Below the pieces are notes generated by a model, which was not told where the DNA came from, did not search any database, and saw only the letters and a list, made by a program, of their open reading frames with translations. DNA of 62,734 bases from assembly GCA_017470585.1 (NCBI GenBank), contig JAFUYI010000002.1, forward strand, positions 1 to 62,734, in the 5' to 3' direction. Within the stretch, counting starts at the first letter, position 1; the number at the start of each line of letters is the position of its first letter. The position numbers and the translations under genes were made by a program. This document shows, in pieces, positions 1-62,734 of this stretch. Source of the stretch: Alphaproteobacteria bacterium. GTDB lineage: Bacteria; Pseudomonadota; Alphaproteobacteria; RF32; CAG-239.

Positions 1-49
1 TTTCGCTCACTTCAATTTTTACCCTATCATAAAAAATCTTTTATGTAAA
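1..49 (-). promoter_or_regulatory. Promoter end of a cassette leader whose gene lies left of the window
   Basis: Minus strand TTTACA(49-44)-N17-TAGGGT(26-21) with TG extension, followed by the GAAGTGAGCGAAA start seen in other leader copies. Confidence 0.75.
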
Positions 50-83
50 GCAAAATTTTGCACTTTTTGCTTTTCCTTTTTTA

Positions 84-460
84 TGTCAATGTTCCGGCAT
101 CTTTTTAAAAGATCCTGAAACGAGTTCAGGATGACAAAAATGGTGTTTGGTCTTACTCTCCCAATGTCATGCTGAACTTGTTGCAGCATCTATTTTTTTG
201 AGGTCTTTCCCCTCCTCGTCACTCCCCTCTTCGGCGTTCCTCCCCTCTCATGTCACGCGCTCATTTATTCGGCGTTCCCCCTCTCATGTCACGCCGCACT
301 TGATGCGGCGTCCAGGTTAAAAAATAAGCCGATTTTAGACCTGGATGCCGTGTCAAGCACGACATGACATCAGTGAGGGGGATGGATTGCCGGATCAAGT
401 CCGGCAATTTGACACCAGTGAGGGGAATGGATAATCGGGGCAAGCACGGCATCAAGCAAC
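84..460. repeat. Cluster of REP/RPE-like palindromes
   Basis: GATCCTGAAACGAGTTCAGGATGAC, GTCATGCTGAACTTGTTGCAGCATC, GTCACGCCGCACTTGATGCGGCGTCC, GGATTGCCGGATCAAGTCCGGCAAT; ~112-342 recurs inverted at ~29511-29745. Confidence 0.85.
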
Positions 461-472
461 CTTTAACAAATT

Positions 473-1681
473 TCACAAATTAAACGGTTTTACCACGCGC
501 TCTAAAACGCCTTGGGTTTTGGCTATTGCCACGCCGTAATTGGTTATGGCAACGCGGCGGCGGACACATTCGTTTATACGTCGTTTCATCTCGATTCGGT
601 TGAGCATACAGGCTCCGCAATGAATAACCAAATCATATTCTTCCAAATTATCAGGAAAATCATTTCCTTGACAAAAAGAAAACACCAAATTTTTACCGCA
701 GTATTTTTGCAACCATTGCGGGATTTTGACTTTGCCGATGTCATCTCCGGCTACATGGTGCGAACACGCCTCGGCTATCAATATTTTTGCCCCGTCTTTA
801 AGATTATCAATTTTTCTTGCACCCTCAACCATTGTTTTTAAATCGCCTTTGGCACGGGCAAACAAAATAGAAAATGCAGTCAAAGGAATTTCCGGCGGAA
901 CAATCGCCGCAACTTTTTTTACCACTTGGGAATCGGTTATTACCAACGCCGGTTTTTCTTTCTGGTTTGAAAGTACTTGCTGAAGCTCGCTTTCTTTTAA
1001 GGCAATAGCCGCGGCATTGCTATCCAAAATTTCTCTTAAAATCTGTACTTGCGGCAATATCAAACGCCCCTTGGGTGCCGATAAATCAATCGGTGTTACC
1101 ATTACAACCGTATCTTTAGGATTGATTAAATCTCCGGCAAGTTTTTGTTCATCTTTGAACTCTTGCGGAGCAATCTCTACTATCAGTTGTTTTAAATCTT
1201 CAATATTATCATTTTTTAAGGCAGAAACGCTGACAAATTTTATATTATTTTGCGCGCAAAAAGCCAAATCATCTTCTTTCGGGGTACAAACATCGGCTTG
1301 GTTAAAAGCAATTATAAAAGGAATTTGCAAGCTTTGCAATAATGCAACCGTTTCTTTATCAGTGGAATTTAAGCCTTTGGTCTGACAAACCAAAACCGCT
1401 AAATCGGCACGCAATAAAATCTTTTTTGTGGCATTAACGCGCAGTTTGCCGATTTGTCCCTCATCATCAAGCCCCGCGGTATCATAAAAAGTTACCGCGC
1501 CCAAAGGCAAAAGCTCATAGGGTTTTGAAACGGCATCGGTTGTGGTTCCGGCAGTATCTGAAACAATTGCCGTATTTTCTTTGACTATGGCATTGAGAAG
1601 CGATGATTTTCCGGCATTGCGGCAGCCGATAATCGCAATATTACAGCGCAAAGCTCTGGGTGTTGATGAAGCTTGATTCAT
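473..1681 (-). CDS. hydF: [FeFe]-hydrogenase H-cluster maturation GTPase HydF
   Basis: GCRNAGKS P-loop, GTTTD, DTAG, APKGRLILPQVQ, EACSHH...HCGACM Fe-S ligands. Confidence 0.95.
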   Translation of the reverse strand: MNQASSTPRALRCNIAIIGCRNAGKSSLLNAIVKENTAIVSDTAGTTTDAVSKPYELLPLGAVTFYDTAGLDDEGQIGKLRVNATKKILLRADLAVLVCQTKGLNSTDKETVALLQSLQIPFIIAFNQADVCTPKEDDLAFCAQNNIKFVSVSALKNDNIEDLKQLIVEIAPQEFKDEQKLAGDLINPKDTVVMVTPIDLSAPKGRLILPQVQILREILDSNAAAIALKESELQQVLSNQKEKPALVITDSQVVKKVAAIVPPEIPLTAFSILFARAKGDLKTMVEGARKIDNLKDGAKILIAEACSHHVAGDDIGKVKIPQWLQKYCGKNLVFSFCQGNDFPDNLEEYDLVIHCGACMLNRIEMKRRINECVRRRVAITNYGVAIAKTQGVLERVVKPFNL

Positions 1682-1698
1682 AAAATTACCCCTTTATT

Positions 1699-2868
1699 TT
1701 AAGAAGATTTTTCATTGATAAGTTTTAAGACTACATCGCAGGCGTTATCACTGGGGGTTTGGCTGGAAAATCCCAGAATACTTTTGACTTCCTCAAAACC
1801 TTTTTTCTGCTTGTCAACGGCTTTTTCATCATGCAGATAATTTTTGATATGAGCGGCAATGTTTTGGGGATTGCAGTTTTCAAGCAGCAATTCCGGTACC
1901 AATTCACGGTTAAGCAAAATATTAGAGAGATTGACAAACTTAATTTTGAGCAATCTCTTGGCCAAAAATGCGGTTAACGGCGAAAGCCTGTAAGCAATAA
2001 TATGCGGAGTGCCGGTAATCGCTAATTCCAAAGCAACCGTTCCCGAAGCGGCAATAGCGGCTTTTGCCGTGCACATGGCATTGTGGCGGTCGTCGCTTTC
2101 CTCGACGATTAAAAATTCAACCCCGCAATCTGAAACGATTTTTCTTATTTCTTTTACAACCGTTTTTACTGCCGGAATAACAAAAAACAAATCTTTTTCT
2201 TCGGCTTTGAGAAGTTTGCAGCTTGCAATAAAAATCGGCAGCAACCTTGCGACTTCATTATGCCGTGAACCTGGCAGAACACAGATTATGTTTTTATTGT
2301 CATCTATTTTATATTTATGGCGGAAAGATAACCCGTCCCCTTTGGCCGCCGGACTTTCAATCACCGGATGCCCGACAAAAGTTGAGGGCAGACCGTAAGG
2401 AATGAAATATTGCGGCTCTTGAGGGAGAAGGGTCAAAAGGTGATCAACGTATTTATACATTGTGCGGGCGCGTTTTTTCTTCCATGCCCAAACCTGAGGC
2501 GCAACATAATGCACTTGCAAAATATTTAATTTCTGTTTTCTTAAAACTTGCTGTACTCTTGAGGCAAAGCTCCACGAATCAATGGTTATAACCACATCGG
2601 GATCAACCTTTTTTATATCCGCAACAGTCTCTCTGATACGCCTTAAAACCTTGGGAATACTCGGAATAACCTCAATTAAGCCCATAATCGCCAAATCGGA
2701 AATATCAAAAAGAGATTTTAACCCCTCTTTTTCCATATTCTCGCCGCCAAGACCGAAAAATTCAACCTCATCGCCCAGTTTCTTTTTCATGGCTCTCATA
2801 AACCGCGCCCCAAGGGCATCGCCCGATGGTTCTCCGGCAATAAGATATATTTTATATGTCTTGTTCAA
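1699..2868 (-). CDS. lpxB: Lipid-A-disaccharide synthase
   Basis: IAGEPSGDALG, HYVAPQVWAW, FVGHP, LPGSR, SGTVALE motifs. Confidence 0.97.
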   Translation of the reverse strand: MNKTYKIYLIAGEPSGDALGARFMRAMKKKLGDEVEFFGLGGENMEKEGLKSLFDISDLAIMGLIEVIPSIPKVLRRIRETVADIKKVDPDVVITIDSWSFASRVQQVLRKQKLNILQVHYVAPQVWAWKKKRARTMYKYVDHLLTLLPQEPQYFIPYGLPSTFVGHPVIESPAAKGDGLSFRHKYKIDDNKNIICVLPGSRHNEVARLLPIFIASCKLLKAEEKDLFFVIPAVKTVVKEIRKIVSDCGVEFLIVEESDDRHNAMCTAKAAIAASGTVALELAITGTPHIIAYRLSPLTAFLAKRLLKIKFVNLSNILLNRELVPELLLENCNPQNIAAHIKNYLHDEKAVDKQKKGFEEVKSILGFSSQTPSDNACDVVLKLINEKSS

Positions 2869-3703
2869 GGTAATCTCCCGGATTTATACCGATGATAAAC
2901 ATTCCCAGTTTATCGGCGGTTTTGATAACCTCTTGTTCATTTACAATCAAAGTATTGCCGGCATGAACGGCCAAACCGTTCAATCCGCTTGTTTTGGCAC
3001 TTTCAAGGGTTTTAGCACCGATTGTCGGCAAGTCAATGCGCATATCCTGCTGTGGCTTGCGAAGTTTCACCAAAACTCCGCCGCTGCCCTTTCTCTTATA
3101 GTTCTTGCAACGTTTTATCAGTTCATCGGTTCCCTCAATTCCCTCTACCCCTAAAACGATTCCTTCCTGAACCACCACTGACTGACCGACATCAAGACGT
3201 CCCAGTTCATAGGCAACTTTGATACCGCGTTTAATATCAATCATATCGGAAGAAGAGGGTTTTTTCTTACCTAAAACACCTTCTTTGACCAGCAAGCCGT
3301 CCATTACTTCATGGATACCCACAACCCGCATATTTTCGCCTTCAATCTCTTTGATTACAGCGCGCAGCAAACCATCGTCGCCCAAGGCTTTAGCTCCGAT
3401 TTTGGTGAAAAATGCGGCGGTTTTCAAATCGGGTATTAAATCCTTAAACGAGGGGCGGCAGATGGTGCCTATCATAACAACCTCTTCCACCTTTTCTTCC
3501 CTCATTTTCTTAAATCCGGTTCCGGCTTGTCCCAACCGCAAAAATAAATGCGGTATTTCATCATTTACCAAATCTTTATCGGCATTGCCCTCAATCGCCA
3601 AGACAAAAAAATCCCGCTTAATTTTTTGGCAATACTCAATCAGTTGTTTGGGTAAATCACCGCCGCCGGCAATAATTCCCAATTTGCGCCGTGAATTTTC
3701 CAT
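2852..3703 (-). CDS. lpxI: UDP-2,3-diacylglucosamine diphosphatase LpxI
   Basis: LGIIAGGGDLP, DVGQSVVV, EGTDELI, KPQQDMRIDLPTIG; lies between lpxA and lpxB. Confidence 0.93.
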   Translation of the reverse strand: MENSRRKLGIIAGGGDLPKQLIEYCQKIKRDFFVLAIEGNADKDLVNDEIPHLFLRLGQAGTGFKKMREEKVEEVVMIGTICRPSFKDLIPDLKTAAFFTKIGAKALGDDGLLRAVIKEIEGENMRVVGIHEVMDGLLVKEGVLGKKKPSSSDMIDIKRGIKVAYELGRLDVGQSVVVQEGIVLGVEGIEGTDELIKRCKNYKRKGSGGVLVKLRKPQQDMRIDLPTIGAKTLESAKTSGLNGLAVHAGNTLIVNEQEVIKTADKLGMFIIGINPGDYLEQDI

Positions 3704-3708
3704 AAATT

Positions 3709-4536
3709 TTATTCCGCAGTCAATATGTTGCGCCGTCCGATTACGGCATCTTCAACAAAAGTGATTATTTCCATAACCAAATCATTGTTTTTATATTTTT
3801 CTTTTGCCTTTGCCAAACGGGTTTCAAAGTTATCTTCCTTGCCCTTGAATAAATACATATAAGCTCTTGTTATGCTCTTGATGGTCGCCTCATCCATACC
3901 GCTTCTTTTCATACCTACCAAATTAAGACCGCGGAGTTTTCCGCGATCGCCGGTAACAATACCGAAAGGAATAACATCACGGGCAATGCCTGACATACCG
4001 CCTATCATTGCCTTACGTCCGATACGGCAGAATTGATGAACGGCGCAGTTTCCGCCTAAAATCGCTCCGTCGCCGATGCGGGTATGTCCGCCGATAACCG
4101 CGTTGTTAGTCATAATTACATTGTTTCCTACCACGCAATCATGCGCAACATGGCAATTAACCATAAACATTCCGTCATCGCCGACAATAGTGACGAGTTT
4201 TTGGGTTTCTTCACCGCGGATGGGATTTTGTCCTTTGGGAGTTCCGCATTGCATGGTAACATTTTCCCTTATGACATTGCGTTTACCGATAATAAGCCGC
4301 GCTCCCTCTTGAAATTCGTTGCCGTGATCCTGCGGACCGCCGCCTAAAACAGCTCCCGGAAACACAACCGTCCCCTCACCGATGGTTGTATCGCCCATAA
4401 CCGTAACATTTGAGAGCAACCGAACTCCTTCACCGATTTTGGCTTTTGAACTGATAACGCAGAAAGGTCCGATTTCCGCGGTTGAAGCAATCTGCGCTCC
4501 GTCTTCAATAACAGCTGTGGGATGAATTTTAGCCAT
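3709..4536 (-). CDS. lpxA: UDP-N-acetylglucosamine acyltransferase
   Basis: IHPTAVIE start, hexapeptide repeats, HVAHDC, VHQFCRIG, GLNLVGMKR. Confidence 0.96.
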   Translation of the reverse strand: MAKIHPTAVIEDGAQIASTAEIGPFCVISSKAKIGEGVRLLSNVTVMGDTTIGEGTVVFPGAVLGGGPQDHGNEFQEGARLIIGKRNVIRENVTMQCGTPKGQNPIRGEETQKLVTIVGDDGMFMVNCHVAHDCVVGNNVIMTNNAVIGGHTRIGDGAILGGNCAVHQFCRIGRKAMIGGMSGIARDVIPFGIVTGDRGKLRGLNLVGMKRSGMDEATIKSITRAYMYLFKGKEDNFETRLAKAKEKYKNNDLVMEIITFVEDAVIGRRNILTAE

Positions 4537-4700
4537 ATTTTAATCCTTCCTTGAAAATTGAAATCATTTTAGTTTAATTTAGACTCTTGCTTATCTAAAG
4601 TAAAAACAAAAAAAATTGCGAATTGTTTCCTGTGGATATTTAATTACGGGTTGATTGAGCTTAAAGAGTATCTTAAATTATCTTGGATAAGGAGAAAAAA

Positions 4701-5147
4701 ATGGATATTTATAACGAAAATTTTTCAAGTATTGATGAAAACGGCGTTAAAAAAGATTGCAAATTAGCCGATTTCATAAAAGGCAAAACCGTGCTTTATT
4801 TTTATCCCAAAGATAATACTTCGGGGTGTACGGCCGAGGCTTGCGATTTCAGAGATAACTTTAACCGCATAGCTAAACTTGCAACTATTGTTGGTATAAG
4901 TCCGGACAGTATTGAAAGTCATAGCAATTTCCGAGAAAAACACGGACTTAATTTTATTTTGATTTCCGATCCCTTGCATAAATTGGCGCAACATTTCGGA
5001 GTATGGAAGGAAAAATCCATGTACGGGCGCAAATATATGGGTATTGAACGTTCAACGTTTATTTTGGATGAAAACGGCAATATTATCAACGAGTGGCGCA
5101 AAGTTAAAGTCAAAGGTCATGTTGACGAGGTATTGTCAAAATTATAA
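4701..5147 (+). CDS. bcp: Peroxiredoxin Bcp/PrxQ
   Basis: LYFYPKDNTSGCTAEACDFRD; start moved to ATG 4701 after AAGGAG. Confidence 0.92.
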   Translation: MDIYNENFSSIDENGVKKDCKLADFIKGKTVLYFYPKDNTSGCTAEACDFRDNFNRIAKLATIVGISPDSIESHSNFREKHGLNFILISDPLHKLAQHFGVWKEKSMYGRKYMGIERSTFILDENGNIINEWRKVKVKGHVDEVLSKL

Positions 5148-5250
5148 AAAAACTTGACTTTTTTTGTAATTGAAGTAAAAAAACACTAAATTTTAGTAAG
5201 CCGGAAAAATTCGGTTCGGAATATAAACTAAACAGGAAGGATTTTTAACA

Positions 5251-5706
5251 ATGAGCAAACAGTATTTTTTATGCGGAATTTTAGGTGCTTTGGCTTTGGG
5301 GTTCGGTGCAGGATGTTTTTACCAAAGCACACAAAATAAAATTGCGGTTGTTGATGTCAACAAAATTGTTGCCGCTTCCGAACAGGTTAAGGAAATGAAA
5401 GCAAACCAAGATGCAAAAGCTAAAGAACTTGCCGCTTGGTTGCAGGAAGCCGATAACACCGTTAAGAATGAAAAAGACAAAGCCAAACAAGACGAACTCT
5501 TGCAGAATTATAAAGAAGAATTTGCTGCCAAGAGTGAGGAAATCAGAACTCAATATGCCAAAGAATTGCAATCAATAAACGATAATATTACCGCAACCAT
5601 AACCGAAGAAGCCAAGAAGAAAGGTTACGGCTTGGTTATTGCCAAAGAATTTACTATTTACGGCGGTAAAAATATAACCGATGAAATTGTCAATATTATC
5701 AAATAA
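5251..5706 (+). CDS. OmpH/Skp-family periplasmic chaperone
   Basis: Signal peptide, KIAVVDVNKI, coiled-coil body, GY-LV...GG-NITDE C-terminus. Confidence 0.75.
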   Translation: MSKQYFLCGILGALALGFGAGCFYQSTQNKIAVVDVNKIVAASEQVKEMKANQDAKAKELAAWLQEADNTVKNEKDKAKQDELLQNYKEEFAAKSEEIRTQYAKELQSINDNITATITEEAKKKGYGLVIAKEFTIYGGKNITDEIVNIIK

Positions 5707-5724
5707 TTGCTTTTTTATACCAGA

Positions 5725-5760
5725 TTTAAGCCCCTTTGATTTTTTTCAAAGGGGCTTAAA
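5725..5760. terminator. Hairpin terminator, near-identical to 7226-7258 and 25194-25226
   Basis: TTTAAGCCCCTTTGA / TCAAAGGGGCTTAAA inverted repeat. Confidence 0.8.
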
Positions 5761-5764
5761 ATTC

Positions 5765-5818
5765 CTAAAGATAATAGTTTATTGTTATTTCAGAACTGTA
5801 ATCTCCGCTTGTTGGAAC
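5765..5818 (-). pseudogene. 3' fragment of a pilin-like family gene
   Basis: Translates VPTSGDYSSEITINYYL*, matching the C-termini of 7264-7740 and 25232-25726, with the same terminator attached. Confidence 0.85.
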
Positions 5819-5857
5819 TTTTATTTTATTTTTTTTGCATTTTGTGATTTTTGTAAA
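5816..5857 (+). repeat. 42-bp direct repeat, left of the ATPase gene
   Basis: Matches 7173-7214 with 2 mismatches; related copy at ~25146-25182. Confidence 0.85.
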
Positions 5858-5863
5858 GTGTAT

Positions 5864-7096
5864 TTAGATTTCCAAACTGTCCTTATTCAATAAAAATTCT
5901 TTTAAACTTATGATTGTTATTCCGTTCTCATTCTGATATGGTCTTAAAATATTATTATTTGTAATAATAATTTTTTTAAACCCGTCACGAATATTAAGCA
6001 AAGATTTTTCTTCCTGCATCATTTTTTGCGGTGTCGGTAAATATAAGGCTGATTGTATGTAGTAACGTTTATTACCTATAACGGCTACAAAGTCAACTTC
6101 TGCCGAAGTATTGCTTCCGATTTTAACTTCGCCAACATCAACATTATATCCTCTGATTTTCAGTTCATTGTATATAATGTTCTCCATAATATGACTTTCT
6201 TCTGTTTGCCGAAAATCAATGACGGTATTTCTCAAGCCTGTATCTGTAAAATAGCACTTAAACGGAGTATTGATATATTTTTTGCCTTTTATATCATAGC
6301 GCAATACTTTATTGATAAAAAAAGCATCTTGAAGATAATCCAGATATTGTTTTATCGTCGGCGCGCTCAAATCAATATGTTTAATGCTTTTAAATGAATC
6401 TGATAGTTTTTTAGGGTTTACCAAAGAGCCGATAGATGAGGATAATATCATTAACAGCTCTTCAAATTCTTCCGTGTTCTTGATACTGTTCCTGTCTATA
6501 ATATCCTTTAGGTATGTTTCTTTGAACAGATTTTTTAAATATTTAACCTTATTCTCTTCTTTCTGATAGGTCAAAACCAGAGGAATCCCTCCGTAAATAG
6601 TATATGTCTCCCACGCTCTATTCCAATCATCGTGATATAACGGATAAATTTCAGAAAAACTCAACGGATGAACTCTTATTTCGTCACCGCGACCGCGAAA
6701 TTCCGTAACAACATCCGATGATAAAAATTTCGAATTGCTTCCCGTAATGTAAACGTCTAAATTTCTGATATGCAGAAAACCGTTTAAGACACTGACAAAA
6801 TCTTCCATCATTTGAACTTCATCTAATAGAAGATAGTGCATTTTGTTGTCCTTAATACAAGATTTAACATATTCATTGCAGACATCAGGGTTACGATATT
6901 TCGCATCATCTCTGGTGTCCAAGTCAATGTGTATAATGTGATCTTTTGCACATCCGTTATCTGTTAGATGCTGTGTAAATAATTCGGAGAGCAAATAAGA
7001 TTTTCCGCACCTTCTGATACCGCTTATAATCTTTATCATTCCGTTATGTTTTCGGTCAATCAACTGATTTAAATAAAAATCTCTCTTGATTTGCAT
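5864..7096 (-). CDS. AAA-family ATPase (AAA_14 plus DUF4143-type C-terminus)
   Basis: GIRRCGKS Walker A, LLLDEVQ Walker B, ITGSNS, YFTDTGLRN, ENIIYNEL, EVDFV. Confidence 0.88.
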   Translation of the reverse strand: MQIKRDFYLNQLIDRKHNGMIKIISGIRRCGKSYLLSELFTQHLTDNGCAKDHIIHIDLDTRDDAKYRNPDVCNEYVKSCIKDNKMHYLLLDEVQMMEDFVSVLNGFLHIRNLDVYITGSNSKFLSSDVVTEFRGRGDEIRVHPLSFSEIYPLYHDDWNRAWETYTIYGGIPLVLTYQKEENKVKYLKNLFKETYLKDIIDRNSIKNTEEFEELLMILSSSIGSLVNPKKLSDSFKSIKHIDLSAPTIKQYLDYLQDAFFINKVLRYDIKGKKYINTPFKCYFTDTGLRNTVIDFRQTEESHIMENIIYNELKIRGYNVDVGEVKIGSNTSAEVDFVAVIGNKRYYIQSALYLPTPQKMMQEEKSLLNIRDGFKKIIITNNNILRPYQNENGITIISLKEFLLNKDSLEI

Positions 7097-7172
7097 AATA
7101 TCTCCTATTTTATTTTTTTCACAAAATATAAATTTTATAAAATAGATTATAGTCGATTATAACACATAAATC

Positions 7173-7214
7173 AACTTCTATTTTATTTTTTTTGCGTTTT
7201 GTGATTTTTGTAAA
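7173..7214 (+). repeat. 42-bp direct repeat, right of the ATPase gene
   Basis: AACTTCTATTTTATTTTTTTTGCGTTTTGTGATTTTTGTAAA, pairs with 5816-5857. Confidence 0.85.
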
Positions 7215-7263
7215 ATATGCCGAAATTAAGCCCCTTTGATGTTTTCAAAGGGGCTTAAAATTC

Positions 7264-7740
7264 CTAAAGATTATAGTTTATGGTTATTACAGAACTGTAA
7301 TCTCCGCTTGTTGGAACGGTATCGTAATCTAACATATCATACACAAACTCGAAAGTATTATCAGAAATGTGACCAAACCAAGCATTATTTAAAGTAATGC
7401 CTCCGAATTTAAAAACTGAAGGGGTTACAGTAAAACAGGGGCTATCGGAAACTTTGCATGAATCAGCAACATTGGCAGTAAATCTTCCCCATTGTGTACC
7501 GGTTATGGAAGTTATACCATAAGCGCATTTATAACTGGTGCTTTCGGAAATACAAGCTCCACCTTCGGTATTAGACGGGTCAATAGTTATTGTACCGACA
7601 TTATAATCTCTGGTTACTGTTAAACTAACATCGTGGGCGATTGTGGCTGTTACGGTCATTGTCGACGAATTGCCCGCGTAAGCGCAGTATGAACCTATGG
7701 ACACCGCGGCAACACCAAGTAATAAAATATATTTTTTCAT
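7264..7740 (-). CDS. Secreted DUF4402/Csu-pilin-like protein, copy 1 (type A N-terminus)
   Basis: Signal peptide, TMTVTATIAHDVSLTVT, FTANV, C-terminal GDYSSVITINY strand; family assignment by motif resemblance only. Confidence 0.7.
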   Translation of the reverse strand: MKKYILLLGVAAVSIGSYCAYAGNSSTMTVTATIAHDVSLTVTRDYNVGTITIDPSNTEGGACISESTSYKCAYGITSITGTQWGRFTANVADSCKVSDSPCFTVTPSVFKFGGITLNNAWFGHISDNTFEFVYDMLDYDTVPTSGDYSSVITINYNL

Positions 7741-7988
7741 CTTAAAAACTTCCTTTTTTTAACGTTAAAAAAACCACCTGTTGGGCTTTAGCCCGCGAGG
7801 TGGCTGGAAGTTAACGACTGTACTATAGAACAGTGTTGGGTATTCTTTATATTCCCCAACCTTCCAACCATAAAGGCTGAAAGTATTTTTTACGTTTTTC
7901 TTAAACGCTATAGTAGAGGTCGTTACACCTCAAAGTGACTTTTCATTCACTTCAAGTCTAAACTAGCATAAAAAAATCTGATTGTCAA
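7741..7988 (-). ncRNA. Promoter plus structured leader (attenuator-like), copy 1
   Basis: TTGACA-N17-TAGTTT; pairings TAACGAC/GTCGTTA, TACTATAG/CTATAGTA, TGGTTGGAAG/CTTCCAGCCA; terminator CCACC/GGTGG plus T tract. Confidence 0.85.
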
Positions 7989-8006
7989 AGAAAAATTTTG
8001 AAAAAT

Positions 8007-8996
8007 TTATTTCTTATGTCCGCCGAAACCGGTGCCGATTTTGCGACCGATTGCCTCAATTTTCATTCCGATGCAGCTTCGGCAATGAATTGGCGTATCA
8101 TTAACGCAAATCTTTCCCGGATAAAGTTCATAAAACCTTCTGTATTCACCCTCGGTAACATTGGGCATTACCACATTGGCTCCCGCTTGCAATGCCATAA
8201 TTCTCCCCTTGGGGTGCAGGCTTTCCATAGCGGTTGTGGCAGGAATATTTATATCATTCATTAAAATTCTCATTACTGCCATAGTTCGCAATGCCAAATT
8301 AAGACTTCCTCCCTGCTCTGAAGCAAGCGGGGTTTGCGGATGAGGAATAAAAGGACCAATTCCTGCCATATCAACGCCGATATTTTTAAGAAAAAGCAAA
8401 TCATCGGCAATAGATTCTATTGACTGCTCTGGAAGTCCGACCATAATTCCGGAACCGAGTTCGTAACCCAATTCTTTTATCATCATTAAACAATCAAATC
8501 TATGCTGCCAGCTCATAAGCGGATCAAGCTTATGGTACAAATCTTTATCGGTGGTTTCAATTCTCATTAAATATCTGTCGGCTCCGGCATTTCTCCAAGC
8601 CTTATATTCATTATACGTTCTCTCGCCGATACTCAAAGTTATTGCCACATCAAATTTTTTGATTGCCTCAATAATTCTGCACATTCTGTCGCAATCATAA
8701 TATAAATCTTCTCCGGATTGCATAACTATGGTTTTAAAGCCGATACCGGCAGCCTTTTTAGCGGTTTCAATCAATTCTTCTTCGCTCATGTGATAGCGTG
8801 TAACTATTTTATTACCGCGGCGAATACCGCAATATAAACAATTATTGCGGCAAATATTGGAAAATTCTATCAATCCTCGCAAATGCACTTCATCACCGAC
8901 AAATTGTTTGCGAATATCGTCGGCTTTTCGGAATAAATCTTTTTGATTTTCTTCATCTTTTAGGAGTTTTATACATTCTTGCCTGCTCAAATCCAT
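8007..8996 (-). CDS. hydE: [FeFe]-hydrogenase maturase HydE (radical SAM)
   Basis: RGLIEFSNICRNNCLYCG, GPFIPHPQTPL, GANVVMPN, YELYPGK. Confidence 0.93.
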   Translation of the reverse strand: MDLSRQECIKLLKDEENQKDLFRKADDIRKQFVGDEVHLRGLIEFSNICRNNCLYCGIRRGNKIVTRYHMSEEELIETAKKAAGIGFKTIVMQSGEDLYYDCDRMCRIIEAIKKFDVAITLSIGERTYNEYKAWRNAGADRYLMRIETTDKDLYHKLDPLMSWQHRFDCLMMIKELGYELGSGIMVGLPEQSIESIADDLLFLKNIGVDMAGIGPFIPHPQTPLASEQGGSLNLALRTMAVMRILMNDINIPATTAMESLHPKGRIMALQAGANVVMPNVTEGEYRRFYELYPGKICVNDTPIHCRSCIGMKIEAIGRKIGTGFGGHKK

Positions 8997-9115
8997 AAAA
9001 TTTTGCCTTTTTCATTATTTTTTTGTTTTTTAGTATAAAAAATGTTTGACTTTTTGTCCATAATGCGGCACAATAGTGTTGATAACTAAATTATTAACCA
9101 AATTTTTTTAAAATT

Positions 9116-10153
9116 ATGCAAAACTACATTTTCTTAACCAATGAAAGTGCCAACAAGGGTTATAGCTCAAGTGTCAAGGCTCTCGCTGCAACAGTTGAAA
9201 ATCCTACAATCATCGATGCTGCCGATCTGGGCAAGACCGAATTTCCCAAAGGAGCCGTCCTGGTTTCCGCCGGAAACATGGGATTCGAGATGGTAAAAAA
9301 GTACAGCTCCTCCCACGATGTTGTGCTTGCAACAGATCGCTATGCCTACGAAGACCTGGACGAGCTTGGTCTCGGTGTAACGCTCATCGCGCCCAAGTGC
9401 GAGATTGAAAAGTACGCCGCCGCAACCAAGAAAGAAGTTCGCTTCGTTGCCGCCGATCTGGTTGCCTCTCCCAAGGCCGAAGTGATGCGCGGGTATGCCG
9501 GGCATTTCATCAGCGACAATGAAAGCTCGGTAACCGACATCATTTTCAAGGTCAGACCGACCTATTTCTTTTTCTTCGGCGGGAGAGTTTCTGCCCCCAC
9601 GGCAGACAATCCTGACAACTGGAAGGAGAATACGGTCGAGCAGTTTGCCTCTACGGCTGAGGGTATCATGGCTGATGCTGGCGGTGAAGACATTTTCTTT
9701 GTCTTCCACGGGCTGCGTTCACGCACCCGCGGCGACAAGAGCAACGATTTTGCTCCACAGAACGCAGCTTTCGATGTGATGCGCCGCCGTCGTCAGGCAG
9801 GGCAGAGTGTGTTCGTCCTGGTCACGACAGAGATTGGCTCAACCTTTATCGTGATGAACGATGAGGGAGAGAAGATGACATCGGTTAACAACGCCAACGC
9901 CGGAGGGTATTATTTCGCTCTTTGGCAGGCAATACAAACCGATGGCTTCATTTCGTTTACAGCCGAGCAGATGAACCTGACCAACGAGGCTCTCACTCTT
10001 GGTGCAGACTGGGGACTTCTCCGTCCGGTTGGTCAAAAGGACGGATGGAACCTTACAGTTCCCGCCAACGAGGCAACTCACGAGAATGTCTTTGACCTGC
10101 TCGAGAAAGGCGGCAAGCCTTTAACGCAGGTTGAAGCTTTCAAGAAGCTCTGA
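9116..10153 (+). CDS. Hypothetical protein
   Basis: 345-aa ORF with upstream AT-rich region and downstream hairpin; no family recognised. Confidence 0.7.
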   Translation: MQNYIFLTNESANKGYSSSVKALAATVENPTIIDAADLGKTEFPKGAVLVSAGNMGFEMVKKYSSSHDVVLATDRYAYEDLDELGLGVTLIAPKCEIEKYAAATKKEVRFVAADLVASPKAEVMRGYAGHFISDNESSVTDIIFKVRPTYFFFFGGRVSAPTADNPDNWKENTVEQFASTAEGIMADAGGEDIFFVFHGLRSRTRGDKSNDFAPQNAAFDVMRRRRQAGQSVFVLVTTEIGSTFIVMNDEGEKMTSVNNANAGGYYFALWQAIQTDGFISFTAEQMNLTNEALTLGADWGLLRPVGQKDGWNLTVPANEATHENVFDLLEKGGKPLTQVEAFKKL

Positions 10154-10193
10154 AAATGTAAAGAAAGAGGTGCTGCATATGCGGCACCTTTTT

Positions 10194-10748
10194 TTATTCG
10201 GGGTCATAAGAAATGGTCAATACTCCGGTTTTAACACCGGTGGTAAGGGTTGATATATCAGTTATAAAACAGTTTGGTGATACGGCAAAAGTATTGTTTA
10301 TTAAATGTTGTATATAAAATTGACAGGAATTGCCTTTTCCGAATAATCCGTTAATCCAATGATTGTTATTTCCGATAGCACTCAAACCACCGCAGGATAG
10401 ACTTCTTGAATTACAGGATTCGGGGTCTGGTATGTTGGCATTAAAGGTTCCGAAAGTTATATTGTCGGCTTTAACAACCGTATTTCCGCTTATTCCTTGT
10501 GCTGTTCCGTCACCGTGATATGTCCACCATGAATCAGCTGTTGCATTGGGATTGATATAAATTGTTCCCATATCTATATCAGAGGTAACATCTAAATTTG
10601 CATCCGCGCTCGCGGTTTTGGAATTGCCTAAAACCACTTCGTGGTCGATGGTGGTCGAAATTTCAAAATTTTCGGATACTGCGGTTGCATTATAAGCAGT
10701 GTATGAAATGCCTGCTAATAGAAGAATTAAAAAAGTTTTGTTTATCAT
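10194..10748 (-). CDS. Secreted pilin-like protein, copy 2 (type B N-terminus)
   Basis: MINKTFLILLL...AVSENFEISTTIDHE, FNANIP..CN...SCGGL, LTISY; start moved to 10748. Confidence 0.7.
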   Translation of the reverse strand: MINKTFLILLLAGISYTAYNATAVSENFEISTTIDHEVVLGNSKTASADANLDVTSDIDMGTIYINPNATADSWWTYHGDGTAQGISGNTVVKADNITFGTFNANIPDPESCNSRSLSCGGLSAIGNNNHWINGLFGKGNSCQFYIQHLINNTFAVSPNCFITDISTLTTGVKTGVLTISYDPE

Positions 10749-10997
10749 CTGACTTCCCTTTATGGTTTTCTGTCTTAAAAAAACCACCTTTCGGGCATTT
10801 GCCCTAGAGGTGGCTGGAAGTTAGCTACTGCAGTATAAAACAGTGTCGGGTATTCTTTATATTTCCCAACCTTCCAACCATAAAGGCTGAAAGCACTTTT
10901 ACGCAAGTGTATAACGTTATACCGGAGGTAGCTACACCTCAAAACAGGATTTCCCTGCTTCGATTTTTACCCTAGCATAAAAAATTCTTATTGTCAA
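10749..10997 (-). ncRNA. Promoter plus structured leader, copy 2
   Basis: TTGACA promoter; TAGCTAC/GTAGCTA and CGGTATAA/TTATACTG (G-U) pairings; same antiterminator and terminator. Confidence 0.85.
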
Positions 10998-11035
10998 AGA
11001 AAAATTTTATAGTTTTTTATTATTCTCCGCCCTCA

Positions 11036-11370
11036 ATTGTCCTCCTAACCCCAATTGTCGTCCTAAACATCCCCTTTGTCGTCCTGAACTTGTTTCAGGA
11101 CCTCAAAAAAAGATTCCGAAACAAGTTCAGCTCTCTTTCCTTTTTATGTCGGGCTTGACCCGGCAATCCAGGTCTATAATTTAGCAAATTGTTTTACCTG
11201 GACACCGCATCAAGTGCGGCGTGACATAAGAGGGGAGGAGGCTGAATAGATAAGCGGCGCGACATAGGAAGGGAAGGACACCGAAGAGATGCGAGGGGTG
11301 ACGAGGGGGACAGTCAAAAGACACACTCGTTCCGCACTCGGAGTGGGGAACGGTGGCTGAAACGCTCAAA
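11036..11370. repeat. REP/RPE-like palindrome cluster
   Basis: GTCCTGAACTTGTTTCAGGAC, CCGCATCAAGTGCGG; ~11165-11290 is directly repeated at ~28213-28340. Confidence 0.8.
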
Positions 11371-11440
11371 AGCCATTTGGTATTTTTGAATAAAATCGGC
11401 TATAGGTATTTAATACATACGGGGTGGATTATCCTTGCGG

Positions 11441-12910
11441 TTAGTCTTTAAAACAAATACCGTCTTTCCATTTGCCGCCGCATTGCTGGCAAGAATCATA
11501 CCCCAAATTTCTTATATCAGCAGGGCATTTCAGGCATTCATAGTTCAATAAATAGCGTTTTCCTCGACAGGCTCCTTCACATTTCCACTCATTAAATTCC
11601 AAGTTTATCCGTTTATTAGAATCGCAACTCCAACAATGCCCCACCGTATCCATAAGCGGTGTATCTTTCGGGCATTTTAAAACACTTGGAGGATTTCCGC
11701 CGGCGGTATTGATGATTTCTCTGTTTTTACAAACGGCATTACATTGTTTTACTTTGTCAAAATTACATGGCGTATCAACTACTATCTCTTCTTGCGTATT
11801 GCAAGAGTAACATAAATTATTCCACGATTTCAGAGGCTTATCCGACGGACAAACAGTATTATCTGCACCGTTTGGTTCGCCTTTATATCTTTCCCATGCG
11901 TGTTTCAATGGTTTTTGTCCTTTTAGTAAACAATTTCCATCTTGATCAACGTAACGATTTGGGCAAACTTCGCAATTCTGAATATCTATGTCTGAAATAT
12001 ATTCCCATTCCGTCTCGCAAGAATAACAACTTCCTTCTTTGTCGCGTAACGGTGCGTTCTGCGGACATTCTTTTAAGGCACAATTTGCTGTGCTCGGGTG
12101 GCTTCCGCGATGTTCAAGGTTATAAGAGCGGTTAGGACAATATTCTTCGCAAATATACGGAGATCCGACTTCAAAACTCAACAAATCATCACAAGTATAG
12201 CAATGAGTTGAAGATTTAAACGCACACATTTTTTGCTGTGATTTTTGCAAATCTTTTGCATTGCGGCATTTTTCCTGATACCATACTCCTTGACAGGTCG
12301 CGCATTCGCTTCGTGATAAATACTCTTTATTTTCAGGACACTTATAGCTCCAATCTACATCTAAATACCGTTTATTGAGACAAAATTCGGCGTTAGTTTC
12401 TTGATTAAAGCTTAAATCAATCGGTGTTTCTTCATCGCAGCTCCAACACATAAAAAATCTGTCCATTAGCGGTCGGTCTTTCGGACATTTCAGGACACTG
12501 TAAGCGGAAGTTGAACCTGTATAATGAATCATGCGATTTGGGCATTGTTTGATATGGTCTTCTTTCGAATCATTCCACGAAAGACTTACGGCTTCTGTTG
12601 TATCGCAAGAATAGCATTTATCAAAAGATCCCGAAAAAAATCCTTCTTTACTGCATTCTTTATCATTTGTAGAGGTGTCTTTATAAATTGAAACCGCTGT
12701 ATTTTCATCTAAATCGCAAGAAGCATATTTTCCTTTACGTTCGGAAATGCGGTTCGGACAGTGTTTTAAGCAGTTATCAGGCGTTCCGACTCTTAATGAA
12801 TAAGGTGTTTTGCAATCAAAACATTCGCCCTTAACATTAAATATGCAATCTTTCGCTTGGGCGGCTTTTAGCATACATACCATAAAGAATATCAATAAAA
12901 ACTTTTTCAT
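11441..12910 (-). CDS. Secreted cysteine-rich repeat protein
   Basis: Signal peptide; repeated CPxDxPL...CW/YSC, CxxxCPNR and CxxCxGxW units. Confidence 0.8.
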   Translation of the reverse strand: MKKFLLIFFMVCMLKAAQAKDCIFNVKGECFDCKTPYSLRVGTPDNCLKHCPNRISERKGKYASCDLDENTAVSIYKDTSTNDKECSKEGFFSGSFDKCYSCDTTEAVSLSWNDSKEDHIKQCPNRMIHYTGSTSAYSVLKCPKDRPLMDRFFMCWSCDEETPIDLSFNQETNAEFCLNKRYLDVDWSYKCPENKEYLSRSECATCQGVWYQEKCRNAKDLQKSQQKMCAFKSSTHCYTCDDLLSFEVGSPYICEEYCPNRSYNLEHRGSHPSTANCALKECPQNAPLRDKEGSCYSCETEWEYISDIDIQNCEVCPNRYVDQDGNCLLKGQKPLKHAWERYKGEPNGADNTVCPSDKPLKSWNNLCYSCNTQEEIVVDTPCNFDKVKQCNAVCKNREIINTAGGNPPSVLKCPKDTPLMDTVGHCWSCDSNKRINLEFNEWKCEGACRGKRYLLNYECLKCPADIRNLGYDSCQQCGGKWKDGICFKD

Positions 12911-13191
12911 AATTTTTCCGTTATCGTTTAAATATACTGTTTAGGCTATATTTTATAAAAATACTTGTCAATTATAATTTTTCAGTTATCGGATTGTACT
13001 TTGCAATTTTTTGCAGATAAATCAATAGAATGATTTTCCTTTTGTCTTTCAGTTGTTTTAGTGTAAATGGAGTTTTTTTATAAAAAAGGTGTATAAATAA
13101 TAGGATCAAACCATTTTTCAAATTTTTGCAAACATAGCGCAAAATCTGGGCTTTAATGGTATAAAAAATATCCACCGCTTAAGGTAGGTAT

Positions 13192-13217
13192 TTTTTATTG
13201 GTCGGGACTATAGGATT
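13192..13217 (-). repeat. Duplicate of the tRNA-Pro 3' end (att-like)
   Basis: 26 bp identical to 13378-13403 (TTTTTATTGGTCGGGACTATAGGATT). Confidence 0.85.
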
Positions 13218-13384
13218 GTCCGCGACATTGCTAAAGCAATGCTTGTTCCACTGCGCTCATCGGCTAATCGCCGACCGGCACACCCCAGTGTGCCTCTCGC
13301 TCGTAGTCGAACCTACTTCTTCGTAGGTTCGAACCCATACCCCAAGACCAACAAAAAAAGACACCATAAAGGTGTCCTTTTTAT

Positions 13385-13461
13385 TGGTCGGGACTATAGG
13401 ATTCGAACCTACGACATCTTGCTCCCAAAGCAAGCGCTCTACCAGACTGAGCTAAGTCCCG
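13385..13461 (-). tRNA. tRNA-Pro(UGG)
   Basis: CGGGACT acceptor, TAGCTCAG D-arm, anticodon loop TTTGGGA, GTTCGAATC T-loop, encoded CCA. Confidence 0.96.
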
Positions 13462-13548
13462 AAAAAGTAATTAACGAATATCACAAAAAAATATTTTGAC
13501 AATAACTTTTAAGCGGTTATTGACATAAAAATCAATTTGCTTCTTAAA

Positions 13549-13575
13549 GGCGGAGAGGATTTTTATCCCTCCGCC
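13549..13575. terminator. Terminator of cassette copy 3, shared with copy 4 (18290-18316)
   Basis: GGCGGAGAGGAT...ATCCCTCCGCC. Confidence 0.75.
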
Positions 13576-13589
13576 AGATTTGTTTTTAT

Positions 13590-14126
13590 TTAGCCGCCGG
13601 CAGAATAACTGATGTTAAGTGTGCTAGGGTGCTCGCCAACGGTAACTTGAGATATATCAACTATTCCACAGCCGGAAGGAAACACATTAAAGCTGTTAGA
13701 ACTTCCGCTGTATTTAATCTTAAAAATACAGAAACTGCTATCATTTCCGCCAAAGAAATCATCAATCCAATTTTCGTTATTTCCGTTAACACTCAATCCT
13801 CCACAGGAATCAGATGCTGTATTGCAAGCGGAAGGATTGGGGATATTAGCCGTAAAAGTGCCGACCGTGGCATTTGGGGCGGAGACAATCGCTCCTTGAT
13901 CATCTAAACTTATCACCCCCGAATCGCTGTAAGTAAAATATGTATCCTCTCCGGTATAAGCAGGATTTATGGTAATTGTGCCAAAGTCTATATCTCGAGT
14001 TACAGTCAAGCTCACGTCGTGGGCAATCGTTGCTGTTACGGTCATTGTGGCAGTATTTCCGGCATAAGCGGCGTAACTGCCAAGGGCAACTGCGGCAATG
14101 CCGAGCATTAAAATATAATTTTTCAT
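13590..14126 (-). CDS. Secreted pilin-like protein, copy 3 (type A)
   Basis: ATMTVTATIAHDVSLTVTRDIDFGTITINP; CN..SDSCGGL; LNISY. Confidence 0.72.
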   Translation of the reverse strand: MKNYILMLGIAAVALGSYAAYAGNTATMTVTATIAHDVSLTVTRDIDFGTITINPAYTGEDTYFTYSDSGVISLDDQGAIVSAPNATVGTFTANIPNPSACNTASDSCGGLSVNGNNENWIDDFFGGNDSSFCIFKIKYSGSSNSFNVFPSGCGIVDISQVTVGEHPSTLNISYSAGG

Positions 14127-14395
14127 AAGTCTTACTTCCTTTTTTTATTAAAGTTATAAAAAAGAAACCACCCGTTGGAGCTGTATGCTCCGCGAGGTGG
14201 TTGGAAGTTGAGAACTGTTGTATAGTACAGTGTTGGGTATTTGGTCAAACCTTATTTCCCTACCTTCCAACCATAATATACGGCTAGAAGCAATTTTATG
14301 TCTTGATGGGACACTATACAAGAGGTTCTCACACCTCAAAGCAGAATTTCCCCTGCTTCAGTTTTCAAGCTAGCACAAAAATTTCTTATTGTCAA
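14127..14395 (-). ncRNA. Promoter plus structured leader, copy 3
   Basis: TTGACA-N17-TAGCTT; TGAGAAC/GTTCTCA and TTGTATAGT/ACTATACAA pairings; terminator. Confidence 0.85.
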
Positions 14396-14445
14396 AGCAT
14401 TTTTTTAACCAAAAATGCGTGCCTTAAAAATTGCAATTAACAAAA

Positions 14446-14508
14446 AATGTTGCAAAAATGAATTTGCAACATTTTTTGCAACATTTTTTAAAATTTGCAA
14501 CATTTTTA
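14446..14508 (+). repeat. 63-bp perfect direct repeat (left)
   Basis: Identical to 16181-16243; contains three TTTGCAACATTTTT units and one inverted AATGTTGCAAA. Confidence 0.92.
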
Positions 14509-16143
14509 TTTGTTGTTTTGCTTGTTTAATATCCAATTTTTGCCTACAATCTTTAAGGCTCCTTCTTTTTGAAGGGAAGATAGCAACCTGTATGCTTGAT
14601 TTGAAGTTAAATCAAGCATTTTTGCTATTTCATTTCTTGATATGTTATTATTTGCAGAAAGCAGCTCGATAATTTTATTCTTAATATCATTTTGATTTGC
14701 TTTCGTGATTCTTACAGATGTTGTTTTCAATGTTCCTTTCAAAAAGTAAATCGGATTATGTTCATCAAGCAATTCAATCCAATCTTTTTGTAACAAACCT
14801 GATATTATTTCTTTTGCAAACGTTTCTGTGGTTTGTATTAACGCTGCAATTTTTTTCAAATTCATACTTCTCTGATAGAACAAAGCGTTAAGTATCAACA
14901 TTTCATATAAAGAAGGGGTTCCCAAACTCATAATATATTTACAAAACTCAATATTTGCGGTTCCTCCGGCAAGTCTGACAATGACACTGTTTTGATTTGA
15001 ATAAGAATAATCCGGAGCAGGTCTTCCGTATTTTGCTTGAGAGTAGTAAATTATATCAATTCCTCTTCCCGATGTTTCAACAAATTTGAGTTTCATCATT
15101 GCTTCTGACAGCCTGCGATTTCTCGGAGTCGGCGGCATTGAAAGTAAATTATCTATGGTTATACCTTCAAGAAAACCTCCTGCTGATGTAACTCTTAATT
15201 CTGTTGAAAAAACCTGTATTTGTATCCCGGAATGCATTGTATAATCGCGATGAACAAAGGCGTTAGCAAAAGTTTCTCGCAACGCTACTTCAGCATATTC
15301 CGGAATGGTAATACTTCTTCCGTTTATGAATATTTCGTTGGAATTTCTCAATAATTCCGGCTTTTTTAATAGTTCCGGAAACAATCTGGAAATAGGAGTA
15401 TAATATTTTTCATTACGCAATATTTCTCCGGTTTTTCCGAAAACCTGATATTGAACAAAATGGTTAGGAATATGGTTCTGAATGGAATCTTCTTTACCGA
15501 ACAGCAATAAACAAGCAATATTCGGTCTATTGTCTTGTGTGAGCAACCCAAGTGATTTCAAAATATTTACCGAATCTTTGCTGTATATTTCCATATCCGC
15601 CGGCGATTGGTTGTTTTTCAATATTTCCGAAGCCGTCAAAGATACCAATTCTAAATCCACATCATCAATGGATACTCCGTTTAAAACGGTTGCCGATAAA
15701 TCATTCATCCCTAATCTGGTGGTATTTCTTATAATTTCATCAATAGACATTGGTAAATTTTGCGGTTTACCGTGACTGTCTAACTGTCTTTTTAAATACA
15801 AACCGCTTGAAGTGGAAATAACATCTAAACTCTTTTGAACAGAAATCATCACTACAGTTTTTTTATTGTAACTTATAAAAAGAACTTTAGTTGTTAAAGC
15901 CGGACGGGTTCTCTCACGTATCATACCTTCTAAAGCCTGGGGATTACCGGATGCGGCTCTTTTGCTTCCTAAAACCCGTGCGTCATCAGATACTCCGACC
16001 AAAATTACGCCGCCTTCTGCATTTGCCATACTGACACAAGCTTTTATAATAAGTTCATCGCCGAAACTGCTTTTACTATCATCTTTGTATTCCACGCAAA
16101 GCGTTTCACCTGACAAATATTGTGTTAAATCAAGTTGTTCCAT
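14506..16143 (-). CDS. AlbA_2 (Schlafen-like) plus HATPase_c_4 plus winged-HTH protein
   Basis: GETLCVEYK, SMANAEGGVILVGVSDD, ALRETFANAFVHRDY, PRNRRL, ETSGRGI, C-terminal HTH; start moved to ATG 16143. Confidence 0.82.
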   Translation of the reverse strand: MEQLDLTQYLSGETLCVEYKDDSKSSFGDELIIKACVSMANAEGGVILVGVSDDARVLGSKRAASGNPQALEGMIRERTRPALTTKVLFISYNKKTVVMISVQKSLDVISTSSGLYLKRQLDSHGKPQNLPMSIDEIIRNTTRLGMNDLSATVLNGVSIDDVDLELVSLTASEILKNNQSPADMEIYSKDSVNILKSLGLLTQDNRPNIACLLLFGKEDSIQNHIPNHFVQYQVFGKTGEILRNEKYYTPISRLFPELLKKPELLRNSNEIFINGRSITIPEYAEVALRETFANAFVHRDYTMHSGIQIQVFSTELRVTSAGGFLEGITIDNLLSMPPTPRNRRLSEAMMKLKFVETSGRGIDIIYYSQAKYGRPAPDYSYSNQNSVIVRLAGGTANIEFCKYIMSLGTPSLYEMLILNALFYQRSMNLKKIAALIQTTETFAKEIISGLLQKDWIELLDEHNPIYFLKGTLKTTSVRITKANQNDIKNKIIELLSANNNISRNEIAKMLDLTSNQAYRLLSSLQKEGALKIVGKNWILNKQNNK

Positions 16144-16180
16144 TTTTTGCTCACAGATTGTTTTTTTATGCAAATAATAT

Positions 16181-16243
16181 AATGTTGCAAAAATGAATTT
16201 GCAACATTTTTTGCAACATTTTTTAAAATTTGCAACATTTTTA
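16181..16243 (+). repeat. 63-bp perfect direct repeat (right)
   Basis: Identical to 14446-14508. Confidence 0.92.
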
Positions 16244-16350
16244 ATATGTTTTTGCTTTTATAAAAAGTTTTTTGCAATTTATTTTTATAATTTTAATTTT
16301 ATATTTAATAATTGCGGATTACCATAGTCCCCGCGACAAAGGAGGATAAA

Positions 16351-18267
16351 ATGCACTCGATTCACTCATTGATTGTTGATTTAACGCTAATTACCATTTA
16401 TGCCGGAATTACGACACTTATTTTCAAAAAGCTCAAGCAACCCACGGTTTTGGGTTATGTTTTGGCCGGTATTCTGGCCGGACCTTATTTCAGTTTCGTT
16501 CCCACGGTAACCGATAAAGTAAACCTAAACGTATGGGCTGACATCGGTGTTATCTTCCTTCTTTTCGGGTTGGGTTTGGAATTTAGTTTCAAAAAAATGA
16601 TGAATGTCGGAAAATCCGCACTCATTACCGCCAACACGGTTATTTTATTTATGTTGTTTTTAGGCTATAATACCGGATTGCTTTTAGGGTGGTCGGTAAT
16701 GGACAGCTTTTTCTTGGGCAGTATGATTTCCATGTCATCAACAACCATTATTATCAAGGCGTTTAAAGACTTGAACATAAAAAAACAAAAGTTTACCGAT
16801 TTGGTTTTCGGAGTGTTGGTTGTTGAAGACATTATGGGAATTTTGATGCTGGTTTTACTTCCGACAATAGCCTTGGGCAATACCATTGACAGCAAAGAAT
16901 TGGTTTTAAGCACTGCCAAACTGGCTTTTTTCTTGGTCTTGTGCTTTATCATCGGTATTTATTTTGTGCCGAGTTTTTTGAAAAAAATCAACTCGTTTCT
17001 TAATGATGAAATGCTTTTGATAATATCAATAAGCCTTTGTTTCGGAATGGTTTTATTGGCGACATCATCAGGTTTTTCTTCGGCCTTGGGGGCTTTTTTA
17101 ATGGGTTCCATTTTAGCTGAAACCGAGGTTATTGAAAGGATTGAAAAAAACATCAAACCGTTAAAAGATTTTTTCGGAGCGGTCTTTTTCGTTTCGGTCG
17201 GAATGATGGTTGATCCTTCAATGTTTATTCAATATGCCACACCTATTTTAATTATAACCTTGATTGTAATTTTGGGGCAGGTGACATTTTCATGCTTGGG
17301 TTTTCTCTTTTCCGGAGAAACCTTAAAAACAGCAATGCAAGGTGGTTTTTCTTTGGCGCAGGTAGGCGAATTTGCTTTTATTATTGCCAGCCTCGGTATG
17401 AGTATTAAAGTTTTGAACCCGCAAGTTTATCCGATTATTGTTGCGGTTTCGGTAATCACCACATTTTTAACCCCGATGATGATAAAATCGGCGGAACCGG
17501 CATATAATTTTGCCCGCAGAATATTGCCGGAAGCTCTGTTAAAAAGAATTGAAAATACCTCCATTGCCAGAGAAACCAAAATTGAGGAAAAACATTGGAA
17601 ATTGTTGTTTAAGAACTATTTTATCCGCTTGTTTTTATTTGCGGTAATTTTGATTACGATTATCGGTGTTTCCAACTATTTCATCAAACCGTTTATTCAC
17701 GGCCTAATGCCGAATTTAGCGGCAAGAATAACCGTAACTTTAATTACGCTTCTTTTGATGTCGCCGTTTTTGAAAGCTTTAATCGGGTGGGAAACGGTTA
17801 TTCCGATGGTTATTCGCAATAAATTTGTAGGACTCATAAGTAAAATTTCCCGTTCAAAAGAAAAAACAGAAGGGAAGAAAGAATCCCTTATTGAGAAATT
17901 GGGAATCTGTAAGCTTTATGACAAAGAACAGGCAGAAAAAAATTTCTTTGTTTCCAATCATGATGCCGCGGCTATTTATTATAAATTATGGACGGCCAAA
18001 AAGATTAACCGCCTGCCGTTAATGCTGATGACAAGCTTTCGCTTGGTTGCCGTGTTGTTTATAATTTCAACGGTAGTTCACCAGTTTTTAACCGAGAACA
18101 CAAAAGTTACATGGGCTTTGGTGATAATATCAATTATTCTTTTGACACAATCCCGGTGGTTGTTTGAGCAGTATATGAAAATTGAAAAACAGTTTTTAAA
18201 CAACCTTAACGGCGAAAACAACACTTCCGGAAAACCGGAATCGGAAGAAATAAAAAATAAAGCCTGA
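16351..18267 (+). CDS. CPA2-family cation:proton antiporter
   Basis: KQPTVLGYVLAG, FGLGLEFS, SMSSTTII, VVEDI, FFVSVGM, AQVGEFAFII; AGGAGG before ATG 16351. Confidence 0.9.
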   Translation: MHSIHSLIVDLTLITIYAGITTLIFKKLKQPTVLGYVLAGILAGPYFSFVPTVTDKVNLNVWADIGVIFLLFGLGLEFSFKKMMNVGKSALITANTVILFMLFLGYNTGLLLGWSVMDSFFLGSMISMSSTTIIIKAFKDLNIKKQKFTDLVFGVLVVEDIMGILMLVLLPTIALGNTIDSKELVLSTAKLAFFLVLCFIIGIYFVPSFLKKINSFLNDEMLLIISISLCFGMVLLATSSGFSSALGAFLMGSILAETEVIERIEKNIKPLKDFFGAVFFVSVGMMVDPSMFIQYATPILIITLIVILGQVTFSCLGFLFSGETLKTAMQGGFSLAQVGEFAFIIASLGMSIKVLNPQVYPIIVAVSVITTFLTPMMIKSAEPAYNFARRILPEALLKRIENTSIARETKIEEKHWKLLFKNYFIRLFLFAVILITIIGVSNYFIKPFIHGLMPNLAARITVTLITLLLMSPFLKALIGWETVIPMVIRNKFVGLISKISRSKEKTEGKKESLIEKLGICKLYDKEQAEKNFFVSNHDAAAIYYKLWTAKKINRLPLMLMTSFRLVAVLFIISTVVHQFLTENTKVTWALVIISIILLTQSRWLFEQYMKIEKQFLNNLNGENNTSGKPESEEIKNKA

Positions 18268-18340
18268 TGAAAAGCGGTTGAAATTAAAAGGCGGAGAGGA
18301 TTTTTATCTCTCCGCCTGAAAAGTTTTAGATTACTTTTTT

Positions 18341-18886
18341 TCAGCTCGGTGTATAGCTGATGGTCAAAGTTCCGTTATGCCTGCCGGGGGTAACTTGAGA
18401 TATATCTTCTATGTAGCATTGATCCGGAAAGACCGTAAAATTGTTTCCACTTCCGCTATATTTTATTTGGAAACCACATAAATTATCAATAGGATGAGAA
18501 CCATTGCCGAATAAATAATAGATCTCATTACCGGAATTTCCTGTTACACTCAATCCTCCGCAGGAATCACTGTGAGTATTGCAATCTTGCGGATTGGAAA
18601 TATTGGCAGTAAAAATACCTACTGTGGCATTATCTGCCGAAACAATCGCTCTTTTATTATGGTAACTGAATACCCCGGATTCATTATATTGCCACTCTGT
18701 ATCCCATTCGTCATAAGCCGGGTTGATGGTGATTGTGCCAAGGTTTATATCTTGAGTTACACTCAAGCTCACATCGTGGGCGATTGTTGCTGTTACGGTC
18801 ATTGTGGCGGAATTGCCGGCGTAGGCGCAATAAGAACCTATGGACACTGCGGCAACGCCGAGCATTAAAATATATTTATTCATCAT
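18341..18886 (-). CDS. Secreted pilin-like protein, copy 4 (type A)
   Basis: MMNKYILMLGVAAV, SATMTVTATIAHDVSL, GTLTISY; start trimmed to 18886. Confidence 0.72.
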   Translation of the reverse strand: MMNKYILMLGVAAVSIGSYCAYAGNSATMTVTATIAHDVSLSVTQDINLGTITINPAYDEWDTEWQYNESGVFSYHNKRAIVSADNATVGIFTANISNPQDCNTHSDSCGGLSVTGNSGNEIYYLFGNGSHPIDNLCGFQIKYSGSGNNFTVFPDQCYIEDISQVTPGRHNGTLTISYTPS

Positions 18887-19155
18887 AAAAACTTCCTTCT
18901 TTAGTTTCTTTATAACTTTAATAAAAGAAACCACCTTTTGGGTTATTCACCCTAGAGGTGGTCGGAAGCTAGAAACTGACACTTGAATCAGTGCAAAGTA
19001 TTTGATGTATCTCTTATTCCTTTGCCTTCCGACCATTATAGTAGGAAGAATTTTTACGTTTTTCTTAAAAACGTCAAGTGAGAGGCTTCTAGACCTCAAA
19101 GCGGCTTTTCGCTCACTTCAATTCCTACCCTAGCATATAAAATCTTTTATGTAAA
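18887..19155 (-). ncRNA. Promoter plus structured leader, copy 4
   Basis: TTTACA-N17-TAGGGT; CTAGAA/TTCTAG and CACTTGA/TCAAGTG; TGGTCGGAAG/CTTCCGACCA (compensatory change). Confidence 0.85.
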
Positions 19156-19323
19156 GCAGTAAAAAAAATTTTTTAATACTTTGTGGAATTTTATTTATTG
19201 AACGTGTAAATTCTATTTTACAAAAATTATGCGATGGTTTTTATATAAAAAAAGGAAATATATACTTGAAAAATTGATAAAACTGTCGTAGTCTGCCTAT
19301 ATAGAAGAACAAGGAAAACAAAT

Positions 19324-19746
19324 ATGAATAGCGAAGAATTTAGTATTGATGCGTTAAAAAATGCCTTGGCAACCTTAAAAAGTTGTTGGGAAGTTTATAA
19401 ACAGAAGAAAGATGACACCTCAATTGCTGATATTGTGGCTGATTCTTGCGTTAAACGTTTTGAATATACTATGGAAACTTCGCTTAAATTAATGCGCAAA
19501 TACCTCAAATTAGCTTATGCCAAAGATGATAAAGAGTTGACAGTCAATAACATCTTTCGTCTTATGGGCGGTTATGATATGATTGAAGATTGGGAAAATT
19601 GGAAACTTTATTACGCTAAACGTAATGATACTTCGCATGAATATAATATTGAAAAAGCAAGGGAATTATTGAAAATTATCCCTCAATTCATCGCTGATAC
19701 CGAGTTTTTGGTAAATAGTTTTGATGAAGCCTCTGCCGGAGCTTAA
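19324..19746 (+). CDS. HEPN-domain protein (HI0074 family), putative toxin
   Basis: VKRFEYTME and R-X4-H motif RNDTSH; adjacent to MNT gene. Confidence 0.87.
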   Translation: MNSEEFSIDALKNALATLKSCWEVYKQKKDDTSIADIVADSCVKRFEYTMETSLKLMRKYLKLAYAKDDKELTVNNIFRLMGGYDMIEDWENWKLYYAKRNDTSHEYNIEKARELLKIIPQFIADTEFLVNSFDEASAGA

Positions 19747-19748
19747 AA

Positions 19749-20045
19749 ATGATAAAAGGTGTTTCGGAAGCCGAAGAAAGTATCGTTAAGTCAATCTTGG
19801 AGCCGTATTCGGCAACATATACTTTCTATTTTTACGGTTCTCGGGTGAAAGGGAAATATTCCAAAGTTTCAGATTTGGATATATTGATTAAAGGTGATGG
19901 TGAAATGCCTTTAGGTGATGTGGAATACTTAAAACAGCAATTTGATGCGAGTTCATTGCCGTATATTGTCAATTTCTGCGACTACCATAAAATTGATACA
20001 CTTTTTTATAAACGAATTGAAAAAGACTTGGTCGAGGTGTTTTAG
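19749..20045 (+). CDS. Minimal nucleotidyltransferase (MNT), putative antitoxin
   Basis: FYGSRVKG...SDLDI motif, 98 aa. Confidence 0.88.
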   Translation: MIKGVSEAEESIVKSILEPYSATYTFYFYGSRVKGKYSKVSDLDILIKGDGEMPLGDVEYLKQQFDASSLPYIVNFCDYHKIDTLFYKRIEKDLVEVF

Positions 20046-20120
20046 TTATGCCCATAAACTCTGTCTTTTTTACGGCACTGCACACCGAGATTTTTCGCCT
20101 CAATGTCAAGTGATAACCGA

Positions 20121-20219
20121 AAAATTTTAACCATTTTCCCTCTGAAAAGTGTCAAAATTTTAACTATTTTCCCTCTGAAAAGTGTAAAAATTTTAACTAT
20201 TTTCCCTCTGAAAAGTGTA
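20121..20219. repeat. 3 x 33-bp tandem repeat
   Basis: AAAATTTTAACYATTTTCCCTCTGAAAAGTGTM at 20121, 20154 and 20187, no spacers. Confidence 0.9.
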
Positions 20220-20269
20220 AAAACAGTTTGTTTTTTATTTGAATTAAAACAAAAAATTCAAAATTTTGC

Positions 20270-20527
20270 TTGATTTTAGGAAAAATGTATGTTACGTTAG
20301 CCTTGAAACGGGTGAAAAGCCGTTTTGAGGTGTGAGAACCTCTTCCATGATGTCCGAAAAAGACATAAAATTTGCTTCTAACCGTACTATGGTTGGAAGG
20401 TCGGGAAATATAAAGAATACCCGGCACTATTTCATGGAATAGTTCTCAACTTCCAACCACCTCGCGGGCTAAAGCCCAACAGGTGGTTTCTTTTTTATAA
20501 CTTTAATAAAAAAAGGAAGTTTTTAAG
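20270..20527 (+). ncRNA. Promoter plus structured leader, copy 5
   Basis: TTGATT-N17-TACGTT with TG; TGAGAAC/GTTCTCA, TTCCATGA/TCATGGAA, TGGTTGGAAG/CTTCCAACCA; AACCACCT/AGGTGGTT plus T tract. Confidence 0.87.
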
Positions 20528-21025
20528 ATGAATAAATATATTTTAATGCTCGGTGTTGCCGCAGTTTCAATAGGCTCGTATTGCGCAATGGCCTCCAACT
20601 CCGCCACAATGCAAGTTAGTGCAACGATTGCTCACGATGTGAGCTTGACTGTTACCCACGCTTTTGAAGGTGGTACCATTACCATTGATCCGAGTCAAAG
20701 TTATGGAATTTTCACCATCGATAGTGATGGAAGTGTAAGAACATCGCAAGGTGTAACCTCCGTAACCGGTGCATCTCGGGGAACTTTTACCGCCAATGTT
20801 CCGGATTCGTGCAAGGAGAGTGATCAGTTTGATGACGGATCGCACCCTTGTTTTTCAACGAATGACCAAATCTCTTTTGGGGGATTTCGGTTTGAAGAGC
20901 CTTACATTTATTATGTTTCCGGCAATAACTTTCAAGTAGGCTTTAATAATATGTTTTACGATGACACCGTTCCCACTCCGGGGGATTACAGCCAAAACAT
21001 AACCATAACCTATACGGCACCGTAA
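20528..21025 (+). CDS. Secreted pilin-like protein, copy 5 (type A)
   Basis: SATMQVSATIAHDVSL, FTANVPDSCK, GDYSQNITITY. Confidence 0.72.
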   Translation: MNKYILMLGVAAVSIGSYCAMASNSATMQVSATIAHDVSLTVTHAFEGGTITIDPSQSYGIFTIDSDGSVRTSQGVTSVTGASRGTFTANVPDSCKESDQFDDGSHPCFSTNDQISFGGFRFEEPYIYYVSGNNFQVGFNNMFYDDTVPTPGDYSQNITITYTAP

Positions 21026-21037
21026 TGGTTTATACCA

Positions 21038-21067
21038 AAAGGGGCAGTTCATAAAAACTGCCCCTTT
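21038..21067. terminator. Bidirectional terminator, same sequence as 40798-40829
   Basis: AAAGGGGCAGTT / AACTGCCCCTTT between convergent genes. Confidence 0.8.
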
Positions 21068-21070
21068 ATT

Positions 21071-21736
21071 TTATTTCATTTTATTCAGGAAATCGGCAAT
21101 ATCTTTCATGGTAAAGAAAATATTTTTTATTCCCAGTGCTTTAACTTTTTCAATATACGAAGGATTATTATTCATTTCACAGCCCAAAAAAGCGATTACG
21201 GTCATTTGAGCTTTAAGTCCTGCCGTCATTCCTGCCAAAGAATCCTCAATCACCACGCAATCTTTGGGCGAATATCCCATTTTTTGCGCGGCAAACAAAA
21301 ACAAGTCCGGTTCCGGTTTGCCTCTTTCCACCATATCCACGGTAAAAATATGTTCAATCGGGATATAACCCTCCAAGCGGGCAGCTTTTATTTTGAGCAA
21401 AGTTTTGGAAAATACGCCTCCGGTAGCAATGCACTGATCAAAGCTTTTATCGGAAAAAATCGCGGTAACTCCCGGGGTCGGCTCCAAACCGTTTTTAATC
21501 TTGGCAACATCGCGGCGCATGGATTCTTCCCAAAAATCATCATCGGTAATGATTCCCATTTTATCCAAAATCTCGCGCTTGGTCTTGTCCGCCATACCGC
21601 CGAAACAGCGATTCACATCGTCAAACGTCCAATTAAGGTTAAACCGCTCGTTTAATAAATCACGTTTGGTTTCAAGCCATAGTTTTTCGGTATCGGAAAC
21701 TACACCGTCAAAATCCCAGATTATCAATTTTTTCAT
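21071..21736 (-). CDS. HAD-family phosphatase (beta-PGM/CbbY-like)
   Basis: WDFDGVVSDTE, GKPEPDLF, VIEDSLAG; start trimmed to 21736. Confidence 0.88.
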   Translation of the reverse strand: MKKLIIWDFDGVVSDTEKLWLETKRDLLNERFNLNWTFDDVNRCFGGMADKTKREILDKMGIITDDDFWEESMRRDVAKIKNGLEPTPGVTAIFSDKSFDQCIATGGVFSKTLLKIKAARLEGYIPIEHIFTVDMVERGKPEPDLFLFAAQKMGYSPKDCVVIEDSLAGMTAGLKAQMTVIAFLGCEMNNNPSYIEKVKALGIKNIFFTMKDIADFLNKMK

Positions 21737-21844
21737 TTTGTTTTGTCTCCTTTTGCAGTCTATTTTAAGCATTATTTATTAAGATTGAATAAAAAACTTG
21801 CGAAAAATCGAAAACGGTTTATAAAGACGAAAGAGGACAAAAAA

Positions 21845-23188
21845 ATGGATAATCGAACAATTTATGCTTTATCAACCGTTTTCGGCAAATCAGGTGTTGC
21901 CGTGGTACGCATTTCGGGTGCGGATGCTTTGCGGGCGGTTGAGATGTTAAGCGATATTGATGTTGCAAAAATCAAACCGCGGTATGCGTATTATGCAAAA
22001 TTGCACGGACTTGACGGCACGCCGCTTGACCGTGCGCTATTGCTTTATTTTAAGGCTCCGCATACTTTTAACGGTGAAGATATTGTCGAGTTTCAGGTTC
22101 ACGGTTCCAAAGCGGTTATTTCCTCAATTCTTTTCAATCTCTCGCAAATTGAGGATTTTCGCCTTGCCGAGCCGGGGGAGTTTTCCAAACGCGCTTTTTA
22201 TAACTCCAAAATGGATTTGACCGAGGCGGAGGGCTTGGCGGATTTGATTGATGCCGAAACATCTCAACAACAAAAATATGCGTTGCGCCAAATGGACGGG
22301 GATTTGAAAGATTTATACACCGGCTGGCGGCAAACCTTGGTAGGCGTTTTGTCCCACTTGGAAGCCTATATTGATTTTCCCGATGAAGAACTGCCGGAAG
22401 ACATCATTTGCGGTATAAATAACACGGTGTTAAAGGTTAAAGAAGAAATAGCCCTGCATATTGCACAAAACAAATTCGGCGAACGCTTGAAAGACGGTTT
22501 CCGCGTTGCTATTATCGGCGAACCCAATGCCGGCAAATCAAGCCTTTTGAATGTGCTGGCCAACCGCAAAGCCGCGATTGTTTCCGATATTCCCGGCACT
22601 ACCCGCGATGCCGTTGATGCCTATATTGACCTGAACGGCTATCCGGTTGTTTTTACCGACACGGCGGGATTGCGCAAAACCGAGGAAAAAATCGAAAAAA
22701 TCGGAGTTGAAATTGCCAAAAACAAGGCTTTTGAGGCGGATTTAATCATTGCTTTGGTTGACGGAACAAAGCCTGATTTTTCAAGTCTGGATTTTATTGC
22801 CAAAGACAAAGACAAAGACAAAATAATTTATGTCATCAACAAAGAAGACAAGCTGACACAAGAACAGTGTTCTGATTATAGGAAACAGGGTTTTTTAATT
22901 ATTTCCGCCAAAGATAAAACCGGAATTGAAAAACTGATAAAAGTTATTACCGACAATATCGCCGAGAGATTTACGGCCAATTCTTCCGCGTTGATTACAA
23001 GACAACGTTATCGGGAGATTTTAAGCGATGTTTTGCAAAACTTAAATCTTTTTGATTTAAGTTCTCCGATTGAATTGTGCGCCGAGGACATAAGACTTGC
23101 CGCCCGCAGTATCGGCAAAATTACCGGAGCGGTGGAAGTTGAGGAAATTTTAGATAATATTTTCGGCAGTTTTTGTATCGGAAAATAA
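21845..23188 (+). CDS. mnmE: tRNA modification GTPase MnmE
   Basis: TIYALST, GEPNAGKSS, GTTRD, DTAG, FCIGK C-terminus. Confidence 0.97.
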   Translation: MDNRTIYALSTVFGKSGVAVVRISGADALRAVEMLSDIDVAKIKPRYAYYAKLHGLDGTPLDRALLLYFKAPHTFNGEDIVEFQVHGSKAVISSILFNLSQIEDFRLAEPGEFSKRAFYNSKMDLTEAEGLADLIDAETSQQQKYALRQMDGDLKDLYTGWRQTLVGVLSHLEAYIDFPDEELPEDIICGINNTVLKVKEEIALHIAQNKFGERLKDGFRVAIIGEPNAGKSSLLNVLANRKAAIVSDIPGTTRDAVDAYIDLNGYPVVFTDTAGLRKTEEKIEKIGVEIAKNKAFEADLIIALVDGTKPDFSSLDFIAKDKDKDKIIYVINKEDKLTQEQCSDYRKQGFLIISAKDKTGIEKLIKVITDNIAERFTANSSALITRQRYREILSDVLQNLNLFDLSSPIELCAEDIRLAARSIGKITGAVEVEEILDNIFGSFCIGK

Positions 23189-23198
23189 AATCCGGTTT

Positions 23199-23873
23199 TT
23201 AGCCCACTTTTTCGGCTTTTAAGATATAAATAACCTTGCCCAAAATTTGCACTTCGCCGATTTGCGCCGTTAAATCACTGTAATGCGGATTATCCGATTT
23301 GATGATAATTTCATTATTTAAGCCGCCTTGCAGACGTTTTACCACCAATCCGGTGGACAGACGCAGCAAAAACATTCCGTCTGAATCGGGAATTATGCGG
23401 GTAATATCAACAAAAACCCAATCCCCTTCTTGAATGGTCGGGGTCATCGAATCGCCTTTAACCGCAATCAATTTAACATTTTCGGGCGAAGTAAGCGAGA
23501 TGTTGCGGAACTCATCAATCGGCATCATCCACTTCCCGTTGACGTTTTCGGTTAAGTTTTCCAATCCGTTGCCGCAGCAAGCCGTAACATCAAGCATATC
23601 AATCGCGACATAATCGAGAAAAATTTTATCCCGCGGGGAAGTGCTTTTATCCGAATAAATTTTAACATCGGATATTTCACTTTCATCCACATCCAAAATT
23701 TTGGCCAGTTTTGCCCGCTGTATTTCTCCCAAACGTTTGGGAGAGCCGCGGTTTATGTATTGAAACAAATATGTTCCGTTCTGCCCGATGGCAAGCGATA
23801 CTTCATTTAATGAAAAGCCCTTTTCTTTAATGCGGCTGTCAATAAATTTGCGAATTTCTTCCGGTGTTCTCAT
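23199..23873 (-). CDS. CI/LexA-like repressor (HTH plus S24 peptidase)
   Basis: N-terminal HTH (SLNEVSLAIGQNGTYLFQYI), VKGDSMTPT Ser and VKRL Lys, SDNP; start trimmed to 23873. Confidence 0.87.
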   Translation of the reverse strand: MRTPEEIRKFIDSRIKEKGFSLNEVSLAIGQNGTYLFQYINRGSPKRLGEIQRAKLAKILDVDESEISDVKIYSDKSTSPRDKIFLDYVAIDMLDVTACCGNGLENLTENVNGKWMMPIDEFRNISLTSPENVKLIAVKGDSMTPTIQEGDWVFVDITRIIPDSDGMFLLRLSTGLVVKRLQGGLNNEIIIKSDNPHYSDLTAQIGEVQILGKVIYILKAEKVG

Positions 23874-23949
23874 TGCATTTTTCCTTTGTGTCGGTATTGT
23901 ACAGCAAAAAAATAATCTTGTAAATAGAAAAAATATTGTAAAAATACTA

Positions 23950-23983
23950 TTGACAATCTTGTAAATAATAACTATATTTACAA
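23950..23983 (+). promoter_or_regulatory. Promoter overlapped by a palindromic operator
   Basis: TTGACA(23950)-N17-TATATT(23973); TTGTAAATA-N7-TATTTACAA at 23959-23983; more TTGTA half-sites at 23896-24005. Confidence 0.7.
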
Positions 23984-24024
23984 TAGTTTTACAATAAAAA
24001 TACAATTAAAATAAGGAAAACAAG

Positions 24025-24420
24025 ATGATTACGTTAAAAGAGAAGAAAGAATCCTTGCAAAAGAAGCTGCGATTTGCCGCCCGTATAATGAGATTATTGC
24101 CGGATGTCAAACGTCCGCGCTTAAAACAGTTTTGGCCGGATATGAAACACGATGATTCCGAAAAAGCCGATTGGGAATCATCTTCACCCCGGCTTCGTCC
24201 CAATCCCCAAGAAATATCCTTAATGGAAAAAATCTTGGAGTGGTACCGCCCGTTGGACGCCTTTGAAACCAAATTGGTTTGGCAGAGGGCTTTGGGTAAG
24301 CCTTGGAAAATTCTTTGCCATGAGCTTGCCCGAAGCCGTTCATCGTTGGCGGCGTGCTACAGCGAAGCCATCAGCAAAATGCTGATTTTCGTTGAGTTTA
24401 ACCGTCTGCAAACGGCGTAA
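24025..24420 (+). CDS. DUF6362-like phage-type regulator with C-terminal HTH
   Basis: AARIMRLLPDV...WP...RPNPQEISLMEKILEW...LVWQRALGKPWKILCHEL; divergent from the repressor. Confidence 0.6.
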   Translation: MITLKEKKESLQKKLRFAARIMRLLPDVKRPRLKQFWPDMKHDDSEKADWESSSPRLRPNPQEISLMEKILEWYRPLDAFETKLVWQRALGKPWKILCHELARSRSSLAACYSEAISKMLIFVEFNRLQTA

Positions 24421-24512
24421 ATTATTATGCGCTATTTTAGAGCATCTTGATATCTAAACATATTCTTCCTACTTGTCGGGCGAAGTAAATCTTCGCCCGA
24501 ATTTCAGACAAT

Positions 24513-24815
24513 CTAATAAGGGATTCGCCTCACGCAGCTGTTTCCGTCATAGCTGTAATTGGCAACTCTTCCGTTGATGATTGTAAAACGGGCATTACAC
24601 CACCTTGTGGAACAATGTCCCTCAAAGCAGCTGAATTTTTTATCTTCATATTGCAGAAAACGTTGTGCCTCGGAGTTATATACGGAAGTAGGATTGCCGA
24701 ATCTTCTTATAAGTTCCGATTCGCTTATTCCGACAGCCGAAGCCAGTCTTTCTTCATAATAATTGACACAGCCGCTGCAAAATATCACTAAAAGCAAAAA
24801 AATATATTTTTTCAT
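24513..24815 (-). CDS. Small lipoprotein under the cassette leader
   Basis: Lipobox CSGC; GISESELIRRFGNP...C-ARF; not homologous to the pilin-like family past the signal peptide. Confidence 0.75.
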   Translation of the reverse strand: MKKYIFLLLVIFCSGCVNYYEERLASAVGISESELIRRFGNPTSVYNSEAQRFLQYEDKKFSCFEGHCSTRWCNARFTIINGRVANYSYDGNSCVRRIPY

Positions 24816-25083
24816 CTCTTAAACTTCCCTTTTTTAAGTTTTCTATTGATAAAAAAGAAAACCACCCGCGGGGATATATCCTGCGAGGTGGCCGGAAGTT
24901 TGTGACTGACTGTTAGCTCAGTGCGAAGTATTTGGGCAAGCCTTATTCCTTCGCCTTCCGACCATATCGGCAGGAAGATTTTTACGTTTTCTTTGGAAAC
25001 GCTAACAGGAGAGGTCACAACACCCCGAAGCGACCTTTAACTCGCTCTGAAATTACCCTACCATAAAAAAATTTTTATGTCAA
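24816..25083 (-). ncRNA. Promoter plus structured leader preceding the lipoprotein gene
   Basis: TTGACA promoter; TTGTGAC/GTCACAA, CTGTTAGC/GCTAACAG, TGGTCGGAAG/CTTCCGGCCA; terminator. Confidence 0.83.
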
Positions 25084-25231
25084 AGAAAAAATTTTGAAAT
25101 TATTCATTTGATTGTGTCTTAAATATATGAATTAAAAAAGTGCGGCTATTTTATTTTTTTTGAATTTTGTGATCTTTGTAAAATATGCCGAAATTAAGCC
25201 CCTTTGATGTTTTCAAAGGGGCTTAAAATTC

Positions 25232-25726
25232 CTAAAGATAATAGTTTATGGTTATTACAGAACTGTAATCTCCGCTTGTTGGGACAGTATTTTCGTCGTA
25301 ACCTATACTGTCATACCAAAATTCAAAAGTATTGCCTGAAACATAGTAGAGATTATAATTACCTAAAGTAATACCTCCGAAATTAAGACTTGTCGGTGTC
25401 GCATTGAAACAATCATAAACATCAGCAGGATCTTTGCATGAATCAGCAACATTGGCAGTAAATCTTCCCCATTGTGTACCGGTTATGGAGATTATGCCGT
25501 CGCCTAAACAATAACCATAACCGCTCCCTTTTGTAACGCAGCTCCCACCTTCGGTATTAGACGGGTCAATAGTTATTGTACCGACATTATAATCTCTGGT
25601 TACTGTTAAACTAACATCGTGTGCGATTGTGGCGGTAACGGTCATTGTCGCCGAATTGCCCGCGTAGGCGCAGTATGAACCTATGTACACCGCGGCAACG
25701 CCGAGCATTAAAATATACTTTTTCAT
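25232..25726 (-). CDS. Secreted pilin-like protein, copy 6 (close paralog of copy 1)
   Basis: Shares RDYNVGTITIDPSNTEGG, ITGTQWGRFTANVADSCK and VPTSGDYSSVITINY with copy 1. Confidence 0.72.
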   Translation of the reverse strand: MKKYILMLGVAAVYIGSYCAYAGNSATMTVTATIAHDVSLTVTRDYNVGTITIDPSNTEGGSCVTKGSGYGYCLGDGIISITGTQWGRFTANVADSCKDPADVYDCFNATPTSLNFGGITLGNYNLYYVSGNTFEFWYDSIGYDENTVPTSGDYSSVITINYYL

Positions 25727-25985
25727 CTTAAAAACTTCCTTTTTTTATTAACGTTATAAAAAACCACCTGTTGGGCTTTAGCCCGCGAGGTGGTTGGAAG
25801 TTCAGAACTGACAGATAGATCAGTGCGAAGTATTTGGCTGAACCTTATTTCTTCACCTTCCAACCGTTATAGCAGGAAGAATTTTTACGTTTTCTTAAAA
25901 ACGCTATCTGAGAGGTTCTGACACCTCAAAACGAGATTTTCCTCGCTTCGATTTTTACCCTATCATAAAAATTTTTTTATGTCAA
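25727..25985 (-). ncRNA. Promoter plus structured leader, copy 6
   Basis: TTGACA-N17-TAGGGT; TCAGAAC/GTTCTGA and CAGATAG/CTATCTG. Confidence 0.85.
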
Positions 25986-26090
25986 AGAAAATTTAAAAAA
26001 AGCCGGCGATTTTTCAATAAAAAAAACATAGTGCTTGCCAAAAGGAATCTTTTGGTTTATTTTGGGTTGCAAATAATGACGAGAAAGAAA

Positions 26091-27197
26091 ATGAATCCGA
26101 CTTCAATTTTAGGCAGATATTTAACCAAGCAGCTCTTGGGGGCCTTTTTAGGCGTACTATTGATGATTATCGGCATAATTTTTATGTTTGATATGATTGA
26201 ACTGTTGCGGCGCACCGCCGAACGTCCGGATGTGGAGTTTTCTTTTATTCTCAAAATGGCTTTTTCCAAACTGCCGCGCACTTTTGAACTGGTCTTTCCT
26301 TTTGTGATGATGATTGCGGCGATGATTACTTTTTGGAAAATCAGCCGCTCCAATGAATTTGTTATTATCCGCGCCGCCGGTGTTTCAATATGGGGTGTTC
26401 TTATCCCGATTTTATCGGCGGTCTTTGTGGTCGGAATGATAAATATTACGGTTATCAACCCGATTTCCTCCTATTTATATGAGGTTTATGAAACTATGGA
26501 TTATCGTTTCAAAACCCGTAATCCTAATGCCGTGTTATTCTCCAACAAAGGACTTTGGATAAGAGAAGCAACCGATGAAGGCAATGTTTTGGTTTTGGAA
26601 GCCAAATCGGTGCGTCAGGAAGATGATGTTTTGGTGTTGCGCACGGTAAGCCTTTTGGAACTCGATGAAAATTCTTTTCTTGTTAAACGTGCGGAGGCAT
26701 ACGCCGCCGAACTCCGCAACGATGAAATCGAAATGAAGGATGTTAAAATCTTTGAGACCGGCAAACCGACCGTAAAAGTCAATAACTATGATTATAAAAC
26801 TACGCTCACCGTTGAACGTATCAAAGAAAATTTTATTGATCCGGAGGCTATTTCTTTTTGGAATTTGCCCGATACAATAGAATTTTACGAAAAATCAGGC
26901 TTTTCGGTCGTAAGGCATAAAATGCGCTATTTGTCTTTGTGGGCATCGCCGTTTTTGTTAATGGCAATGGTTTTGGTGGCGGCGGTTTTTGCCCTGCGCG
27001 GCAGTACCCGCGGCGGAGGCGTGATGTTTTTGATTGTCGGCGGGATTACTACCGGATTCGTGGTTTATTTCTTATCGCAGATAATTTATGCTTTCGGTAT
27101 CAATAACTATATCCCGATTATGCTGGCAGTATGGGCTCCGGCGTTGATTATAACCATGATTTCCTCAACGCTTCTCCTGCATCTTGATGGTAATTGA
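26091..27197 (+). CDS. lptG: LPS export ABC transporter permease (LptG-like)
   Basis: LGRYL, SRSNEFVIIRAAGVS, GLWIRE, AVWAP; six-TM LptF/G layout; start uncertain (26076 or 26091). Confidence 0.8.
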   Translation: MNPTSILGRYLTKQLLGAFLGVLLMIIGIIFMFDMIELLRRTAERPDVEFSFILKMAFSKLPRTFELVFPFVMMIAAMITFWKISRSNEFVIIRAAGVSIWGVLIPILSAVFVVGMINITVINPISSYLYEVYETMDYRFKTRNPNAVLFSNKGLWIREATDEGNVLVLEAKSVRQEDDVLVLRTVSLLELDENSFLVKRAEAYAAELRNDEIEMKDVKIFETGKPTVKVNNYDYKTTLTVERIKENFIDPEAISFWNLPDTIEFYEKSGFSVVRHKMRYLSLWASPFLLMAMVLVAAVFALRGSTRGGGVMFLIVGGITTGFVVYFLSQIIYAFGINNYIPIMLAVWAPALIITMISSTLLLHLDGN

Positions 27198-27286
27198 CAA
27201 TTTTTGACAAAAATGCTTGCTTTTGCGATTTTATGTGTTATTATGAGGGGTAATAATATATTACTAATCCTATAATTTTTTAGCTT

Positions 27287-27964
27287 ATGAAACCGATGAA
27301 TCTTGAAGAATGTACCATTCCCGCAGGAAATGAGTGCATAATTCCGACCTTAAACGAGGCCGTAACCGGATTTGCCAACAAGAAGCTCTATGGAAAGGTG
27401 GAGTTGGTGGTTGCTCAAACCGATAAGGATGATATTATCGGCTGGCAGCTCTGCGATCGCGGGAATTATTATCTGGCAAGTGCTTTCGCCGGTGAGTATT
27501 CCAAAAACGTGAAGAAAGTTGTTGCCTTTGAGAATGATACCATTTTCCGCTACCGCGGACGGCGTTATGCCGCCATCAAACCCAAAAAAGAAAACAACCT
27601 CATCATCCGCGAAATGTTGGGTTATTTCCGCGAGGTTGAAATCAGAGGGCTTCTGGAAACGCAAGGCTATGATGTTGAGGGTGTGGCAATAGCCAAGGTC
27701 TATGACCTTTCCTCTCAAAACCGCTATTTGGGCGCAGCTTGGATAGCAACGCTTCCCGTGCCGGGCGGCACTACGGGGCACATCACGCCGGTTTTCTCCG
27801 ATGATGAGATTAAGTTCGCATCTGCGGAGGTAAACAGCCTGAATTGGGAATTTGTCGATGTCGGCAAAATCATTATGCAGGACTCCGAGGTATGGCAGAT
27901 TTGCAAGAACGACGACGGTCTGTTTCTTAATCGCTCGCCTCTCAAGGTTCTCCGTTGCAACTGA
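27287..27964 (+). CDS. Hypothetical protein
   Basis: 225-aa ORF followed by AAAAACCGGTG/CACCGGTTTTT terminator. Confidence 0.65.
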   Translation: MKPMNLEECTIPAGNECIIPTLNEAVTGFANKKLYGKVELVVAQTDKDDIIGWQLCDRGNYYLASAFAGEYSKNVKKVVAFENDTIFRYRGRRYAAIKPKKENNLIIREMLGYFREVEIRGLLETQGYDVEGVAIAKVYDLSSQNRYLGAAWIATLPVPGGTTGHITPVFSDDEIKFASAEVNSLNWEFVDVGKIIMQDSEVWQICKNDDGLFLNRSPLKVLRCN

Positions 27965-28039
27965 TAAAAAACCGGTGTTCATCACCGGTTTTTTTAATTT
28001 TATATGGATTGCTCTTCCTCCTGCCTCAATTCCCACCCA

Positions 28040-28500
28040 TGAACACCACAAGCTGTCGTCCTGAACCACCAAGCTGTCGTCCTGAACTTGTTTCAGGACC
28101 TCAAGATTCCTAAACAAGTTCGGCATCCTTTCCTTTTTATGTCATCAATGCCGGGCTTGATCGGATTATCCATTCCCCTCACTGACGTCATCAATGCCGT
28201 GCTTGACACGGTATCCAGGTCTATAAATAAGCAAATTGTTTTACCTGGACGCCGCATCAAGTGCGGCGTGACATAGTAGGGGAAGAACGCCGAATAGATA
28301 GGCGGCGTGACATAGGAGAGGAAGGATACCGAAGAGATAGCGGCAGGTGACGGGGAGAATCTTAAAAATAGATTCCTAAATAAGTTCGGATGATAAGGGA
28401 GAGTAAGGTCGTATACCAGTTTTGTCATGCTGAACTTGTTTCAGCATCTATTTTTTGAGATCCTGAAACGAGTTCAGGATTGACAAAGGAGGGTAAGGAT
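28040..28500. repeat. REP/RPE-like palindrome cluster
   Basis: Same motif set as 84-460 and 11036-11370. Confidence 0.8.
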
Positions 28501-28594
28501 GAATACCTCTTTTTACGTTATGCCTATTTTTTGCCGGAGGCAAAAAATTCAAGGCATTTCCCGAAACTTACGCACCATGCCTCCCAAAAACCTC

Positions 28595-28627
28595 ACCCTG
28601 CGGAATCGGATTAAGATTCCGCAGGGT
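28595..28627 (-). terminator. Terminator of copy 7, shared with copy 14 (62665-62697)
   Basis: ACCCTGCGGAAT / ATTCCGCAGGGT. Confidence 0.75.
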
Positions 28628-28642
28628 TTTTGCTGATTTTAA

Positions 28643-29149
28643 TTACGACTCGGGTGTATATTGAATAGTTACACTGCCGAAATCATAAACTTTAGGAGCA
28701 GGAACAACGCCACCATACGATGCAAAGCCTGTTACCGCAAATTCATAACCGCTTACATGGCCAATAACTAAACGGGCTTTAAGCTTATCGCCATATTCAC
28801 CGCTGTTGATATATATGTCATAATCTCCACCTTCCTCAAATGATAACACATTTTCGTAATTGGCGGGATTAGGAATATTAGCGGTAAATCGTCCCGCCGT
28901 CATAGAACCGGAGATAACACCGACTTCATTATAATCTTCACATCCATCAACCTCTCCGCTACAATCAACACTTCCATAAGTTTGACTTGGATCAATGGTC
29001 ATATTCCAGCTGATATTTCTTGTTACATTTAAACTCACATCGTGAGCGATGGTGGCGGTAACGGTCATAGTTGCAGAGTTGTCCGCGTAGGCGCAATAAC
29101 TGCCTATGGAAACCGCAGCAATACCTAATAGTAAAATATATTTTTTCAT
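28643..29149 (-). CDS. Secreted pilin-like protein, copy 7 (close paralog of copy 14)
   Basis: SATMTVTATIAHDVSLNVTRNISW; GVVPAPKVYDFGSVTIQYTPES identical to copy 14. Confidence 0.72.
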   Translation of the reverse strand: MKKYILLLGIAAVSIGSYCAYADNSATMTVTATIAHDVSLNVTRNISWNMTIDPSQTYGSVDCSGEVDGCEDYNEVGVISGSMTAGRFTANIPNPANYENVLSFEEGGDYDIYINSGEYGDKLKARLVIGHVSGYEFAVTGFASYGGVVPAPKVYDFGSVTIQYTPES

Positions 29150-29414
29150 AGTTTAACGTCCTTTTCATATTAAAATTTAAGATGAAAAGCTGCGCTCGTG
29201 AAACTCAAGAGGCGCAGCCGGATGTTGATCACTATAACGTATAATAGTCCCGCATATTAAGCTTGGCAGCATATTCTGCAGGCATCCGGCTGCATAATAA
29301 AGCCAGACTGCCGATTTATGTTTCGGCACAAACAAAACGTTAGAGGCGATCAAACCCCAAAGCGAGAATCACTCGCTCCAAAATTAAGTTAACATATCGT
29401 TTGATTTGAATCAA
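29150..29414 (-). ncRNA. Highly diverged structured leader, copy 7
   Basis: TTGATT-N17-TAACTT; GCAGCCGGATG/CATCCGGCTGC replaces the antiterminator, GCTGCGC/GCGCAGC the terminator; TTGATC/GATCAA and TAACGT/ACGTTA pairings. Confidence 0.82.
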
Positions 29415-29489
29415 GCAAAAATTAAAAAAATGAAGAATTTTATAATTTTTATTATTCTCCGCCATTTCTTTACATACTTAAACATCAAT

Positions 29490-29790
29490 CGCCGAGCTTG
29501 ACTTTGGCATCAGGTCTAAAATCGGCTTATTTTTTAACCTGGACGCCGCATCAAGTGCGGCGTGACATAGAAGAGGAAGGACTCCGAAGAAATGAGCGCG
29601 TGACATGAGAGGGGAGGAACGCCGAAGAGGGGAGTGACGAGGAGGGGAAAGACCTCAAAAAAATAGATGCTGAAACAAGTTCAGCATGACATTGGGAGAG
29701 TAAGACCAAACACCATTTTTGTCGTCCTGAACTTGTTTCAGGACCTCAAGATTCCGAAACAAGTTAGGAATTGACAAAGGAGAGTGAGGC
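29490..29790. repeat. REP/RPE-like palindrome cluster
   Basis: Inverted near-copy of ~112-342; left part is also an inverted match to ~61730-61850. Confidence 0.82.
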
Positions 29791-29835
29791 TAACCGCTAG
29801 CACCGGCAAGCGCAGCGCAATAATTAAATTACAAT

Positions 29836-30342
29836 TCAGCTGTTTTGGAGATTATTCACTGCTTCGGCAATAAGTCGGGCGTGCGTGTGATATAAATCAC
29901 TTTTGCCGATTTGAACGTTTGCCCCTGCCAATTCGCATTGAATTATAACATCCTGCAGGCGTTTATACCCTTCATCGGCACTGATGACAAGCCGCTTCTT
30001 CCAATCCCCAAATCGGTTTTGCATCAGCAATAAGTTCCTGCCCAGCTCATACATACAAATCGGTTGATCCGATGAACCGCCGCAAAAATACATTGAAAAA
30101 ATATCGCATTCTTCAAGGTTTCTGAATTCCCATTCAATTTGTACGCGTGCCGCACCGGCATCGTCAATCGGGAAATGTTTGCGCCGCGGATTAAAAACTA
30201 CCAAGTTCGGCAGGTTATATTTTTTTAATTCATCTATAACATTATCCTGCCAACCCTCACACCCGCAAATTCCTCCGGCGAGAAATACGCGTATATCGTT
30301 TTTTTCTTGTACATACTCCTTTGGGGCGCAAATAACTCTCAT
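29836..30342 (-). CDS. Nucleoside 2-deoxyribosyltransferase-like protein
   Basis: VFLAGGI...WQ...VFNPRR...QIEWE...YELG. Confidence 0.72.
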   Translation of the reverse strand: MRVICAPKEYVQEKNDIRVFLAGGICGCEGWQDNVIDELKKYNLPNLVVFNPRRKHFPIDDAGAARVQIEWEFRNLEECDIFSMYFCGGSSDQPICMYELGRNLLLMQNRFGDWKKRLVISADEGYKRLQDVIIQCELAGANVQIGKSDLYHTHARLIAEAVNNLQNS

Positions 30343-30343
30343 T

Positions 30344-31033
30344 TTATTCCACCGATATTTCAATTAAGCGGTCCATACTTTTTTGTTCATTGGGGTTGTA
30401 CCCGTTACCGCTTTTTTTGACTTCTTTTTCATCTTTTTTATTTTCTACTTTGGGTTGTACAAGCTGTTCAAACAGGGCATCCATATCTTCCGACAACCCC
30501 GGCTCCTCCGTTTCTTGGGCTTTGCTTTCTTTTGTATTTTGGCTTAAAGATTTCTCAACATTTTTCGGCAGCAGTTTGGCAATCGGTGCCGCAAAATCGC
30601 CCGCCATCTGAAAATATTTCGAGTCCTTGAATAATTGCGGCTGTTCGTTGTGCGGAATAATCCAACCCGAGAAAATATAAAACAGAATTATCAAAATGCA
30701 GGCGCGGATAATTCCGAAAAAAAGCCCCAAAATCCTATCAATCGTGCTTAATTTGCTGGCGCGGATTTTATCAATAATCTGTGAAGTTATAATTATCCAA
30801 ATAACAAAAAAGACCACCAAAATAAAAAGCGAAGACAAAATCAACGGAGCCAAGCCTTTGCTCTCAACATACTTTTCGGCAAACGGCTGAACAACGGGCA
30901 GCAACATAACAATCACAACCACCGAGAGAATCCAGCCGATAATGGATAAAACTTCCTTTATCAGACCGCGGTTTAGGGCAATCAAGCCCGATATTGCCAC
31001 CACAATCAAAATGAAAACATCCAAATTATTCAT
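30344..31033 (-). CDS. cvpA: CvpA-family membrane protein
   Basis: RGLIKEVLSIIGW, DRILGLFFGIIR; downstream of radA. Confidence 0.88.
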   Translation of the reverse strand: MNNLDVFILIVVAISGLIALNRGLIKEVLSIIGWILSVVVIVMLLPVVQPFAEKYVESKGLAPLILSSLFILVVFFVIWIIITSQIIDKIRASKLSTIDRILGLFFGIIRACILIILFYIFSGWIIPHNEQPQLFKDSKYFQMAGDFAAPIAKLLPKNVEKSLSQNTKESKAQETEEPGLSEDMDALFEQLVQPKVENKKDEKEVKKSGNGYNPNEQKSMDRLIEISVE

Positions 31034-31048
31034 TTATTTTCTAGCCCT

Positions 31049-32422
31049 TTAATTAAACCAGTTAATCAATTTCTGTACGTTGCCGATTTCGTGGAGCTGC
31101 AAATCACCGCCCGCAAGTTTTTTATCTTTTGTATGATTAAGCGGAACAATCGCACTCTTAAAACCCAATTTTCCGGCTTCTTTCAGCCGCAAATTCGGCT
31201 GACTTACCGCCCGTATCTCTCCGGATAAGCCGATTTCGCCGAAAATCACCATATCGGCGGGCATCGGTTTGTTGGTAAGCGAAGATATAATCGCCATGGC
31301 AACCGCCAAGTCTGCTGCCGGTTCCGTGATTTTCAAGCCGCCGGCAATATTTAAATAAACATCCTGACTGCTCAAATTAAGTCCGCCGCGGGTTTCAAGC
31401 ACGGCCAAAACCATTGACAACCGCCCCGAATCCCAGCCGACAACCGCTCTTTTAGGCGCGCTGTATCCGGTTAAACCGACAAGAGCCTGAATCTCTACCA
31501 ACAGCGGTCTTGAACCCTCAATTCCGGCAAAAACGCAAGAACCGGAGATATTGCCCCGCCGTTCCGCCAAAAACAGTGCCGAAGGGTTTTCAACTTCCAT
31601 TAACCCTTTGTCCTGCATTTCAAAAACACCGATTTCATCGGTTGCGCCGTAACGGTTTTTAACCGCCCGCAAAATACGGAATTGATGTCCTCTCTCGCCC
31701 TCGAAATATAAAACCGTATCAACCATGTGTTCCAAAACTCTGGGACCGGCGATCGAACCTTGTTTGGTAACGTGTCCGACCAAAAATAAAACAAATCCTT
31801 TTTTCTTGGCAAGCTTTATCAGCTCATACGCGCACGCTCTTACCTGCGACACACTGCCCGGAGTTGATTCCGCCGCTTCCAAATACATGGTTTGAATAGA
31901 ATCAATCACCACCACTTTGGCGTTAGTTTTATCTATCGTTGCAATAATGTTTTCCACGTCGGTAGCCGAGGCGAGTTTGACCGGAGCATCTGCCAATCCC
32001 AACCGGCGGGCGCGGATTCTTACCTGATCAAGAGCCTCCTCTCCGGAGATATAATAGCACTCCGGCTGTTGCGGAAGACCGGCAATGCTGGCGCACGCCT
32101 GCAGTAATAACGTGGATTTGCCGATACCGGGGTCTCCGCCCACCAGAATAACCGACCCCGGAACCAAACCGCCGCCGCTTACTCGGTCAAGTTCTTTAAT
32201 TCCGGTTGTAATTCGTGCTGGATTGTTAAGGTTTCCGTTTAGGGGTACAAAATCAATCTGTTCAACAAATTTTCCTCCGAGTTTGGAATATCCTTCCGCG
32301 ATTGTACTTTTTTCTTCAACAATCGTATTCCATTCCCCGCACTCATCACATTTACCCTGCCATTTGGGATAAACGCTGCCGCAGCTCTGACAAAAATATT
32401 GGATTGTGTTTTTTTTGACCAT
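31049..32422 (-). CDS. radA: DNA repair protein RadA/Sms
   Basis: C4 zinc finger, GGDPGIGKSTLLLQ, KNRYG, Lon-like C-terminus. Confidence 0.97.
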   Translation of the reverse strand: MVKKNTIQYFCQSCGSVYPKWQGKCDECGEWNTIVEEKSTIAEGYSKLGGKFVEQIDFVPLNGNLNNPARITTGIKELDRVSGGGLVPGSVILVGGDPGIGKSTLLLQACASIAGLPQQPECYYISGEEALDQVRIRARRLGLADAPVKLASATDVENIIATIDKTNAKVVVIDSIQTMYLEAAESTPGSVSQVRACAYELIKLAKKKGFVLFLVGHVTKQGSIAGPRVLEHMVDTVLYFEGERGHQFRILRAVKNRYGATDEIGVFEMQDKGLMEVENPSALFLAERRGNISGSCVFAGIEGSRPLLVEIQALVGLTGYSAPKRAVVGWDSGRLSMVLAVLETRGGLNLSSQDVYLNIAGGLKITEPAADLAVAMAIISSLTNKPMPADMVIFGEIGLSGEIRAVSQPNLRLKEAGKLGFKSAIVPLNHTKDKKLAGGDLQLHEIGNVQKLINWFN

Positions 32423-32430
32423 TTTATCTC

Positions 32431-33201
32431 CTAAAGTTCAACCTTAATCGGACCTTGCGAACGTCCTTCCACAAACTGTCTGACAAACGGATTATCGGTT
32501 TTATCCAGTTCTGCAACCGTTCCCTGCCAAACAATTTTGCCCTTATAAAGCATGGCTATTCTATCGGCAATTTTTCTAGCCGATGCCATATCATGAGTAA
32601 TGGTCAACGCCGAAGCTCCGATTCTTTTAACCGAGTCAATAATCAAATCGTTAATAACATCGGCCATAATCGGATCAAGTCCGGTAGTTGGTTCATCAAA
32701 AAAGATAATATCGGGATGAGTGGCAATCGCCCGCGCCAAACCTACACGCTTTTGCATTCCGCCCGAAAGCTCGGAAGGCGACAAATCCGCAACATCAGAG
32801 GACAATCCCACCTGATGCAGGTATTCCACGGCCTGTTCTTTGGCGCGTTTTTTTGGCATACGCTCGTTTTCAATCAAACCGAAAGCAACATTTTCCCATA
32901 CGCTCAAACTGTCAAAAAGTGCGCCGCCTTGAAAAAGCATACCCATTTTGGCATAAAGCTTTTCGGCATCTTTGCGGGGAACGCCGACCGATTCCTTGCC
33001 GTCAATTTTAATAGATCCGAAATCAGGAACAATAAGTCCCTGAATACATTTAATCAAAACCGATTTTCCGGTACCGGAGCCGCCTATAACCACCAGCGAT
33101 TCGCCTTGGTTAATCTCTAAATCAACACCATCTAAAACCACCTTGTTTCCGAAGGCTTTGTGAAGATTTTTAACCGCAATTTTCGGAAATTTTTTTTCCA
33201 T
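32431..33201 (-). CDS. mlaF: MlaF/Mkl-type ABC transporter ATPase
   Basis: GGSGTGKS, LSGGMQKRVGLARA, DEPTTGLDP; adjacent to mlaE. Confidence 0.87.
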   Translation of the reverse strand: MEKKFPKIAVKNLHKAFGNKVVLDGVDLEINQGESLVVIGGSGTGKSVLIKCIQGLIVPDFGSIKIDGKESVGVPRKDAEKLYAKMGMLFQGGALFDSLSVWENVAFGLIENERMPKKRAKEQAVEYLHQVGLSSDVADLSPSELSGGMQKRVGLARAIATHPDIIFFDEPTTGLDPIMADVINDLIIDSVKRIGASALTITHDMASARKIADRIAMLYKGKIVWQGTVAELDKTDNPFVRQFVEGRSQGPIKVEL

Positions 33202-33210
33202 TGACAGCTC

Positions 33211-34002
33211 CTATTTTGTAAAAATCATACCGGTAATGATATAGTTGCAGATTAAAATCAAAATCGAAGAGGAAACGACGGCGTTGGTAGTGGCACTTCC
33301 CACACCCTGCGCTCCGCCCTTTGATTTATAGCCGTTATAACATCCCATCAAAGCAATAATAAATCCGAATACCGCCCCTTTGATAAGACCGGTAACAATA
33401 TCTATGCTCTGCAGCTCATTGATTGTGGTGTTGATGTAGTTGGCGGGATTGTACTGCAGCTGATAGATAGCAACGGTATATCCGCCGAAAATGCCAATAA
33501 CATCGCCGATTAAAACCAACAGCGGCAAGACAATGATTCCCGCTAACAGCCGCGGTGTAACCAAATATTTAAACGGATTGGTGGAAAGGGTTGATAATGC
33601 ATCAATCTGCTCGGTTACGCGCATGGTTCCGATTTCGGCAGCCATTGCCGCGCCTATGCGCCCGGCAACCATCAAACCCGAAAACACCGGAGCCAATTCG
33701 CGGGTAACCGCAATCAATACCACGGTTGCCACTGCCGACTCGGCACCATAGCTTGAAAAACCGGCATTGGTCTGCAAAGCAATCACCATTCCGGCAAAAA
33801 CCGTGGTCAATGCCACAACCGGAAGGGAGTAAAATCCTATATCAACCATCTGCCGAAACAGAAGCTTCAAATAGATCGGCGGGGTCAGGCAGTTAAATAT
33901 CGCCCGTGCGATAAATATTGATAATTCGCCCAGTCTTGAGATAAAAGCAATCAGCGGCCGCCCCAAAGCACGCAAAAAATTCTCAACATATTTCTTTAAC
34001 AT
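33211..34002 (-). CDS. mlaE: MlaE-family permease
   Basis: RELAPV, AGRIGAAMAAEIGTMRVTEQIDAL, GVGSATTNAVV. Confidence 0.92.
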   Translation of the reverse strand: MLKKYVENFLRALGRPLIAFISRLGELSIFIARAIFNCLTPPIYLKLLFRQMVDIGFYSLPVVALTTVFAGMVIALQTNAGFSSYGAESAVATVVLIAVTRELAPVFSGLMVAGRIGAAMAAEIGTMRVTEQIDALSTLSTNPFKYLVTPRLLAGIIVLPLLVLIGDVIGIFGGYTVAIYQLQYNPANYINTTINELQSIDIVTGLIKGAVFGFIIALMGCYNGYKSKGGAQGVGSATTNAVVSSSILILICNYIITGMIFTK

Positions 34003-34146
34003 CGGGTTTTCCTTGAATAGTTACGCCGAAGATGATAAAGCAAGAACAATTAAAATGCAAGCACTTTAACAGAGTTTTGAGCAAAGTTTTTAACGCTTAA
34101 AATTAAAAACAGCCCTTGAGATATTCCCAAGGGCTGTTGCATTGTT

Positions 34147-34665
34147 TTACGAGGCAGTGTAAAAGATGGTAATGGTTTGGGTGTGTTCACCGGTGGTGAC
34201 TCCTGACATATCATTTATATCACATGCAGAAGGAAATACTTTAAAGTTATTTTCGCTTCCGGTGTATCGAATAGTCATTTCGCAATGATTGTTCGTACCG
34301 GCTCCTCCAAAGAAGCCGGCAATAACCTCACCGCTAGTTGCTTGAATGTCTAATCCATCTCTAGAAGATGGATTAGGAATATTGGCAGTAAAAGTACCAA
34401 CTGTGGCATTATCTGCCGAAACAATCGCTCCTTGATTCTCAAAACTGATTGCACCTGATTCGTCATAAGTCCAAATTGTACTACTTCCCGTATAAGCCGG
34501 ATTGATGGTGATAGTGCCAAGATCCACATCTTGGGTAACATTTAGGCTCACATCGTGAGCGATTGTGGCGGTAACGGTCATTGTGGCAGAGTTAGCGGCA
34601 TAGGCGGCATAACTGCCAAGAGCAACTCCCGCAATGCCGAGCATTAAAATATAATTTTTCATCAT
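34147..34665 (-). CDS. Secreted pilin-like protein, copy 8 (type A)
   Basis: SATMTVTATIAHDVSL, DLGTITINP, FTANIPNP, TITIFY. Confidence 0.72.
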   Translation of the reverse strand: MMKNYILMLGIAGVALGSYAAYAANSATMTVTATIAHDVSLNVTQDVDLGTITINPAYTGSSTIWTYDESGAISFENQGAIVSADNATVGTFTANIPNPSSRDGLDIQATSGEVIAGFFGGAGTNNHCEMTIRYTGSENNFKVFPSACDINDMSGVTTGEHTQTITIFYTAS

Positions 34666-34927
34666 AAAAACTTCCTTTTTTTATTAAAGTTATAAAAAAG
34701 AAACCACCTGTTGGAGAGGCACTCCGCGAGGTGGTTGGAAGTTAGCAACTGATTAGAGGATCAGTGCAGAGTATTTGACTTATCTCTTATTCCTCTGCCT
34801 TCCAACCATTATAGCAGGAAGAATTTTTACGTTTTTCTTAAAAACGCCTCTAAAGAGGTTGCTACACCTCAAAGCAGAATTTCCCTGCTTCGTTTTTCAC
34901 CCTAGCATAAAAAATTACGCTTGTCAA
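34666..34927 (-). ncRNA. Promoter plus structured leader, copy 8
   Basis: TTGACA-N17-TAGGGT; TAGCAAC/GTTGCTA and TTAGAGG/CCTCTAA. Confidence 0.85.
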
Positions 34928-34940
34928 AGCAAAATTTGCT

Positions 34941-35193
34941 TTGACAATAAGATTTTTTTGTGCTAGCTTAAATTTGAAGTGAATGAAGATTCACTTTGAG
35001 GTTTGAAGACCTCTCTAATGTCGTTTATGCTAAAACGTAATTTAGTTTGTCCGCCTTTTTGGTTGGAAGTCTGCAAAATATAAAGAATATGCGGAACTAT
35101 TACATTAGATAGTCTTCAACTTCCAGCCACCTCGCGGGTGAAAAACCCAACAGGTGGTTTTTTTTATGACGTTAATAAAAAAAGGAAGTTTAG
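34941..35193 (+). ncRNA. Promoter plus structured leader, copy 9 (reference copy)
   Basis: TTGACA(34941)-N17-TAGCTT(34964) with TG; TTGAAGAC/GTCTTCAA, TCTAATGT/ACATTAGA, TGGTTGGAAG/CTTCCAGCCA; terminator 35127-35165. Confidence 0.88.
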
Positions 35194-35682
35194 ATGATGA
35201 AAAACTATATTTTAATGCTTGGCGTTGCAAGCGTTGCTCTTTGCAGTTACGCCGCAATGGCTTCCAACTCTGCCACAATGCAGGTTAGCGCAACCATCAA
35301 TCACGATGCAAGCTTGAGCGTGAGCAGAGATTTAAACATCGGTACCATTACTATTGATCCAAGTCAAACATACGGTATTTTCGGCTTTTCCTGTGATGGT
35401 ATTCCGGGCTGGCCGCCGCAAGGACCCGGAGGAGTAAAGGCTATTGATGATATACAGATCGGACTTTTGAGTGCCAATGTTCCCGATCTTGCGGTAGAAC
35501 ACGGTTTTTTATATATAGAAACACCAAATATAACATTGGGAGCCTTAAATGTTGATTTGTATATAGATAAAATCTCCGGCAATAATTACTGTGTTGATGC
35601 GGGTGCTGTTGAATACGACGGAAGTGTTCCGAGCGAAGGAACTTATGAAGCAGATATAACCATACGTTATGATGCGGAATAA
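35194..35682 (+). CDS. Secreted pilin-like protein, copy 9 (type A)
   Basis: SATMQVSATINHDASL, DLNIGTITIDP, GTYEADITIRY. Confidence 0.72.
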   Translation: MMKNYILMLGVASVALCSYAAMASNSATMQVSATINHDASLSVSRDLNIGTITIDPSQTYGIFGFSCDGIPGWPPQGPGGVKAIDDIQIGLLSANVPDLAVEHGFLYIETPNITLGALNVDLYIDKISGNNYCVDAGAVEYDGSVPSEGTYEADITIRYDAE

Positions 35683-35891
35683 TTATCTGCTGCAACAGGA
35701 GGGGAGTTTATCTCTCCTCCTTTATTTTTTTATAAGTCAATTTCTTTTCCTTGTTCTTCATCAAACAGGGCGTATTTCCCACATTGTTACCTCATACTCC
35801 ATAGTTTTGATATATTAAAACAATGAAGTATGGAAGTGTTTGCTGTCAAGCATAAAAAATTCCCTGCGGCACGCGGCAGCAGGGGATTTTT

Positions 35892-36248
35892 TTAGTTTTT
35901 CTTTAGTGCCATACAAACCCATAAAACGGCGCATACGGCAAACACCAGCAAAAACCAGCCTTGCGGGGTCGGTGAGGAAAAGTTAAAGCAAATTAAAACC
36001 ATTCCTATCACCCAAATAAAAATAACCGACAATGAGAGCATCGACTCGTTATTGTATCGGCGGCGCAAATCGGCTTTTTCAAGCGATGCTCTTTTGTCAT
36101 CGTTTGTTTTGTCGGCTTTAAATATTTCCGGGTGTTGCTTTGAAAAATGCCAAAGACGATAGGACATTACCAACAACACTGCCGCAACTGCCAAAGTCCA
36201 TAATTGGATATAAGGCAGAACATCTTCTAATAATACTTCTTGTTCCAT
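35892..36248 (-). CDS. Hypothetical membrane protein
   Basis: Three hydrophobic segments; terminator hairpin downstream. Confidence 0.6.
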   Translation of the reverse strand: MEQEVLLEDVLPYIQLWTLAVAAVLLVMSYRLWHFSKQHPEIFKADKTNDDKRASLEKADLRRRYNNESMLSLSVIFIWVIGMVLICFNFSSPTPQGWFLLVFAVCAVLWVCMALKKN

Positions 36249-36321
36249 AAGCTTTTATTTTTTGGTATAATTATTATGATAATTGTAATCTTACGCCTTG
36301 CAAACTAACCAAAAACGTCCT

Positions 36322-36609
36322 TTAAGTCAAGCATAAATTTTTTGAACACCCCATCGGAGAAGAAAAAAATTTTTCAACGCTCGTTATCATAACCGCGCGA
36401 AGGAGTTTCACAAAAAGCTCCCCGCTGCATTTATGTTTACTGCCCATTGCGGCGCATAGGGTTTCATCGTCGGTTTCCTCCAGCCATTCCCCGAATTGGG
36501 CAATTTTTTCCTGTCTGTCGCCGCAAACTTTTTCATATACATTATCCATAAACCAAAACCATACATTATCCGCCGCTTTGTTAATAATTTTCCATACCTT
36601 GGCTATCAT
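36322..36609 (-). CDS. Hypothetical protein
   Basis: AGAGGA RBS and TTGACA-N17-TATGTT promoter upstream. Confidence 0.55.
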   Translation of the reverse strand: MIAKVWKIINKAADNVWFWFMDNVYEKVCGDRQEKIAQFGEWLEETDDETLCAAMGSKHKCSGELFVKLLRAVMITSVEKFFSSPMGCSKNLCLT

Positions 36610-36754
36610 TATATCCTCTCTTCTGTTGTATTTATTGTAAATAACATATTGTATATATACAATATTGTCAATATTTTTTATGCGGGATATAAATAAAATA
36701 TTAAGTTATTGGTGGTAAATGTGACGGAAAGGAGAGGTAAAAAACTTGCACAAG

Positions 36755-37621
36755 ATGTGGGTATTGATATTTGTACTCGTTTTGAGCGGGTGCGGCACAT
36801 GGTGGGGAAGCACGCCTGAGGAAATCATTGTCGGGCGAGGCGATACTTTGTACAGTATTTCCAAACGCTATGATTTGCAGATGCGCGATCTTATTGATGC
36901 CAATGCCTTAAAACCTCCCTATACATTGCGAATCGGACAGGTTTTGAAAGTTCCGGTAAGCAATTACCATGTCGTTAATAAGGGCGATACACTCTACGGC
37001 ATTTCGCGGATTTACGGCATAGATGTCAAAACGCTTGCCGCCAATAACGGTCTTGAAGAGCCTTATACCTTGATTGTCGGACAAAGAATTGCCCTGAACG
37101 GCTCACCTCGTCCGGTTTCTCAAGCAACACCTCCCAAAACATCTGCCAAGCCGGTTGTTGCTTCTTCTTCTGCAGTAAAACCGGCAGCGGTTAACAAAAC
37201 GGCTGCTGCACCGAAGCAAACGGCGACAAAAGTTTCCAAATACCGCAAGACTAAATTTTTATGGCCGGTTAAAGGCACAATCTGTTCTAATTACGGCACT
37301 ATCGGCAAAGGCCGCGCCAATGACGGCATAAACATTAAAGCCCCGCTCGGCACTGCCGTAAAGGCCGCCGACAAAGGAGTGATAGCATACGCCGGAAACG
37401 AACTCAAAGGATTCGGCAACCTTATTTTGGTTCGCCATGATGACGGCTGGATTACCGCTTACGCCCACAATCAAAAGCTTTTGGTCAAAAAGGGGCAGCG
37501 CGTGGCAAGAGGTGAAAAAATAGCTACGGTCGGCACCACCGGAGGGGTAAATTCTCCCCAGCTCCATTTTGAAATCCGCGCCGGCAAGAATCCCGTCAAT
37601 CCGACAGCTTATTTGCAATAA
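36755..37621 (+). CDS. LysM plus M23 peptidase lipoprotein (NlpD/DipM-like)
   Basis: LSGC lipobox, two GDTLY LysM repeats, WPVKG, YAHN, LHFEIR; upstream of yajC. Confidence 0.88.
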   Translation: MWVLIFVLVLSGCGTWWGSTPEEIIVGRGDTLYSISKRYDLQMRDLIDANALKPPYTLRIGQVLKVPVSNYHVVNKGDTLYGISRIYGIDVKTLAANNGLEEPYTLIVGQRIALNGSPRPVSQATPPKTSAKPVVASSSAVKPAAVNKTAAAPKQTATKVSKYRKTKFLWPVKGTICSNYGTIGKGRANDGINIKAPLGTAVKAADKGVIAYAGNELKGFGNLILVRHDDGWITAYAHNQKLLVKKGQRVARGEKIATVGTTGGVNSPQLHFEIRAGKNPVNPTAYLQ

Positions 37622-37695
37622 GTAAAAAAAATCTGTTGTTATTTGTAAATATTGGTGTATATTCTAAAGCCAAAATAAGTTAAGAGGAGAAAAAT

Positions 37696-38052
37696 ATGTT
37701 GATAAATAACGCTTTTGCTCAAGCCGCCGGAGGAGCCGCAAGCACTTCGTCCTTGGGTTTAATCGTGCAGTTGGTTTTAATTTTTCTGGTTTTTTATTTT
37801 ATCTTGCTGCGTCCGCAAAAAAAACGCATTCTCGAACATGAAGCGCAATTGAGGGCAATCAAGGCAGGCAATACCATTATTACCGGAGGCGGAATTATCG
37901 CCAAAGTAAAAAAAGCCGATGAAGAAAAACTCACGGTTTCCATCTCTCCTACAACCGAAATTGTCGTTTTGCGTGAAACCGTACGCGGAATTTACGGCGC
38001 AGAAGAGTCCTCAAGCGTTAAAGAAACCCCTTCAAAAAAACGTAAAAACTAA
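37696..38052 (+). CDS. yajC: Preprotein translocase subunit YajC
   Basis: FYFILLRPQKKR, ITGGGI; precedes secDF. Confidence 0.93.
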   Translation: MLINNAFAQAAGGAASTSSLGLIVQLVLIFLVFYFILLRPQKKRILEHEAQLRAIKAGNTIITGGGIIAKVKKADEEKLTVSISPTTEIVVLRETVRGIYGAEESSSVKETPSKKRKN

Positions 38053-38067
38053 AAAAGAGAAAATAAT

Positions 38068-39600
38068 ATGTACAAACTATCCAGAAATCGCATTCTTGTC
38101 ATTATGGCAATTTGCCTGACAGGAATATTTTTCGCGCTTCCGAACTTTTTGGGCGGAAGTGTGAAACTGCCGCAGTGGTGGCAGCCGGTTAATCTCGGAC
38201 TTGATTTGCAAGGCGGTTCAAGCCTGCTTTTGAAAGTTCAGATTGATGAAGTTATCAAAGAAAGAATGTCCCTGTTGGAAGATTCGGCACGTCAAACTCT
38301 CCGTGATGCCAGAATCCGCCCGCAAAGCATACGCGCCGGAGCTGATAGCCTGAAAATCAAAATTGATAACTTAAACGCTCGCAACAAAGCGATGAATCTT
38401 CTGAAAAAAGGAAACGAAGATTATAATATCGCCGAAAACGATTCCACAATCGAGATGACCTATACCGAGCAAGCCCTAACCAATTTGAAATTAAAGACAA
38501 TTGACCAATCTATTGAAGTTGTGCGCCGCCGTATTGATGCCGCCGGAACCAAAGAACCTTCAATTCAACGTCAAGGCAGCGATCAAATTGCCGTTCAGCT
38601 TCCCGGTGAGCAAAATCCCGAATATATTAAATCTCTGCTCGGCAAAACCGCTAAATTGTCTTTCAATCTGGTTGACCGCAGCACTACCGCCGCGGCCGCC
38701 CGTTTGAGCAACAAAGCAAGAGTTGTTTCCGGTCAGGAAGGCGGCACTTATGTCGTTACCTCCAAACCCGTGGTAACCGGAGAACATTTAACCGATGCTT
38801 CGGCAACTTACAGTGAAGGACAGCCGGTTGTCAGCTTTAAGTTTGATACCATCGGCGGCAAGAAATTCGGCGAAGCCACTTCCAAGCACGTCAACGAAGC
38901 CTTGGCAATTATTCTTGACAACGAGGTTATCTCTGCCCCCAATATCAACGGTCCCATCACCGGAGGTTCGGGTATAATTTCCGGCAATTTCACCATTGAA
39001 TCCGCCAATGAATTGGCAATGTTGTTGCGTTCCGGCGCACTTCCGGCTCCGTTGGAGATTTTGGAGGAAAGAACCGTCGGCGCGGGACTGGGTGCCGATT
39101 CGATTAAAGCCGGTATTACCGCTTCAGTCATCGGTTTGATTCTGGTGGTCTTGTTTATGATTGCCGCATACGGATTATTTGGAATTTTTACCACGATCGC
39201 GGTATTCTTGAACCTGTTTTTAATGTTGGGTGTTTTAAGCCTTATCGGTGCAACCCTGACTTTACCGGGCATTGCCGGTGTTATCTTAACTATCGGTATG
39301 GCGGTTGATGCCAATGTTTTGATTTTTGAGAGAATGCGCGAAGAAGTCAATCACGGCCGTTCCACCAAAGATGCGGCCGAAGCCGGATTTACCGAGGCAT
39401 GGGCAACAATTGTTGACTCCAACCTTACAACTTTGGTTGCGGCCTTTGTTCTGCTTTATTTCGGCACCGGACCGGTAAGAGGATTCGCCGTAACACTGGC
39501 GATAGGTATTGCAACCTCAATGTTTACATCCGTAACGGTTACAAGGCTGATTATCACCGGTTGGATTATAAAATATAAACCGACCAGATTGCCTATTTAA
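38068..39600 (+). CDS. secD: Protein translocase subunit SecD
   Basis: LGLDLQGG, LLRSGALPAPL, IGMAVDANVLIFER. Confidence 0.97.
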   Translation: MYKLSRNRILVIMAICLTGIFFALPNFLGGSVKLPQWWQPVNLGLDLQGGSSLLLKVQIDEVIKERMSLLEDSARQTLRDARIRPQSIRAGADSLKIKIDNLNARNKAMNLLKKGNEDYNIAENDSTIEMTYTEQALTNLKLKTIDQSIEVVRRRIDAAGTKEPSIQRQGSDQIAVQLPGEQNPEYIKSLLGKTAKLSFNLVDRSTTAAAARLSNKARVVSGQEGGTYVVTSKPVVTGEHLTDASATYSEGQPVVSFKFDTIGGKKFGEATSKHVNEALAIILDNEVISAPNINGPITGGSGIISGNFTIESANELAMLLRSGALPAPLEILEERTVGAGLGADSIKAGITASVIGLILVVLFMIAAYGLFGIFTTIAVFLNLFLMLGVLSLIGATLTLPGIAGVILTIGMAVDANVLIFERMREEVNHGRSTKDAAEAGFTEAWATIVDSNLTTLVAAFVLLYFGTGPVRGFAVTLAIGIATSMFTSVTVTRLIITGWIIKYKPTRLPI

Positions 39601-39620
39601 CGTGAAAGGGATAAAATAAA

Positions 39621-40556
39621 ATGAAAATGTTTAGCTGGGTGACTAAAGACACCAACATTGATTTCTTAAAATACCGCAAACCGGGTTATATCTTTTCGGT
39701 TTTGTTGTGTGTTTTATCCATATTGAGCATAAGCCTCAAAGGTTTTAATTACGGCATTGATTTTTCGGGCGGAATTTTGCTTGAAATTAAAAGCCAAGAA
39801 ACCATTAACATTGATAATATCAGAAAACAGCTTAACGGCGTGGTTGATGATTTGAATCTGCAAGCCATCGGCGATAACGGCGATGAGATGATGATCCGCG
39901 CTCAAGCCAAAACTCTGGATGAAAAAGCCCAAATGGCTGCCGTCAACCAAATCAAAGAGATTTTAGGCAACGGCTATGAATACCGCAAGGTTGAGCTGGT
40001 CGGTCCGCAAGTCGGCGATGAACTCAAAAAAGCCGGAATTTTAGCTTCGCTCATTGCGATTGTCGCCATAAGCCTTTATATTTGGTTTCGCTTTGAATGG
40101 CAGTTTGCCATCGGAGCTATGGTCGGGCTTACCCATGATATTTTGGTTACGGTAGGGTTGCTGTCGTTGTTTGGTTTTGATATAAGCTTAACCACAGTTG
40201 CGGCGATTTTGACCTTGGCAGGGTATTCCATTAACGACACTGTGGTAAACTATGACCGTATCCGTGAAAACTTACGCAAATTTAAGAGAATGCCGCAGTA
40301 CGATTTGTTAAATAAGAGTACCAATGACATTTTCTCGCGCACGATTTTAACCGGAATTACCACATTGCTGGCGGCACTTGCCCTGTTTGCTTTCGGCGGC
40401 GATACACTGCGCAGTTTTTCGTTCACTATTCTGTGGGGCGTAATTATCGGAACTTATTCCTCAATCTATATTTCCACAACTTTAATGAACTTGTTTGACC
40501 TGCGCGCCAGCCAAAATCAGGAAAAAAATATCAATCCTTTCGGCAATGTCGAATAA
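39621..40556 (+). CDS. secF: Protein translocase subunit SecF
   Basis: GIDFSGG, VGPQVGDEL, GYSINDTVVNYDRIRE, GTYSSIYI. Confidence 0.97.
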   Translation: MKMFSWVTKDTNIDFLKYRKPGYIFSVLLCVLSILSISLKGFNYGIDFSGGILLEIKSQETINIDNIRKQLNGVVDDLNLQAIGDNGDEMMIRAQAKTLDEKAQMAAVNQIKEILGNGYEYRKVELVGPQVGDELKKAGILASLIAIVAISLYIWFRFEWQFAIGAMVGLTHDILVTVGLLSLFGFDISLTTVAAILTLAGYSINDTVVNYDRIRENLRKFKRMPQYDLLNKSTNDIFSRTILTGITTLLAALALFAFGGDTLRSFSFTILWGVIIGTYSSIYISTTLMNLFDLRASQNQEKNINPFGNVE

Positions 40557-40717
40557 ACTTAAAAAAAGTAAAAAATCCCCCGGCTTCAAAAATGTCGGGG
40601 GATTTTTTACACTCTGCTTTCAGGGATACAGTTCAAAAAATGCGTTTTTTTATAAAATTTTATAAAAAAAATCTTGACAGGAGGGAAAAATTACTCTAAT
40701 TAGATAACAGCTTTTAT

Positions 40718-40794
40718 GGCGGGGTAGCTCAGTTGGTTAGAGCAGTGGAATCATAATCCATTTGTCGTTGGTTCGAATCCGACCCTCGCTACCA
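40718..40794 (+). tRNA. tRNA-Met(CAU), probably elongator
   Basis: GGCGGGG acceptor, TAGCTCAGTTGGTTAGAGC D-arm, GTGGA-ATCATAA-TCCAT anticodon arm, GTTCGAATC, CCA. Confidence 0.93.
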
Positions 40795-40797
40795 TTG

Positions 40798-40829
40798 AAA
40801 AGGGGCAGTTTTTATGAACTGCCCCTTTT
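40798..40829. terminator. Bidirectional terminator for tRNA-Met and copy 10
   Basis: AAAAGGGGCAGTT / AACTGCCCCTTTT. Confidence 0.8.
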
Positions 40830-40840
40830 GATATGAGTCG

Positions 40841-41338
40841 TTACGGTGCCGTGTATGTTATGGTTATGTTTTGGCTGTAATCTCCTGGAGTGGGAACGGT
40901 GTCATAATATGATATAAAATCATACTGAAAATCAAACAGATTCTCCTCGGTGTGCCTTATATAACCTTCCATAAGGCTTAATCCTCCTATATATATTCCC
41001 CCCGGGCTTACCGTAAAACATGGATGATGACTATTTAGTTCATCAACTTTGCACGAATCGGGGACATTGGCGGTAAAAGATCCCAGCCTATCACCGCTTA
41101 TAGATATTATTCCTCCGGTTTTAGAGATAATCATTCCGGTTTCTGTGTCCATAATAATATTTCCTTCTGTTTGAGCGGGATCAATGGTAATCGTGCCAAG
41201 ATCCCAATCATAAGCTGTCAAGCTAACATCGTGGGCTATTGTGGCGGTAACGGTCATTGTGGCGGAATTGGAGGCCATTGCGGCATAACTGCCAAGAGCA
41301 ACGCCTGCAACACCGAGCATTAAAATATATTTATTCAT
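40841..41338 (-). CDS. Secreted pilin-like protein, copy 10 (paralog of copy 5)
   Basis: DTVPTPGDYSQNITITYTAP identical to copy 5. Confidence 0.72.
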   Translation of the reverse strand: MNKYILMLGVAGVALGSYAAMASNSATMTVTATIAHDVSLTAYDWDLGTITIDPAQTEGNIIMDTETGMIISKTGGIISISGDRLGSFTANVPDSCKVDELNSHHPCFTVSPGGIYIGGLSLMEGYIRHTEENLFDFQYDFISYYDTVPTPGDYSQNITITYTAP

Positions 41339-41583
41339 CTTAATTTATTAACGTCATAAAAAAGAAACCACCTGTTGGGTTTTTCACCCGCGAGGTGGTC
41401 GGAAGTTGATAGCTGTTACTCGAAACAGTGTGCAGTATTTGGTATTCCTACACCTTCCGACCATAATTCGGTCAGAAGCAATTTTATGTCTTGATAGGAC
41501 ATCGAGTACGAGGCTATCACACCTCAAAACGAATTTCTCTTCGTTTCAAGTGGCACCATAGCATATTTTTTTATGCAAATCAA
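41339..41583 (-). ncRNA. Promoter plus structured leader, copy 10
   Basis: TTGATT-N17-TATGGT; TGATAGC/GCTATCA and TACTCGA/TCGAGTA; internal hairpin shortened. Confidence 0.83.
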
Positions 41584-41652
41584 GCAAAATTTTACCAAAC
41601 AATAAAAAAAGCCTCCATTTTGAAATGGAGGCTTTTTATGGTTTCTAAACAA

Positions 41653-42204
41653 TTAGAAATTGTATCTTACACCCAAAGAGAACTCGTCAATGGCATCAGC
41701 ATAAGATTTTTGGGTATATACATGGCGATACATACCGCGAACAGACCAATTCTCGTCAACGTTATATTGAGCACCGGCGTTCAAACGATAACCGGTAGAA
41801 TGATCTTTAGAAGTGCCGTCAAAGGTATTTCTTACTTTGAAAGTGTATTCACCGACACCGGCACCGGCAATCAGTTCAACTTTGCCTTCGCAACCCAAGG
41901 GGAGGTATCCCAAAGCATCAACACCGTAAGCGGTGAAGCGGCTGTGGTTCAAACCGGCGTTGGCATCACGATTCTTTTCGCCGTTAGAGATCTGATAGAA
42001 AGCTTCCATTCCGAAGTTGCGGATAAATTTAGCACCGGCAACAGCGGAAACAGAGGTGTAATCATCTTCAACCGAATCTTCAATATCATAAGCCCAGTCA
42101 ATAGAAGAATAGTTGCCGTCCAAACCTACATAGGGTTTTACTTCGGCATTGGCAGAGCTTGCAAACAAAGCAGCCGCACCGGCCATCAATAAAGCTTTTT
42201 TCAT
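41653..42204 (-). CDS. Small outer-membrane beta-barrel protein (OmpA-TM/OmpW-like)
   Basis: Signal peptide, alternating beta strands, terminal LGVRYNF. Confidence 0.82.
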   Translation of the reverse strand: MKKALLMAGAAALFASSANAEVKPYVGLDGNYSSIDWAYDIEDSVEDDYTSVSAVAGAKFIRNFGMEAFYQISNGEKNRDANAGLNHSRFTAYGVDALGYLPLGCEGKVELIAGAGVGEYTFKVRNTFDGTSKDHSTGYRLNAGAQYNVDENWSVRGMYRHVYTQKSYADAIDEFSLGVRYNF

Positions 42205-42421
42205 AGTTTATTTGTCCTTTTATAAAAGTTTTTAATTTGTCTTTTGACAATATTGCCTCTCTATAAAATACGTTTTGAAAGCATTTGTCAAGCAATTTTT
42301 CAGCAAAAAATAAATTAGTTGTATGAAAATAAAATTAAGGGGCATAAATTTGAGAATAAACTTGTAAAAATTGCCGCAATGGCTTATTTTGGGCGTATCT
42401 GAAATATCAAAGGAGAAAATT

Positions 42422-43900
42422 ATGCGTTTATTCTTGATGATAACTCTTTGCCTCACAGCGGGAATTTCAAGTGCTTTTGCTCAAGAAAATCTTGTTTCCG
42501 AGGATAAAAGAACCTCGCTTGACATCAGCATCTACAATCAAAATATGGCGTTTGTCAAAGATGTGCGCTCAACCGATTTAAGCGAGGGCATAAATGACAT
42601 TGCCTTTGAGGGGGTGGCTTCCGCCATTAAGCCGGAAACGGCGATACTTTTTGCCGATGAGATAAAAGTTTTGGAGCAGAATTACGATTATGATTTACTC
42701 ACTCCGGTTAATATTTTGGATAAATCGGTCGGGCAGAAAGTCAAAACCGCGGTTGTCAATCCCATGACCGGAAGCGATATATTCAACCATGCCGAAATTG
42801 TAAGCACTGCCGGCAATATGCCCGTGTTGGCTTTTGATTACGGCATTGAAACCGAATTTCCGGGACGGATAATTTTTGAAAAACTGCCGCAGGGACTGCG
42901 CAGCAAACCGTCACTGGTTGCCAAAATCATAAGTCAAACCCAAACCAAAAAAGATATTTCGCTTGCCTATCTTACCAACGGCATAAATTGGAAAACCGAT
43001 TACGTTGCCAAGGTTGAAGATGATAATCATCTCGATTTGACCGGATGGGTTACGATTAACAATGAATCGGGAACCGATTATAAAGATGCCCGTATTCAGC
43101 TTATAGCAGGCTCCGTAAATGAAGTTCCTCAAGTTGTTTCGGGAAGAAGATTCGCCGTGATGAAAGCGGCGGTGGCAATAGATTATGCCGCCGATAACGG
43201 TATCAGTGAGGGAGCCTCGGAACAGGATTTGAGCGGCTATCATCTTTATACTTTACCGAAGCGCACCACCATTAAAGATAAGCAGAAAAAACAAATAAGC
43301 CTGATTGAAAAAAATGCCGTCAAATACAAAAAAGAGGCGGTTATTGAAAATTCACTTTATTTTGCTCCGTCTTCGGGGGCGCAGTTTGAGCAGGTTCATC
43401 CGGCAATGTTTTATGTTATGAAGAACGAGGAAAGCGAAAATTTAGGATTACAGTTGCCCGCAGGTATTATCCGTTTTTATGAAAATGACGATGACGGCAA
43501 TTTACAATTTATCGGAGAAAATTCTATCGGACACACCGCCGAAAAAGAAACTATCCGTTTAAGGCTCGGCAGTTTTGTAAATATTTTTGCCGACGGCAAA
43601 GTAAAAAAGACGCAGAAGTTAAGCAGCGGCGACCCCAAACCTGACGGAAATCGTTGCAAGCTCTACAAGGATATGTATGCTTACGATGCCGAAATTAAGG
43701 TTACCAACTCTTCTTCCAAACCGCAGGAAGCAGTTTATAAACAAAGCCTTCCGGCAGATACCGTAATCACCGCCGAAAATATTAAAGGAATATCTAAAAA
43801 CGCTTCCACTTTTGAGTGGCGTTTTGAAGTTCCCGCCAAAAGCGAAAAGGTTTTAGAGTTTTCGCTTAAATCCCCGTATTCAAGGCGTGTTTGTGACTAA
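42422..43900 (+). CDS. DUF4139-family secreted protein
   Basis: ISIYNQNMAFVKDVR, EQNYDYDLL, YLTNGINW..DY, GYHLYTL. Confidence 0.8.
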   Translation: MRLFLMITLCLTAGISSAFAQENLVSEDKRTSLDISIYNQNMAFVKDVRSTDLSEGINDIAFEGVASAIKPETAILFADEIKVLEQNYDYDLLTPVNILDKSVGQKVKTAVVNPMTGSDIFNHAEIVSTAGNMPVLAFDYGIETEFPGRIIFEKLPQGLRSKPSLVAKIISQTQTKKDISLAYLTNGINWKTDYVAKVEDDNHLDLTGWVTINNESGTDYKDARIQLIAGSVNEVPQVVSGRRFAVMKAAVAIDYAADNGISEGASEQDLSGYHLYTLPKRTTIKDKQKKQISLIEKNAVKYKKEAVIENSLYFAPSSGAQFEQVHPAMFYVMKNEESENLGLQLPAGIIRFYENDDDGNLQFIGENSIGHTAEKETIRLRLGSFVNIFADGKVKKTQKLSSGDPKPDGNRCKLYKDMYAYDAEIKVTNSSSKPQEAVYKQSLPADTVITAENIKGISKNASTFEWRFEVPAKSEKVLEFSLKSPYSRRVCD

Positions 43901-43916
43901 ATAAGGACTAAATAAT

Positions 43917-44909
43917 ATGCGATTGGAACAAAAACTTAATTTATGGGTGAAAAATAACCTGATTGAGCCTTCTCAAAAGCAACAGATTATGGATTTTGAG
44001 CAAAACCGCGGCACGCCGCTTTTCTTCGGCGGAATGGTGTTGCTGGGTATTTTTGCGATTACTTTGGGGGTAATAAGCCTTATTGCCGCCAACTGGGAGT
44101 TTATTCCGGGATGGGTAAAGATTTTCTTTGATATTGTTTTGCTGTCTTTAATTGCCGGAGGGTCTTATTACGCATGGAGCAAAAATCATTTTATCTGGTT
44201 TGAAGCCGGTGTTTTTGCTCTGTTTATGATGGTCGGGGCAAGTATCGGTTTAATCGGACAAGTATTTCAAACCAATGGTTCGTTTGCGTGTGCCGGTCTT
44301 TTCTGGGGGATTATCACCGCTCCTCTTTTGGCTATAAGCAAACGCCGTTCTCTGCCCTTTTGCTGGCTGATATTGTTTTTTTCCAGTCTGTTAAATATTC
44401 CGGCGGTGGAAGAGCTTATTTGGCATCTTTTCAATTGGTGGTTCTGGGCGGATCACCCCGAAGTTGCTTTGATTGCAATTTTGGTACACACCGGAATTAT
44501 TGCCGCTTGTCTTTCAATGGCCGATCATTTGTCGGATTACAAATATCCGATATTCTCCGAGGCGCGCTGGATTGTGTATTTTGCCATGTATTCAAGCCTG
44601 TTGTTCTATATGGTTTTTGCCGCCTTTGAAAGCAAAGCGATTTACTCCTTTAACATCTTTTTCATCAGCGGCATCTTTTTGGGTATTATGGCGGGAGTTG
44701 GTGATAAGCTTCATCGCCCGCGGCAGGTAAAAGCCAATATTGCCATGCTTTACATTGAATGCCTGCTGATATATTTCCGCCTTTTGGGATCTCTGGTAAC
44801 AACCGGCTTCGGTCTTATATTGAGCGGGATTGTGCTTATCGGAGGGCTTTACGGTATGCGCAAAATTATGAGTGAAATCAAAACCGATTGCAGGAGGAAT
44901 ACAAAATGA
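43917..44909 (+). CDS. DUF2157-family membrane protein
   Basis: WVKNNLI, GVISLIAANW..IP, IGLIGQVFQ. Confidence 0.8.
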   Translation: MRLEQKLNLWVKNNLIEPSQKQQIMDFEQNRGTPLFFGGMVLLGIFAITLGVISLIAANWEFIPGWVKIFFDIVLLSLIAGGSYYAWSKNHFIWFEAGVFALFMMVGASIGLIGQVFQTNGSFACAGLFWGIITAPLLAISKRRSLPFCWLILFFSSLLNIPAVEELIWHLFNWWFWADHPEVALIAILVHTGIIAACLSMADHLSDYKYPIFSEARWIVYFAMYSSLLFYMVFAAFESKAIYSFNIFFISGIFLGIMAGVGDKLHRPRQVKANIAMLYIECLLIYFRLLGSLVTTGFGLILSGIVLIGGLYGMRKIMSEIKTDCRRNTK

Positions 44910-45340
44910 TAAAAAATAAAATTATTACCGTATTGGCATTTCCGATTGCAATACTGGTTTTATGGATTGCGGATTTAAGCATTCGCACGGCTTTAATGCC
45001 GGAAGTAACGGTAAGAATTGCCGGATATGATCCAAGAGATATTATCTCCGGACATTACATTGCCTATACGATTGATTGGGAAGAAACGGACTGCACGCAG
45101 TTTGCGGGCAGAGTTTGCCCCGAAGATGAATTTAAGAATTATGCCTTGAATGAATATTGGGGCGATCAATATCGGTTTTATATTCCCGAGAGCAAAGCCA
45201 AGGAATTGGATAAAATGTTTCGCAACAGACGTGCGGAACATAATTTTGACATTATATATAAATACACACCGGGATTTCCGCCATTGGCAAAAGAATTGCT
45301 GATTGACGGCAAACCATGGCAGGAAACCATAATTAAATGA
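44906..45340 (+). CDS. GDYXXLXY-domain protein
   Basis: YDPRDIISGHYIAY, RFYIPE; usual partner of DUF2157. Confidence 0.78.
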   Translation: MIKNKIITVLAFPIAILVLWIADLSIRTALMPEVTVRIAGYDPRDIISGHYIAYTIDWEETDCTQFAGRVCPEDEFKNYALNEYWGDQYRFYIPESKAKELDKMFRNRRAEHNFDIIYKYTPGFPPLAKELLIDGKPWQETIIK

Positions 45341-46530
45341 GGAAAAAAATGCAAGCAATTAAGGTAAAAGAAAATATTTATTGGGTAGGTGTCAAGGACT
45401 GGAATTTACGCGAATTTCACGGTTACGCCACCCCAAACGGTTCAACTTACAATTCATATTTAATTGAAGATGAAAAGAAGGTTTTAATTGACGGGGTTAA
45501 AAGTTATCTCTCATCCGAGCAGATAGCACGCATTCAAAGCCGCCTTGACTTATCAAAAATTGACTATTTGATTGTCAATCATGTTGAACAGGATCACTCC
45601 GGCAATATTCCGGAATTGATGAAATTGGCTCCGCAGATGGTAATTGTTACCAATGCGGCGGGAAAAATGGCATTGGAAGCTCATTTTGACACGACAGGCT
45701 GGAATTTTATGATTGTTAAAACCGGCGATAAACTTGATTTGGGCAAACGTTGTATAACCTTTGTTACTACTCCGTTGCTGCATTGGCCGGATTCGATGAT
45801 GAGCTATTGCAATGAGGATAAAATTTTGTTTTCCAATGACGGATTCGGACAGCATTATTGTTCTAATACGATTTGGGTTAAGGAAGCCCCCTTTGATTTA
45901 ATCGCAAATGAGGCCAAAAGCTATTACGCTAATATCTTGTTCCCCTACGGAATGCAAGCACAAAAGGCATTAAATACGACAGGCGAGCTTAACCTTGATA
46001 TTGAAATGATTGCCCCGTCGCATGGCTGTATTTGGAGCCAAAAGGAAGAAATCGCTTGGATTTTGGCTCATTACGGCAAATGGGCGGCCGCCGAAAACGA
46101 CGGTTCGGCAGTGGTGGTGTATGATACGATGTGGGGTGCAACCGCTAAACTTGCCGACACGATTACGACGGTGTTCCAAGATGCCGGAGTAAGGGTGGTT
46201 AAACGTTGTTTGAGCAATACGCATATTTCGGAAGTAATGTCCGATATTTTAGAGGCAAAATATGTTGCAATCGGCACTCCGACCTTAAATAACGAGCTGT
46301 TTCCGCGGGTGGCGGCGTTTGTAACCTATCTTAAAGGCTTATCGCCCAAAAATAAGAAGGGTTTTGCTTTCGGATCTTACGGTTGGCGCGGCGGAGTTGT
46401 TAACAAGATTCAAGCCGTGATGGAGGAATTAAAATGGGAAACCATCCCCCCGTTTGAAGAAAAATATACTCCGAAACCGGAAGTTTTGGAACAATTAAAA
46501 AACCACGTCGCAACTATGCTGCAGGATTAA
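45337..46530 (+). CDS. fprA: Flavodiiron protein (FprA family)
   Basis: TYNSYLI, NHVEQDHSG, LHWPDSM, FSNDGFGQH, PSHG, flavodoxin domain. Confidence 0.92.
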   Translation: MRKKMQAIKVKENIYWVGVKDWNLREFHGYATPNGSTYNSYLIEDEKKVLIDGVKSYLSSEQIARIQSRLDLSKIDYLIVNHVEQDHSGNIPELMKLAPQMVIVTNAAGKMALEAHFDTTGWNFMIVKTGDKLDLGKRCITFVTTPLLHWPDSMMSYCNEDKILFSNDGFGQHYCSNTIWVKEAPFDLIANEAKSYYANILFPYGMQAQKALNTTGELNLDIEMIAPSHGCIWSQKEEIAWILAHYGKWAAAENDGSAVVVYDTMWGATAKLADTITTVFQDAGVRVVKRCLSNTHISEVMSDILEAKYVAIGTPTLNNELFPRVAAFVTYLKGLSPKNKKGFAFGSYGWRGGVVNKIQAVMEELKWETIPPFEEKYTPKPEVLEQLKNHVATMLQD

Positions 46531-46563
46531 AAGACAGGCGGAGAGGTTACCTCCCCGCCTGAT

Positions 46564-47088
46564 TTACTCCCAATCCGAGAGGTAAGTAACAGTAATTGAT
46601 GATTGATATGTACCGGTGCTGGGAGGGGATGAATAAAACAGACCGCCGGTACAGACCGCGTAATTATTATCGGCGATTTTAGAAAAAATAAAACACGCGC
46701 TAAATCCTCCCATATCTATGAGTCCTGAACACTCTGCTTCACCAAGACTCAAACGCCACCATTCTTCCCCAAGATCAACGTTTGTACTGAATAGCCCCAT
46801 ACTTTCATTGCGGACTTCAACTATTCCTCCGCGTGTTTCGAGAGTATCATTGCAATCTAATCTATATAAAGAACCACTGTTAAGGTTTTTGTTTATAACA
46901 ATCGTTCCTATATTTATATCTCTGGTTACGTCAAAATCAACATCCATGCTTGCTGTTCTAAAACTGCCTAAAGTTATTTCGTGGTCAATAGTGGTTGAAA
47001 TTGCAAAATTTTCGGATACTGCCGCGGCGTTATAGGCGGTATACGAGATGCCTGTTAATAGAAGAATTAAAAAAGTTTTGTTTGTCAT
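46564..47088 (-). CDS. Secreted pilin-like protein, copy 11 (type B)
   Basis: MTNKTFLILLL, AVSENFAISTTIDHEITLG, GTYQSSITVTY. Confidence 0.7.
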   Translation of the reverse strand: MTNKTFLILLLTGISYTAYNAAAVSENFAISTTIDHEITLGSFRTASMDVDFDVTRDINIGTIVINKNLNSGSLYRLDCNDTLETRGGIVEVRNESMGLFSTNVDLGEEWWRLSLGEAECSGLIDMGGFSACFIFSKIADNNYAVCTGGLFYSSPPSTGTYQSSITVTYLSDWE

Positions 47089-47361
47089 CGTGCTTCCCTT
47101 TACGGTTTCTTTATTTACACTAAAAAAAGAAAACCACCTGTTGACTCTTGAGAGCCGCGAGGTGGCTGGAAGCGGAAAACTGTACTATAGAACAGTGCAA
47201 AGTATTTGAGTTGCCTCTTATTCCTTTACCTTCCAGCCATTGTTATAGCAGGAAGAATTTTTACGTTTTTCTTAAAAACGCTATAGTAGAGGCTTTCCGA
47301 CCTCAAAACGGAATTTTCTCCGTTTCAGATTCAAACTAGCACAAAAATTTTTTGTTGTCAA
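47089..47361 (-). ncRNA. Promoter plus structured leader, copy 11
   Basis: TTGACA-N17-TAGTTT; CGGAAA/TTTCCG, TACTATAG/CTATAGTA, TGGCTGGAAG/CTTCCAGCCA. Confidence 0.85.
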
Positions 47362-47432
47362 AACAAAATTAAAAAAATTATGCCGAGAAAAGCAAAAACG
47401 CGGTGCGGCAATAAAATCTTGGTAAAATCGGT

Positions 47433-48479
47433 TTAGTACAATTCGCTTTTTTTATAGCGGGTAATGGCATAACGGAGCAGAACACCGATAATCGCCGCGG
47501 CCGGAACGGCTATCATCAAGCCCAAAAAGCCCAGCAAAACACCTCCCGACAGGAGTGCAAACATTATCCACACCGGGTGCAGTCCGACACTGTCACCGAC
47601 CAGTTTCGGGGTTAGGAAGTTTCCTTCCAAAAACTGCCCGATTAAGAATACCGCAATTACAGCCGCAAAAGGCTCCCATGTGTTAAACTGTGCCGCTGCC
47701 AAAGCCATACTCATTAAGAATCCCGAAATACTTCCGACATACGGAATAAACGAGATAAGACCGGCAATAAATCCCACCGTAAGTCCCAAGTCCAGCCCGC
47801 ACAGATTAAGCCCGACTGCGTAAAAAGTACCCAAAATCAGGCATACGCTTAACTGTCCGCGGATAAAACCCGCCATGGTGCGGTCAATCTCGCGTGCCTG
47901 TTCAATGATTATGTCTTTAGATTTGCGGGGCAGAAGATCTTTTATTTTGGCAAGGAATTTGTCCCAATCCCGCAACATATAGAACGCCACAACCGGAGTT
48001 ATCAGCAACAAAGAAATTACATTGATAATCATTGCTCCGCCGGAGATTATGCCTTTGAGAAGACCGCCCAAAAGTTTCAAGTTGTTTGCCATGTTGGCGC
48101 GTATCCACTCTTTGAACTTATCTGCTTCAAGAGCCGGAAAATCCTGCTGCAGGTTTGATAAAATCGGCTCAAGTTTTTTCATCAATGCGCTGACATATCC
48201 CGGTACTGCATCAATAAAAACCACTATCTGGGCATTGATTACGTTAATCAGCAGAACAAACGCCGGAACGGCAATCACCACCACCAGAAAAACGGTTAAA
48301 ATCGTTGCCAAGGTGCGGTTCATTTTCATCTTAACAAAGCGGGCGGTAACCGGAGCCAAGAGATAGGCAATAATTATCCCCGCGACAAAAGGAAGCAATA
48401 CCGAACGCAGGGCATACATTGCCAAGAAAAACAATACCGCAAGCGTTATCCAAAACATTTTATTTGATGATTTTTTCAT
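47433..48479 (-). CDS. AI-2E family transporter (PerM-like)
   Basis: LLPFVAG..IAYLL, FIRGQL, FIPYVG, QFLEGNFLTPKLVG..VGLHP. Confidence 0.9.
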   Translation of the reverse strand: MKKSSNKMFWITLAVLFFLAMYALRSVLLPFVAGIIIAYLLAPVTARFVKMKMNRTLATILTVFLVVVIAVPAFVLLINVINAQIVVFIDAVPGYVSALMKKLEPILSNLQQDFPALEADKFKEWIRANMANNLKLLGGLLKGIISGGAMIINVISLLLITPVVAFYMLRDWDKFLAKIKDLLPRKSKDIIIEQAREIDRTMAGFIRGQLSVCLILGTFYAVGLNLCGLDLGLTVGFIAGLISFIPYVGSISGFLMSMALAAAQFNTWEPFAAVIAVFLIGQFLEGNFLTPKLVGDSVGLHPVWIMFALLSGGVLLGFLGLMIAVPAAAIIGVLLRYAITRYKKSELY

Positions 48480-49117
48480 AAATTATAATCCTCAAAAGTG
48501 CTGAAAACATTAAGTTTGCGGTTTAGAACATAAATATTGCCGTTTTTGTTTAAGCTCATATTTAAGGCATCAATTTCCTGCAAGAGAGCGGAAAATTCGC
48601 CGAGATACTCTATTTTGAACTGAATTTTGCCTTTCATCATTGCGACAATTGCCACTTCTTCAACATTTTTCATACGTTTGAGATTTTTTTCCAGTTCCAG
48701 CCACTCGCTCAACTCGGAATAATCAAACAAAACATCAATGGTGCCGGAGGGTAAATCATCGGTTAAGCCTTTTTCCTGCAGATATTGCCGCAAAATATCA
48801 TCGCGGATGGTAACTTTAAGCGTGGCAATATAGCGGACATCGGAGGATTTTTCATCCAAAACCAAAACATCTTTGATGAAATAAAGAATCTGCTCGTCGC
48901 TTAAAGAGGATAAAAGTTCCAAACCCGCCTCCTTGGTAAAATCGGGTGCAAGCTCATTGACGGCTTGGCGGTTGGCTTGCGCCATAGCTTTTTCCTTGGC
49001 AACGGCGGCAGATTGTGCGGTTACATCAACATTGATTGTTTTGGCATATCCGTCGGCAGCGGCCGGAAGGCTCCAAAGGCAACATACGCACAACAGCAAA
49101 CAGAAGTATTTCATCAT
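48476..49117 (-). CDS. Exported hypothetical protein (DUF2066-like)
   Basis: Signal peptide, VDVTAQSAAVAKEKAM, EKSSDVRYIATL; coupled to the AI-2E gene. Confidence 0.6.
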   Translation of the reverse strand: MMKYFCLLLCVCCLWSLPAAADGYAKTINVDVTAQSAAVAKEKAMAQANRQAVNELAPDFTKEAGLELLSSLSDEQILYFIKDVLVLDEKSSDVRYIATLKVTIRDDILRQYLQEKGLTDDLPSGTIDVLFDYSELSEWLELEKNLKRMKNVEEVAIVAMMKGKIQFKIEYLGEFSALLQEIDALNMSLNKNGNIYVLNRKLNVFSTFEDYNL

Positions 49118-49249
49118 CAAAATTCCTTGTTAAACGCAATTTTTTTGGGATATTAACCTAAATAATCACAAATTGCAAAAGTTTTTATAGACTTTTTTTA
49201 TAAATCGGTGTTTATTAGCCCCAGTTAAATTTATATAAAGGAATATCCG

Positions 49250-50251
49250 ATGCAACAAACAGCTTTTATACAAGGACTTATTGCCAAAGCGCAGAAAAAC
49301 ATCAAGACCATCGTTTTACCCGAGGGAGAGGATGTGCGTGTGCTTGAAGCCGCATACGAAGTAGCAAAATTGCAATTTGCCCGTCCCATAATTCTCGGCG
49401 ATGAAGCAAAAATCAAGACCTGTTTCGCCGAAAAAGGTTGGAGCCTGCAGGGAATTGAAATTATCACTCCCGAAAAATCCCCAAAATTGCAGCAATACGC
49501 CGATATGTTTTATGAAATGCGCAAAGAAAAGGGCGTATCAAAAGAAGATGCCCTAAAGCAAATGTCAAATTATAACTACTTCGGTACAATGATGATAAAA
49601 TCTCATGATGCCGACGGTATGGTTTCGGGTGCCGCTCACTCTACCGCCGACACGGTAAGACCGGCTTTGCAAATTATCAAATCCAAGAAAAAAGGCCGTT
49701 CGGTGTCCTCGGCTTTCATCATTGTTTCCGATAATGTGCCGTATGTATTTTCCGATTGCGCGATTATTATCGACCCCAGCGCGCAGGAATTGGCAGATAT
49801 TGCCGTTGACGCGGCGCAGACCGCAATTCAATTTGACATTGAACCCAATGTTGCCATGCTTTCTTTTTCCACCAAAGGTTCGGCCAAGCATGAAAAAATT
49901 GACAAGGTAGTTGAGGCAACCAAGCTTGCCAAACAGCAGTTGGAATCGGAAGAATACAAGAACTCGGGCATTAAATTGGACGGCGAATTGCAGCTTGATG
50001 CCGCGGTTGACAGCGTTGTTGCCGCCAAAAAAGCCCCGAACAGCGAAATTGCCGGCAAGGCAAGAGTTTTGATTTTCCCCGATATTAACGCCGGGAACAT
50101 AGGCTATAAATTATGCCAACGCATCGGCGGTGCCGAAGCCTACGGTCCTTTCCTGCAGGGACTTAATGCACCGGTAAATGATTTATCACGCGGTGCCAAT
50201 GCGCAAGACATCGTAGGTATGGTCGCCATTACCTGTTTGCAAGCTCAATAA
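49250..50251 (+). CDS. pta: Phosphate acetyltransferase
   Basis: IVLPEGED, DGELQLDAA, GNIGYK, PVNDLSRG. Confidence 0.96.
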   Translation: MQQTAFIQGLIAKAQKNIKTIVLPEGEDVRVLEAAYEVAKLQFARPIILGDEAKIKTCFAEKGWSLQGIEIITPEKSPKLQQYADMFYEMRKEKGVSKEDALKQMSNYNYFGTMMIKSHDADGMVSGAAHSTADTVRPALQIIKSKKKGRSVSSAFIIVSDNVPYVFSDCAIIIDPSAQELADIAVDAAQTAIQFDIEPNVAMLSFSTKGSAKHEKIDKVVEATKLAKQQLESEEYKNSGIKLDGELQLDAAVDSVVAAKKAPNSEIAGKARVLIFPDINAGNIGYKLCQRIGGAEAYGPFLQGLNAPVNDLSRGANAQDIVGMVAITCLQAQ

Positions 50252-50271
50252 TTTAAATTAAGGAAAAATCA

Positions 50272-51456
50272 ATGGATAAAATTTTAATCTTAAACTCCGG
50301 CTCGTCATCTTTGAAATATCAGCTTTTTAATGTTGACGGCGATAAATATGAAGTGGTTGCCAAGGGTTTGGCAGAGCGAATCGGCATTAAAGGTTCTTTT
50401 GTCAGCATTAAAATCGGTGACGGGGAAAAGGTTATCAAAGAAACGGAACTTCCCACTCATGAAGAGGCAATAAGAGAAGTTTTTGCATTGCTTCTCCAAG
50501 GGCCCTTAAAGAGCCTTGATGAGCTTTCAGGTGTCGGGCATCGTGTCGTTCACGGCGGAGAGTATTTTGACCGCACGGTTTTGATTGATGATGAGGTTAT
50601 TGCCCGCATTGAAGAACTTTGCACTTTGGCACCTCTGCACAATCCCGCGGCTCTGCTCGGTATTCAAGCTATACGCCATTTGCTCCCGAATGTTCCCCAG
50701 ACGGCAGCTTTTGATACCGCTTTTCATCAGACCATGGAGCCGGAGGCTTATATGTATGCCCTGCCTAAAGAACAATATCAGCAGTATAAAATCCGCCGTT
50801 ACGGTGCGCACGGAACCTCGCATTTATATGTTTCGCGCGAAGCCAACAGATTGATCGGCAATCCTGAACACTCCAAAATTATTACCTGCCATATCGGCAA
50901 CGGTGCCTCCATTTCGGCGGTAAAAGACGGCAAGTGCATTGATACTTCCATGGGCTTTACCCCTTTGGCCGGTGTGGTAATGGGAACACGTTGCGGTGAT
51001 ATTGATCCGTTTATTCCGCTCTATATTATGAAAACTCAAGATAAGACGGTTGCCGAAGTTGACAATCTCTTGAACAAACAGTCGGGAATGTTCGGTCTTT
51101 GCGGATATTCCGACAACCGCGATGTGGAAACCCGCTATTTTGAGGGTGATGAGGAATGTATAACCGCAATGAAGGTTTATTCTTACAGCATTGTCAAATA
51201 TATCGGTGCTTATACTGCATCAATGGGCGGTGTGGATGCGATTGTCTTTACCGGCGGGGTCGGTGAAAACGGCGGCGAGGTAAGAAAACTGGTCTGCGAT
51301 CGCTTGGCATATATGGGAATTGAACTTGATTCGGAAGCAAATAAAGTCCGCGGAAAAACCATCGAGATTTCCAAACCCGGTTCTAAGGTCAGAGTATTTA
51401 TTATTCCGACCGATGAAGAATTGGTTATTGCCCAAGATACTAAAAAATTGCTTTAA
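50272..51456 (+). CDS. ackA: Acetate kinase
   Basis: LNSGSSSLKY, GHRVVHGG, LAPLHNP, FDTAFH, FTGGVGEN. Confidence 0.97.
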   Translation: MDKILILNSGSSSLKYQLFNVDGDKYEVVAKGLAERIGIKGSFVSIKIGDGEKVIKETELPTHEEAIREVFALLLQGPLKSLDELSGVGHRVVHGGEYFDRTVLIDDEVIARIEELCTLAPLHNPAALLGIQAIRHLLPNVPQTAAFDTAFHQTMEPEAYMYALPKEQYQQYKIRRYGAHGTSHLYVSREANRLIGNPEHSKIITCHIGNGASISAVKDGKCIDTSMGFTPLAGVVMGTRCGDIDPFIPLYIMKTQDKTVAEVDNLLNKQSGMFGLCGYSDNRDVETRYFEGDEECITAMKVYSYSIVKYIGAYTASMGGVDAIVFTGGVGENGGEVRKLVCDRLAYMGIELDSEANKVRGKTIEISKPGSKVRVFIIPTDEELVIAQDTKKLL

Positions 51457-51512
51457 TATTTTTTATAAATCGAAAAGACAAGGGCGGGGGCAAAGCTTCC
51501 CGCCCGTGTTTT

Positions 51513-52034
51513 TTATTGAATGTATTCTATAACAATATTTTGGCCAAACTCTCCCGATTGCGGTATGGCAGTATTATCCCATGAAATGGAATTATACTGA
51601 AATTTGAATTTATTGTCCGAATCATAAATTATATAGGGACGCTCCATTATTGTATTTCCAAGTTGTATGTTAGGAGCCCTAAAGCAAGGATGATCAATGC
51701 CTGAATCAGCATTGAATGCTATACCATCAACCTTGCACCAATCGAGGACATTGGCGGTAAAAGTACCGATGGAAAATCCGCTGTATGATGTTATGTTGCC
51801 GGTTTTAGATGACATTCCCGAACCATCAGTTGCAAATTCTATTACTCCACCTTGTGACCAATCAGCACCGGGGTTGACGGTAATTGATCCCATATTTAAG
51901 TTGTGAGTTACGGTTAAACTGACATCATGAGTTACCGTCACGGAAACATTCATTGTATCGGAGTTGGCAGCGTACGCGGCATAAGAGCCTAGAACGACTC
52001 CGGCAACAGCGGTCAATAAAATATATTTATTCAT
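51513..52034 (-). CDS. Secreted pilin-like protein, copy 12 (diverged type A)
   Basis: MNKYILL, SDTMNVSVTVTHDVSLTVT, FTANV, HPCF; start trimmed to 52034. Confidence 0.7.
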   Translation of the reverse strand: MNKYILLTAVAGVVLGSYAAYAANSDTMNVSVTVTHDVSLTVTHNLNMGSITVNPGADWSQGGVIEFATDGSGMSSKTGNITSYSGFSIGTFTANVLDWCKVDGIAFNADSGIDHPCFRAPNIQLGNTIMERPYIIYDSDNKFKFQYNSISWDNTAIPQSGEFGQNIVIEYIQ

Positions 52035-52286
52035 ATCTAAACTTCCTTTTTTTATTAAAGTTATAAAAAACCACCTGTTGGGTAAAATCCCGCGAGGTGG
52101 TCGGAAGTTAGCAACTATCATTCAAATAGTGCAGAGTATTCTTTATATTTCCCTGCCTTCCAACCAAAAAAGATCGGATATACCAAATAACGTTTCGGTT
52201 AAAACGTGAATGAGAGGTTGCTACACCTCAAAACGGCTTTTTATTCGTTTCAAAGTCACCATAGCATACTTTTTATTCCGAATCAA
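52035..52286 (-). ncRNA. Promoter plus structured leader, copy 12
   Basis: TTGATT-N17-TATGGT; TAGCAAC/GTTGCTA and TCATTCA/TGAATGA. Confidence 0.85.
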
Positions 52287-52582
52287 GCAAAAAAATTAAA
52301 AAAAACATCCCTTAAAAAAAAGGAAAATAAAAGGCGAATCGAAGAGCGGTTTTTATCTTCTTTTCCGCATATTTTTCTAATAAATACTATATCCTTGTTT
52401 TCTCAAAATTAAAAAAATTTATCCACCTGTGCATATTTTTTTAAATCGCCTTTTTATAAACACATAGCCGAGTTGAGAATAAAATTTCATTTTTGCTACT
52501 TGGAAAAAAATTTTTGTTATTGCATTATAAAAATAATGATTGATTCGCAACAGCTTATAAAAATCAAAAAAAATTCTTGTGC

Positions 52583-52629
52583 ATACTACATATAGTCTAT
52601 TTACTTTTTGTTAATACCAAATATAGTAT
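52583..52629 (+). promoter_or_regulatory. Tandem NrdR boxes
   Basis: ATACTACATATAGTCT (52583) and ATACCAAATATAGTAT (52614), 31 bp apart, upstream of nrdD. Confidence 0.8.
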
Positions 52630-52677
52630 ATCAAACTTTAATTAAGCAACCATTTGAAAGAAGGAAAACAAAGCAAA

Positions 52678-54732
52678 ATGTCCAACCATGACTACGAGGC
52701 ATCAAAGGTAAAAGATAACGTTCAGATTACCAGCGTTACCAAAAGAGACGGAACCTTGGCTCCCTTTGACAGCGATAAAATTTTTAATGCGATTCGCAAG
52801 GCCGGAGAGGCAACTTCCGAGTTCGGCGAACAGGAATGCTATCTTTTGACCGGACAGGTTTTGAAAGTTTTGGCGCATAAATTCAGCGAATCCCTGCCGT
52901 CAATTGAAAATATTCAGGATGTTGTGGAACAGGTTTTGATTTCCGCCAACTATTTTGCCACCGCCAAGTCTTATATTTTATATCGTGATCAGCGTTCACG
53001 CGCAAGAGCCGATAAAAAAGTTGTGGTTGATGTTGAAAGTTCAATCAACGAATATCTGGAAAGACTTGATTGGCGCGTTAATGCCAATGCCAACCAAGGA
53101 TATTCCAACGGCGGCTTAATCTTGAACGTATCGGGCAAAGTTACCGCCAATTATTGGTTGAGCCATGTTTATCCCGCCAATGTCGGTGAAGCACACCGCA
53201 ACGGCGATATTCATATTCACGATTTGGATATGCTGGCGGCATATTGCGCCGGATGGTCGTTGAAAAATCTGCTTCACGAAGGATTTAACGGAGTTCCCGG
53301 CAAAGCCGAAGCCGGTCCTGCCAAACATTTATCCGCCGCAGTCGGACAGATGGTTAACTTTATGGGAACACTCCAAAACGAATGGGCGGGCGCACAGGCT
53401 TTTTCTTCGGTTGACACCTATTTGGCACCTTACATCCGCAAGGATAATCTTTCTTATGAACAGGTTGAACAGTGTTTTCAAGAGTTGATTTATAACTTGA
53501 ATGTTCCCTCGCGCTGGGGTTCGCAGACACCGTTTACCAACTTTACTTTCGATTGGGTATGCCCCGATGATTTGAAGGATAAGCACCCGTTGATTGCAGG
53601 TGAGGAGCAGCCCTTTACCTATGGCGATTTGAAACCGGAAATGGATATGATTAACAAGGCTTATATCACGGTAATGATGAAAGGTGATATTAAAGGCCGT
53701 CCGTTTACTTTCCCGATTCCCACCTATAATATGACACCCGATTTCCCGTGGGAAGACGAAAACACCGAGTTACTATTCGAAATGACCGCCAAATACGGAC
53801 TTCCTTATTTCCAAAACTTTATCAACTCCGTTTTGAAACCGGGACAGATTCGTTCAATGTGCTGCCGTTTGCAACTCGATTTGCGTGAGCTTTTAGCCAA
53901 AGGCAACGGACTTTTCGGTTCGGCGGAACAGACCGGTTCCATCGGTGTTGTTACCTTTAACTGCGCACGTTTGGGATATGTTTATAAAGATAATGAAACA
54001 GGTCTTTTTGCCCGTGTTGATGAGTTGATGAATATTGCCCGCACCTCGCTTGAGATTAAACGCAAGCTCATCCAACGTTTAATTGATAACGGACTGTTTC
54101 CGTTTACCAAACGTTATTTGGGAACGCTTCGCAACCACTTTTCCACCATCGGCGTTAACGGTATTAACGAGATGATTGCCAATTATACCTCCGGCAAGCA
54201 CGATATTACCGACGGGTGGGGTATTGCTTTTGCCACCAAATTTTTGGATTATATCCGCGCGAAGCTTGTAAAAATTCAGGAAGAAACCGGACATATGTAT
54301 AATTTGGAGGCGACTCCCGCCGAGAGTGCGACCTATCGTTTTGCCCGTGAGGATAAAAAACGTTATCCCGGAATTATTCAGGCCGGAACGGTTGAGAATC
54401 CGTATTATACCAACTCTTCACAGCTTCCGGTCAGCTTTACCGATGATCCTTTCGAGGCTTTGGAACTGCAAGCCGATTTGCAGTCCAAATATACCGGCGG
54501 CACTGTTTTGCACCTTTATATGGGACAGCGTATATCTTCGGCAAAAGTTTGCCGCGATATTGTCAAAAAGGTTTTGACCAATTATCGCTTGCCCTATATT
54601 ACCATTACTCCGACTTTTTCCGTTTGCCCCAAGCACGGCTATATTTCCGGAGAACATAAATACTGCCCGATTTGCGATGAGGAAATTTTGGCGGAAAAAA
54701 GAAAAATTGCCGCTTCGGAAGAAGTTGCATAA
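52678..54732 (+). CDS. nrdD: Class III anaerobic ribonucleotide reductase, large part with ATP cone
   Basis: VTKRDG ATP cone, IHIHDL, RSMCCRL, EATPAE, YTGGTV, CPKHGY..CPIC; lacks the terminal glycyl-radical motif. Confidence 0.93.
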   Translation: MSNHDYEASKVKDNVQITSVTKRDGTLAPFDSDKIFNAIRKAGEATSEFGEQECYLLTGQVLKVLAHKFSESLPSIENIQDVVEQVLISANYFATAKSYILYRDQRSRARADKKVVVDVESSINEYLERLDWRVNANANQGYSNGGLILNVSGKVTANYWLSHVYPANVGEAHRNGDIHIHDLDMLAAYCAGWSLKNLLHEGFNGVPGKAEAGPAKHLSAAVGQMVNFMGTLQNEWAGAQAFSSVDTYLAPYIRKDNLSYEQVEQCFQELIYNLNVPSRWGSQTPFTNFTFDWVCPDDLKDKHPLIAGEEQPFTYGDLKPEMDMINKAYITVMMKGDIKGRPFTFPIPTYNMTPDFPWEDENTELLFEMTAKYGLPYFQNFINSVLKPGQIRSMCCRLQLDLRELLAKGNGLFGSAEQTGSIGVVTFNCARLGYVYKDNETGLFARVDELMNIARTSLEIKRKLIQRLIDNGLFPFTKRYLGTLRNHFSTIGVNGINEMIANYTSGKHDITDGWGIAFATKFLDYIRAKLVKIQEETGHMYNLEATPAESATYRFAREDKKRYPGIIQAGTVENPYYTNSSQLPVSFTDDPFEALELQADLQSKYTGGTVLHLYMGQRISSAKVCRDIVKKVLTNYRLPYITITPTFSVCPKHGYISGEHKYCPICDEEILAEKRKIAASEEVA

Positions 54733-54774
54733 TGAATAATAATGTGTTATAATGAATTTATAAGGAGAAAAAAT

Positions 54775-54987
54775 ATGAAAGTTATCAACATCGAAGACAT
54801 CAAATTGAATGACGCCGAGAGACAGCCTTGCGAGGTTTGGACACGCGTTATGGGCTATCTGCGTCCTGTCTCCGAGTTCAATAAAGGCAAAAAATCGGAG
54901 TTTTATACCCGTAAATATTTTGCCGAAGATAAAGCTCAAGCGGTTTTGGATTGCGGATGCAGCCGAATCGACGTTGCCGCCGAGTAG
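54775..54987 (+). CDS. Separately encoded NrdD glycyl-radical domain
   Basis: CEVWTRVMGYLRPVSEFNKGKKSEF; own AAGGAG RBS. Confidence 0.88.
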   Translation: MKVINIEDIKLNDAERQPCEVWTRVMGYLRPVSEFNKGKKSEFYTRKYFAEDKAQAVLDCGCSRIDVAAE

Positions 54988-54990
54988 TTT

Positions 54991-55704
54991 ATGGAAAAGG
55001 ATTTTATTAAAGTCGGCGGTGTTGAAACTTTCAGCACCGTCGATTTTCCTGATAAAATAGCCGCGGTAATATTTATGCAGGGCTGTCCGTGGCGATGCCC
55101 TTTCTGTCATAATGCGGTTTTGCAGGATACAGATTGCGACAGCGGTTTTATATGGGAAAAATTTGTTGAATTTTTGCAAACGCGCCGCAAAATTTTGGAC
55201 GGGGTGGTTTTTTCAGGCGGTGAACCGCTCATGCAAAACGGTCTTGAAAGTGCAATCAGGGAAGTTAAGGATTTGGGCTTTCTTATCGGACTTCATACCG
55301 GAGGATACAGACCGCAGCACTTAAAAAAGGTTTTGCCGCTGATTGATTGGGTGGGGTTTGATATTAAAGCTCTCTTAGAGGAAAACAAATACGGCAGAGC
55401 TATCGGTTGTTTCTCGCAAACATACCTGATGAAAGTGCGCGAATCGCTGCAAATTCTGCTTGAAAGCGGGGTTGATTTTGAATGCCGCACAACCTGCGAT
55501 CCAAGAATTTTGTCCATAAAGGACATTAAAGACATTGCAGAAGAGCTGTCGCGAATCGGGGTAAAAAAATATTTCCTGCAGAAATACCGCCCGGTTGAAA
55601 GCGATAAAACAACGAGTGATTGCGATTGTGAACAGTTTTTTTGCGATAAAAATTTAATCGCCGCGCTGAAGGCACAATTTGAGGTGTTTGATATTCGCAA
55701 ATAA
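54991..55704 (+). CDS. nrdG: Anaerobic RNR activating enzyme (radical SAM)
   Basis: STVDFP, GCPWRCPFCHN, FSGGEP. Confidence 0.9.
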   Translation: MEKDFIKVGGVETFSTVDFPDKIAAVIFMQGCPWRCPFCHNAVLQDTDCDSGFIWEKFVEFLQTRRKILDGVVFSGGEPLMQNGLESAIREVKDLGFLIGLHTGGYRPQHLKKVLPLIDWVGFDIKALLEENKYGRAIGCFSQTYLMKVRESLQILLESGVDFECRTTCDPRILSIKDIKDIAEELSRIGVKKYFLQKYRPVESDKTTSDCDCEQFFCDKNLIAALKAQFEVFDIRK

Positions 55705-55779
55705 TTTAAACAAAAAACTGGACAAAATATTTTTTTCGTGCTAATATGAGTTCGTAAAGCAGGTTTCAGGGAGGAAAAA

Positions 55780-56943
55780 ATGGAAGAAACAGCACAGCAA
55801 GAGCAAAAACAAAAAATTGCTTCTGCCGGTTTCAGCGAAGAATTTTTGCGCAGCCGCGGATTGGATGCCGACAGTGAAGTAACTGCCGGAGAGCTTGAAA
55901 AATTGAAAAAAGAAGCCGAAGAATTTGCCGCAGCTCCTAAAGACGAATCCGCCAACGGAGTAAAGGATGGCGAATCCTTGGAAAAAAGCGAAGAGAGTCC
56001 CGTTGCTGGAGGTGAACCGCAACAGGAAAATTCTGATATTGAGGTTGGTGAAAACAATACTCCGGCTGCCGAAGAAGTAACTCTGGTGGCAAAAGACCAC
56101 GATCCGGAATGGGTGCAGAAATATGATGCCATTATGCGGGATTATACCGCAGACAGCGAGGAAAAATGGGAACGCGAAACCGTTGATGAAAACGGGGAGA
56201 AAATTGAGGGCTTAAAAGGGCGAATCGGTGCGGCGCAATTTTATTTTTCCGCCGAGGATAAAGCCAAAGTGAGCATTGAGGGAATTGATGCGATTGCCAA
56301 TCTGGCTGCCAAAACCGAACAGGAAATTGCCTTTAATGAAAATTGGAGCGAAGAATTTAAGGCTAAAATGATTGAGGCCTGCGAAAAATACGGCGTAACG
56401 ATTCAAGGTCTGGAAAATGAGCCGCAGCAGGCGCAAGAGGATGTCCGAGAAAATCCGCAGGAAAGCATTGAATCACCAGAATCTACACCGCAGGAAGAAC
56501 ATTTGATTCAATGCGGCAATGCCCATACGACAGAATTCGGATTTAAAAAGTATGCCCGCGAAGCCGCTGCCGATCAAGAAGGTTTTGCCCAAAAAATTGC
56601 CGATATTGAAGCTCAAGGCGTTCACGTCGGGGATAACAGTTTGGATGCCGCACATTTAACCATGCGCAAATATATTTTGTCCAAACAAGAGGGCAAAACC
56701 GATGAAACGGCCGATCTCGGAGAGGCTTTAAAAAGATACGGCGTAGCCTCGGTTACATTTGAACCGGAGGGCAACTCGGAGGCGCAATGCAAGGTTGAAA
56801 TCAAGGATTACCGCCAATATACGGATGAAGAAAAATCCCAAGTTAATGCGGCAATAGAAAAATTCCGTCCGCAGTCGCGTTCGGAAAACTCTCCGGAGCT
56901 TGTCCGCCAAGCGATTGGTGCTTCTCGACCGGAAGGCCGTTAA
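55780..56943 (+). CDS. Acidic low-complexity hypothetical protein
   Basis: GGAGG RBS; Glu/Gln-rich; shares a domain with the next gene. Confidence 0.75.
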   Translation: MEETAQQEQKQKIASAGFSEEFLRSRGLDADSEVTAGELEKLKKEAEEFAAAPKDESANGVKDGESLEKSEESPVAGGEPQQENSDIEVGENNTPAAEEVTLVAKDHDPEWVQKYDAIMRDYTADSEEKWERETVDENGEKIEGLKGRIGAAQFYFSAEDKAKVSIEGIDAIANLAAKTEQEIAFNENWSEEFKAKMIEACEKYGVTIQGLENEPQQAQEDVRENPQESIESPESTPQEEHLIQCGNAHTTEFGFKKYAREAAADQEGFAQKIADIEAQGVHVGDNSLDAAHLTMRKYILSKQEGKTDETADLGEALKRYGVASVTFEPEGNSEAQCKVEIKDYRQYTDEEKSQVNAAIEKFRPQSRSENSPELVRQAIGASRPEGR

Positions 56944-57072
56944 ACTAAATTTTAAGTCCTATTATTAAAAAAATGTAAAAATAATGAAAATTTGACAAAA
57001 AAGTACTTGCCAAAACATATTTTTTGTGATAAAGTGCTTGCAAAAATAAGGTTTTAGATAGGAGACAAAACA

Positions 57073-59787
57073 ATGGACGCAAAACAAGCCGCCGCCAAAG
57101 TGACTTCCGGCAACTATACCGCAGAGGATTTTGCGGTATTATATGCCGCGTTGAAAGGCAAGGCCGAATATGCCGATGCTTTCCGTGCTTTGCGCACGAG
57201 AATGCTGAAAGAATATGCCAAAGGGCAGACTTTGGAAGTAAGCCAAGCTCGCCCGCAGAAAACAAATCAGCGGCAAGCAGAGCCCGCCGCACAGCCGCGT
57301 GTCCAGGAGAAAAAGGATATTGTGGTTGATGAGGCACCGCGCACTGCAAGAGTTGATGAAAATCAACTGCATAACAATGTTGAGCAGTGGAAAATCAAAC
57401 GCCGCCAAGATATTATGCAGTGGGTTGCCAAGAATCAATCGCACGAAATCAAGGAAATCAAAGCTGTTGAAAGCGGTTTGAATGCCGAGTTCAAAGACGG
57501 AACAACTTTGAACTTCGTGAAAGAAGATCATGTTTCGGTCAAAACTCCGAAACAGCCGGAACCCAAGAACTTTGATGTTATCGTTGCGTTAGCCAAACAG
57601 GAAAACCGCAAGGTTAAACTCGGCGAAAATATGAGTGAGGAATTTCGTGCGGCTTTGATTGAAGCCTGCGCCAAGGCCGATGTTCAAATCAGCAATCTGA
57701 CTTTGGAAGATTTGGATAAATATATGAGTTTTGTCGCCGAAAAACAGCCTCAAGCTCCGCAGCAAACCGAAGAACACAGCCTAAATGCTGCCGTCAATAC
57801 CGGACACACTTTGAAAGCGTTGAGTGCCGAACAGTTGAAGAGATTGCAGGATAACGGTTTTGATGTGAACGAAACATCCGTTGTTGATGATCAGCAGTGG
57901 AATGCAATGCAGACCGTTTTGTCCTCGCAGTCCCAAGAAAGAAAAGATAACGGAGTGGGCGAAGTTGTTAGTGCTGTTGCCGCCCATGCTGCCTCCCGTG
58001 AAGCTCAAGCCGCAGAACAAAAAGTTGATACTCCGGCACAGGAGAGCGTTGTTGCCGCTGTCACCCAAGAACAGGAAAGCGTTGATACTCCCGCTCAAGT
58101 TGCAGAGCCTGCTTCTTCGGTTGCCGAACCTGCACCGCAAGTTCAGGAACCCGCACAGCAGACCGCCGGCGAAGCCAGAGTTCAAGAGGTAAAACAAAAA
58201 GTTGATACTTCTGCTCAAGATACTTCGGCACAAGATACTCCTGCTGATGTTCAAACTCCGGTTAATGAAGGCGCGGGAGAGGCACAGCCTATTCCTCCGT
58301 CATATTTCGGATCTGCGGATTTTAATGATGTTCTCTTGGAAGATGAGGATCCCAACAAGGAAGATGCCGCACGGCAGACCGCAAAAGAAGAAAAGCAAGA
58401 TACTGCCCAAGGCAAGGATAGCGGTGTTATTGTAATTCCCGCTATGCAGGGCGGAGAGGCCGATCCTCAAGAACAGGCTGCCGCAGATGCTGCCCGCAAA
58501 CAGGAGGAAGATGCCGCAAGCCAAGCCAAAGATAATAAAAAGGATAAGAAAAAAGGCTCTATTTTGTCGCGAATCGGTAATTGGTTCGGCAAGATGGGCA
58601 AAAAAACCAAAAAAGTTCTTGTCGGCGCGGGTTTGGTTTTAGTGGCATTTGTTGCCGGACGTTCCTGCATGGGGTGCCACAATACCGGCAATCCCGGCGA
58701 TGATAAAAAAGATCCGCGCAAAAACATTGAATTGGTAACCGATACTTTGGCAACGGACAGCATTGCCGATCGTCCTGATACTCTTGATTTAGGGCGCGAT
58801 GTTGTTATTGCTCCGCGTGTATGGGATGAGAGTATGACAATTACCAAGGCGCAGTTTGATAATATGTATAATATTGTCGGCAAGCATGACAAAGATCATG
58901 TTATGTGGGACAGAATGTATATGAACTCGAAGGAATTGGCTCCCAAGTTCGGTTATACATGGGATGAGTTGATGTTCAAGACCATGAGAATGGCGGCTTG
59001 GACAAACGCTTTGAACGGCAAAGCCTGCGATACTCATAACGCTAAATGGGCTTATACCTATAGCGGTGCTTTCGGACACATTGTCGGTCCCACAATGGAA
59101 GTTATTAAATGCGGCGGTGAACTTGATGCCTCGCTTTTGGCAAAAGCCAAGAAGACTCTTGATGCAGTCGGCAAAGACGGACGAATCAATGTTGTGGCTT
59201 TGGATGCGGTTGTTCCCGGAACATCGAGATACAATGACCATGATGCACAAGGCTGGATTATCGGTCATAACCGCAATGTTATGATTGATATGAACGAAGA
59301 TTGCGGACGCAATGCCCAAGTCGGATTCCGTATCGGCGGTAAACTTCCGGAAAAAGTGGTGCAGAAAGTGGTTGAGGAAGAAGTTGACACCGTTCCTTCG
59401 CCGGTTATTCATAGAATTGAGAAAATAGAAATTCCTCCGCTACAGCCGATTCAACCTGTTACTCCGGATTTGCAGATACCGAATATTCATGTTGATATTC
59501 CGCAGCCTGCTCCTCAAGCCAATGTTGCCGTCGGTGCGACCGCTAACCTGACCTCAACTCCCGGAGCTCAAGGTGTTAAGAAAGGACAAGAGGTTTTGGC
59601 TAACGGAAGTGATAGAGGCTTGACCAAACGTCAAAGAAAAGTATTGCTTCGCCAAGCAAAAGACCTTTATGAAGCCGACAAGCTAACCAAAGAAGAGTAT
59701 CAACAGACTGTCAGGGAAATAAACGGGACTAAAGGTAATCAGGTTGCGCCAGCAACTGCCTCCCGCGGCAATTCCTATGGCGGCTAA
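57073..59787 (+). CDS. Large single-pass membrane protein with Q/A/P/E-rich linker
   Basis: AGGAG RBS, 904 aa, one TM (VLVGAGLVLVAFVAG), VDTPAQ repeats, terminator downstream. Confidence 0.78.
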   Translation: MDAKQAAAKVTSGNYTAEDFAVLYAALKGKAEYADAFRALRTRMLKEYAKGQTLEVSQARPQKTNQRQAEPAAQPRVQEKKDIVVDEAPRTARVDENQLHNNVEQWKIKRRQDIMQWVAKNQSHEIKEIKAVESGLNAEFKDGTTLNFVKEDHVSVKTPKQPEPKNFDVIVALAKQENRKVKLGENMSEEFRAALIEACAKADVQISNLTLEDLDKYMSFVAEKQPQAPQQTEEHSLNAAVNTGHTLKALSAEQLKRLQDNGFDVNETSVVDDQQWNAMQTVLSSQSQERKDNGVGEVVSAVAAHAASREAQAAEQKVDTPAQESVVAAVTQEQESVDTPAQVAEPASSVAEPAPQVQEPAQQTAGEARVQEVKQKVDTSAQDTSAQDTPADVQTPVNEGAGEAQPIPPSYFGSADFNDVLLEDEDPNKEDAARQTAKEEKQDTAQGKDSGVIVIPAMQGGEADPQEQAAADAARKQEEDAASQAKDNKKDKKKGSILSRIGNWFGKMGKKTKKVLVGAGLVLVAFVAGRSCMGCHNTGNPGDDKKDPRKNIELVTDTLATDSIADRPDTLDLGRDVVIAPRVWDESMTITKAQFDNMYNIVGKHDKDHVMWDRMYMNSKELAPKFGYTWDELMFKTMRMAAWTNALNGKACDTHNAKWAYTYSGAFGHIVGPTMEVIKCGGELDASLLAKAKKTLDAVGKDGRINVVALDAVVPGTSRYNDHDAQGWIIGHNRNVMIDMNEDCGRNAQVGFRIGGKLPEKVVQKVVEEEVDTVPSPVIHRIEKIEIPPLQPIQPVTPDLQIPNIHVDIPQPAPQANVAVGATANLTSTPGAQGVKKGQEVLANGSDRGLTKRQRKVLLRQAKDLYEADKLTKEEYQQTVREINGTKGNQVAPATASRGNSYGG

Positions 59788-59867
59788 ATAAATAAAAAAA
59801 CAAACCCGATCGCAAGACCGGGTTTGTTTTTTACGGTGAGTTTATTTCGGTGAGATAGAAGGTCTTT

Positions 59868-60437
59868 TTAACTCGGAGTGTAAGTGATAGTCAATGATGC
59901 TGTTCTGGTTGCGGGAATAATGTCGGATACAGTGTCCAGATAGCAATGAGAAAGAAACACTTTAAAGAGATTTCCTTCCCCGCTGTATTTTATGTAAGAA
60001 TGGCACCATTTTTCACCACCACTTCCGAAAGGATATACAGCACTACGATAACCTCCAAAAACTTCCAACCCTCCGCAAGAATTGGTTGCCGTATTGCAAG
60101 CTTCGGGATTTGCAATATTAGCGGTAAAAAAGCCGACCGATTGATTATCAGCTCTGATGATCGCTCCTTGATTGTTGTAACCTATTATTCCCGAATCAGT
60201 ATATCCCCAAGTTGTAGGGTCTCCGCTATATATCGGATTGATATAGATTGTGCCTAAATTTATATCACCTTTTACATCCAAATTGGCATCCGCGCTTGCG
60301 GCTCTGAAATTGCCTAAAGTTATTTCGTGGTCGATGGTGGTGGATATTGCAAAGTTTTCGGAAACAGCTGCAGCATTATAGGCAGTATAAGATAAGCCTA
60401 ATAATAAAAGAGTTAAAAAAGTTTTGTTTGTTGTCAT
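59868..60437 (-). CDS. Secreted pilin-like protein, copy 13 (type B)
   Basis: AVSENFAISTTIDHEITLG, FTANIANPEACN..NSCGGL, LTITYTPS. Confidence 0.7.
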   Translation of the reverse strand: MTTNKTFLTLLLLGLSYTAYNAAAVSENFAISTTIDHEITLGNFRAASADANLDVKGDINLGTIYINPIYSGDPTTWGYTDSGIIGYNNQGAIIRADNQSVGFFTANIANPEACNTATNSCGGLEVFGGYRSAVYPFGSGGEKWCHSYIKYSGEGNLFKVFLSHCYLDTVSDIIPATRTASLTITYTPS

Positions 60438-60707
60438 CTAAACTTCCTTTTATGGTTTCTTTATTTGCACTAAAAAAAGAAAACCACCTTTTGGGCATTC
60501 AAACCCGCGAGGTGGCTGGAAGTTTCCAACTGACTAGTAGATCAGTGTGAAGTATTTGGATTATGCCTTATTCCTCCACCTTCCAGCCATAATAGCAGGA
60601 AAAATTTTACGTTTTTCTAAAAACGCTACTAGAGAGGTTGGAACACCTCAAAACAAGATTTTCCTTGTTTCGATTTTTAACCTAACATAAAAAATTGCGC
60701 TTGTAAA
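60438..60707 (-). ncRNA. Promoter plus structured leader, copy 13
   Basis: TTTACA-N17-TAGGTT; TTCCAAC/GTTGGAA and CTAGTAG/CTACTAG. Confidence 0.85.
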
Positions 60708-60808
60708 GAAAAATTTTGATTTTTTGCTCTCTTGTTTGCGATGATGCAGAAAAATAAAACTAAAAAATAAAAAAAACTCGCAACCGGAAACGGCGGCGAG
60801 TTTTTTAA

Positions 60809-61363
60809 TTAGTCTTTTCGAGGTTTGTAGGCAAGTTCATAAACTCTCTTTGCCGCATTTAAACGAGGATCCGTTTTAATGATAGTTTCGACTTCAGGAA
60901 GCAGTTTATAACGCCGGGCGTAACCAAAAGGCAAATTGCAGAAATTATTCAATCCATGGTTGTTGACACTGAAGATCATTTGCTGAAATGCTTTATCCTG
61001 CTCGGGGTTAATGCCCAGTTCGGCAATATTATTCCAAAATGTCCTTTCCAAATATCCGTAGCTGTTGATATAAGCCAGACAGTCACCATCGTGCATAAGC
61101 TGTGGCGTAGCTTCTTTGAACCACGCATCCATTGCATTGACCTTGCGTTTGTCGGGGTTATAAACATTAACCTTTTTCAACTTCTGCAACAGCAGATTGA
61201 AAGAAAGATTATCATAACAATACTCACGGAGCTTTAAGTTCCTTACTTTCGGAGGAGGAGTTTCAAGGTGCATTGTTTTTTTGCCATGACCTGCCAGATA
61301 AAGTACGACTGTGATAAACAACAGTAAACAGCAGATAATTGCCAATAAATAATAATTTTCCAT
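60809..61363 (-). CDS. Hypothetical membrane-anchored protein
   Basis: N-terminal TM, 184 aa, terminator hairpin downstream. Confidence 0.62.
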   Translation of the reverse strand: MENYYLLAIICCLLLFITVVLYLAGHGKKTMHLETPPPKVRNLKLREYCYDNLSFNLLLQKLKKVNVYNPDKRKVNAMDAWFKEATPQLMHDGDCLAYINSYGYLERTFWNNIAELGINPEQDKAFQQMIFSVNNHGLNNFCNLPFGYARRYKLLPEVETIIKTDPRLNAAKRVYELAYKPRKD

Positions 61364-61519
61364 ACGCTTGTTATTTTAGTTAATAATACATTGATAAAAT
61401 TATAAGTTTCTATCCGCCTTTTAGCAGAGAAAACGGAAGATGTCAAGCAGCAGAGTTTTGCATTTTTACATTTTTACTCTTTTCCGCTTTCCCCGTCCCC
61501 CTTGTTTTTTGCAGTCCCT

Positions 61520-61815
61520 TTCTCGTCACCCCTCGCACGGAACATCGTTCCGCGCGTCATGGGGTCTCATGACATCAAGTCCCCAGCTTGTCTTGCTGAA
61601 CTTGTTTCAGCATCTATTTTAAAGGTCCTGAAACGAGTTCAGGACGACAATTGGGATTATTCAGAACGACAATTGGGGGAGTTCAGCCTTTCTCCTATGT
61701 CACGCCGCTCATTTCTTCGGCGTTCTTCCCCTACTATGTCACGCCGCACTTGATGCGGCGTCCAGGTTAAAAAATAAGCCGATTTTAGACCTGATGCCAA
61801 AGTCAAGCCTGACAA
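61520..61815. repeat. REP/RPE-like palindrome cluster
   Basis: GCTGAACTTGTTTCAGC, GTCCTGAAACGAGTTCAGGAC, GTCACGCCGCACTTGATGCGGCGTCCAGG. Confidence 0.8.
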
Positions 61816-61872
61816 TGAAGTTTAAGTATGTGAGTAGAGAGCAGGGAATAATAAAAACTTTTAAATTTCTTC

Positions 61873-62136
61873 TTTACATTACTGATTTTTTATGTTAGGG
61901 TAATTTCGAAGTGAATGAAAAGTCACTTTGAGGTCTGATAGCCTCGTAAGTACCGTTTGTATCAAGACGTAGTTTGATATGTCCGACTTTTATGGTTGGA
62001 AGGTAAGGAAATAAGATTTATCAAATACCTTACACTATTGTACTTAATAGTTATCAGCTTCCAACCACCTCGTCTGCTTGTCGGGGTGGTTTCTTTTATT
62101 AAAGTTATAAAGAAACTAAAAAAAGGAAGTTTGAAT
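61873..62136 (+). ncRNA. Promoter plus structured leader, copy 14
   Basis: TTTACA-N17-TAGGGT; CTGATAGC/GTTATCAG (G-U), TAAGTAC/GTACTTA, TGGTTGGAAG/CTTCCAACCA; terminator. Confidence 0.86.
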
Positions 62137-62649
62137 ATGAACAAATATATTTTAATGCTCGGTGTTGCAGGCGTTGTTTTGGGTAGTTATGCCGCCTATG
62201 CCGGAAACTCCGCCACAATGACCGTTACTGCAACGATTGCTCACGATGTGAGTTTAAATGTAACAAGAAATATCAGCTGGACTATGACCATTGATCCAAG
62301 TCAAACTTATGGCGATATTGACTGGATAGGAGAGAATGATGGTTGCGAAGTTGAAAACAACGGTGATGGTATTATTTCCGCTTCTATGACGGCGGGACGA
62401 TTCACTGCTAATATTCCTAATCCTGCCAACTATAGAAATGTGCTGTCATTTGAGGAAAGCTATGCTTGGAATGATTTAGTTATCAATAGCAATGAATATG
62501 GCAATAAATTTGTTATTCAACTGGTAATTGACCATGTAAGCGGTTACGAATTTGCAGTGGCGGGACTTCTACATTATGATGGTGTTGTTCCTGCTCCTAA
62601 AGTTTATGACTTCGGCAGTGTAACTATCCAATACACTCCAGAATCATAA
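62137..62649 (+). CDS. Secreted pilin-like protein, copy 14
   Basis: MNKYILMLGVAGV, SATMTVTATIAHDVSL; start trimmed to 62137. Confidence 0.72.
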   Translation: MNKYILMLGVAGVVLGSYAAYAGNSATMTVTATIAHDVSLNVTRNISWTMTIDPSQTYGDIDWIGENDGCEVENNGDGIISASMTAGRFTANIPNPANYRNVLSFEESYAWNDLVINSNEYGNKFVIQLVIDHVSGYEFAVAGLLHYDGVVPAPKVYDFGSVTIQYTPES

Positions 62650-62734
62650 TTAAAATCAGCAAAAACCCTGCGGAATTTTAATCCGATTCCGCAGGGTGTG
62701 AATACGAAGCCTAAATTTCAGGAGATGCCTTGAC

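Follow-up and report, generated by a model that had tools for sequence, protein, structure and literature searches.

Several well-known families that vary the bacterial surface, among them Neisseria pilE/pilS, Anaplasma msp2, Borrelia vls and Helicobacter bab, consist of numerous paralogs that are conserved at both ends, vary in the middle and have patches of sequence in common, and the genes described herein have the same features. In the organization of subunit and machinery, they resemble the archaic (sigma) pili, represented by Acinetobacter Csu and Pseudomonas CupE (PMC9452303, PMC10104325, PMC4654587, PMC6003481): the subunits are small, exported and built with an N-terminal strand of alternating pattern and a conserved strand at the C-terminus, a PapD-like periplasmic chaperone and a large outer-membrane protein are co-encoded, and chaperone and subunit meet in donor-strand-complementation geometry, the last of these being a predicted contact in our case. 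Proteins with the Pfam domain DUF4402 (PF14352), for which we found no literature under that name, are of the same length and likewise have a signal peptide; they share a ‘T-x-T-x-T’ strand near the N-terminus, an F-G motif roughly 50 residues along and a ‘T-x-x-Y’ at the C-terminus. At the RNA level, the closest described motif is sRNA-Xcc1, which is carried in integron cassettes, with sites before symE in Xanthomonas integron cassettes and before an ORF6N gene in the APSE phage (10.1101/2025.06.18.660453).

The window, i.e., the whole stretch of 62,734 nucleotides that was analysed, derives from an uncultured gut alphaproteobacterium with a genome of 1.55 Mb (94% complete). A preliminary description had claimed 14 secreted paralogs of 158–189 aa, standing as single-gene units among housekeeping genes, and all 14 ORFs were recovered by translation and alignment, the lengths following from start codons chosen to align mutually:

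7264..7740, minus strand, family copy 1, 158 aa
10194..10748, minus strand, family copy 2, 184 aa, type B with a VSENF N-terminus
13590..14126, minus strand, family copy 3, 178 aa, the copy used for modelling
18341..18883, minus strand, family copy 4, 180 aa
20528..21025, plus strand, family copy 5, 165 aa
25232..25726, minus strand, family copy 6, 164 aa
28643..29149, minus strand, family copy 7, 168 aa
34147..34665, minus strand, family copy 8, 172 aa
35194..35682, plus strand, family copy 9, 162 aa
40841..41338, minus strand, family copy 10, 165 aa
46564..47088, minus strand, family copy 11, 174 aa, type B
51513..52034, minus strand, family copy 12, 173 aa
59868..60437, minus strand, family copy 13, 189 aa, type B
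62137..62649, plus strand, family copy 14, 170 aa

The copies do stand singly, among genes that we take from their translations to be lpxA/lpxB-like, radA, mlaEF-like, secDF, pta/ackA and nrdD-like. They align over their full length, with 24–75% identity to copy 1 across the 14 copies, and T33, H36, D37, G85, N90 and Y156 are invariant in this alignment. The shared motifs reported previously are real but less universal than written, since exact FTAN occurs in 10 of the 14 window copies (178 of 245 distinct copies in the genome) and exact GTITI.P in eight (117 of 245). Among the same 245 copies, 242 end in a C-terminal [IVL]-x-[YF], 239 carry an AxA signal-peptidase motif and 204 have an even number (at least two) of cysteines in the mature protein.

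The expectation of hundreds of copies genome-wide was borne out, with 284 ORFs matching the family HMM, 253 of them full length and 245 distinct. Their coding sequence amounts to 131,880 bases or 8.5% of the genome, an extreme share for one small exported protein family in a small genome, and to ~13% by arithmetic when promoters and leaders are added. Units occur once per ~5.5 kb and are scattered, with genomic neighbours showing no excess of likeness over random pairs (median identity 0.46 versus 0.45), and just six of 245 copies share a contig with their closest paralog (3.8 expected). Synonymous sites are saturated throughout the family (pS 0.59–0.79), which implies that the conserved ends are maintained by selection and not by recent copying, and the comparison of dN/dS proposed for the loops gave ~0.4 in the variable parts versus 0.15 in the N-terminal 55 codons. 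Exact stretches of at least 30 nt within the variable body are shared by 115 pairs, nine of which have less than 60% protein identity. A search of the family profile against 1.84 billion representatives returned just 80 matches at E ≤ 1e-3. The family profile has a single match outside the host species, a 176-aa gene of one same-genus genome; as far as found, the family itself appears restricted to one species.

The genes had been called DUF4402-like and Csu/SCPU-like pilins. With respect to Pfam DUF4402 (gathering cut-off 25.2 bits), none of the 14 window copies matched in hmmscan even at E ≤ 1, one of 96 family members gave a sub-threshold match (E 0.082), and in a six-frame search of the genome family copies scored 14.8–18.6 bits, all sub-threshold. 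The weak tail of the family-profile matches nevertheless contains four proteins that pass Pfam DUF4402 (94.2, 86.8, 60.9 and 25.3 bits), against which the family aligns in hhalign with 99.5% and E 1.6e-22 over 163 columns, a figure that is somewhat circular because the comparison set, signal peptides included, was retrieved with the family profile. What holds of the DUF4402 call is therefore remote homology and not Pfam membership, and at the level of profiles the family is best described as a remote DUF4402 branch, set apart by its own motifs TIAHD/TIDHE and FTAN and by its cysteine pairs. For Pfam SCPU (PF05229), none of the 14 window copies reached the cut-off, one of the 96 members matched under it (E 0.0031), and a search of the organism’s own genome gave no match, with an equally silent control that makes this negative uninformative. 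Placement in the specific Csu/SCPU class is unsupported; the pilin part of the call agrees with the predicted fold.

The AlphaFold2 model of copy 3 is an all-beta sandwich (pLDDT 86.3, pTM 0.77), and chaperone-usher pilins were its best matches in three structure searches. Foldseek placed self-complemented FimA at the top (E 1.9e-3, probability 0.98), the VIA-wide search gave Caf1 (Z 5.2, 107 aa, 3.3 Å) followed by the PapG pilin domain, CssB, PapA and PapF, and the VIA second look gave six FimA entries at Z 4.9–5.8 ahead of the next match at 3.4. These pilin Z-scores are modest (4.4–5.8, all below 8), and such levels can, according to the tool, reflect a common arrangement. The classical pilins FimA, Caf1 and PapA that match best in structure share 8–15% identity with the family, meaning no sequence-level relationship, and the archaic pilins CsuA/B and CupE are not among the fold matches listed. 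Since the best FimA alignment (Z 5.8 over 114 aa) covers model residues 23–177, the N-terminal strand would sit in the protein’s own groove, and the model thus points to an Ig-like pilin fold filled by its own N-terminal strand.

Assembly genes had been reported as absent nearby and were presumed to form one shared locus elsewhere, and both statements fit the genome searches. Pfam PapD_N is confined to a single other contig (C88:58347–58643, 24.7 bits, cut-off 23), where it adjoins DUF4402 genes (match of 83.8 bits), and Pfam Usher has no match in the whole genome. The locus encodes a tandem-DUF4402 protein, a PapD-like chaperone with weak matches to fimbrial chaperones in NCBIfam, and a 1116-aa protein with CarboxypepD_reg domains, whose putative identity as an usher is based on gene position and language-model likeness: for residues 200–760, the nearest Atlas clusters are Usher/TcfC (0.92–0.93, 204–216 shared features). 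The operon of the same-genus genome begins with the 176-aa single-domain gene, after which come a tandem-DUF4402 gene, the chaperone gene and an usher-like gene. When modelled with copy 3, the chaperone scored an ipSAE of 0.78 (runs 0.81, 0.78 and 0.78), whereas the best control stayed at 0.01; the runs had no fewer than 90% of contacts in common, and the partner pLDDT was 83 or higher. In calibration, 58 of 80 solved complexes attained the ipSAE mark, as did two of 110 mismatched pairs. In the predicted complex, chaperone residues 160–177 lie in register with, and hence parallel to, subunit residues 161–178, and chaperone residues 21–26 contact subunit residues 36–42. In silico, the contact therefore has the geometry of donor-strand complementation, with the qualification that solved chaperone-pilin complexes exist and the pass may show likeness only, through possible model memory.

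Every window copy is preceded by a structured leader RNA, and a fifteenth leader occurs with a lipoprotein-like ORF behind it in place of a family gene; neither appears in the preliminary description. The leaders (R1 matches, with bit scores where noted) and this ORF, found by translation, are:

7767..7933, minus strand, leader core of copy 1, 174.6 bits and structure
10777..10942, minus strand, leader of copy 2
14161..14339, minus strand, leader of copy 3
18924..19099, minus strand, leader of copy 4, its three-way junction a sub-threshold sRNA-Xcc1 match
20325..20493, plus strand, leader of copy 5
24513..24815, minus strand, lipoprotein-like ORF of 100 aa behind the fifteenth leader
24855..25028, minus strand, fifteenth leader, 131.1 bits
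25757..25929, minus strand, leader of copy 6
29183..29360, minus strand, leader of copy 7, the most divergent, 119.5 bits
34697..34872, minus strand, leader of copy 8
34996..35164, plus strand, leader of copy 9, divergently oriented to copy 8
41361..41527, minus strand, leader of copy 10
47127..47306, minus strand, leader of copy 11
52064..52231, minus strand, leader of copy 12
60477..60651, minus strand, leader of copy 13
61928..62096, plus strand, leader of copy 14

The leader, ~200 nt long, has three 5′ hairpins, a pair of helices, X1 and X2, that cross one another, and a terminator. Across its 56 pairs, 97.7% of positions are paired and double changes occur in 37 pairs, a level reached by 0 of 500 shuffles and compared with 38–46% in slid controls; mutual information rises to 1.84 bits (177 distinct leaders), and folding gives a minimum free energy of −74.1 kcal/mol (z −7.2). 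Tolerance of G-U pairs is confined to the sense strand. Its 3′ end reads as a hairpin followed by a U-run, which a simple terminator scan does not list, and this covarying structure beside an intrinsic terminator makes the leader a candidate terminator-type attenuator. The genome holds 268 leaders, 253 of which have a family start codon 23–55 nt downstream, while seven full-length family copies have no detectable leader. A unit consists of conserved promoter-like boxes, leader, ribosome-binding site, ORF and usually its own terminator, with 3′ flanks that are not conserved. Beyond this species the leader is widespread: of the order’s 151 genomes, 139 contain it. The 138 other than the present one have from one to at least 18 copies each (scoring stopped at 18 per genome), before unrelated surface-protein genes; overall, the leader precedes pilins, porin-like barrels and lipoproteins. 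No Rfam family matches it at gathering score; for sRNA-Xcc1 (RF02221), where 53 bits are required, the best leader reaches 36.9, with 23 leaders at E ≤ 0.01 and none passing.

Taken together, the pilin interpretation is supported, none of the three outcomes set out beforehand as refuting it (a non-Ig fold, a lack of usher and chaperone genes, few copies outside the window) having been observed, and we assign a probability of about 0.6 to the reading in which ~250 Sec-exported beta-sandwich paralogs, a remote DUF4402 branch, feed one divergent archaic-like chaperone-usher machine from leader-gated units; the scattered genes would then probably give a single machine for building fibres a very wide range of surface subunits, which may serve as an antigenic or adhesin repertoire. 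Each paralog, bearing the signal peptide and AxA site seen in its sequence, would be exported and capped in the periplasm by the single chaperone, the chaperone strand running parallel to the conserved C-terminal strand in the model. The chaperone would hand the subunit on to the usher-like pore and be replaced there by the incoming subunit’s conserved, alternating N-terminal strand, and the outcome would be surface fibres with core contacts common to all paralogs and exposed loops that differ from copy to copy. For each copy, the leader may determine how often read-through occurs, and perhaps how accessible the ribosome-binding site is; the same leader would control other surface-protein genes across the order and would have been amplified together with the subunit gene in the host species. 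No copy-specific on/off device was found. A further-reaching version, which we consider doubtful, holds that the surface is varied without DNA rearrangement, two-state leader gating offering the one machine a changing subset of ~250 interchangeable subunit genes in each cell, and that the leader is an unnamed, order-wide regulator of the cell surface that resembles riboswitches and is related to sRNA-Xcc1.

Other explanations fit parts of these data. The paralogs could be self-complemented, non-polymerising secreted or periplasmic proteins (a variable coat, binding proteins or decoys) of chaperone-usher ancestry that have lost fibres, and resemblance of the model to self-complemented FimA monomers from residue 23 is equally compatible with such a stable monomer, which the even cysteine numbers would further stabilise. 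AlphaFold2 monomers of true pilins likewise fold the donor strand back, however, and the low dN/dS of the N- and C-terminal strands is what would be expected of copies that all have to fit a single chaperone as well as one another; in the model with the chaperone, the N-terminal strand is also pushed out of the groove, the interface starting at residue 36. We regard this explanation as unlikely. We give little credence to the idea that the copies are a silent store from which gene conversion supplies a single expression site, in the way of pilS cassettes and pilE. The variable centres between conserved ends and the exact stretches shared between divergent copies are what this would leave, yet 253 copies are complete genes, each equipped to be expressed by itself through a start codon, a signal peptide, a ribosome-binding site, promoter-like boxes and a leader. 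In addition, dN/dS stays below 1 along the whole gene, we saw no separate locus for expression, and homogenisation is weak, given that even the conserved 5′ part has saturated synonymous sites.

That the promoter-leader-gene unit is chiefly a selfish mobile cassette, with the folded leader as a DNA or RNA structure serving its spread and the protein as cargo, is very unlikely in our judgement. The density of units, the dissimilarity of neighbours and the integron cassettes in which the related sRNA-Xcc1 travels (10.1101/2025.06.18.660453) speak for it; against it are the unconserved 3′ flanks, the fact that neither transposases nor terminal repeats were noticed in passing at unit ends, the sense-strand bias of G-U pairs, and the variable copy number before unrelated surface-protein genes in the order, which fits a regulator. 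The copy number could lastly be an artefact of binning or assembly, as the genome is a 102-contig bin in which eight full-length proteins are present twice on apparent duplicate contigs. We attach next to no probability to this, given 245 distinct sequences with no pair at or above 90% identity, 14 copies among housekeeping genes within one 62.7-kb contig, 0.7% contamination, and unique flanks that contigs from four runs span with no difference, the runs all belonging to a single study that is possibly the source.

If the paralogs are fibre subunits, as in the chaperone-usher reading that we prefer, DUF4402 would gain a function, the repertoire would exceed by a wide margin that of any other single chaperone-usher machine, and comparison of the copies would serve as a natural experiment to separate the pilin positions that assembly holds constant from those that can change freely. 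In its own right, the leader is a large, heavily covarying RNA that occurs in most genomes of a gut-associated alphaproteobacterial order and lacks a curated family. With sRNA-Xcc1 it shares a ~85-nt three-way junction, the GG..GGAAGG/CCUUCC..CC closing helix, a 3′ CACC and a position upstream of genes, while differing in its three additional 5′ hairpins, the crossing helices X1/X2 and the terminator, and this resemblance may explain the orphan sRNA-Xcc1 as a cis-acting leader. Like terminator-type riboswitches and multi-state attenuators, it places a folded domain directly before a hairpin and U-run and then a ribosome-binding site, with covariation supporting both alternative pairings; unlike them, it occurs in hundreds of copies in one genome and has no known ligand or protein partner. 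Compared with the surface-variation families named at the outset, every copy here is complete and separately promoted, and we saw neither an expression site nor an invertible promoter or a switch based on repeat tracts. Compared with Csu and CupE, the subunits are of DUF4402 and not SCPU type, the outer-membrane protein escapes Pfam Usher and has CarboxypepD_reg domains, and instead of a few subunit genes within an operon there are ~250 orphan subunit genes throughout the genome, each subunit gene with its own RNA leader.

All 14 paralogs reported for the window in the preliminary description were found by ORF listing and translation, as proteins of 158–189 aa with mutually aligning starts, and each of them carries the claimed signal peptide at its N-terminus. 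The window copies align end to end, at 24–75% identity to copy 1, and the segment after the signal peptide is in every case a Thr-rich alternating strand of one of two types, namely GNSATMTVTATIAHDVSL or, in copies 2, 11 and 13, VSENFxISTTIDHE. The shared motifs had been described broadly correctly but are not universal, with FTAN being exact in 10 and GTITI.P in 8 of the 14 copies. Genome-wide, a C-terminal [IVL]-x-[YF] is found in 242 of 245 copies, and the number of Cys residues in the mature protein is even in 204 of 245.

It had been suggested that the expansion could extend through the genome, and a count bears this out. An HMM of the 14 copies was searched against all stop-to-stop ORFs of at least 60 codons (E ≤ 1e-3) in the 1,554,495 bases of the assembly (102 contigs, 94% complete, 0.7% contamination), of which the window is contig C30. 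Matches were obtained for 284 ORFs, 253 of which span the full model and encode 245 distinct proteins; family coding sequence amounts to 131,880 bases, or 8.5% of the genome. Eight full-length proteins occur twice, and identical family hits on the contig pairs C29/C69, C37/C70, C22/C74, C8/C71 and C77/C88 suggest duplicated stretches of the assembly. The copies are spaced at ~5.5 kb, with 124 on the plus and 121 on the minus strand, and form two clades (191 and 50 members). Their median pairwise identity is 45%, with no pair at 90% and a median nearest-neighbour identity of 69%. Genomic neighbours are about as similar as random pairs (0.46 vs 0.45), and 6 of the 245 copies share a contig with their closest paralog (3.8 expected).

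Saturation at synonymous sites extends through all segments of the gene (pS 0.59–0.79), while dN/dS, a comparison proposed for the loops in the earlier account, is ~0.4 in two variable stretches as against 0.15 over the first 55 codons and 0.13 around FTAN. The expansion is therefore old, and what maintains the conserved ends is purifying selection, not homogenisation in the recent past. Within the variable body, exact stretches of at least 30 nt are common to 115 pairs, nine of which have less than 60% protein identity, so some exchange of sequence between copies does take place. The synteny comparison around ackA in five relatives neither supported nor refuted insertion, since nrdD was not adjacent.

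Contig ends are strongly associated with the family: 124 of 204 have a copy no more than 1200 bp away, with the genes pointing inward in 107 cases vs 21. These breaks are best explained by the repeat formed by the conserved 5′ coding part together with the structured RNA leader (~200 nt) that lies ahead of the family genes. Public (Logan) contigs from four DNA gut-metagenome runs of one study break within the same repeat, and a part of the window that they leave uncovered carries no meaning. An upstream repeat was rejected as the source, as only 16–33% of copies share anything beyond −300 nt, and apparent joints between leaders in the public contigs are repeat cross-matches and so no evidence of rearrangement. 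Because contigs break at the repeat, the count may fall somewhat short of the real number of copies.

The preliminary description had called these proteins DUF4402/Csu-pilin-like. Of this, a remote DUF4402 relationship is indicated by profile–profile comparison. Pfam gave no match for the 14 window copies and only one SCPU and one DUF4402 match, both sub-threshold, among 96 members. The weak tail of an exhaustive profile search contained proteins of the same size that pass Pfam DUF4402 (94.2, 86.8, 60.9 and 25.3 bits), and the family aligned with them over 163 columns at 99.5% (E 1.6e-22), a figure that is partly circular since this set was fished with the family profile and signal peptides were included. 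In the Atlas, a DUF4402 cluster was reached at 0.93. The sequence search of solved structures returned nothing at E ≤ 10 with the family profile, and only signal-peptide matches (E 0.07 or worse) with the DUF4402 set.

The fold evidence comes from an AlphaFold2 model of copy 3 (13590–14126, minus strand; 96 sequences), the monomer check that had been suggested, which is all beta with a pLDDT of 86.3 and a pTM of 0.77. Foldseek listed nothing at E ≤ 1e-3, its top matches being self-complemented FimA (E 1.9e-3, probability 0.98). On re-examination of this list, six FimA entries scored Z 4.9–5.8, in alignments that begin at residue 23 of the model, and the next match 3.4; the N-terminal strand of the model occupies the position of the FimA donor strand. 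A fold search independent of Foldseek placed Caf1 first (Z 5.2, 107 aa, 3.3 Å), followed by the PapG pilin domain, CssB, PapA and PapF. Thus every fold search with the predicted structure points to chaperone-usher pilins, at modest scores.

No assembly genes had been seen near the copies, and a search for chaperone and usher genes located one locus, on another contig (C88): PapD_N and DUF4402 exceed their Pfam cut-offs only there in the whole genome, and Pfam Usher has no match anywhere in it. The genes there code for a protein of 311 aa carrying two DUF4402 domains, a PapD-like chaperone of 276 aa and a 1116-aa protein with CarboxypepD_reg domains, whose residues 200–760 have Usher and TcfC as nearest Atlas clusters (0.92–0.93). 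We modelled the chaperone together with copy 3, both in mature form and with alignments of 4 and 96 rows respectively, and three runs scored 0.81, 0.78 and 0.78 vs 0.01 for the best control, with at least 90% of contacts in common and a partner pLDDT of at least 83. In calibration, 58 of 80 solved complexes attained the same mark, as did 2 of 110 mismatched pairs. In the model, chaperone residues 160–177 pair in register with subunit residues 161–178 to give parallel strands, chaperone residues 21–26 contact subunit residues 36–42, and subunit residues 23–35 lie outside the interface. In the PapD and Caf1M complexes, donor-strand complementation has this geometry, with a parallel chaperone strand, and so does the predicted contact. 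Nevertheless, the pass may show likeness rather than binding, because chaperone-pilin complexes have already been solved.

Within the genus, 8 of 29 genomes carry the chaperone. In a same-genus genome, G007, the operon is headed by a 176-aa single-domain gene, which is the one marginal match (E 9.5e-4) of the family profile across 24 same-genus and 16 more distant genomes; five genomes of another genus gave no match. This gene aligns with the first 60 family residues (79.6%, E 1.5e-5), and none of 24 candidates was a shorter homologue of the C88 DUF4402 domain. We infer that the dispersed family descends from an operon-borne subunit gene of the G007 kind. A word-indexed protein search returned 228 proteins, the few named being hypothetical proteins of Alphaproteobacteria MAGs, and in the exhaustive search no more than 80 of 1.84 billion representatives scored E ≤ 1e-3. 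RadA is 75–86% identical to that of uncultured gut and rumen Alphaproteobacteria MAGs, placing the organism among them. The observation thus holds and is an unusual one, and the repertoire of pilins originally proposed is its best explanation, with a probability of roughly 0.6.

A conserved element precedes every window copy, and across 177 distinct upstream regions conservation begins ~270 nt before the ATG with the boxes TTTACA-N17-TGcTAg..T, which we read as a putative promoter. A sigma-70 consensus scan did not include these boxes among its 44 sites (40.9 expected), nor did a simple terminator scan list the leader hairpins. The leader opens with three hairpins, Pa, P0 (GAGGU/ACCUC) and Pe, continues with a three-way junction of P1 (GGUUGGAAG/CUUCCARCC), P2 and P3, and ends with a hairpin and U-run, followed by AAGGAAGU and the start codon. 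Two helices cross the others. In X1 (5 bp) the P0 loop pairs with the strand that follows P3, and in X2 (7 bp) the strand following P0 pairs with the loop of P3. In the 14 window leaders, the 56 pairs are 97.7% paired with double changes at 37, a result matched by 0 of 500 shuffles and compared with 38–46% in slid controls; pairing reaches 100% in X1 and 99% in X2, and every pair in both helices covaries. Over the 177 leaders, mutual information in X1/X2 is 1.0–1.84 bits (Watson-Crick 94–99%), and among 15 distinct leaders of relatives all 75 X1 cells are paired, as are 142 of 167 cells for X1 plus X2, vs 37–53% when slid.

The minimum-free-energy fold (−74.1 kcal/mol, z −7.2) contains X1 and X2. 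In this fold the 5′ arm of P1 is bound by a CUUYCNGCC segment further upstream, and its 3′ arm base-pairs with the ribosome-binding site. This nested alternative is 95.7% paired overall, and its two extra helices are weakly tested by the alignment (89.7% with two double changes; 98.7% with four of six pairs invariant). Since X2 takes seven of the eight P3 loop bases and leaves no linker to the P3 3′ arm, we infer that P3 and X2 are mutually exclusive, and the leader would then have two states; the remaining crossings may form a compact pseudoknot. An antiterminator formed by the P0 5′ arm and the terminator arm was dropped, its pairing by eye not being kept in relatives' leaders.

Searching with nhmmer detected 268 leaders in the genome, 253 of which have a family start codon 23–55 nt downstream; seven full-length copies have no detectable leader, and none precedes the C88 operon. 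Of the 15 leaders without a family gene, 10 are truncated by contig ends and two precede lipoprotein-like genes, one of these in the window:

24855–25028, minus strand: fifteenth leader of the window
24513–24815, minus strand: 100-aa lipoprotein-like ORF behind it

The other lies on C101 before a 193-aa lipoprotein whose same-genus relatives also carry the leader. Downstream of the units, a hairpin and T-run ~48 nt past the stop occurs in at least 129 of 242 copies, where sequence is not conserved. A different, intergenic short repeat lies near several units (11040–11290; also 232–451, 28045–28344 and 61635–61686), with units including GTCGTCCTGAAC.. and GCGGCGTGACATA..GAGG..; it looks like a MITE-like element, and at 11204 public metagenome contigs pile to summed depths in the thousands. 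A 33-nt unit is repeated 3.2 times (95% matches) at 20120–20223, where it directly precedes the promoter-like boxes belonging to copy 5, and TTTGCAACATTT (12 nt, 2.2 times) at 14463–14489 and 16198–16224 flanks a 555-aa gene (14506–16173), which the repeats may mark as inserted. A 489-aa secreted protein of repeated Cys-rich modules (C..C..CP.. motifs) is encoded at 11441–12910 on the minus strand.

By covariance model, 27 of the 29 genomes in the genus contain the leader, at 2–14 copies in each relative, and so do 139 of 151 genomes and 20 of 20 genera of the order. Judged from these searches, the family appears confined to the species and the leader to range order-wide. In relatives the leader sits before lipoproteins, OmpA-like barrels (L008, L022), type IV pilin-like genes (N-terminus G-RSMIEMLGVLAIIG in L019 and L021, from other genera of the order) and small membrane proteins, and it resembles a general regulator of genes for surface proteins. 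In genus g29 of the order (e.g., G131, G089 and G108) there are at least 18 leader copies per genome and the family was not found; other leader-linked expansions may exist.

A literature search for a comparable chaperone-usher multigene family listed no related record, and no Rfam family reached its gathering score for the leader. The three-way junction is nonetheless like that of sRNA-Xcc1, below threshold (best 36.9 vs 53 bits, 23 leaders at E ≤ 0.01), a motif that published work locates ahead of symE and ahead of an ORF6N gene.

Follow-up and report, generated by a model that had tools for sequence, protein, structure and literature searches.

The locus and its genes

The window analysed here, a stretch of 62,734 nt taken in full, is contig C30 of a 1.55-Mb genome assembled in 102 contigs. 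It carries 15 signal-peptide genes, of which 14 are paralogs coding for proteins of ~160–200 aa and one codes for an unrelated protein of 100 aa, and in front of each of the 15 lie a promoter of its own and a leader of ~200 nt. Fourteen of the leaders are of one standard type and a single one, on the minus strand at 29150–29414, is a variant; the core motif of the long helix described below occurs 30 times at one mismatch or less, against an expectation of 3.8. Since a standard leader (24888–25051) also precedes the unrelated 100-aa protein, which has a lipoprotein-like start (24513–25051, minus strand), the leader serves genes beyond the paralog family. Elsewhere in the window, two standard leaders stand back to back (34731–34894 on the minus strand and 34973–35130 on the plus strand), their divergent promoters ~80 nt apart.

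The open reading frame behind the variant leader (28643–29149, minus strand) codes for a signal-peptide protein of 168 aa, a member of the giant family, and is followed by a gene terminator with a 13-bp stem (28595–28627, minus strand), for which an 83-nt segment gives 24 BLAST matches in the genome. A Pfam search with the protein found no family, and its structure model, beta-rich and with a pLDDT of 72.4, returned nothing from Foldseek at E 0.001 or better. A wide structure search gave weak matches to FimA (Z 4.0), Caf1 (3.9) and PapA (3.6) as well as to phage tailspike domains (4.1), and we regard the likeness of the modelled protein to chaperone-usher pilins as weak and not decisive. A literature search for DUF4402 returned no match.

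Elements of the variant leader

The variant leader, of which all coordinates below are on the minus strand, begins with a putative −35 box (29414–29409) and a putative −10 box (29391–29386) separated by a 17-nt spacer, with a TG extension of the latter at 29394–29393; the layout is that of the standard copies, and the promoter as a whole (29386–29414) is 87–95% identical to other variant-class promoters. At the opposite end, a ribosome-binding site, AAGGA (29159–29163), read from the sequence like the promoter boxes, lies 9 nt ahead of the ATG. Because a consensus scan for promoters and terminators picked up neither kind of element, whether in the variant leader or in the standard one at 61.9 kb, our calls of both come from inspection of the letters; the loop limit of the terminator scan, 8, is below the 11-nt loop of the variant.

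Between the promoter and the ribosome-binding site, alignment to the covariance model places a 5′ terminal hairpin, P0 (29378–29360; 98.4% of cells paired in nine subclass sequences), and the hairpin P1 (29358–29343), with a GGGG/CCTC stem including one G-U pair. The loop of P1 (29353–29348) is the 5′ strand of pseudoknot 1 and pairs over 6 bp with 29230–29225; the linker after P1 (29341–29337) is that of pseudoknot 2 and pairs over 5 bp with 29240–29236, within the loop of P5. The hairpin P2 (29334–29319) is found in both the model and the subclass alignment, and an extra pairing, P2′, joins its loop (29328–29323) with 29314–29309 in the MFE fold and according to RNAalifold. The long (antiterminator) helix is formed over 11 bp by strand 2 (29293–29283) and strand 3 (29224–29214), the latter directly adjoined by the 3′ strand of pseudoknot 1. 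Between these strands lie P4 (29282–29249), which has kept the letters of its conserved GAAUA/AAUA internal loop from the standard class and holds a small inner hairpin (29270–29261), and P5 (29248–29231), an ACTAT/ATAGT hairpin; P5 and strand 2 are seen in the model and the subclass alignments alike. Upstream, strand 1 (29301–29312) is a candidate anti-antiterminator with strand 2 as its partner, on the basis of duplex energy, the MFE fold and RNAalifold.

The predicted leader terminator (29179–29218) has a stem of 9 bp (29218–29209 with 29197–29189) with one bulged C, an 11-nt loop and a predicted energy of −20.2 kcal/mol. The U tract that follows, UUUUCAUCUU (29188–29179), is short and interrupted, with four U and then CAUCUU, and with five U in eight; given this, termination at the variant leader may be weak. 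The terminator overlaps the long helix by 5 nt (29218–29214), and the same overlap is found in the standard class. The helices, the pseudoknots, the promoter spacing and the overlapping terminator listed in the earlier note are all present at 29150–29414 on the minus strand.

The variant is a diverged member of the family

The earlier note had proposed a covariance model built from the other 14 copies as a check on whether it would find the variant. Our model of this kind, R1, was built from the 14 standard copies of the window only and has six nested helices; it finds the variant end to end, aligning positions 1–162 of 162 without any non-standard pair at 95.1 bits and an E value of 1.4e-23. 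On the window, the training copies score 131.8–163.3 bits and the next best matches reach 12 bits at most; across the genome, all six variant copies introduced below score 92.5–100.2 bits and three intermediates 94.0–102.8 bits. A sequence-only profile of the same columns gives the variant 50.0 bits (E 1e-14) and the others 104.7–145.4 bits, and about half of the variant's R1 score, ~45 bits, therefore comes from the pairing terms. On all the family features open to testing, the variant qualifies as a genuine structured leader and as one of the family.

The variant was initially described as having replaced nearly all its sequence while keeping every helix. The helices are indeed kept, but the replacement was overstated: the mean identity to the 14 standard copies is 47.7% (44.1–54.1), compared with 65.2% among the standard copies themselves, and 46 of the 58 columns invariant in the standard copies are retained, those of the unpaired core included. 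All 12 changed invariant columns fall in the antiterminator helix or the terminator. With the standard leader the variant shares the layout of the putative promoter, the six nested helices, both pseudoknots, the letters of the unpaired core, and the overlap between the terminator and strand 3; it differs from the standard leader in being rewritten in five of the ten long-helix pairs, in the terminator stem, in strand 1 and in the loop of P0, and in having stronger helices, a longer terminator loop and an interrupted U tract.

Covariation and selection on the fold

Selection on the leader fold is supported already by the standard copies. Across the 14, with both pseudoknots included, 97.8% of the cells form pairs and both partners have changed at 29 of 48 pairs; this covariation was reached by none of 500 shuffles, and slid controls were 36–46% paired. 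In the subclass, nine sequences have 98.5% of their cells paired and both partners altered at 19 of 52 pairs; a set of 45 leaders, drawn from this genome and 21 others, has 98.1% of cells paired and both partners altered at 30 of 36 pairs, although this last alignment was fitted to the model and so leans towards it. In the pseudoknots, the pairs changed on both sides are five of six pairs of pseudoknot 1 in the subclass and five of five in the standard copies, and five of five and seven of seven pairs, respectively, of pseudoknot 2. The MFE fold of the variant, at −76.9 kcal/mol, has a z-score of −4.5, and none of 200 shuffles folds as well.

The view in the earlier note that the variant is the strongest internal evidence for a selected fold holds as far as selection is concerned, but the 14 standard copies covary strongly alone. 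The variant's own contribution is evidence for the switching helices, which hardly vary in the standard class. In the long helix, seven of ten pairs never vary among the 14 standard copies, while in the variant five of the ten model pairs depart from the standard consensus on both sides, and three of these five are pairs that never vary among the 14. One of the changes is a flip from A-U to U-A inside the otherwise fixed GGAAG/CUUCC core. In the 45 aligned leaders this pair is A-U in 37, U-A in seven and G-U in one, and the seven carriers of U-A are the six variant copies and one leader of the genus g10. In the terminator stem, four of nine pairs are changed on both sides within the subclass.

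RNAalifold on the subclass finds three of the six pairs of P2′ changed on both sides; in the standard class, pairing of the P2 loop with downstream sequence did not rise above shuffles in a per-sequence test (4 of 166), and the same test is invalid for the variant class, where the folding step chose an alternative hairpin. P2′ may be a third pseudoknot or a further alternative helix overlapping strand 1, and it is unproven for the standard class.

Four strands rewritten together

All four alternately pairing strands are rewritten in a matched way in the variant sublineage. Duplexes with the strand's own partner are far stronger than the corresponding cross-class duplexes at each of the three interfaces: −15.2 versus −7.2 and −8.5 kcal/mol for strands 1 and 2, −23.7 versus −5.4 and −9.3 kcal/mol for strands 2 and 3, and −16.9 versus −9.1 and −5.9 kcal/mol for strands 3 and 4. 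Strand 2, strand 3 and the terminator arm form co-adapted haplotype sets in the standard class, in the variant class and in both intermediate classes, and the matching extends to single changes, a C>U in strand 3 of one variant copy being met by a G>A in the terminator arm.

Support is poorest for strand 1, whose part is held less firmly than the co-change of strands 2 and 3 and the terminator arm. In the variant at 29150–29414, its duplex with strand 2 reaches −17.1 kcal/mol, and the pairing, together with the terminator, is present in the variant's MFE fold and in the RNAalifold consensus of the variant class. It beats at least 95% of 100 shuffles in five of the six variant copies; the 95% level is exceeded in 32 of 55 sampled standard copies, 7 of 18 copies from other genomes, one of five intermediates and neither of the two intermediates of the second type. 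Within the subclass, no pair between strands 1 and 2 is changed on both sides.

A sublineage within the genome

A single variant leader is what the window shows, as the earlier note had it, but the description does not extend to the genome. An nhmmer profile of the standard copies finds 269 leaders at E < 1e-3, of which 241 lie away from contig ends. Among the 247 leaders whose model start falls inside a contig, 221 are standard, six carry the signature of the variant, five and two belong to two types of intermediates and 13 are untypable. These copy counts rest on the nhmmer profile, the genome search with R1 having scored 150 of 1058 candidates, and they are a floor, as many of the 102 contigs end inside leaders. 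Rather than one copy that has replaced its sequence, as first suggested, we see a sublineage of its own, accompanied by intermediates within this genome. The full variant copies lie on contigs C30, C25, C41, C60, C64 and C17; their leaders are 84–85% identical and differ from one another by paired changes, and the gene behind the leader is intact in five of the six, the sixth lying at a contig end. Exact pieces of the variant leader also occur in contigs of four DNA runs of one study, which may stem from the source sample, the pieces being short and subject to cross-mapping between paralogs. No RNA run is listed for the stretch.

A pattern search found a seventh, partial copy on contig C81 (G000:C81:13040-13111, plus strand; L044:341-412). 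It consists of the three-way-junction half alone, lacking the 5′ domain and with P1 deleted in the model alignment, and it has a promoter-like site directly upstream, a hairpin and U run of its own and no gene of the family downstream. No stand-alone copy of the standard type was seen, all 12 of the 5′-truncated matches sitting at contig ends.

Leaders move as modules

The earlier note suggested that leaders are exchanged as modules, and the comparison of leaders with the genes that they precede bears this out. In a sliding comparison, the stretch from promoter to start codon (29463–29144) is 75–100% identical to other variant copies and 38–72% identical to standard copies of the same gene clade. 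The body of the gene shows the reverse: 29023–28584 is 65–98% identical to genes with standard leaders and 28–60% identical to the genes behind the variant copies of C60, C64 and C41. The intervening signal peptide and first strand (29143–29024) are conserved in all copies. The breakpoints of the swap are thereby mapped to a position just upstream of the −35 box and to the conserved region coding for the signal peptide, with a downstream recombination zone, comprising the signal peptide and the first conserved strand, that runs from 29149 to ~29024 on the minus strand.

The trees tell the same story. The gene tree was computed from the mature part, from residue 46 on, of 71 of the 224 genes, namely all genes with variant or intermediate leaders, the five nearest relatives of each and 25 random standard genes. 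On it, the five variant genes need five changes, at least three of them forced by well-supported branches, and the variant module is present in at least three gene clades; a single clade of variant-class genes is rejected by the AU test (lnL difference 366, p 4.3e-6). The leaders of these five group together in their own tree with an SH-aLRT support of 99 and, joined by three intermediates, in a larger clade with support of 98, a grouping that is partly circular because a feature of the leader was used to define the variant group. The class of the leader and the clade of the gene do not agree.

On the upstream side, the flank outside the leader module (29470–29700, minus strand) had been taken as a sign of close kinship with the copy at 61.9 kb. 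Its segments are 90–100% identical to the flank of that copy, but BLAST gives 172 and 67 matches for them in the genome, and the flank is a copy of a dispersed repeat instead of a mark of shared ancestry. The cassette as a whole is bracketed by dispersed-repeat copies, at 29470–29700 and 28189–28456. Metagenome contigs contain joints across the cassette whose sides are too short to trust.

Distribution in other genomes

R1 has matches in 51 of 60 other genomes of the bacterial family, spread over 22 of 23 genera and scoring 70–100 bits, the range of the variant itself. At the loci L003–L022 from other genomes, the leader lies ahead of lipoprotein-like, prepilin-like and glycosyltransferase-like genes, and the terminator is a short stem with a conserved loop. 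The end of the long helix in other genomes resembles that of the intermediate and variant classes, not that of the standard class. BLAST with the variant leader as query, run on 281 further genomes of the family with at most two candidates scored per genome, found nothing at E 1e-5.

The pattern of the flipped pair matched in 11 other genomes and in none of 28 genomes of the same genus. Among the 11 loci, only L032 of genome G033 is a true leader, at 63.3 bits; the remaining loci were rejected as leaders, with L040 scoring 20.1 bits and the others at chance level. At L032:1254-1653 of this genome, which belongs to genus g10, two leaders are adjacent and one of them has the flip from A-U to U-A while being otherwise typical of the family; as read from the alignment, its strand 1 has an A opposite the flipped U. 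The flip in G033 could reflect either convergence or kinship with the variant class. The tree of the 45 leaders does not place the variant lineage relative to other genomes (support 79–90, 166 columns), and we therefore do not claim that the variant is older than the standard class.

At gathering scores, two tRNAs are all that Rfam recognises in the window, and none of its families covers the leader; with the limit relaxed to E 10, hits in the variant region are at chance level, the best being queA at 20.2 bits compared with a gathering score of 52.6. The leader is absent from the matches listed by a literature search on antiterminator, pseudoknot and pilin leader RNAs, and a search on cis-regulatory RNA in multigene families gave unrelated matches only.

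A proposed mechanism and its alternatives

We propose that the leader acts as a transcription attenuator and that the variant, one of a family-wide set of 5′ leader RNAs of ~200 nt, is functional. The conserved core would be a three-way junction of the long helix, P4 and P5, locked to the 5′ domain by the two pseudoknots and surrounded by the four alternately pairing strands. Pairing of strand 1 with strand 2 and of strand 3 with strand 4 would form the terminator and stop transcription prematurely; pairing of strand 2 with strand 3 would form the long helix, remove the base of the terminator and permit read-through. When either the long helix or the terminator is forced, the terminator state is lower in energy by 9.1 kcal/mol in the variant copies (n = 6), by 11.5 kcal/mol in sampled standard copies (n = 56) and by 13.0 kcal/mol in those of other genomes (n = 17), all computed for nested folds that ignore the pseudoknots. 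Judged by these energies, the terminator would be the default state and the gene would be off by default; we infer that an input stabilising the pseudoknotted core, be it a small ligand, a protein or the kinetics of folding, switches it on. Because the gap of the variant falls inside the standard range, it has been preserved through the rewriting, and with the letters of the unpaired core kept as well, the sublineage would most likely respond to the same input at a similar set-point. The module of promoter, leader, terminator and ribosome-binding site would move between gene subfamilies by homologous recombination, with one anchor immediately ahead of the −35 box and the other where the conserved signal peptide is encoded. 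Taken as a whole, this account of an attenuator in a variant sublineage, with four matched strands and modular recombination, is in our judgement probably correct.

The earlier note also raised the possibility of an orthogonal subclass. The subclass is real, with six full copies and one partial one, but its orthogonality is speculation, the same trigger being the simpler assumption for leaders that keep the unpaired core. Were the variant class to answer a trans-acting partner of its own, such as the RNA of C81, a subset of genes would be separately controlled. The C81 copy does carry the variant signature, and its strands are complementary to strands 2 and 3 of the variant leaders only; given the weakness of cross-class pairing, an RNA of this kind would be class-specific, and no standard counterpart standing alone was seen, the 5′-truncated matches being confined to contig ends (12 of 12). 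The strands of the C81 RNA, however, pair with each other within the molecule, its transcription is putative and the copy may be a truncated relic, while the 46 of 58 invariant columns kept by the variant, unpaired core included, indicate a shared input, and in a cis-acting switch the strands can drift together without any orthogonality. We consider a separate channel very unlikely. The extended form of the idea, with two mutually non-interfering versions of the switch, a C81 RNA acting in trans on the variant leaders and the sRNA-Xcc1 family discussed below as the free-standing domain, has an equally small chance in our estimate. If a trans-acting C81 RNA did exist, it would mean separate control of a subset of ~250 surface-protein genes, and the orphan sRNA-Xcc1 family, taking the idea further, would represent the leader's switch domain in free-standing form.

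Somewhat less probable still, and to our mind quite improbable, is that the variant is a decaying or neutral relic, which no longer regulates and in which the helices are merely inherited. One might expect as much of a leader that scores only 51.6 bits against the standard profile, has a weak U tract and is rare (6 of 247). Yet where the six copies diverge in the pseudoknots and the terminator, they do so pair by pair (both sides changed in 19 of 52 pairs, 98.5% of cells paired), the genes are intact behind five of the six and the sixth is at a contig end, the two states are separated by an energy gap within the range of the standard class and the module has spread to at least three gene clades.

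Regulation by a leader peptide, in which translation of a frame opened by a conserved AUG, located at the 5′ edge of strand 2, would let the position of the ribosome select the helix, is an idea to which we give hardly any credence. An ATG is found at this edge in 202 of 219 standard copies and in five of the six variant copies, the sixth having GTG, but in only 6 of 19 leaders from other genomes; the frames that it opens range from 4 to more than 40 codons, their peptides are unrelated between the classes and no purine-rich ribosome site lies upstream, and we rejected the idea on these grounds. In the variant at 29150–29414, the AUG is at 29295–29297, 2 nt outside the long helix. A symmetry at the level of DNA, such as a recombination or protein-binding site, is just as far-fetched: it would suit cassettes that recombine and are flanked by dispersed repeats, but G-U pairs are frequent on the sense strand only (the second pair of P1 is G-U in eight of nine subclass copies), the long-range covariation of the pseudoknots and a terminator directly before the ribosome-binding site fit an RNA, and the breakpoints lie outside the structured part.

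Returning to the attenuator, the variant class amounts to a natural mutate-and-rescue experiment on an uncatalogued leader RNA which, in this small genome of a rumen alphaproteobacterium, would control about every sixth gene. Which strands compete is hard to read from the standard copies, where the long helix and the terminator hardly vary; the variant identifies the switching part and sets it apart from the conserved core, which is expected to bind the trigger. It is the best available evidence both for the competing helices and for modular recombination, in which the gene bodies of a giant surface-protein family are reshuffled separately from the units of promoter and switch. The sub-threshold link to sRNA-Xcc1 is also strengthened.

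Comparison with known systems

The closest catalogued relative may be sRNA-Xcc1 (RF02221), an 88-nt RNA of Xanthomonas integron cassettes (PMC2996969; bioRxiv 10.1101/2025.06.18.660453), located, according to the latter, upstream of symE and in the same orientation. A leader acting in cis and an sRNA acting in trans would both suit such a position. The standard copy at 18952–19034 aligns with all 87 positions of the RF02221 model at 36.9 bits, below the gathering score of 53, whereas neither the variant nor the stand-alone copy of C81 has any match at E up to 10. The likeness lies in the 3′ half of the leader, which comprises a closing helix, two hairpins, the first with an AAUA/AAUA internal loop and a smaller hairpin inside it, and a pyrimidine tail. 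In contrast to the leader, sRNA-Xcc1 lacks the 5′ domain and the pseudoknots and, according to its authors, is trans-acting; the C81 copy has a layout like that of sRNA-Xcc1, though without a match to the model.

In its proposed working, the leader resembles the ON-type transcriptional riboswitches. In these, of which the pbuE adenine riboswitch is an example, the closing helix shares bases with an intrinsic terminator and a stabilised core prevents termination. Here too, the closing helix of the core overlaps the terminator, and the terminator state would be the default according to the nested-fold energies. The resemblance is one of architecture and of a conserved unpaired core; the core of the leader, a double-pseudoknot three-way junction, is unlike the catalogued classes, and unlike ON-type riboswitches, the leader is present in hundreds of copies per genome, ahead of surface-protein genes.

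Three-tier attenuators with an anti-antiterminator are known from the leaders of pyr operons, bound by PyrR, and from the trp leader. The leader studied here shares with them a set of four strands with alternative pairings of 1 with 2, 2 with 3 and 3 with 4; it differs from them in having no conserved leader peptide and in that the support for strand 1 is uneven across the classes.

The exchange of modules has a parallel in the bab genes of Helicobacter pylori, where 5′ regions are exchanged between paralogous genes for surface proteins. Here too, conserved junctions are the sites at which paralogs exchange regulatory 5′ modules and gene bodies with one another. Unlike in the bab genes, the unit exchanged in our case is a whole promoter together with a structured RNA switch, and the family within which it moves comprises more than 220 genes.

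What the first reader, a model, noticed from the sequence alone, without database searches (positions are those of the whole stretch)
34941..35193. Unrecognised multi-copy structured leader RNA (double pseudoknot plus terminator/antiterminator) in front of a dispersed surface-protein family
Seen: 15 full copies and 1 partial (7741, 10749, 14127, 18887, 20270, 24816, 25727, 29150, 34666, 34941, 41339, 47089, 52035, 60438, 61873; partial 1-49), each between a -35/extended -10 promoter and the RBS. Helices in copy 9: hairpin AAGTGAAT/ATTCACTT (34977-34996); hairpin GAGGT/ACCTC (34998-35013) whose loop pairs with 35114-35119; strand 35014-35021 pairing with the loop of hairpin ACTAT/ATAGT (35096-35113); small CGTTT/AAACG hairpin; long helix TGGTTGGAAG/CTTCCAGCCA (35060-35069/35120-35129); intrinsic terminator CCACCT/AGGTGG plus T8 (35127-35165). 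The terminator's 5' arm overlaps the long helix and the second ACCTC, so the two compete. Many stem mismatches are G-U on the sense strand, which points to RNA rather than DNA structure. Inference: a new riboswitch/attenuator class (ligand-, protein- or RNA-switched), or an abundant ~190-nt terminated ncRNA. I cannot match it to T-box, c-di-GMP, TPP, cobalamin or lysine consensus.
Basis: partly seen in the sequence, partly recalled or inferred. Interest (0 to 1): 0.95.

Follow-up and report, generated by a model that had tools for sequence, protein, structure and literature searches.

The report
Multi-pseudoknot attenuator leader RNA, ~250 copies
A roughly 190-base folded RNA leader that matches no catalogued RNA family sits in front of about 250 genes in one small gut bacterial genome and looks like a transcription on/off switch whose trigger is still unknown.

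Summary
The window has 15 full leader copies and 1 partial copy at the stated places.

- **Copy number.** The 1.55-Mb genome holds 274 hits, 244 of them near full length. Of 255 downstream ORFs, 254 belong to one secreted ~170-aa family.
- **Structure.** Covariation is very strong. An unsupervised scan of 226 copies recovers every helix. In the window, 95.9% of cells pair against 79.3% when shuffled and about 40% when slid. In 56 copies from relatives the figure is 92.7%.
- **Rfam.** Release 15 gives no match.
I found a helix P4b, an optional third pseudoknot, and a hairpin between the linker and the 5' strand of the long helix. That hairpin makes this a four-strand attenuator.
- **Not tied to the protein family.** The RNA occurs in 142 of 151 genomes of the order and in 13 of 149 other families of the class, before diverse, mostly envelope genes. 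The protein family was found in 0 of 28 same-genus genomes.

My reading is a new structured cis-regulatory attenuator. The effector is unknown and no expression data exist.

The parts
34941..34969 (+). Promoter: -35 box 34941-34946, 17-nt spacer, TG 34961-34962, -10 hexamer 34964-34969. The predicted start is about 34976-34977.
   Evidence: Read directly. Conservation over 226 copies is given. Relatives have a -35/-10 pair ending about 7 nt before P1. No transcript data exist.
34977..34996 (+). P1 hairpin
   Evidence: Covaries: 4 of 6 pairs change on both sides in the window and 6 of 6 in relatives.
34998..35013 (+). P2 hairpin with a near-invariant 5-bp stem. Its 6-nt loop (35003-35008) is the 5' strand of pseudoknot PK-A.
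   Evidence: The stem pairs in 100% of window cells and 96% of relatives' cells. PK-A pairs use all four Watson-Crick types at 99-100% pairing.
35015..35021 (+). 5' strand of pseudoknot PK-B. It pairs with 35102-35108 in the P5 loop.
   Evidence: All 7 of 7 pairs change on both sides. The native partner is better than a swapped one in 225 of 226 copies.
35022..35037 (+). P3 hairpin. In many copies its loop pairs with the linker (PK-C; here about 35030-35034 with 35041-35045, tentative).
   Evidence: P3 covaries. For PK-C the native partner is better in 160 of 226 own copies and 41 of 54 relatives, so it is optional.
35050..35055 (+). Region 1: the linker segment that forms a local hairpin with the 5' strand of P4 (anti-antiterminator).
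   Evidence: The hairpin is predicted in the sampled copies and in 20 of 20 relatives. The native duplex is better than a swapped one in 199 of 226 own copies and 54 of 55 relatives. RNAalifold also predicts it.
35060..35069 (+). Region 2: the 5' strand of the long helix P4.
   Evidence: P4 pairs in 99.3% of window cells and 98.2% of relatives' cells. 5 of 10 and 8 of 10 pairs change on both sides.
35070..35095 (+). P4b hairpin (35070-35075 with 35090-35095) with a conserved A-rich loop. Other copies carry a small extra hairpin inside this loop.
   Evidence: 6 of 6 pairs change on both sides. The helix is recovered by the unsupervised scan.
35096..35113 (+). P5 hairpin. Its 8-nt loop (35101-35108) carries the 3' strand of PK-B.
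35114..35119 (+). 3' strand of pseudoknot PK-A, lying directly between P5 and P4.
   Evidence: The native partner is better in 226 of 226 own copies and 55 of 55 relatives.
35120..35129 (+). Region 3: the 3' strand of P4. Its last 3 nt (35127-35129) are also the first 3 nt of the terminator stem.
   Evidence: The shared columns covary with both partners, for example GCG in 218 copies against ATA in 6, and TAT in 197 against CGC in 8.
35127..35165 (+). Intrinsic terminator: stem 35127-35132 with 35152-35157 plus an upper stem, followed by T8 at 35158-35165.
   Evidence: The mean hairpin energy is -14.2 kcal/mol, and 223 of 226 copies have at least 5 T in the next 8 nt. The simple consensus scan did not list it.
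35182..35196 (+). Ribosome-binding site (35182-35189) and start codon (35194-35196).
   Evidence: Read directly. The median distance from the stem end to the start codon is 39 nt.
35194..35682 (+). Downstream gene: a 162-aa secreted protein that belongs to the expanded family.
34695..34896 (-). Neighbouring leader copy, transcribed divergently (gene 34147-34665).
7765..7957 (-). Leader copy (gene 7264-7740).
10775..10966 (-). Leader copy (gene 10194-10748).
14159..14364 (-). Leader copy (gene 13590-14126).
18922..19124 (-). Leader copy (gene 18341-18886).
20301..20495 (+). Leader copy (gene 20528-21025).
24853..25052 (-). Leader copy before a different gene: a 100-aa lipoprotein-like ORF at 24513-24815.
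25759..25954 (-). Leader copy (gene 25232-25726).
29181..29383 (-). Divergent leader copy. Its P4 and terminator sequences are fully different but still complementary and still overlapping.
41359..41552 (-). Leader copy (gene 40841-41338).
47125..47330 (-). Leader copy (gene 46564-47088).
52066..52255 (-). Leader copy (gene 51513-52034).
60475..60676 (-). Leader copy (gene 59868-60437).
61904..62098 (+). Leader copy (gene starting at 62135).
2..63 (-). Partial leader copy cut by the contig end.

Best explanation
The element is the 5' leader of an mRNA. It begins a few bases after its own promoter and folds into a compact RNA that decides whether RNA polymerase stops at a built-in intrinsic terminator about 40 nt before the start codon.

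Four strands compete:
- Region 1 is a linker segment.
- Region 2 is the 5' strand of the long helix P4.
- Region 3 is the 3' strand of P4.
- Region 4 is the 3' arm of the terminator.

In one state region 1 pairs with region 2, and region 3 pairs with region 4. The full terminator forms and transcription stops. In the other state region 2 pairs with region 3 to give P4. P4 closes a junction of P4b, P5 and pseudoknot PK-A. P2 and P5 are locked together by PK-A and PK-B. The terminator then loses its basal 3-4 pairs next to the U tract, and polymerase reads through into the gene.

Nearest-neighbour energies favour the terminator state. I therefore infer that the default is off, and that some factor stabilising the pseudoknotted fold turns the gene on. 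That factor could be a small molecule or ion, a protein, or the transcription kinetics.

Shown here: the helices, both alternative pairings, the overlap, and the conservation across genera.
Inferred: the direction of the switch, that it responds to a signal, and what the signal is.

My split within this reading is small molecule or ion about 0.3, protein about 0.2, and purely kinetic or physical about 0.1.
For: **Structure without prior assumptions.** An APC-corrected G-test on 226 unique copies gives 34 reciprocal-best column pairs. All fall in P1, PK-A, PK-B, P3, P4, P4b, P5 or the terminator.

**Structure counts.**
- Window alignment made with MAFFT, not fitted to a model: 95.9% of cells pair, against 79.3% shuffled and 37.7-47.1% slid. 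37 of 56 pairs change on both sides, with 0 of 500 shuffles as high.
- 56 copies from relatives (55 distinct): 92.7% against 78.5% shuffled and 37-45% slid. 43 of 56 pairs change on both sides.

**Both states are under selection.**
- The 3 nt shared by P4 and the terminator covary with both partners.
- Region 1 with region 2: the native duplex is better than a swapped one in 199 of 226 own copies and 54 of 55 relatives.
- P4: the native duplex is better in 211 of 226 own copies and 55 of 55 relatives.
- A divergent subfamily and the other genera use quite different P4 and terminator sequences, yet keep the 3-5 nt overlap.
- RNAalifold on its own predicts the terminator state, with the region 1:2 hairpin and the full terminator.

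**Terminator quality.** The mean hairpin energy is -14.2 kcal/mol. At least 5 T in 8 follow the stem in 223 of 226 copies. The median distance to the start codon is 39 nt, which leaves little room for a second promoter; I did not scan that stretch for one.

**Default state.** The terminator state is lower in energy than the P4-forced state in 223 of 224 copies, by 11.4 kcal/mol on average.

**Leader position.** 255 of 260 copies that reach their 3' end are followed within 70 nt by an ORF of at least 40 aa. A promoter ends about 7 nt before P1.

**RNA rather than DNA.** G-U pairs outnumber A-C pairs 5.0% to 1.4% in own copies and 6.6% to 1.2% in relatives.

**Conservation.** 142 of 151 genomes of the order, and 20 of 20 genera, have a match.
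Against: - There are no expression data. Only 4 DNA runs from one study hold the locus, so the start site, the 3' ends and read-through are all unobserved.
- No ligand or protein partner is identified.
- The regulated genes have no common metabolic theme of the kind that usually points to a riboswitch ligand.
- The pseudoknot helices, which lie at the core of the fold, are free to vary in sequence. That is unusual for a ligand pocket.
- Nested energies favour the terminator by about 11 kcal/mol, so the P4 state needs substantial extra stabilisation that I cannot compute. Pseudoknot energies are not modelled.
- The simple terminator scan did not list these terminators. I think the internal loop in the stem is the reason, but I did not check this.
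- The paralogues and the related genomes are not independent samples, so the shuffle controls overstate significance.
- Alignments A4 and A5 were fitted to the model's structure and lean towards it.
- PK-C is supported in only 160 of 226 own copies and 41 of 54 relatives.
Confidence: 0.6

Rival explanations
1. The terminated RNA of about 190 nt is itself the functional product, a stable structured small RNA that acts in trans or as a decoy. Expression of the downstream gene would then be incidental read-through.
For: - A strong promoter, a compact fold and an efficient-looking terminator would yield an abundant short RNA.
- The terminator state is the nested minimum-energy state in 223 of 224 copies.
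- In one distant genome two tandem copies have no ORF within 150 nt (locus L049).
Against: - 255 of 260 copies are followed at a fixed short distance by a ribosome-binding site and an ORF.
- The P4 (antiterminator) pairing is maintained by covariation, which a simple terminated sRNA does not need.
- The variable segments are paired internally, so no exposed conserved seed is evident.
Confidence: 0.12
2. The element is a constitutive 5' UTR module (promoter, structured leader, ribosome-binding site) that sets mRNA stability, translation or a fixed low read-through level. It spread with gene duplication or promoter capture. The alternative pairings would be folding intermediates, not a signal-responsive switch.
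For: - The whole cassette from the -35 box to the ribosome-binding site is conserved and portable. It sits in front of unrelated genes in other genomes.
- It was co-amplified with a protein family that was not found in 28 same-genus genomes.
- No effector is identified.
- The core pseudoknot sequences are unconstrained.
Against: - Three-way covariation keeps both mutually exclusive pairings at the shared nucleotides.
- A dedicated anti-antiterminator hairpin is conserved across genera and in other families of the class. That is hard to explain without switching.
- A terminator inside a constitutive UTR would be wasteful at about 250 loci.
Confidence: 0.18
3. The conservation is at the DNA level. 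The repeat would be a recombination or phase-variation substrate for shuffling a variable surface-protein repertoire, and the apparent structure would be a by-product of inverted repeats.
For: - The histories of leader and coding sequence are decoupled. Pairs with 75-85% amino-acid identity have leaders about as different as any other pair, which suggests recombination among copies.
- The conserved N-terminal signal peptide plus the leader resembles the conserved 5' ends of variable gene families. This comparison is recalled, not tested.
Against: - G-U pairs are 3.5 to 5.5 times more frequent than A-C pairs, so the pairing is strand-specific.
- Compensatory changes keep 6- and 7-bp helices between segments 85-115 nt apart.
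- The same RNA precedes single-copy, unrelated genes in 20 genera.
Confidence: 0.03

Closest known systems
Terminator-type riboswitches with pseudoknotted aptamers, for example the c-di-GMP-II, ZTP and fluoride classes (named from recall)
   Same: - It is a structured 5' leader with strong covariation.
- The helix that closes the fold shares nucleotides with an intrinsic terminator.
- There are several copies per genome, before different genes.
   Different: - No Rfam model matches.
- There are three pseudoknots, of which PK-A and PK-B are free to vary in sequence; PK-C was not scored for this.
- An extra anti-antiterminator hairpin is present.
- No ligand is known.
- The regulated genes are envelope proteins and regulators rather than one pathway.
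- About 250 copies sit in one 1.55-Mb genome.
Classical multi-strand transcription attenuators: the trp-type leader-peptide attenuators and the PyrR or T-box leaders with anti-antiterminator, antiterminator and terminator (recalled)
   Same: Four segments form mutually exclusive 1:2 plus 3:4 pairings or a 2:3 pairing. The 2:3 helix removes the base of the terminator.
   Different: - No conserved leader ORF is visible in the alignments (by inspection only).
- No T-box, PyrR or other Rfam match.
- Here the antiterminator is the closing helix of a pseudoknotted domain of about 150 nt.
GEMM-type cyclic-dinucleotide riboswitch regulons (recalled: many copies per genome in some bacteria, before pilin, outer-membrane and surface genes)
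   Same: It is a multi-copy leader in front of pilin-like, outer-membrane and lipoprotein genes.
   Different: - No covariance-model match.
- The genome shows one GGDEF match over the cut-off and no EAL match, so c-di-GMP signalling is at best minimal. HD-GYP domains were not searched.
Conserved 5' regions of variable surface-protein gene families, such as the mycoplasma vsp/vlp type (recalled)
   Same: The promoter, leader and signal-peptide coding region are highly conserved in front of a variable mature protein, in many dispersed copies.
   Different: - Here the conserved part is an RNA structure kept by compensatory change.
- It predates the gene family and serves other genes in other genomes.

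Membership tests
Any Rfam 15 family (4227 models) | Covariance-model score at or above the family's gathering threshold | tested here: not met
   In the whole window only two tRNAs pass. In the permissive scan of 34900-35200 the best match scores 24 bits against a cut-off of 49, and all 15 matches are below threshold.
Riboswitch (generic) | Conserved structured aptamer supported by covariation | tested here: met
Riboswitch (generic) | Expression platform whose terminator competes with an aptamer helix | tested here: met
   There is a 3-5 nt overlap with three-way covariation.
Riboswitch (generic) | Direct, selective binding of a small molecule or ion that changes the fold | not testable with these tools
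   This needs in-line probing, SHAPE or termination assays.
Riboswitch (generic) | Downstream genes share a pathway that points to the ligand | tested here: not met
   The leaders sampled from relatives (19 loci, 56 leaders) precede pilin-like, lipoprotein, outer-membrane, HTH, membrane and glycosyltransferase-like genes. These labels come from my reading of the sequences, not from Pfam.
c-di-GMP riboswitches (classes I and II) | Match to the class model, and c-di-GMP synthesis and breakdown enzymes in the genome | tested here: not met
   No model match. GGDEF gives 1 hit over the cut-off (33.3 bits) and 1 below it. EAL gives 0 hits in a genome that is 94% complete. HD-GYP and PilZ were not searched.
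Leader-peptide attenuator (trp type) | Four alternative strands | tested here: met
Leader-peptide attenuator (trp type) | Short conserved leader ORF whose translation chooses the fold | tested here: not met
   By inspection of the alignments, the only recurrent ATG lies in the 5' strand of P4. It is missing from the copy at 34941 and from most relatives. No formal ORF-conservation test was run.
T-box leader | Match to the T-box model (specifier loop and T-box sequence) | tested here: not met
CsrA-controlled leaders | A CsrA protein in the genome | tested here: not met
   PF02599 gives 0 hits in the own genome, which is 94% complete.
Chaperone-usher pilins (for the downstream protein family) | Pilin fold and an usher in the genome | tested here: not met
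   The best Foldseek hits are FimA, but weakly (E 7e-4, TM 0.34-0.40). The Usher family PF00577 gives 0 hits.
DUF4402 (PF14352) (for the downstream protein family) | Pfam HMM match | tested here: not met
   The 5 family members scanned give 0 Pfam families at E up to 1. The only lead is a feature-based Atlas hit to a cluster in which 21% of members carry DUF4402.

The most novel reading that the evidence does not exclude
This is a new riboswitch class. It would sense a still unknown small molecule or ion that acts as a global signal for the cell-envelope programme of an uncultured order of gut Alphaproteobacteria. In this one species the switch was co-opted about 250 times to gate a newly acquired pilin-like repertoire at the level of transcription termination. 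Each gene would then be held off by default, and only a subset would read through at any time, giving variable expression by attenuation. A further possibility that my data do not exclude is that the copy-specific pseudoknot sequences (223 distinct combinations in 226 copies) are kept different. That would let hundreds of co-transcribed leaders fold without pairing with one another.
Probability: 0.27. Interest if true: 0.95.

Novelty: new variant of a known kind. Interest (0 to 1): 0.82.

Why it matters
- **An uncatalogued RNA class.** If the reading holds, this adds a widespread structured regulatory RNA class with three pseudoknots, a fully paired junction and an explicit four-strand expression platform. 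It comes from a group of gut and rumen bacteria that has no cultured representative or genetics that I know of (recalled).
- **An exceptional alignment.** One genome supplies about 250 natural, independently drifting copies, and the order supplies hundreds more. That resource suits structure determination, studies of co-transcriptional folding, and testing how alternative RNA states are both kept under selection.
- **A route to the signal.** Finding the effector would expose the signal that controls pilins, lipoproteins and outer-membrane proteins in these organisms.
- **A case of regulatory capture.** An old regulatory module was taken over by a new gene family that, with its leaders, now occupies roughly 14% of a genome. 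That figure is my estimate: 244 leaders of about 280 nt plus 285 ORFs of about 520 nt, in 1,554,495 bp.

Tried and rejected
- **Rfam.** A gathering scan of the whole window and a permissive scan of the element gave nothing.
- **Expression.** No RNA holder is listed, only 4 DNA gut-metagenome runs from one study. Laying their contigs showed only short contigs, many of them from paralogues, piling up on the conserved blocks. That says nothing on expression or on strain-level covariation.
- **Simple consensus scans.** They did not list the leaders' promoters or terminators. The promoter-like count equals the shuffle expectation. I think the reasons are the -10 type, which differs from the scanned consensus, and the internal loop in the terminator stem, but I did not check either. 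I relied instead.
- **Terminator count in relatives.** My first attempt used the wrong columns (second line). The second gave 37 of 56. That is an undercount, because the fold sometimes pairs the T run with downstream A's.
- **Sequestration of the ribosome-binding site by the 3' strand of P4.** Considered and not supported. In the divergent subfamily both motifs changed at the same position but not in a complementary way.
- **P2 5' arm pairing with the terminator's 5' arm.** Dropped, because the terminators in other genera have different sequences.
- **P2 5' arm pairing with the first half of region 3.** RNAalifold predicts this, but it has no change on both sides, so I list it only as possible.
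- **Positive selection on pseudoknot sequences.** The pseudoknot columns differ at 0.55-0.59 per site in the 14 leader pairs that are only 5-10% different elsewhere. However, fourfold sites of the coding sequences are saturated in those pairs too, and coding-sequence and leader similarity are decoupled. Faster-than-neutral change is therefore not shown.
- **c-di-GMP as effector.** Weakened.
- **CsrA as effector.** Weakened.
- **Protein family.** There is no Pfam match, a weak resemblance to the FimA fold, no usher, and DUF4402 only as an Atlas lead.
- **Literature.** Four full-text searches found no description of this RNA.
  - 'RF32' / 'Alphaproteobacteria' / 'CAG-239': listing and abstract starts seen; only microbiome surveys.
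  - Six terms on structured RNAs and riboswitch candidates: listing seen.
  - 'DUF4402': 0 papers.
  - Six terms on motif, pilin and pseudoknot: 0 papers.
  - In PMC2864571 I read three passages on the Gut-1 motif. It is RF01706, and it is not among the matches.
- **Taxon names.** The names RF32 and CAG-239 for this lineage are my recollection. The tools showed only record titles of relatives.
Full report
**1. The observation**

It has a -35 box, a 17-nt spacer, a TG-extended -10, a series of hairpins, a stem followed by T8, a ribosome-binding site and an ATG at 35194.

A profile built from the window's copies finds 274 hits in the whole genome. The genome has 1,554,495 bp in 102 contigs, is 94% complete, and the window is contig C30. 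Of these hits 244 span more than 200 profile positions. A 21-nt core pattern gives 7 hits against 0 in 100 shuffles.

**2. What lies downstream in this genome**

- Of the 260 hits that reach the 3' end of the profile, 255 are followed within 70 nt by an ATG ORF of at least 40 aa.
- Of those 255 ORFs, 254 match one family of about 150-195 aa. The family profile was built from these same proteins.
- The exception is the window copy before a 100-aa lipoprotein-like ORF at 24513-24815.
- In all, 285 stop-to-stop ORFs in the genome match the family.
- The proteins have a conserved N-terminal signal-peptide-like helix and a beta-rich body. The model has mean pLDDT 78.7.
- The best solved-structure matches are FimA pilins, but they are weak (E 7e-4, TM 0.34-0.40).
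- There is no Pfam match in the 5 members scanned, and no usher in the genome. DUF4402 is only a feature-based lead.
- 'Secreted, possibly pilin-like' is therefore a fair label. 'Surface protein' is unproven.

**3. The structure**

I first asked the data without a model. I aligned 226 unique near-full copies (mean pairwise identity 66%) and scored all column pairs with an APC-corrected G-test.

- The 34 reciprocal-best pairs with over 90% standard pairing all fall into eight helices: P1, PK-A, PK-B, P3, P4, P4b, P5 and the terminator.
- The two pseudoknots score highest. Each of their pairs uses all four Watson-Crick types at 96-100% pairing.
- On a MAFFT alignment of the 15 window copies, the full structure with both pseudoknots pairs 95.9% of cells. 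The shuffled figure is 79.3% and the slid figures are 37.7-47.1%. 37 of 56 pairs change on both sides, and 0 of 500 shuffles reach any measure.
- G-U pairs are 5.0% of paired cells against 1.4% for A-C, so the sense strand is the one that folds.

The fold is unusually complete. P2's loop pairs with the six bases right after P5 (PK-A). The seven bases right after P2 pair with P5's loop (PK-B). P5, PK-A and the 3' strand of P4 follow each other without a spare base. P4b follows the 5' strand of P4 directly. P4, P4b, P5 and PK-A therefore meet in a fully paired junction.

A third pseudoknot, between the P3 loop and the linker, is present in many copies but not all. The native partner is better than a swapped one in 160 of 226 own copies and in 41 of 54 relatives.

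**4. The switch**

Four further results make this a four-strand attenuator.

1. The three shared columns covary with both partners. Examples are G-C-G in 218 copies against A-T-A in 6, and T-A-T in 197 against C-G-C in 8.
2. The linker just upstream of P4 (region 1) forms a local hairpin with the 5' strand of P4 (region 2).
   - It appears in every copy I looked at and in 20 of 20 sequences from relatives.
   - The native duplex averages -11.7 kcal/mol against -9.5 for swapped partners, and is better in 199 of 226 copies.
   - It is better in 54 of 55 relatives.
3. A divergent subfamily (the window copy at 29181-29383 and five others), the other genera and even other families use different sequences for P4, region 1 and the terminator. 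All keep the three-way complementarity and the 3-5 nt overlap.
4. RNAalifold, which cannot draw pseudoknots, returns the other state on its own: the region 1:2 hairpin plus the full terminator, with PK-A and PK-B drawn as one long helix.

The terminator itself looks competent. Its mean energy is -14.2 kcal/mol, at least 5 T in 8 follow in 223 of 226 copies, and the median distance to the start codon is 39 nt.

With nested energies the terminator state is lower than the P4-forced state in 223 of 224 copies, by 11.4 kcal/mol on average. Pseudoknot and tertiary energies are not in that figure.

My reading is as follows. By default region 1 holds region 2, region 3 completes the terminator, and transcription stops. 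When the pseudoknotted fold is stabilised, P4 forms, the terminator loses the pairs next to its U tract, and the gene is read. The helices and the competition are shown. The direction and the trigger are inferred.

**5. Where else it occurs**

I built a covariance model (R1) from the window copies and searched genomes with it.

| Sample | Genomes with a match |
|---|---|
| Relatives (first search, E <= 0.001) | 39 of 61 |
| Same family within that search | 34 of 36 |
| Order | 142 of 151 |
| Genera of the order | 20 of 20 |
| Other families of the class (E <= 1e-5) | 13 of 149 |

- The matching genomes in the other families are small to mid-sized, 0.9-2.5 Mb.
- Only 16-40 candidates per genome were scored, so copy numbers in relatives are lower bounds. 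They run from a few up to at least 25.
- Fifty-six copies from relatives, drawn from the order plus one genome of another family (two tandem copies in locus L049), pair at 92.7% against 78.5% shuffled and 37-45% slid. 43 of 56 pairs change on both sides. This alignment was fitted to the model, which favours the structure. PK-B scores lower (68-72%) because its strands lie in unaligned insert columns. The swap test gives 54 of 55 for PK-B.
- Promoter-like -35 and -10 boxes end about 7 nt before P1 in relatives too.
- Relatives of the window's RadA-like protein are gut and rumen metagenome-assembled genomes. Most are titled uncultured Alphaproteobacteria, Rhodospirillales, Azospirillum or Rickettsiales. 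The closest, at 86% identity, is titled Bacteroidaceae, which looks like a mislabelled bin.

**6. The RNA is older and broader than the gene family**

- In relatives the leader precedes type IV pilin-like genes with a prepilin N-terminus, several kinds of lipoprotein, outer-membrane barrel proteins, HTH regulators, small membrane proteins and a glycosyltransferase-like gene. These labels are my reading of the sequences, not Pfam results.
- The window's protein family was found in 0 of 28 same-genus genomes.
- So an order-wide regulatory leader was taken over by a species-specific family that then expanded to about 285 genes.
It also argues against a ligand tied to one pathway.

**7. What the trigger might be**

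- I found no conserved leader ORF, by inspection only.
- There is no CsrA.
- There is one GGDEF match over the cut-off and no EAL match. c-di-GMP is therefore possible but weakly grounded.
- The envelope-centred gene set suggests a global signal.
- The near-invariant P2 stem, the invariant cores of regions 1-3 and the conserved A-rich loop of P4b are the candidate contact or docking sites. Part of that invariance is explained simply by each strand having two partners.
- I cannot go further without experiments.

**8. The variable pseudoknots**

- The 226 copies carry 223 distinct combinations of PK-A and PK-B sequence.
- In the 14 leader pairs that differ by only 5-10% elsewhere, the pseudoknot columns differ at 0.55-0.59 per site and still pair.
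- I tested whether this means positive selection for copy-specific sequences, and could not show it.
  - The coding sequences behind those pairs are saturated at fourfold sites (mean 0.53 over the 55 closest pairs).
  - Pairs with similar coding sequences (75-85% amino-acid identity, fourfold difference 0.32) have leaders as different as any (0.34), with saturated pseudoknots (0.60).
- Leaders and coding regions thus have separate histories, probably through recombination, and no clean neutral yardstick exists here.
- The safe statement is this: the rest of the leader is strongly conserved, while the pseudoknot helices are constrained only to pair.

**9. Comparison with what is known, and novelty**

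- The RNA works like a terminator-type riboswitch or a PyrR/T-box-style three-hairpin attenuator. It fails every membership test that I could run (Rfam models, leader peptide, CsrA, coherent gene context).
- Four literature searches and one paper check found no description.
- I file it as a new variant of a known kind: a new family of structured cis-acting attenuator leaders.
- Its distinctive features are three pseudoknots, an explicit anti-antiterminator, and a copy number (about 250 in 1.55 Mb) that I believe is without parallel for a cis-regulatory RNA. That last comparison is from recall.

**10. Limits**

- There are no RNA data.
- Paralogues and related genomes are not independent.
- Pseudoknot energies are not modelled.
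- Gene labels in relatives are not Pfam-checked.
- The names RF32 and CAG-239 are recalled.

Noticed in passing
Whole genome G000, for example window 35194-35682, 7264-7740 and 13590-14126: A secreted beta-rich protein family of about 170 aa has about 285 matching ORFs in a 1.55-Mb genome, yet was found in 0 of 28 same-genus genomes. This is a species-specific expansion. With its leaders it covers roughly 14% of the genome (my estimate).
   Followed up: partly
window 24513-25052 (-): One leader copy drives a different gene, a 100-aa ORF with a lipoprotein-like N-terminus. It is the only 1 of 255 downstream ORFs outside the family.
   Followed up: partly
window 34921-34947: The two divergently transcribed copies share a 27-nt palindrome that holds both -35 boxes back to back.
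   Followed up: no
G000 contig ends, for example C48:17-296, C33:77-363, C97:69-346, C11:21-301; window 2-63: Many contigs begin or end inside a leader copy. The assembly seems to break at this repeat, so the true copy number may be higher than counted.
   Followed up: no
G000, all family genes: Leader similarity and coding-sequence similarity are decoupled. Pairs with 75-85% amino-acid identity have leaders about as different as any other pair. This suggests recombination or conversion among copies.
   Followed up: partly
window promoter spacers, for example 34953-34959: Runs of 5-7 T lie between the -35 and -10 boxes, and their length differs between copies. They could allow slipped-strand phase variation. 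This was not tested.
   Followed up: no
window 57073-59787 (+): A 904-aa ORF has no Pfam family, and no relative was found in the genome collection by peptide-pattern search.
   Followed up: partly
window 52654-54732 (+): This is an anaerobic ribonucleotide reductase (NrdD with an ATP-cone, E 4e-175). It fits an anaerobic gut lifestyle.
   Followed up: no
L051 (record titled Bacteroidaceae bacterium): The closest RadA relative (86% identity) carries a Bacteroidaceae title, while all the next hits are titled Alphaproteobacteria or similar. The bin is probably mislabelled.
   Followed up: no
L049:1216-1388 and L049:1501-1678 (-), genome G060 of another family: Two tandem leader copies lack P3, and no ORF of at least 45 aa starts within 150 nt downstream. 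They may be free-standing RNAs or a tandem arrangement.
   Followed up: no
window 13388-13461 (-) and 40718-40791 (+): These two tRNA genes are the only Rfam matches in the window.
   Followed up: no
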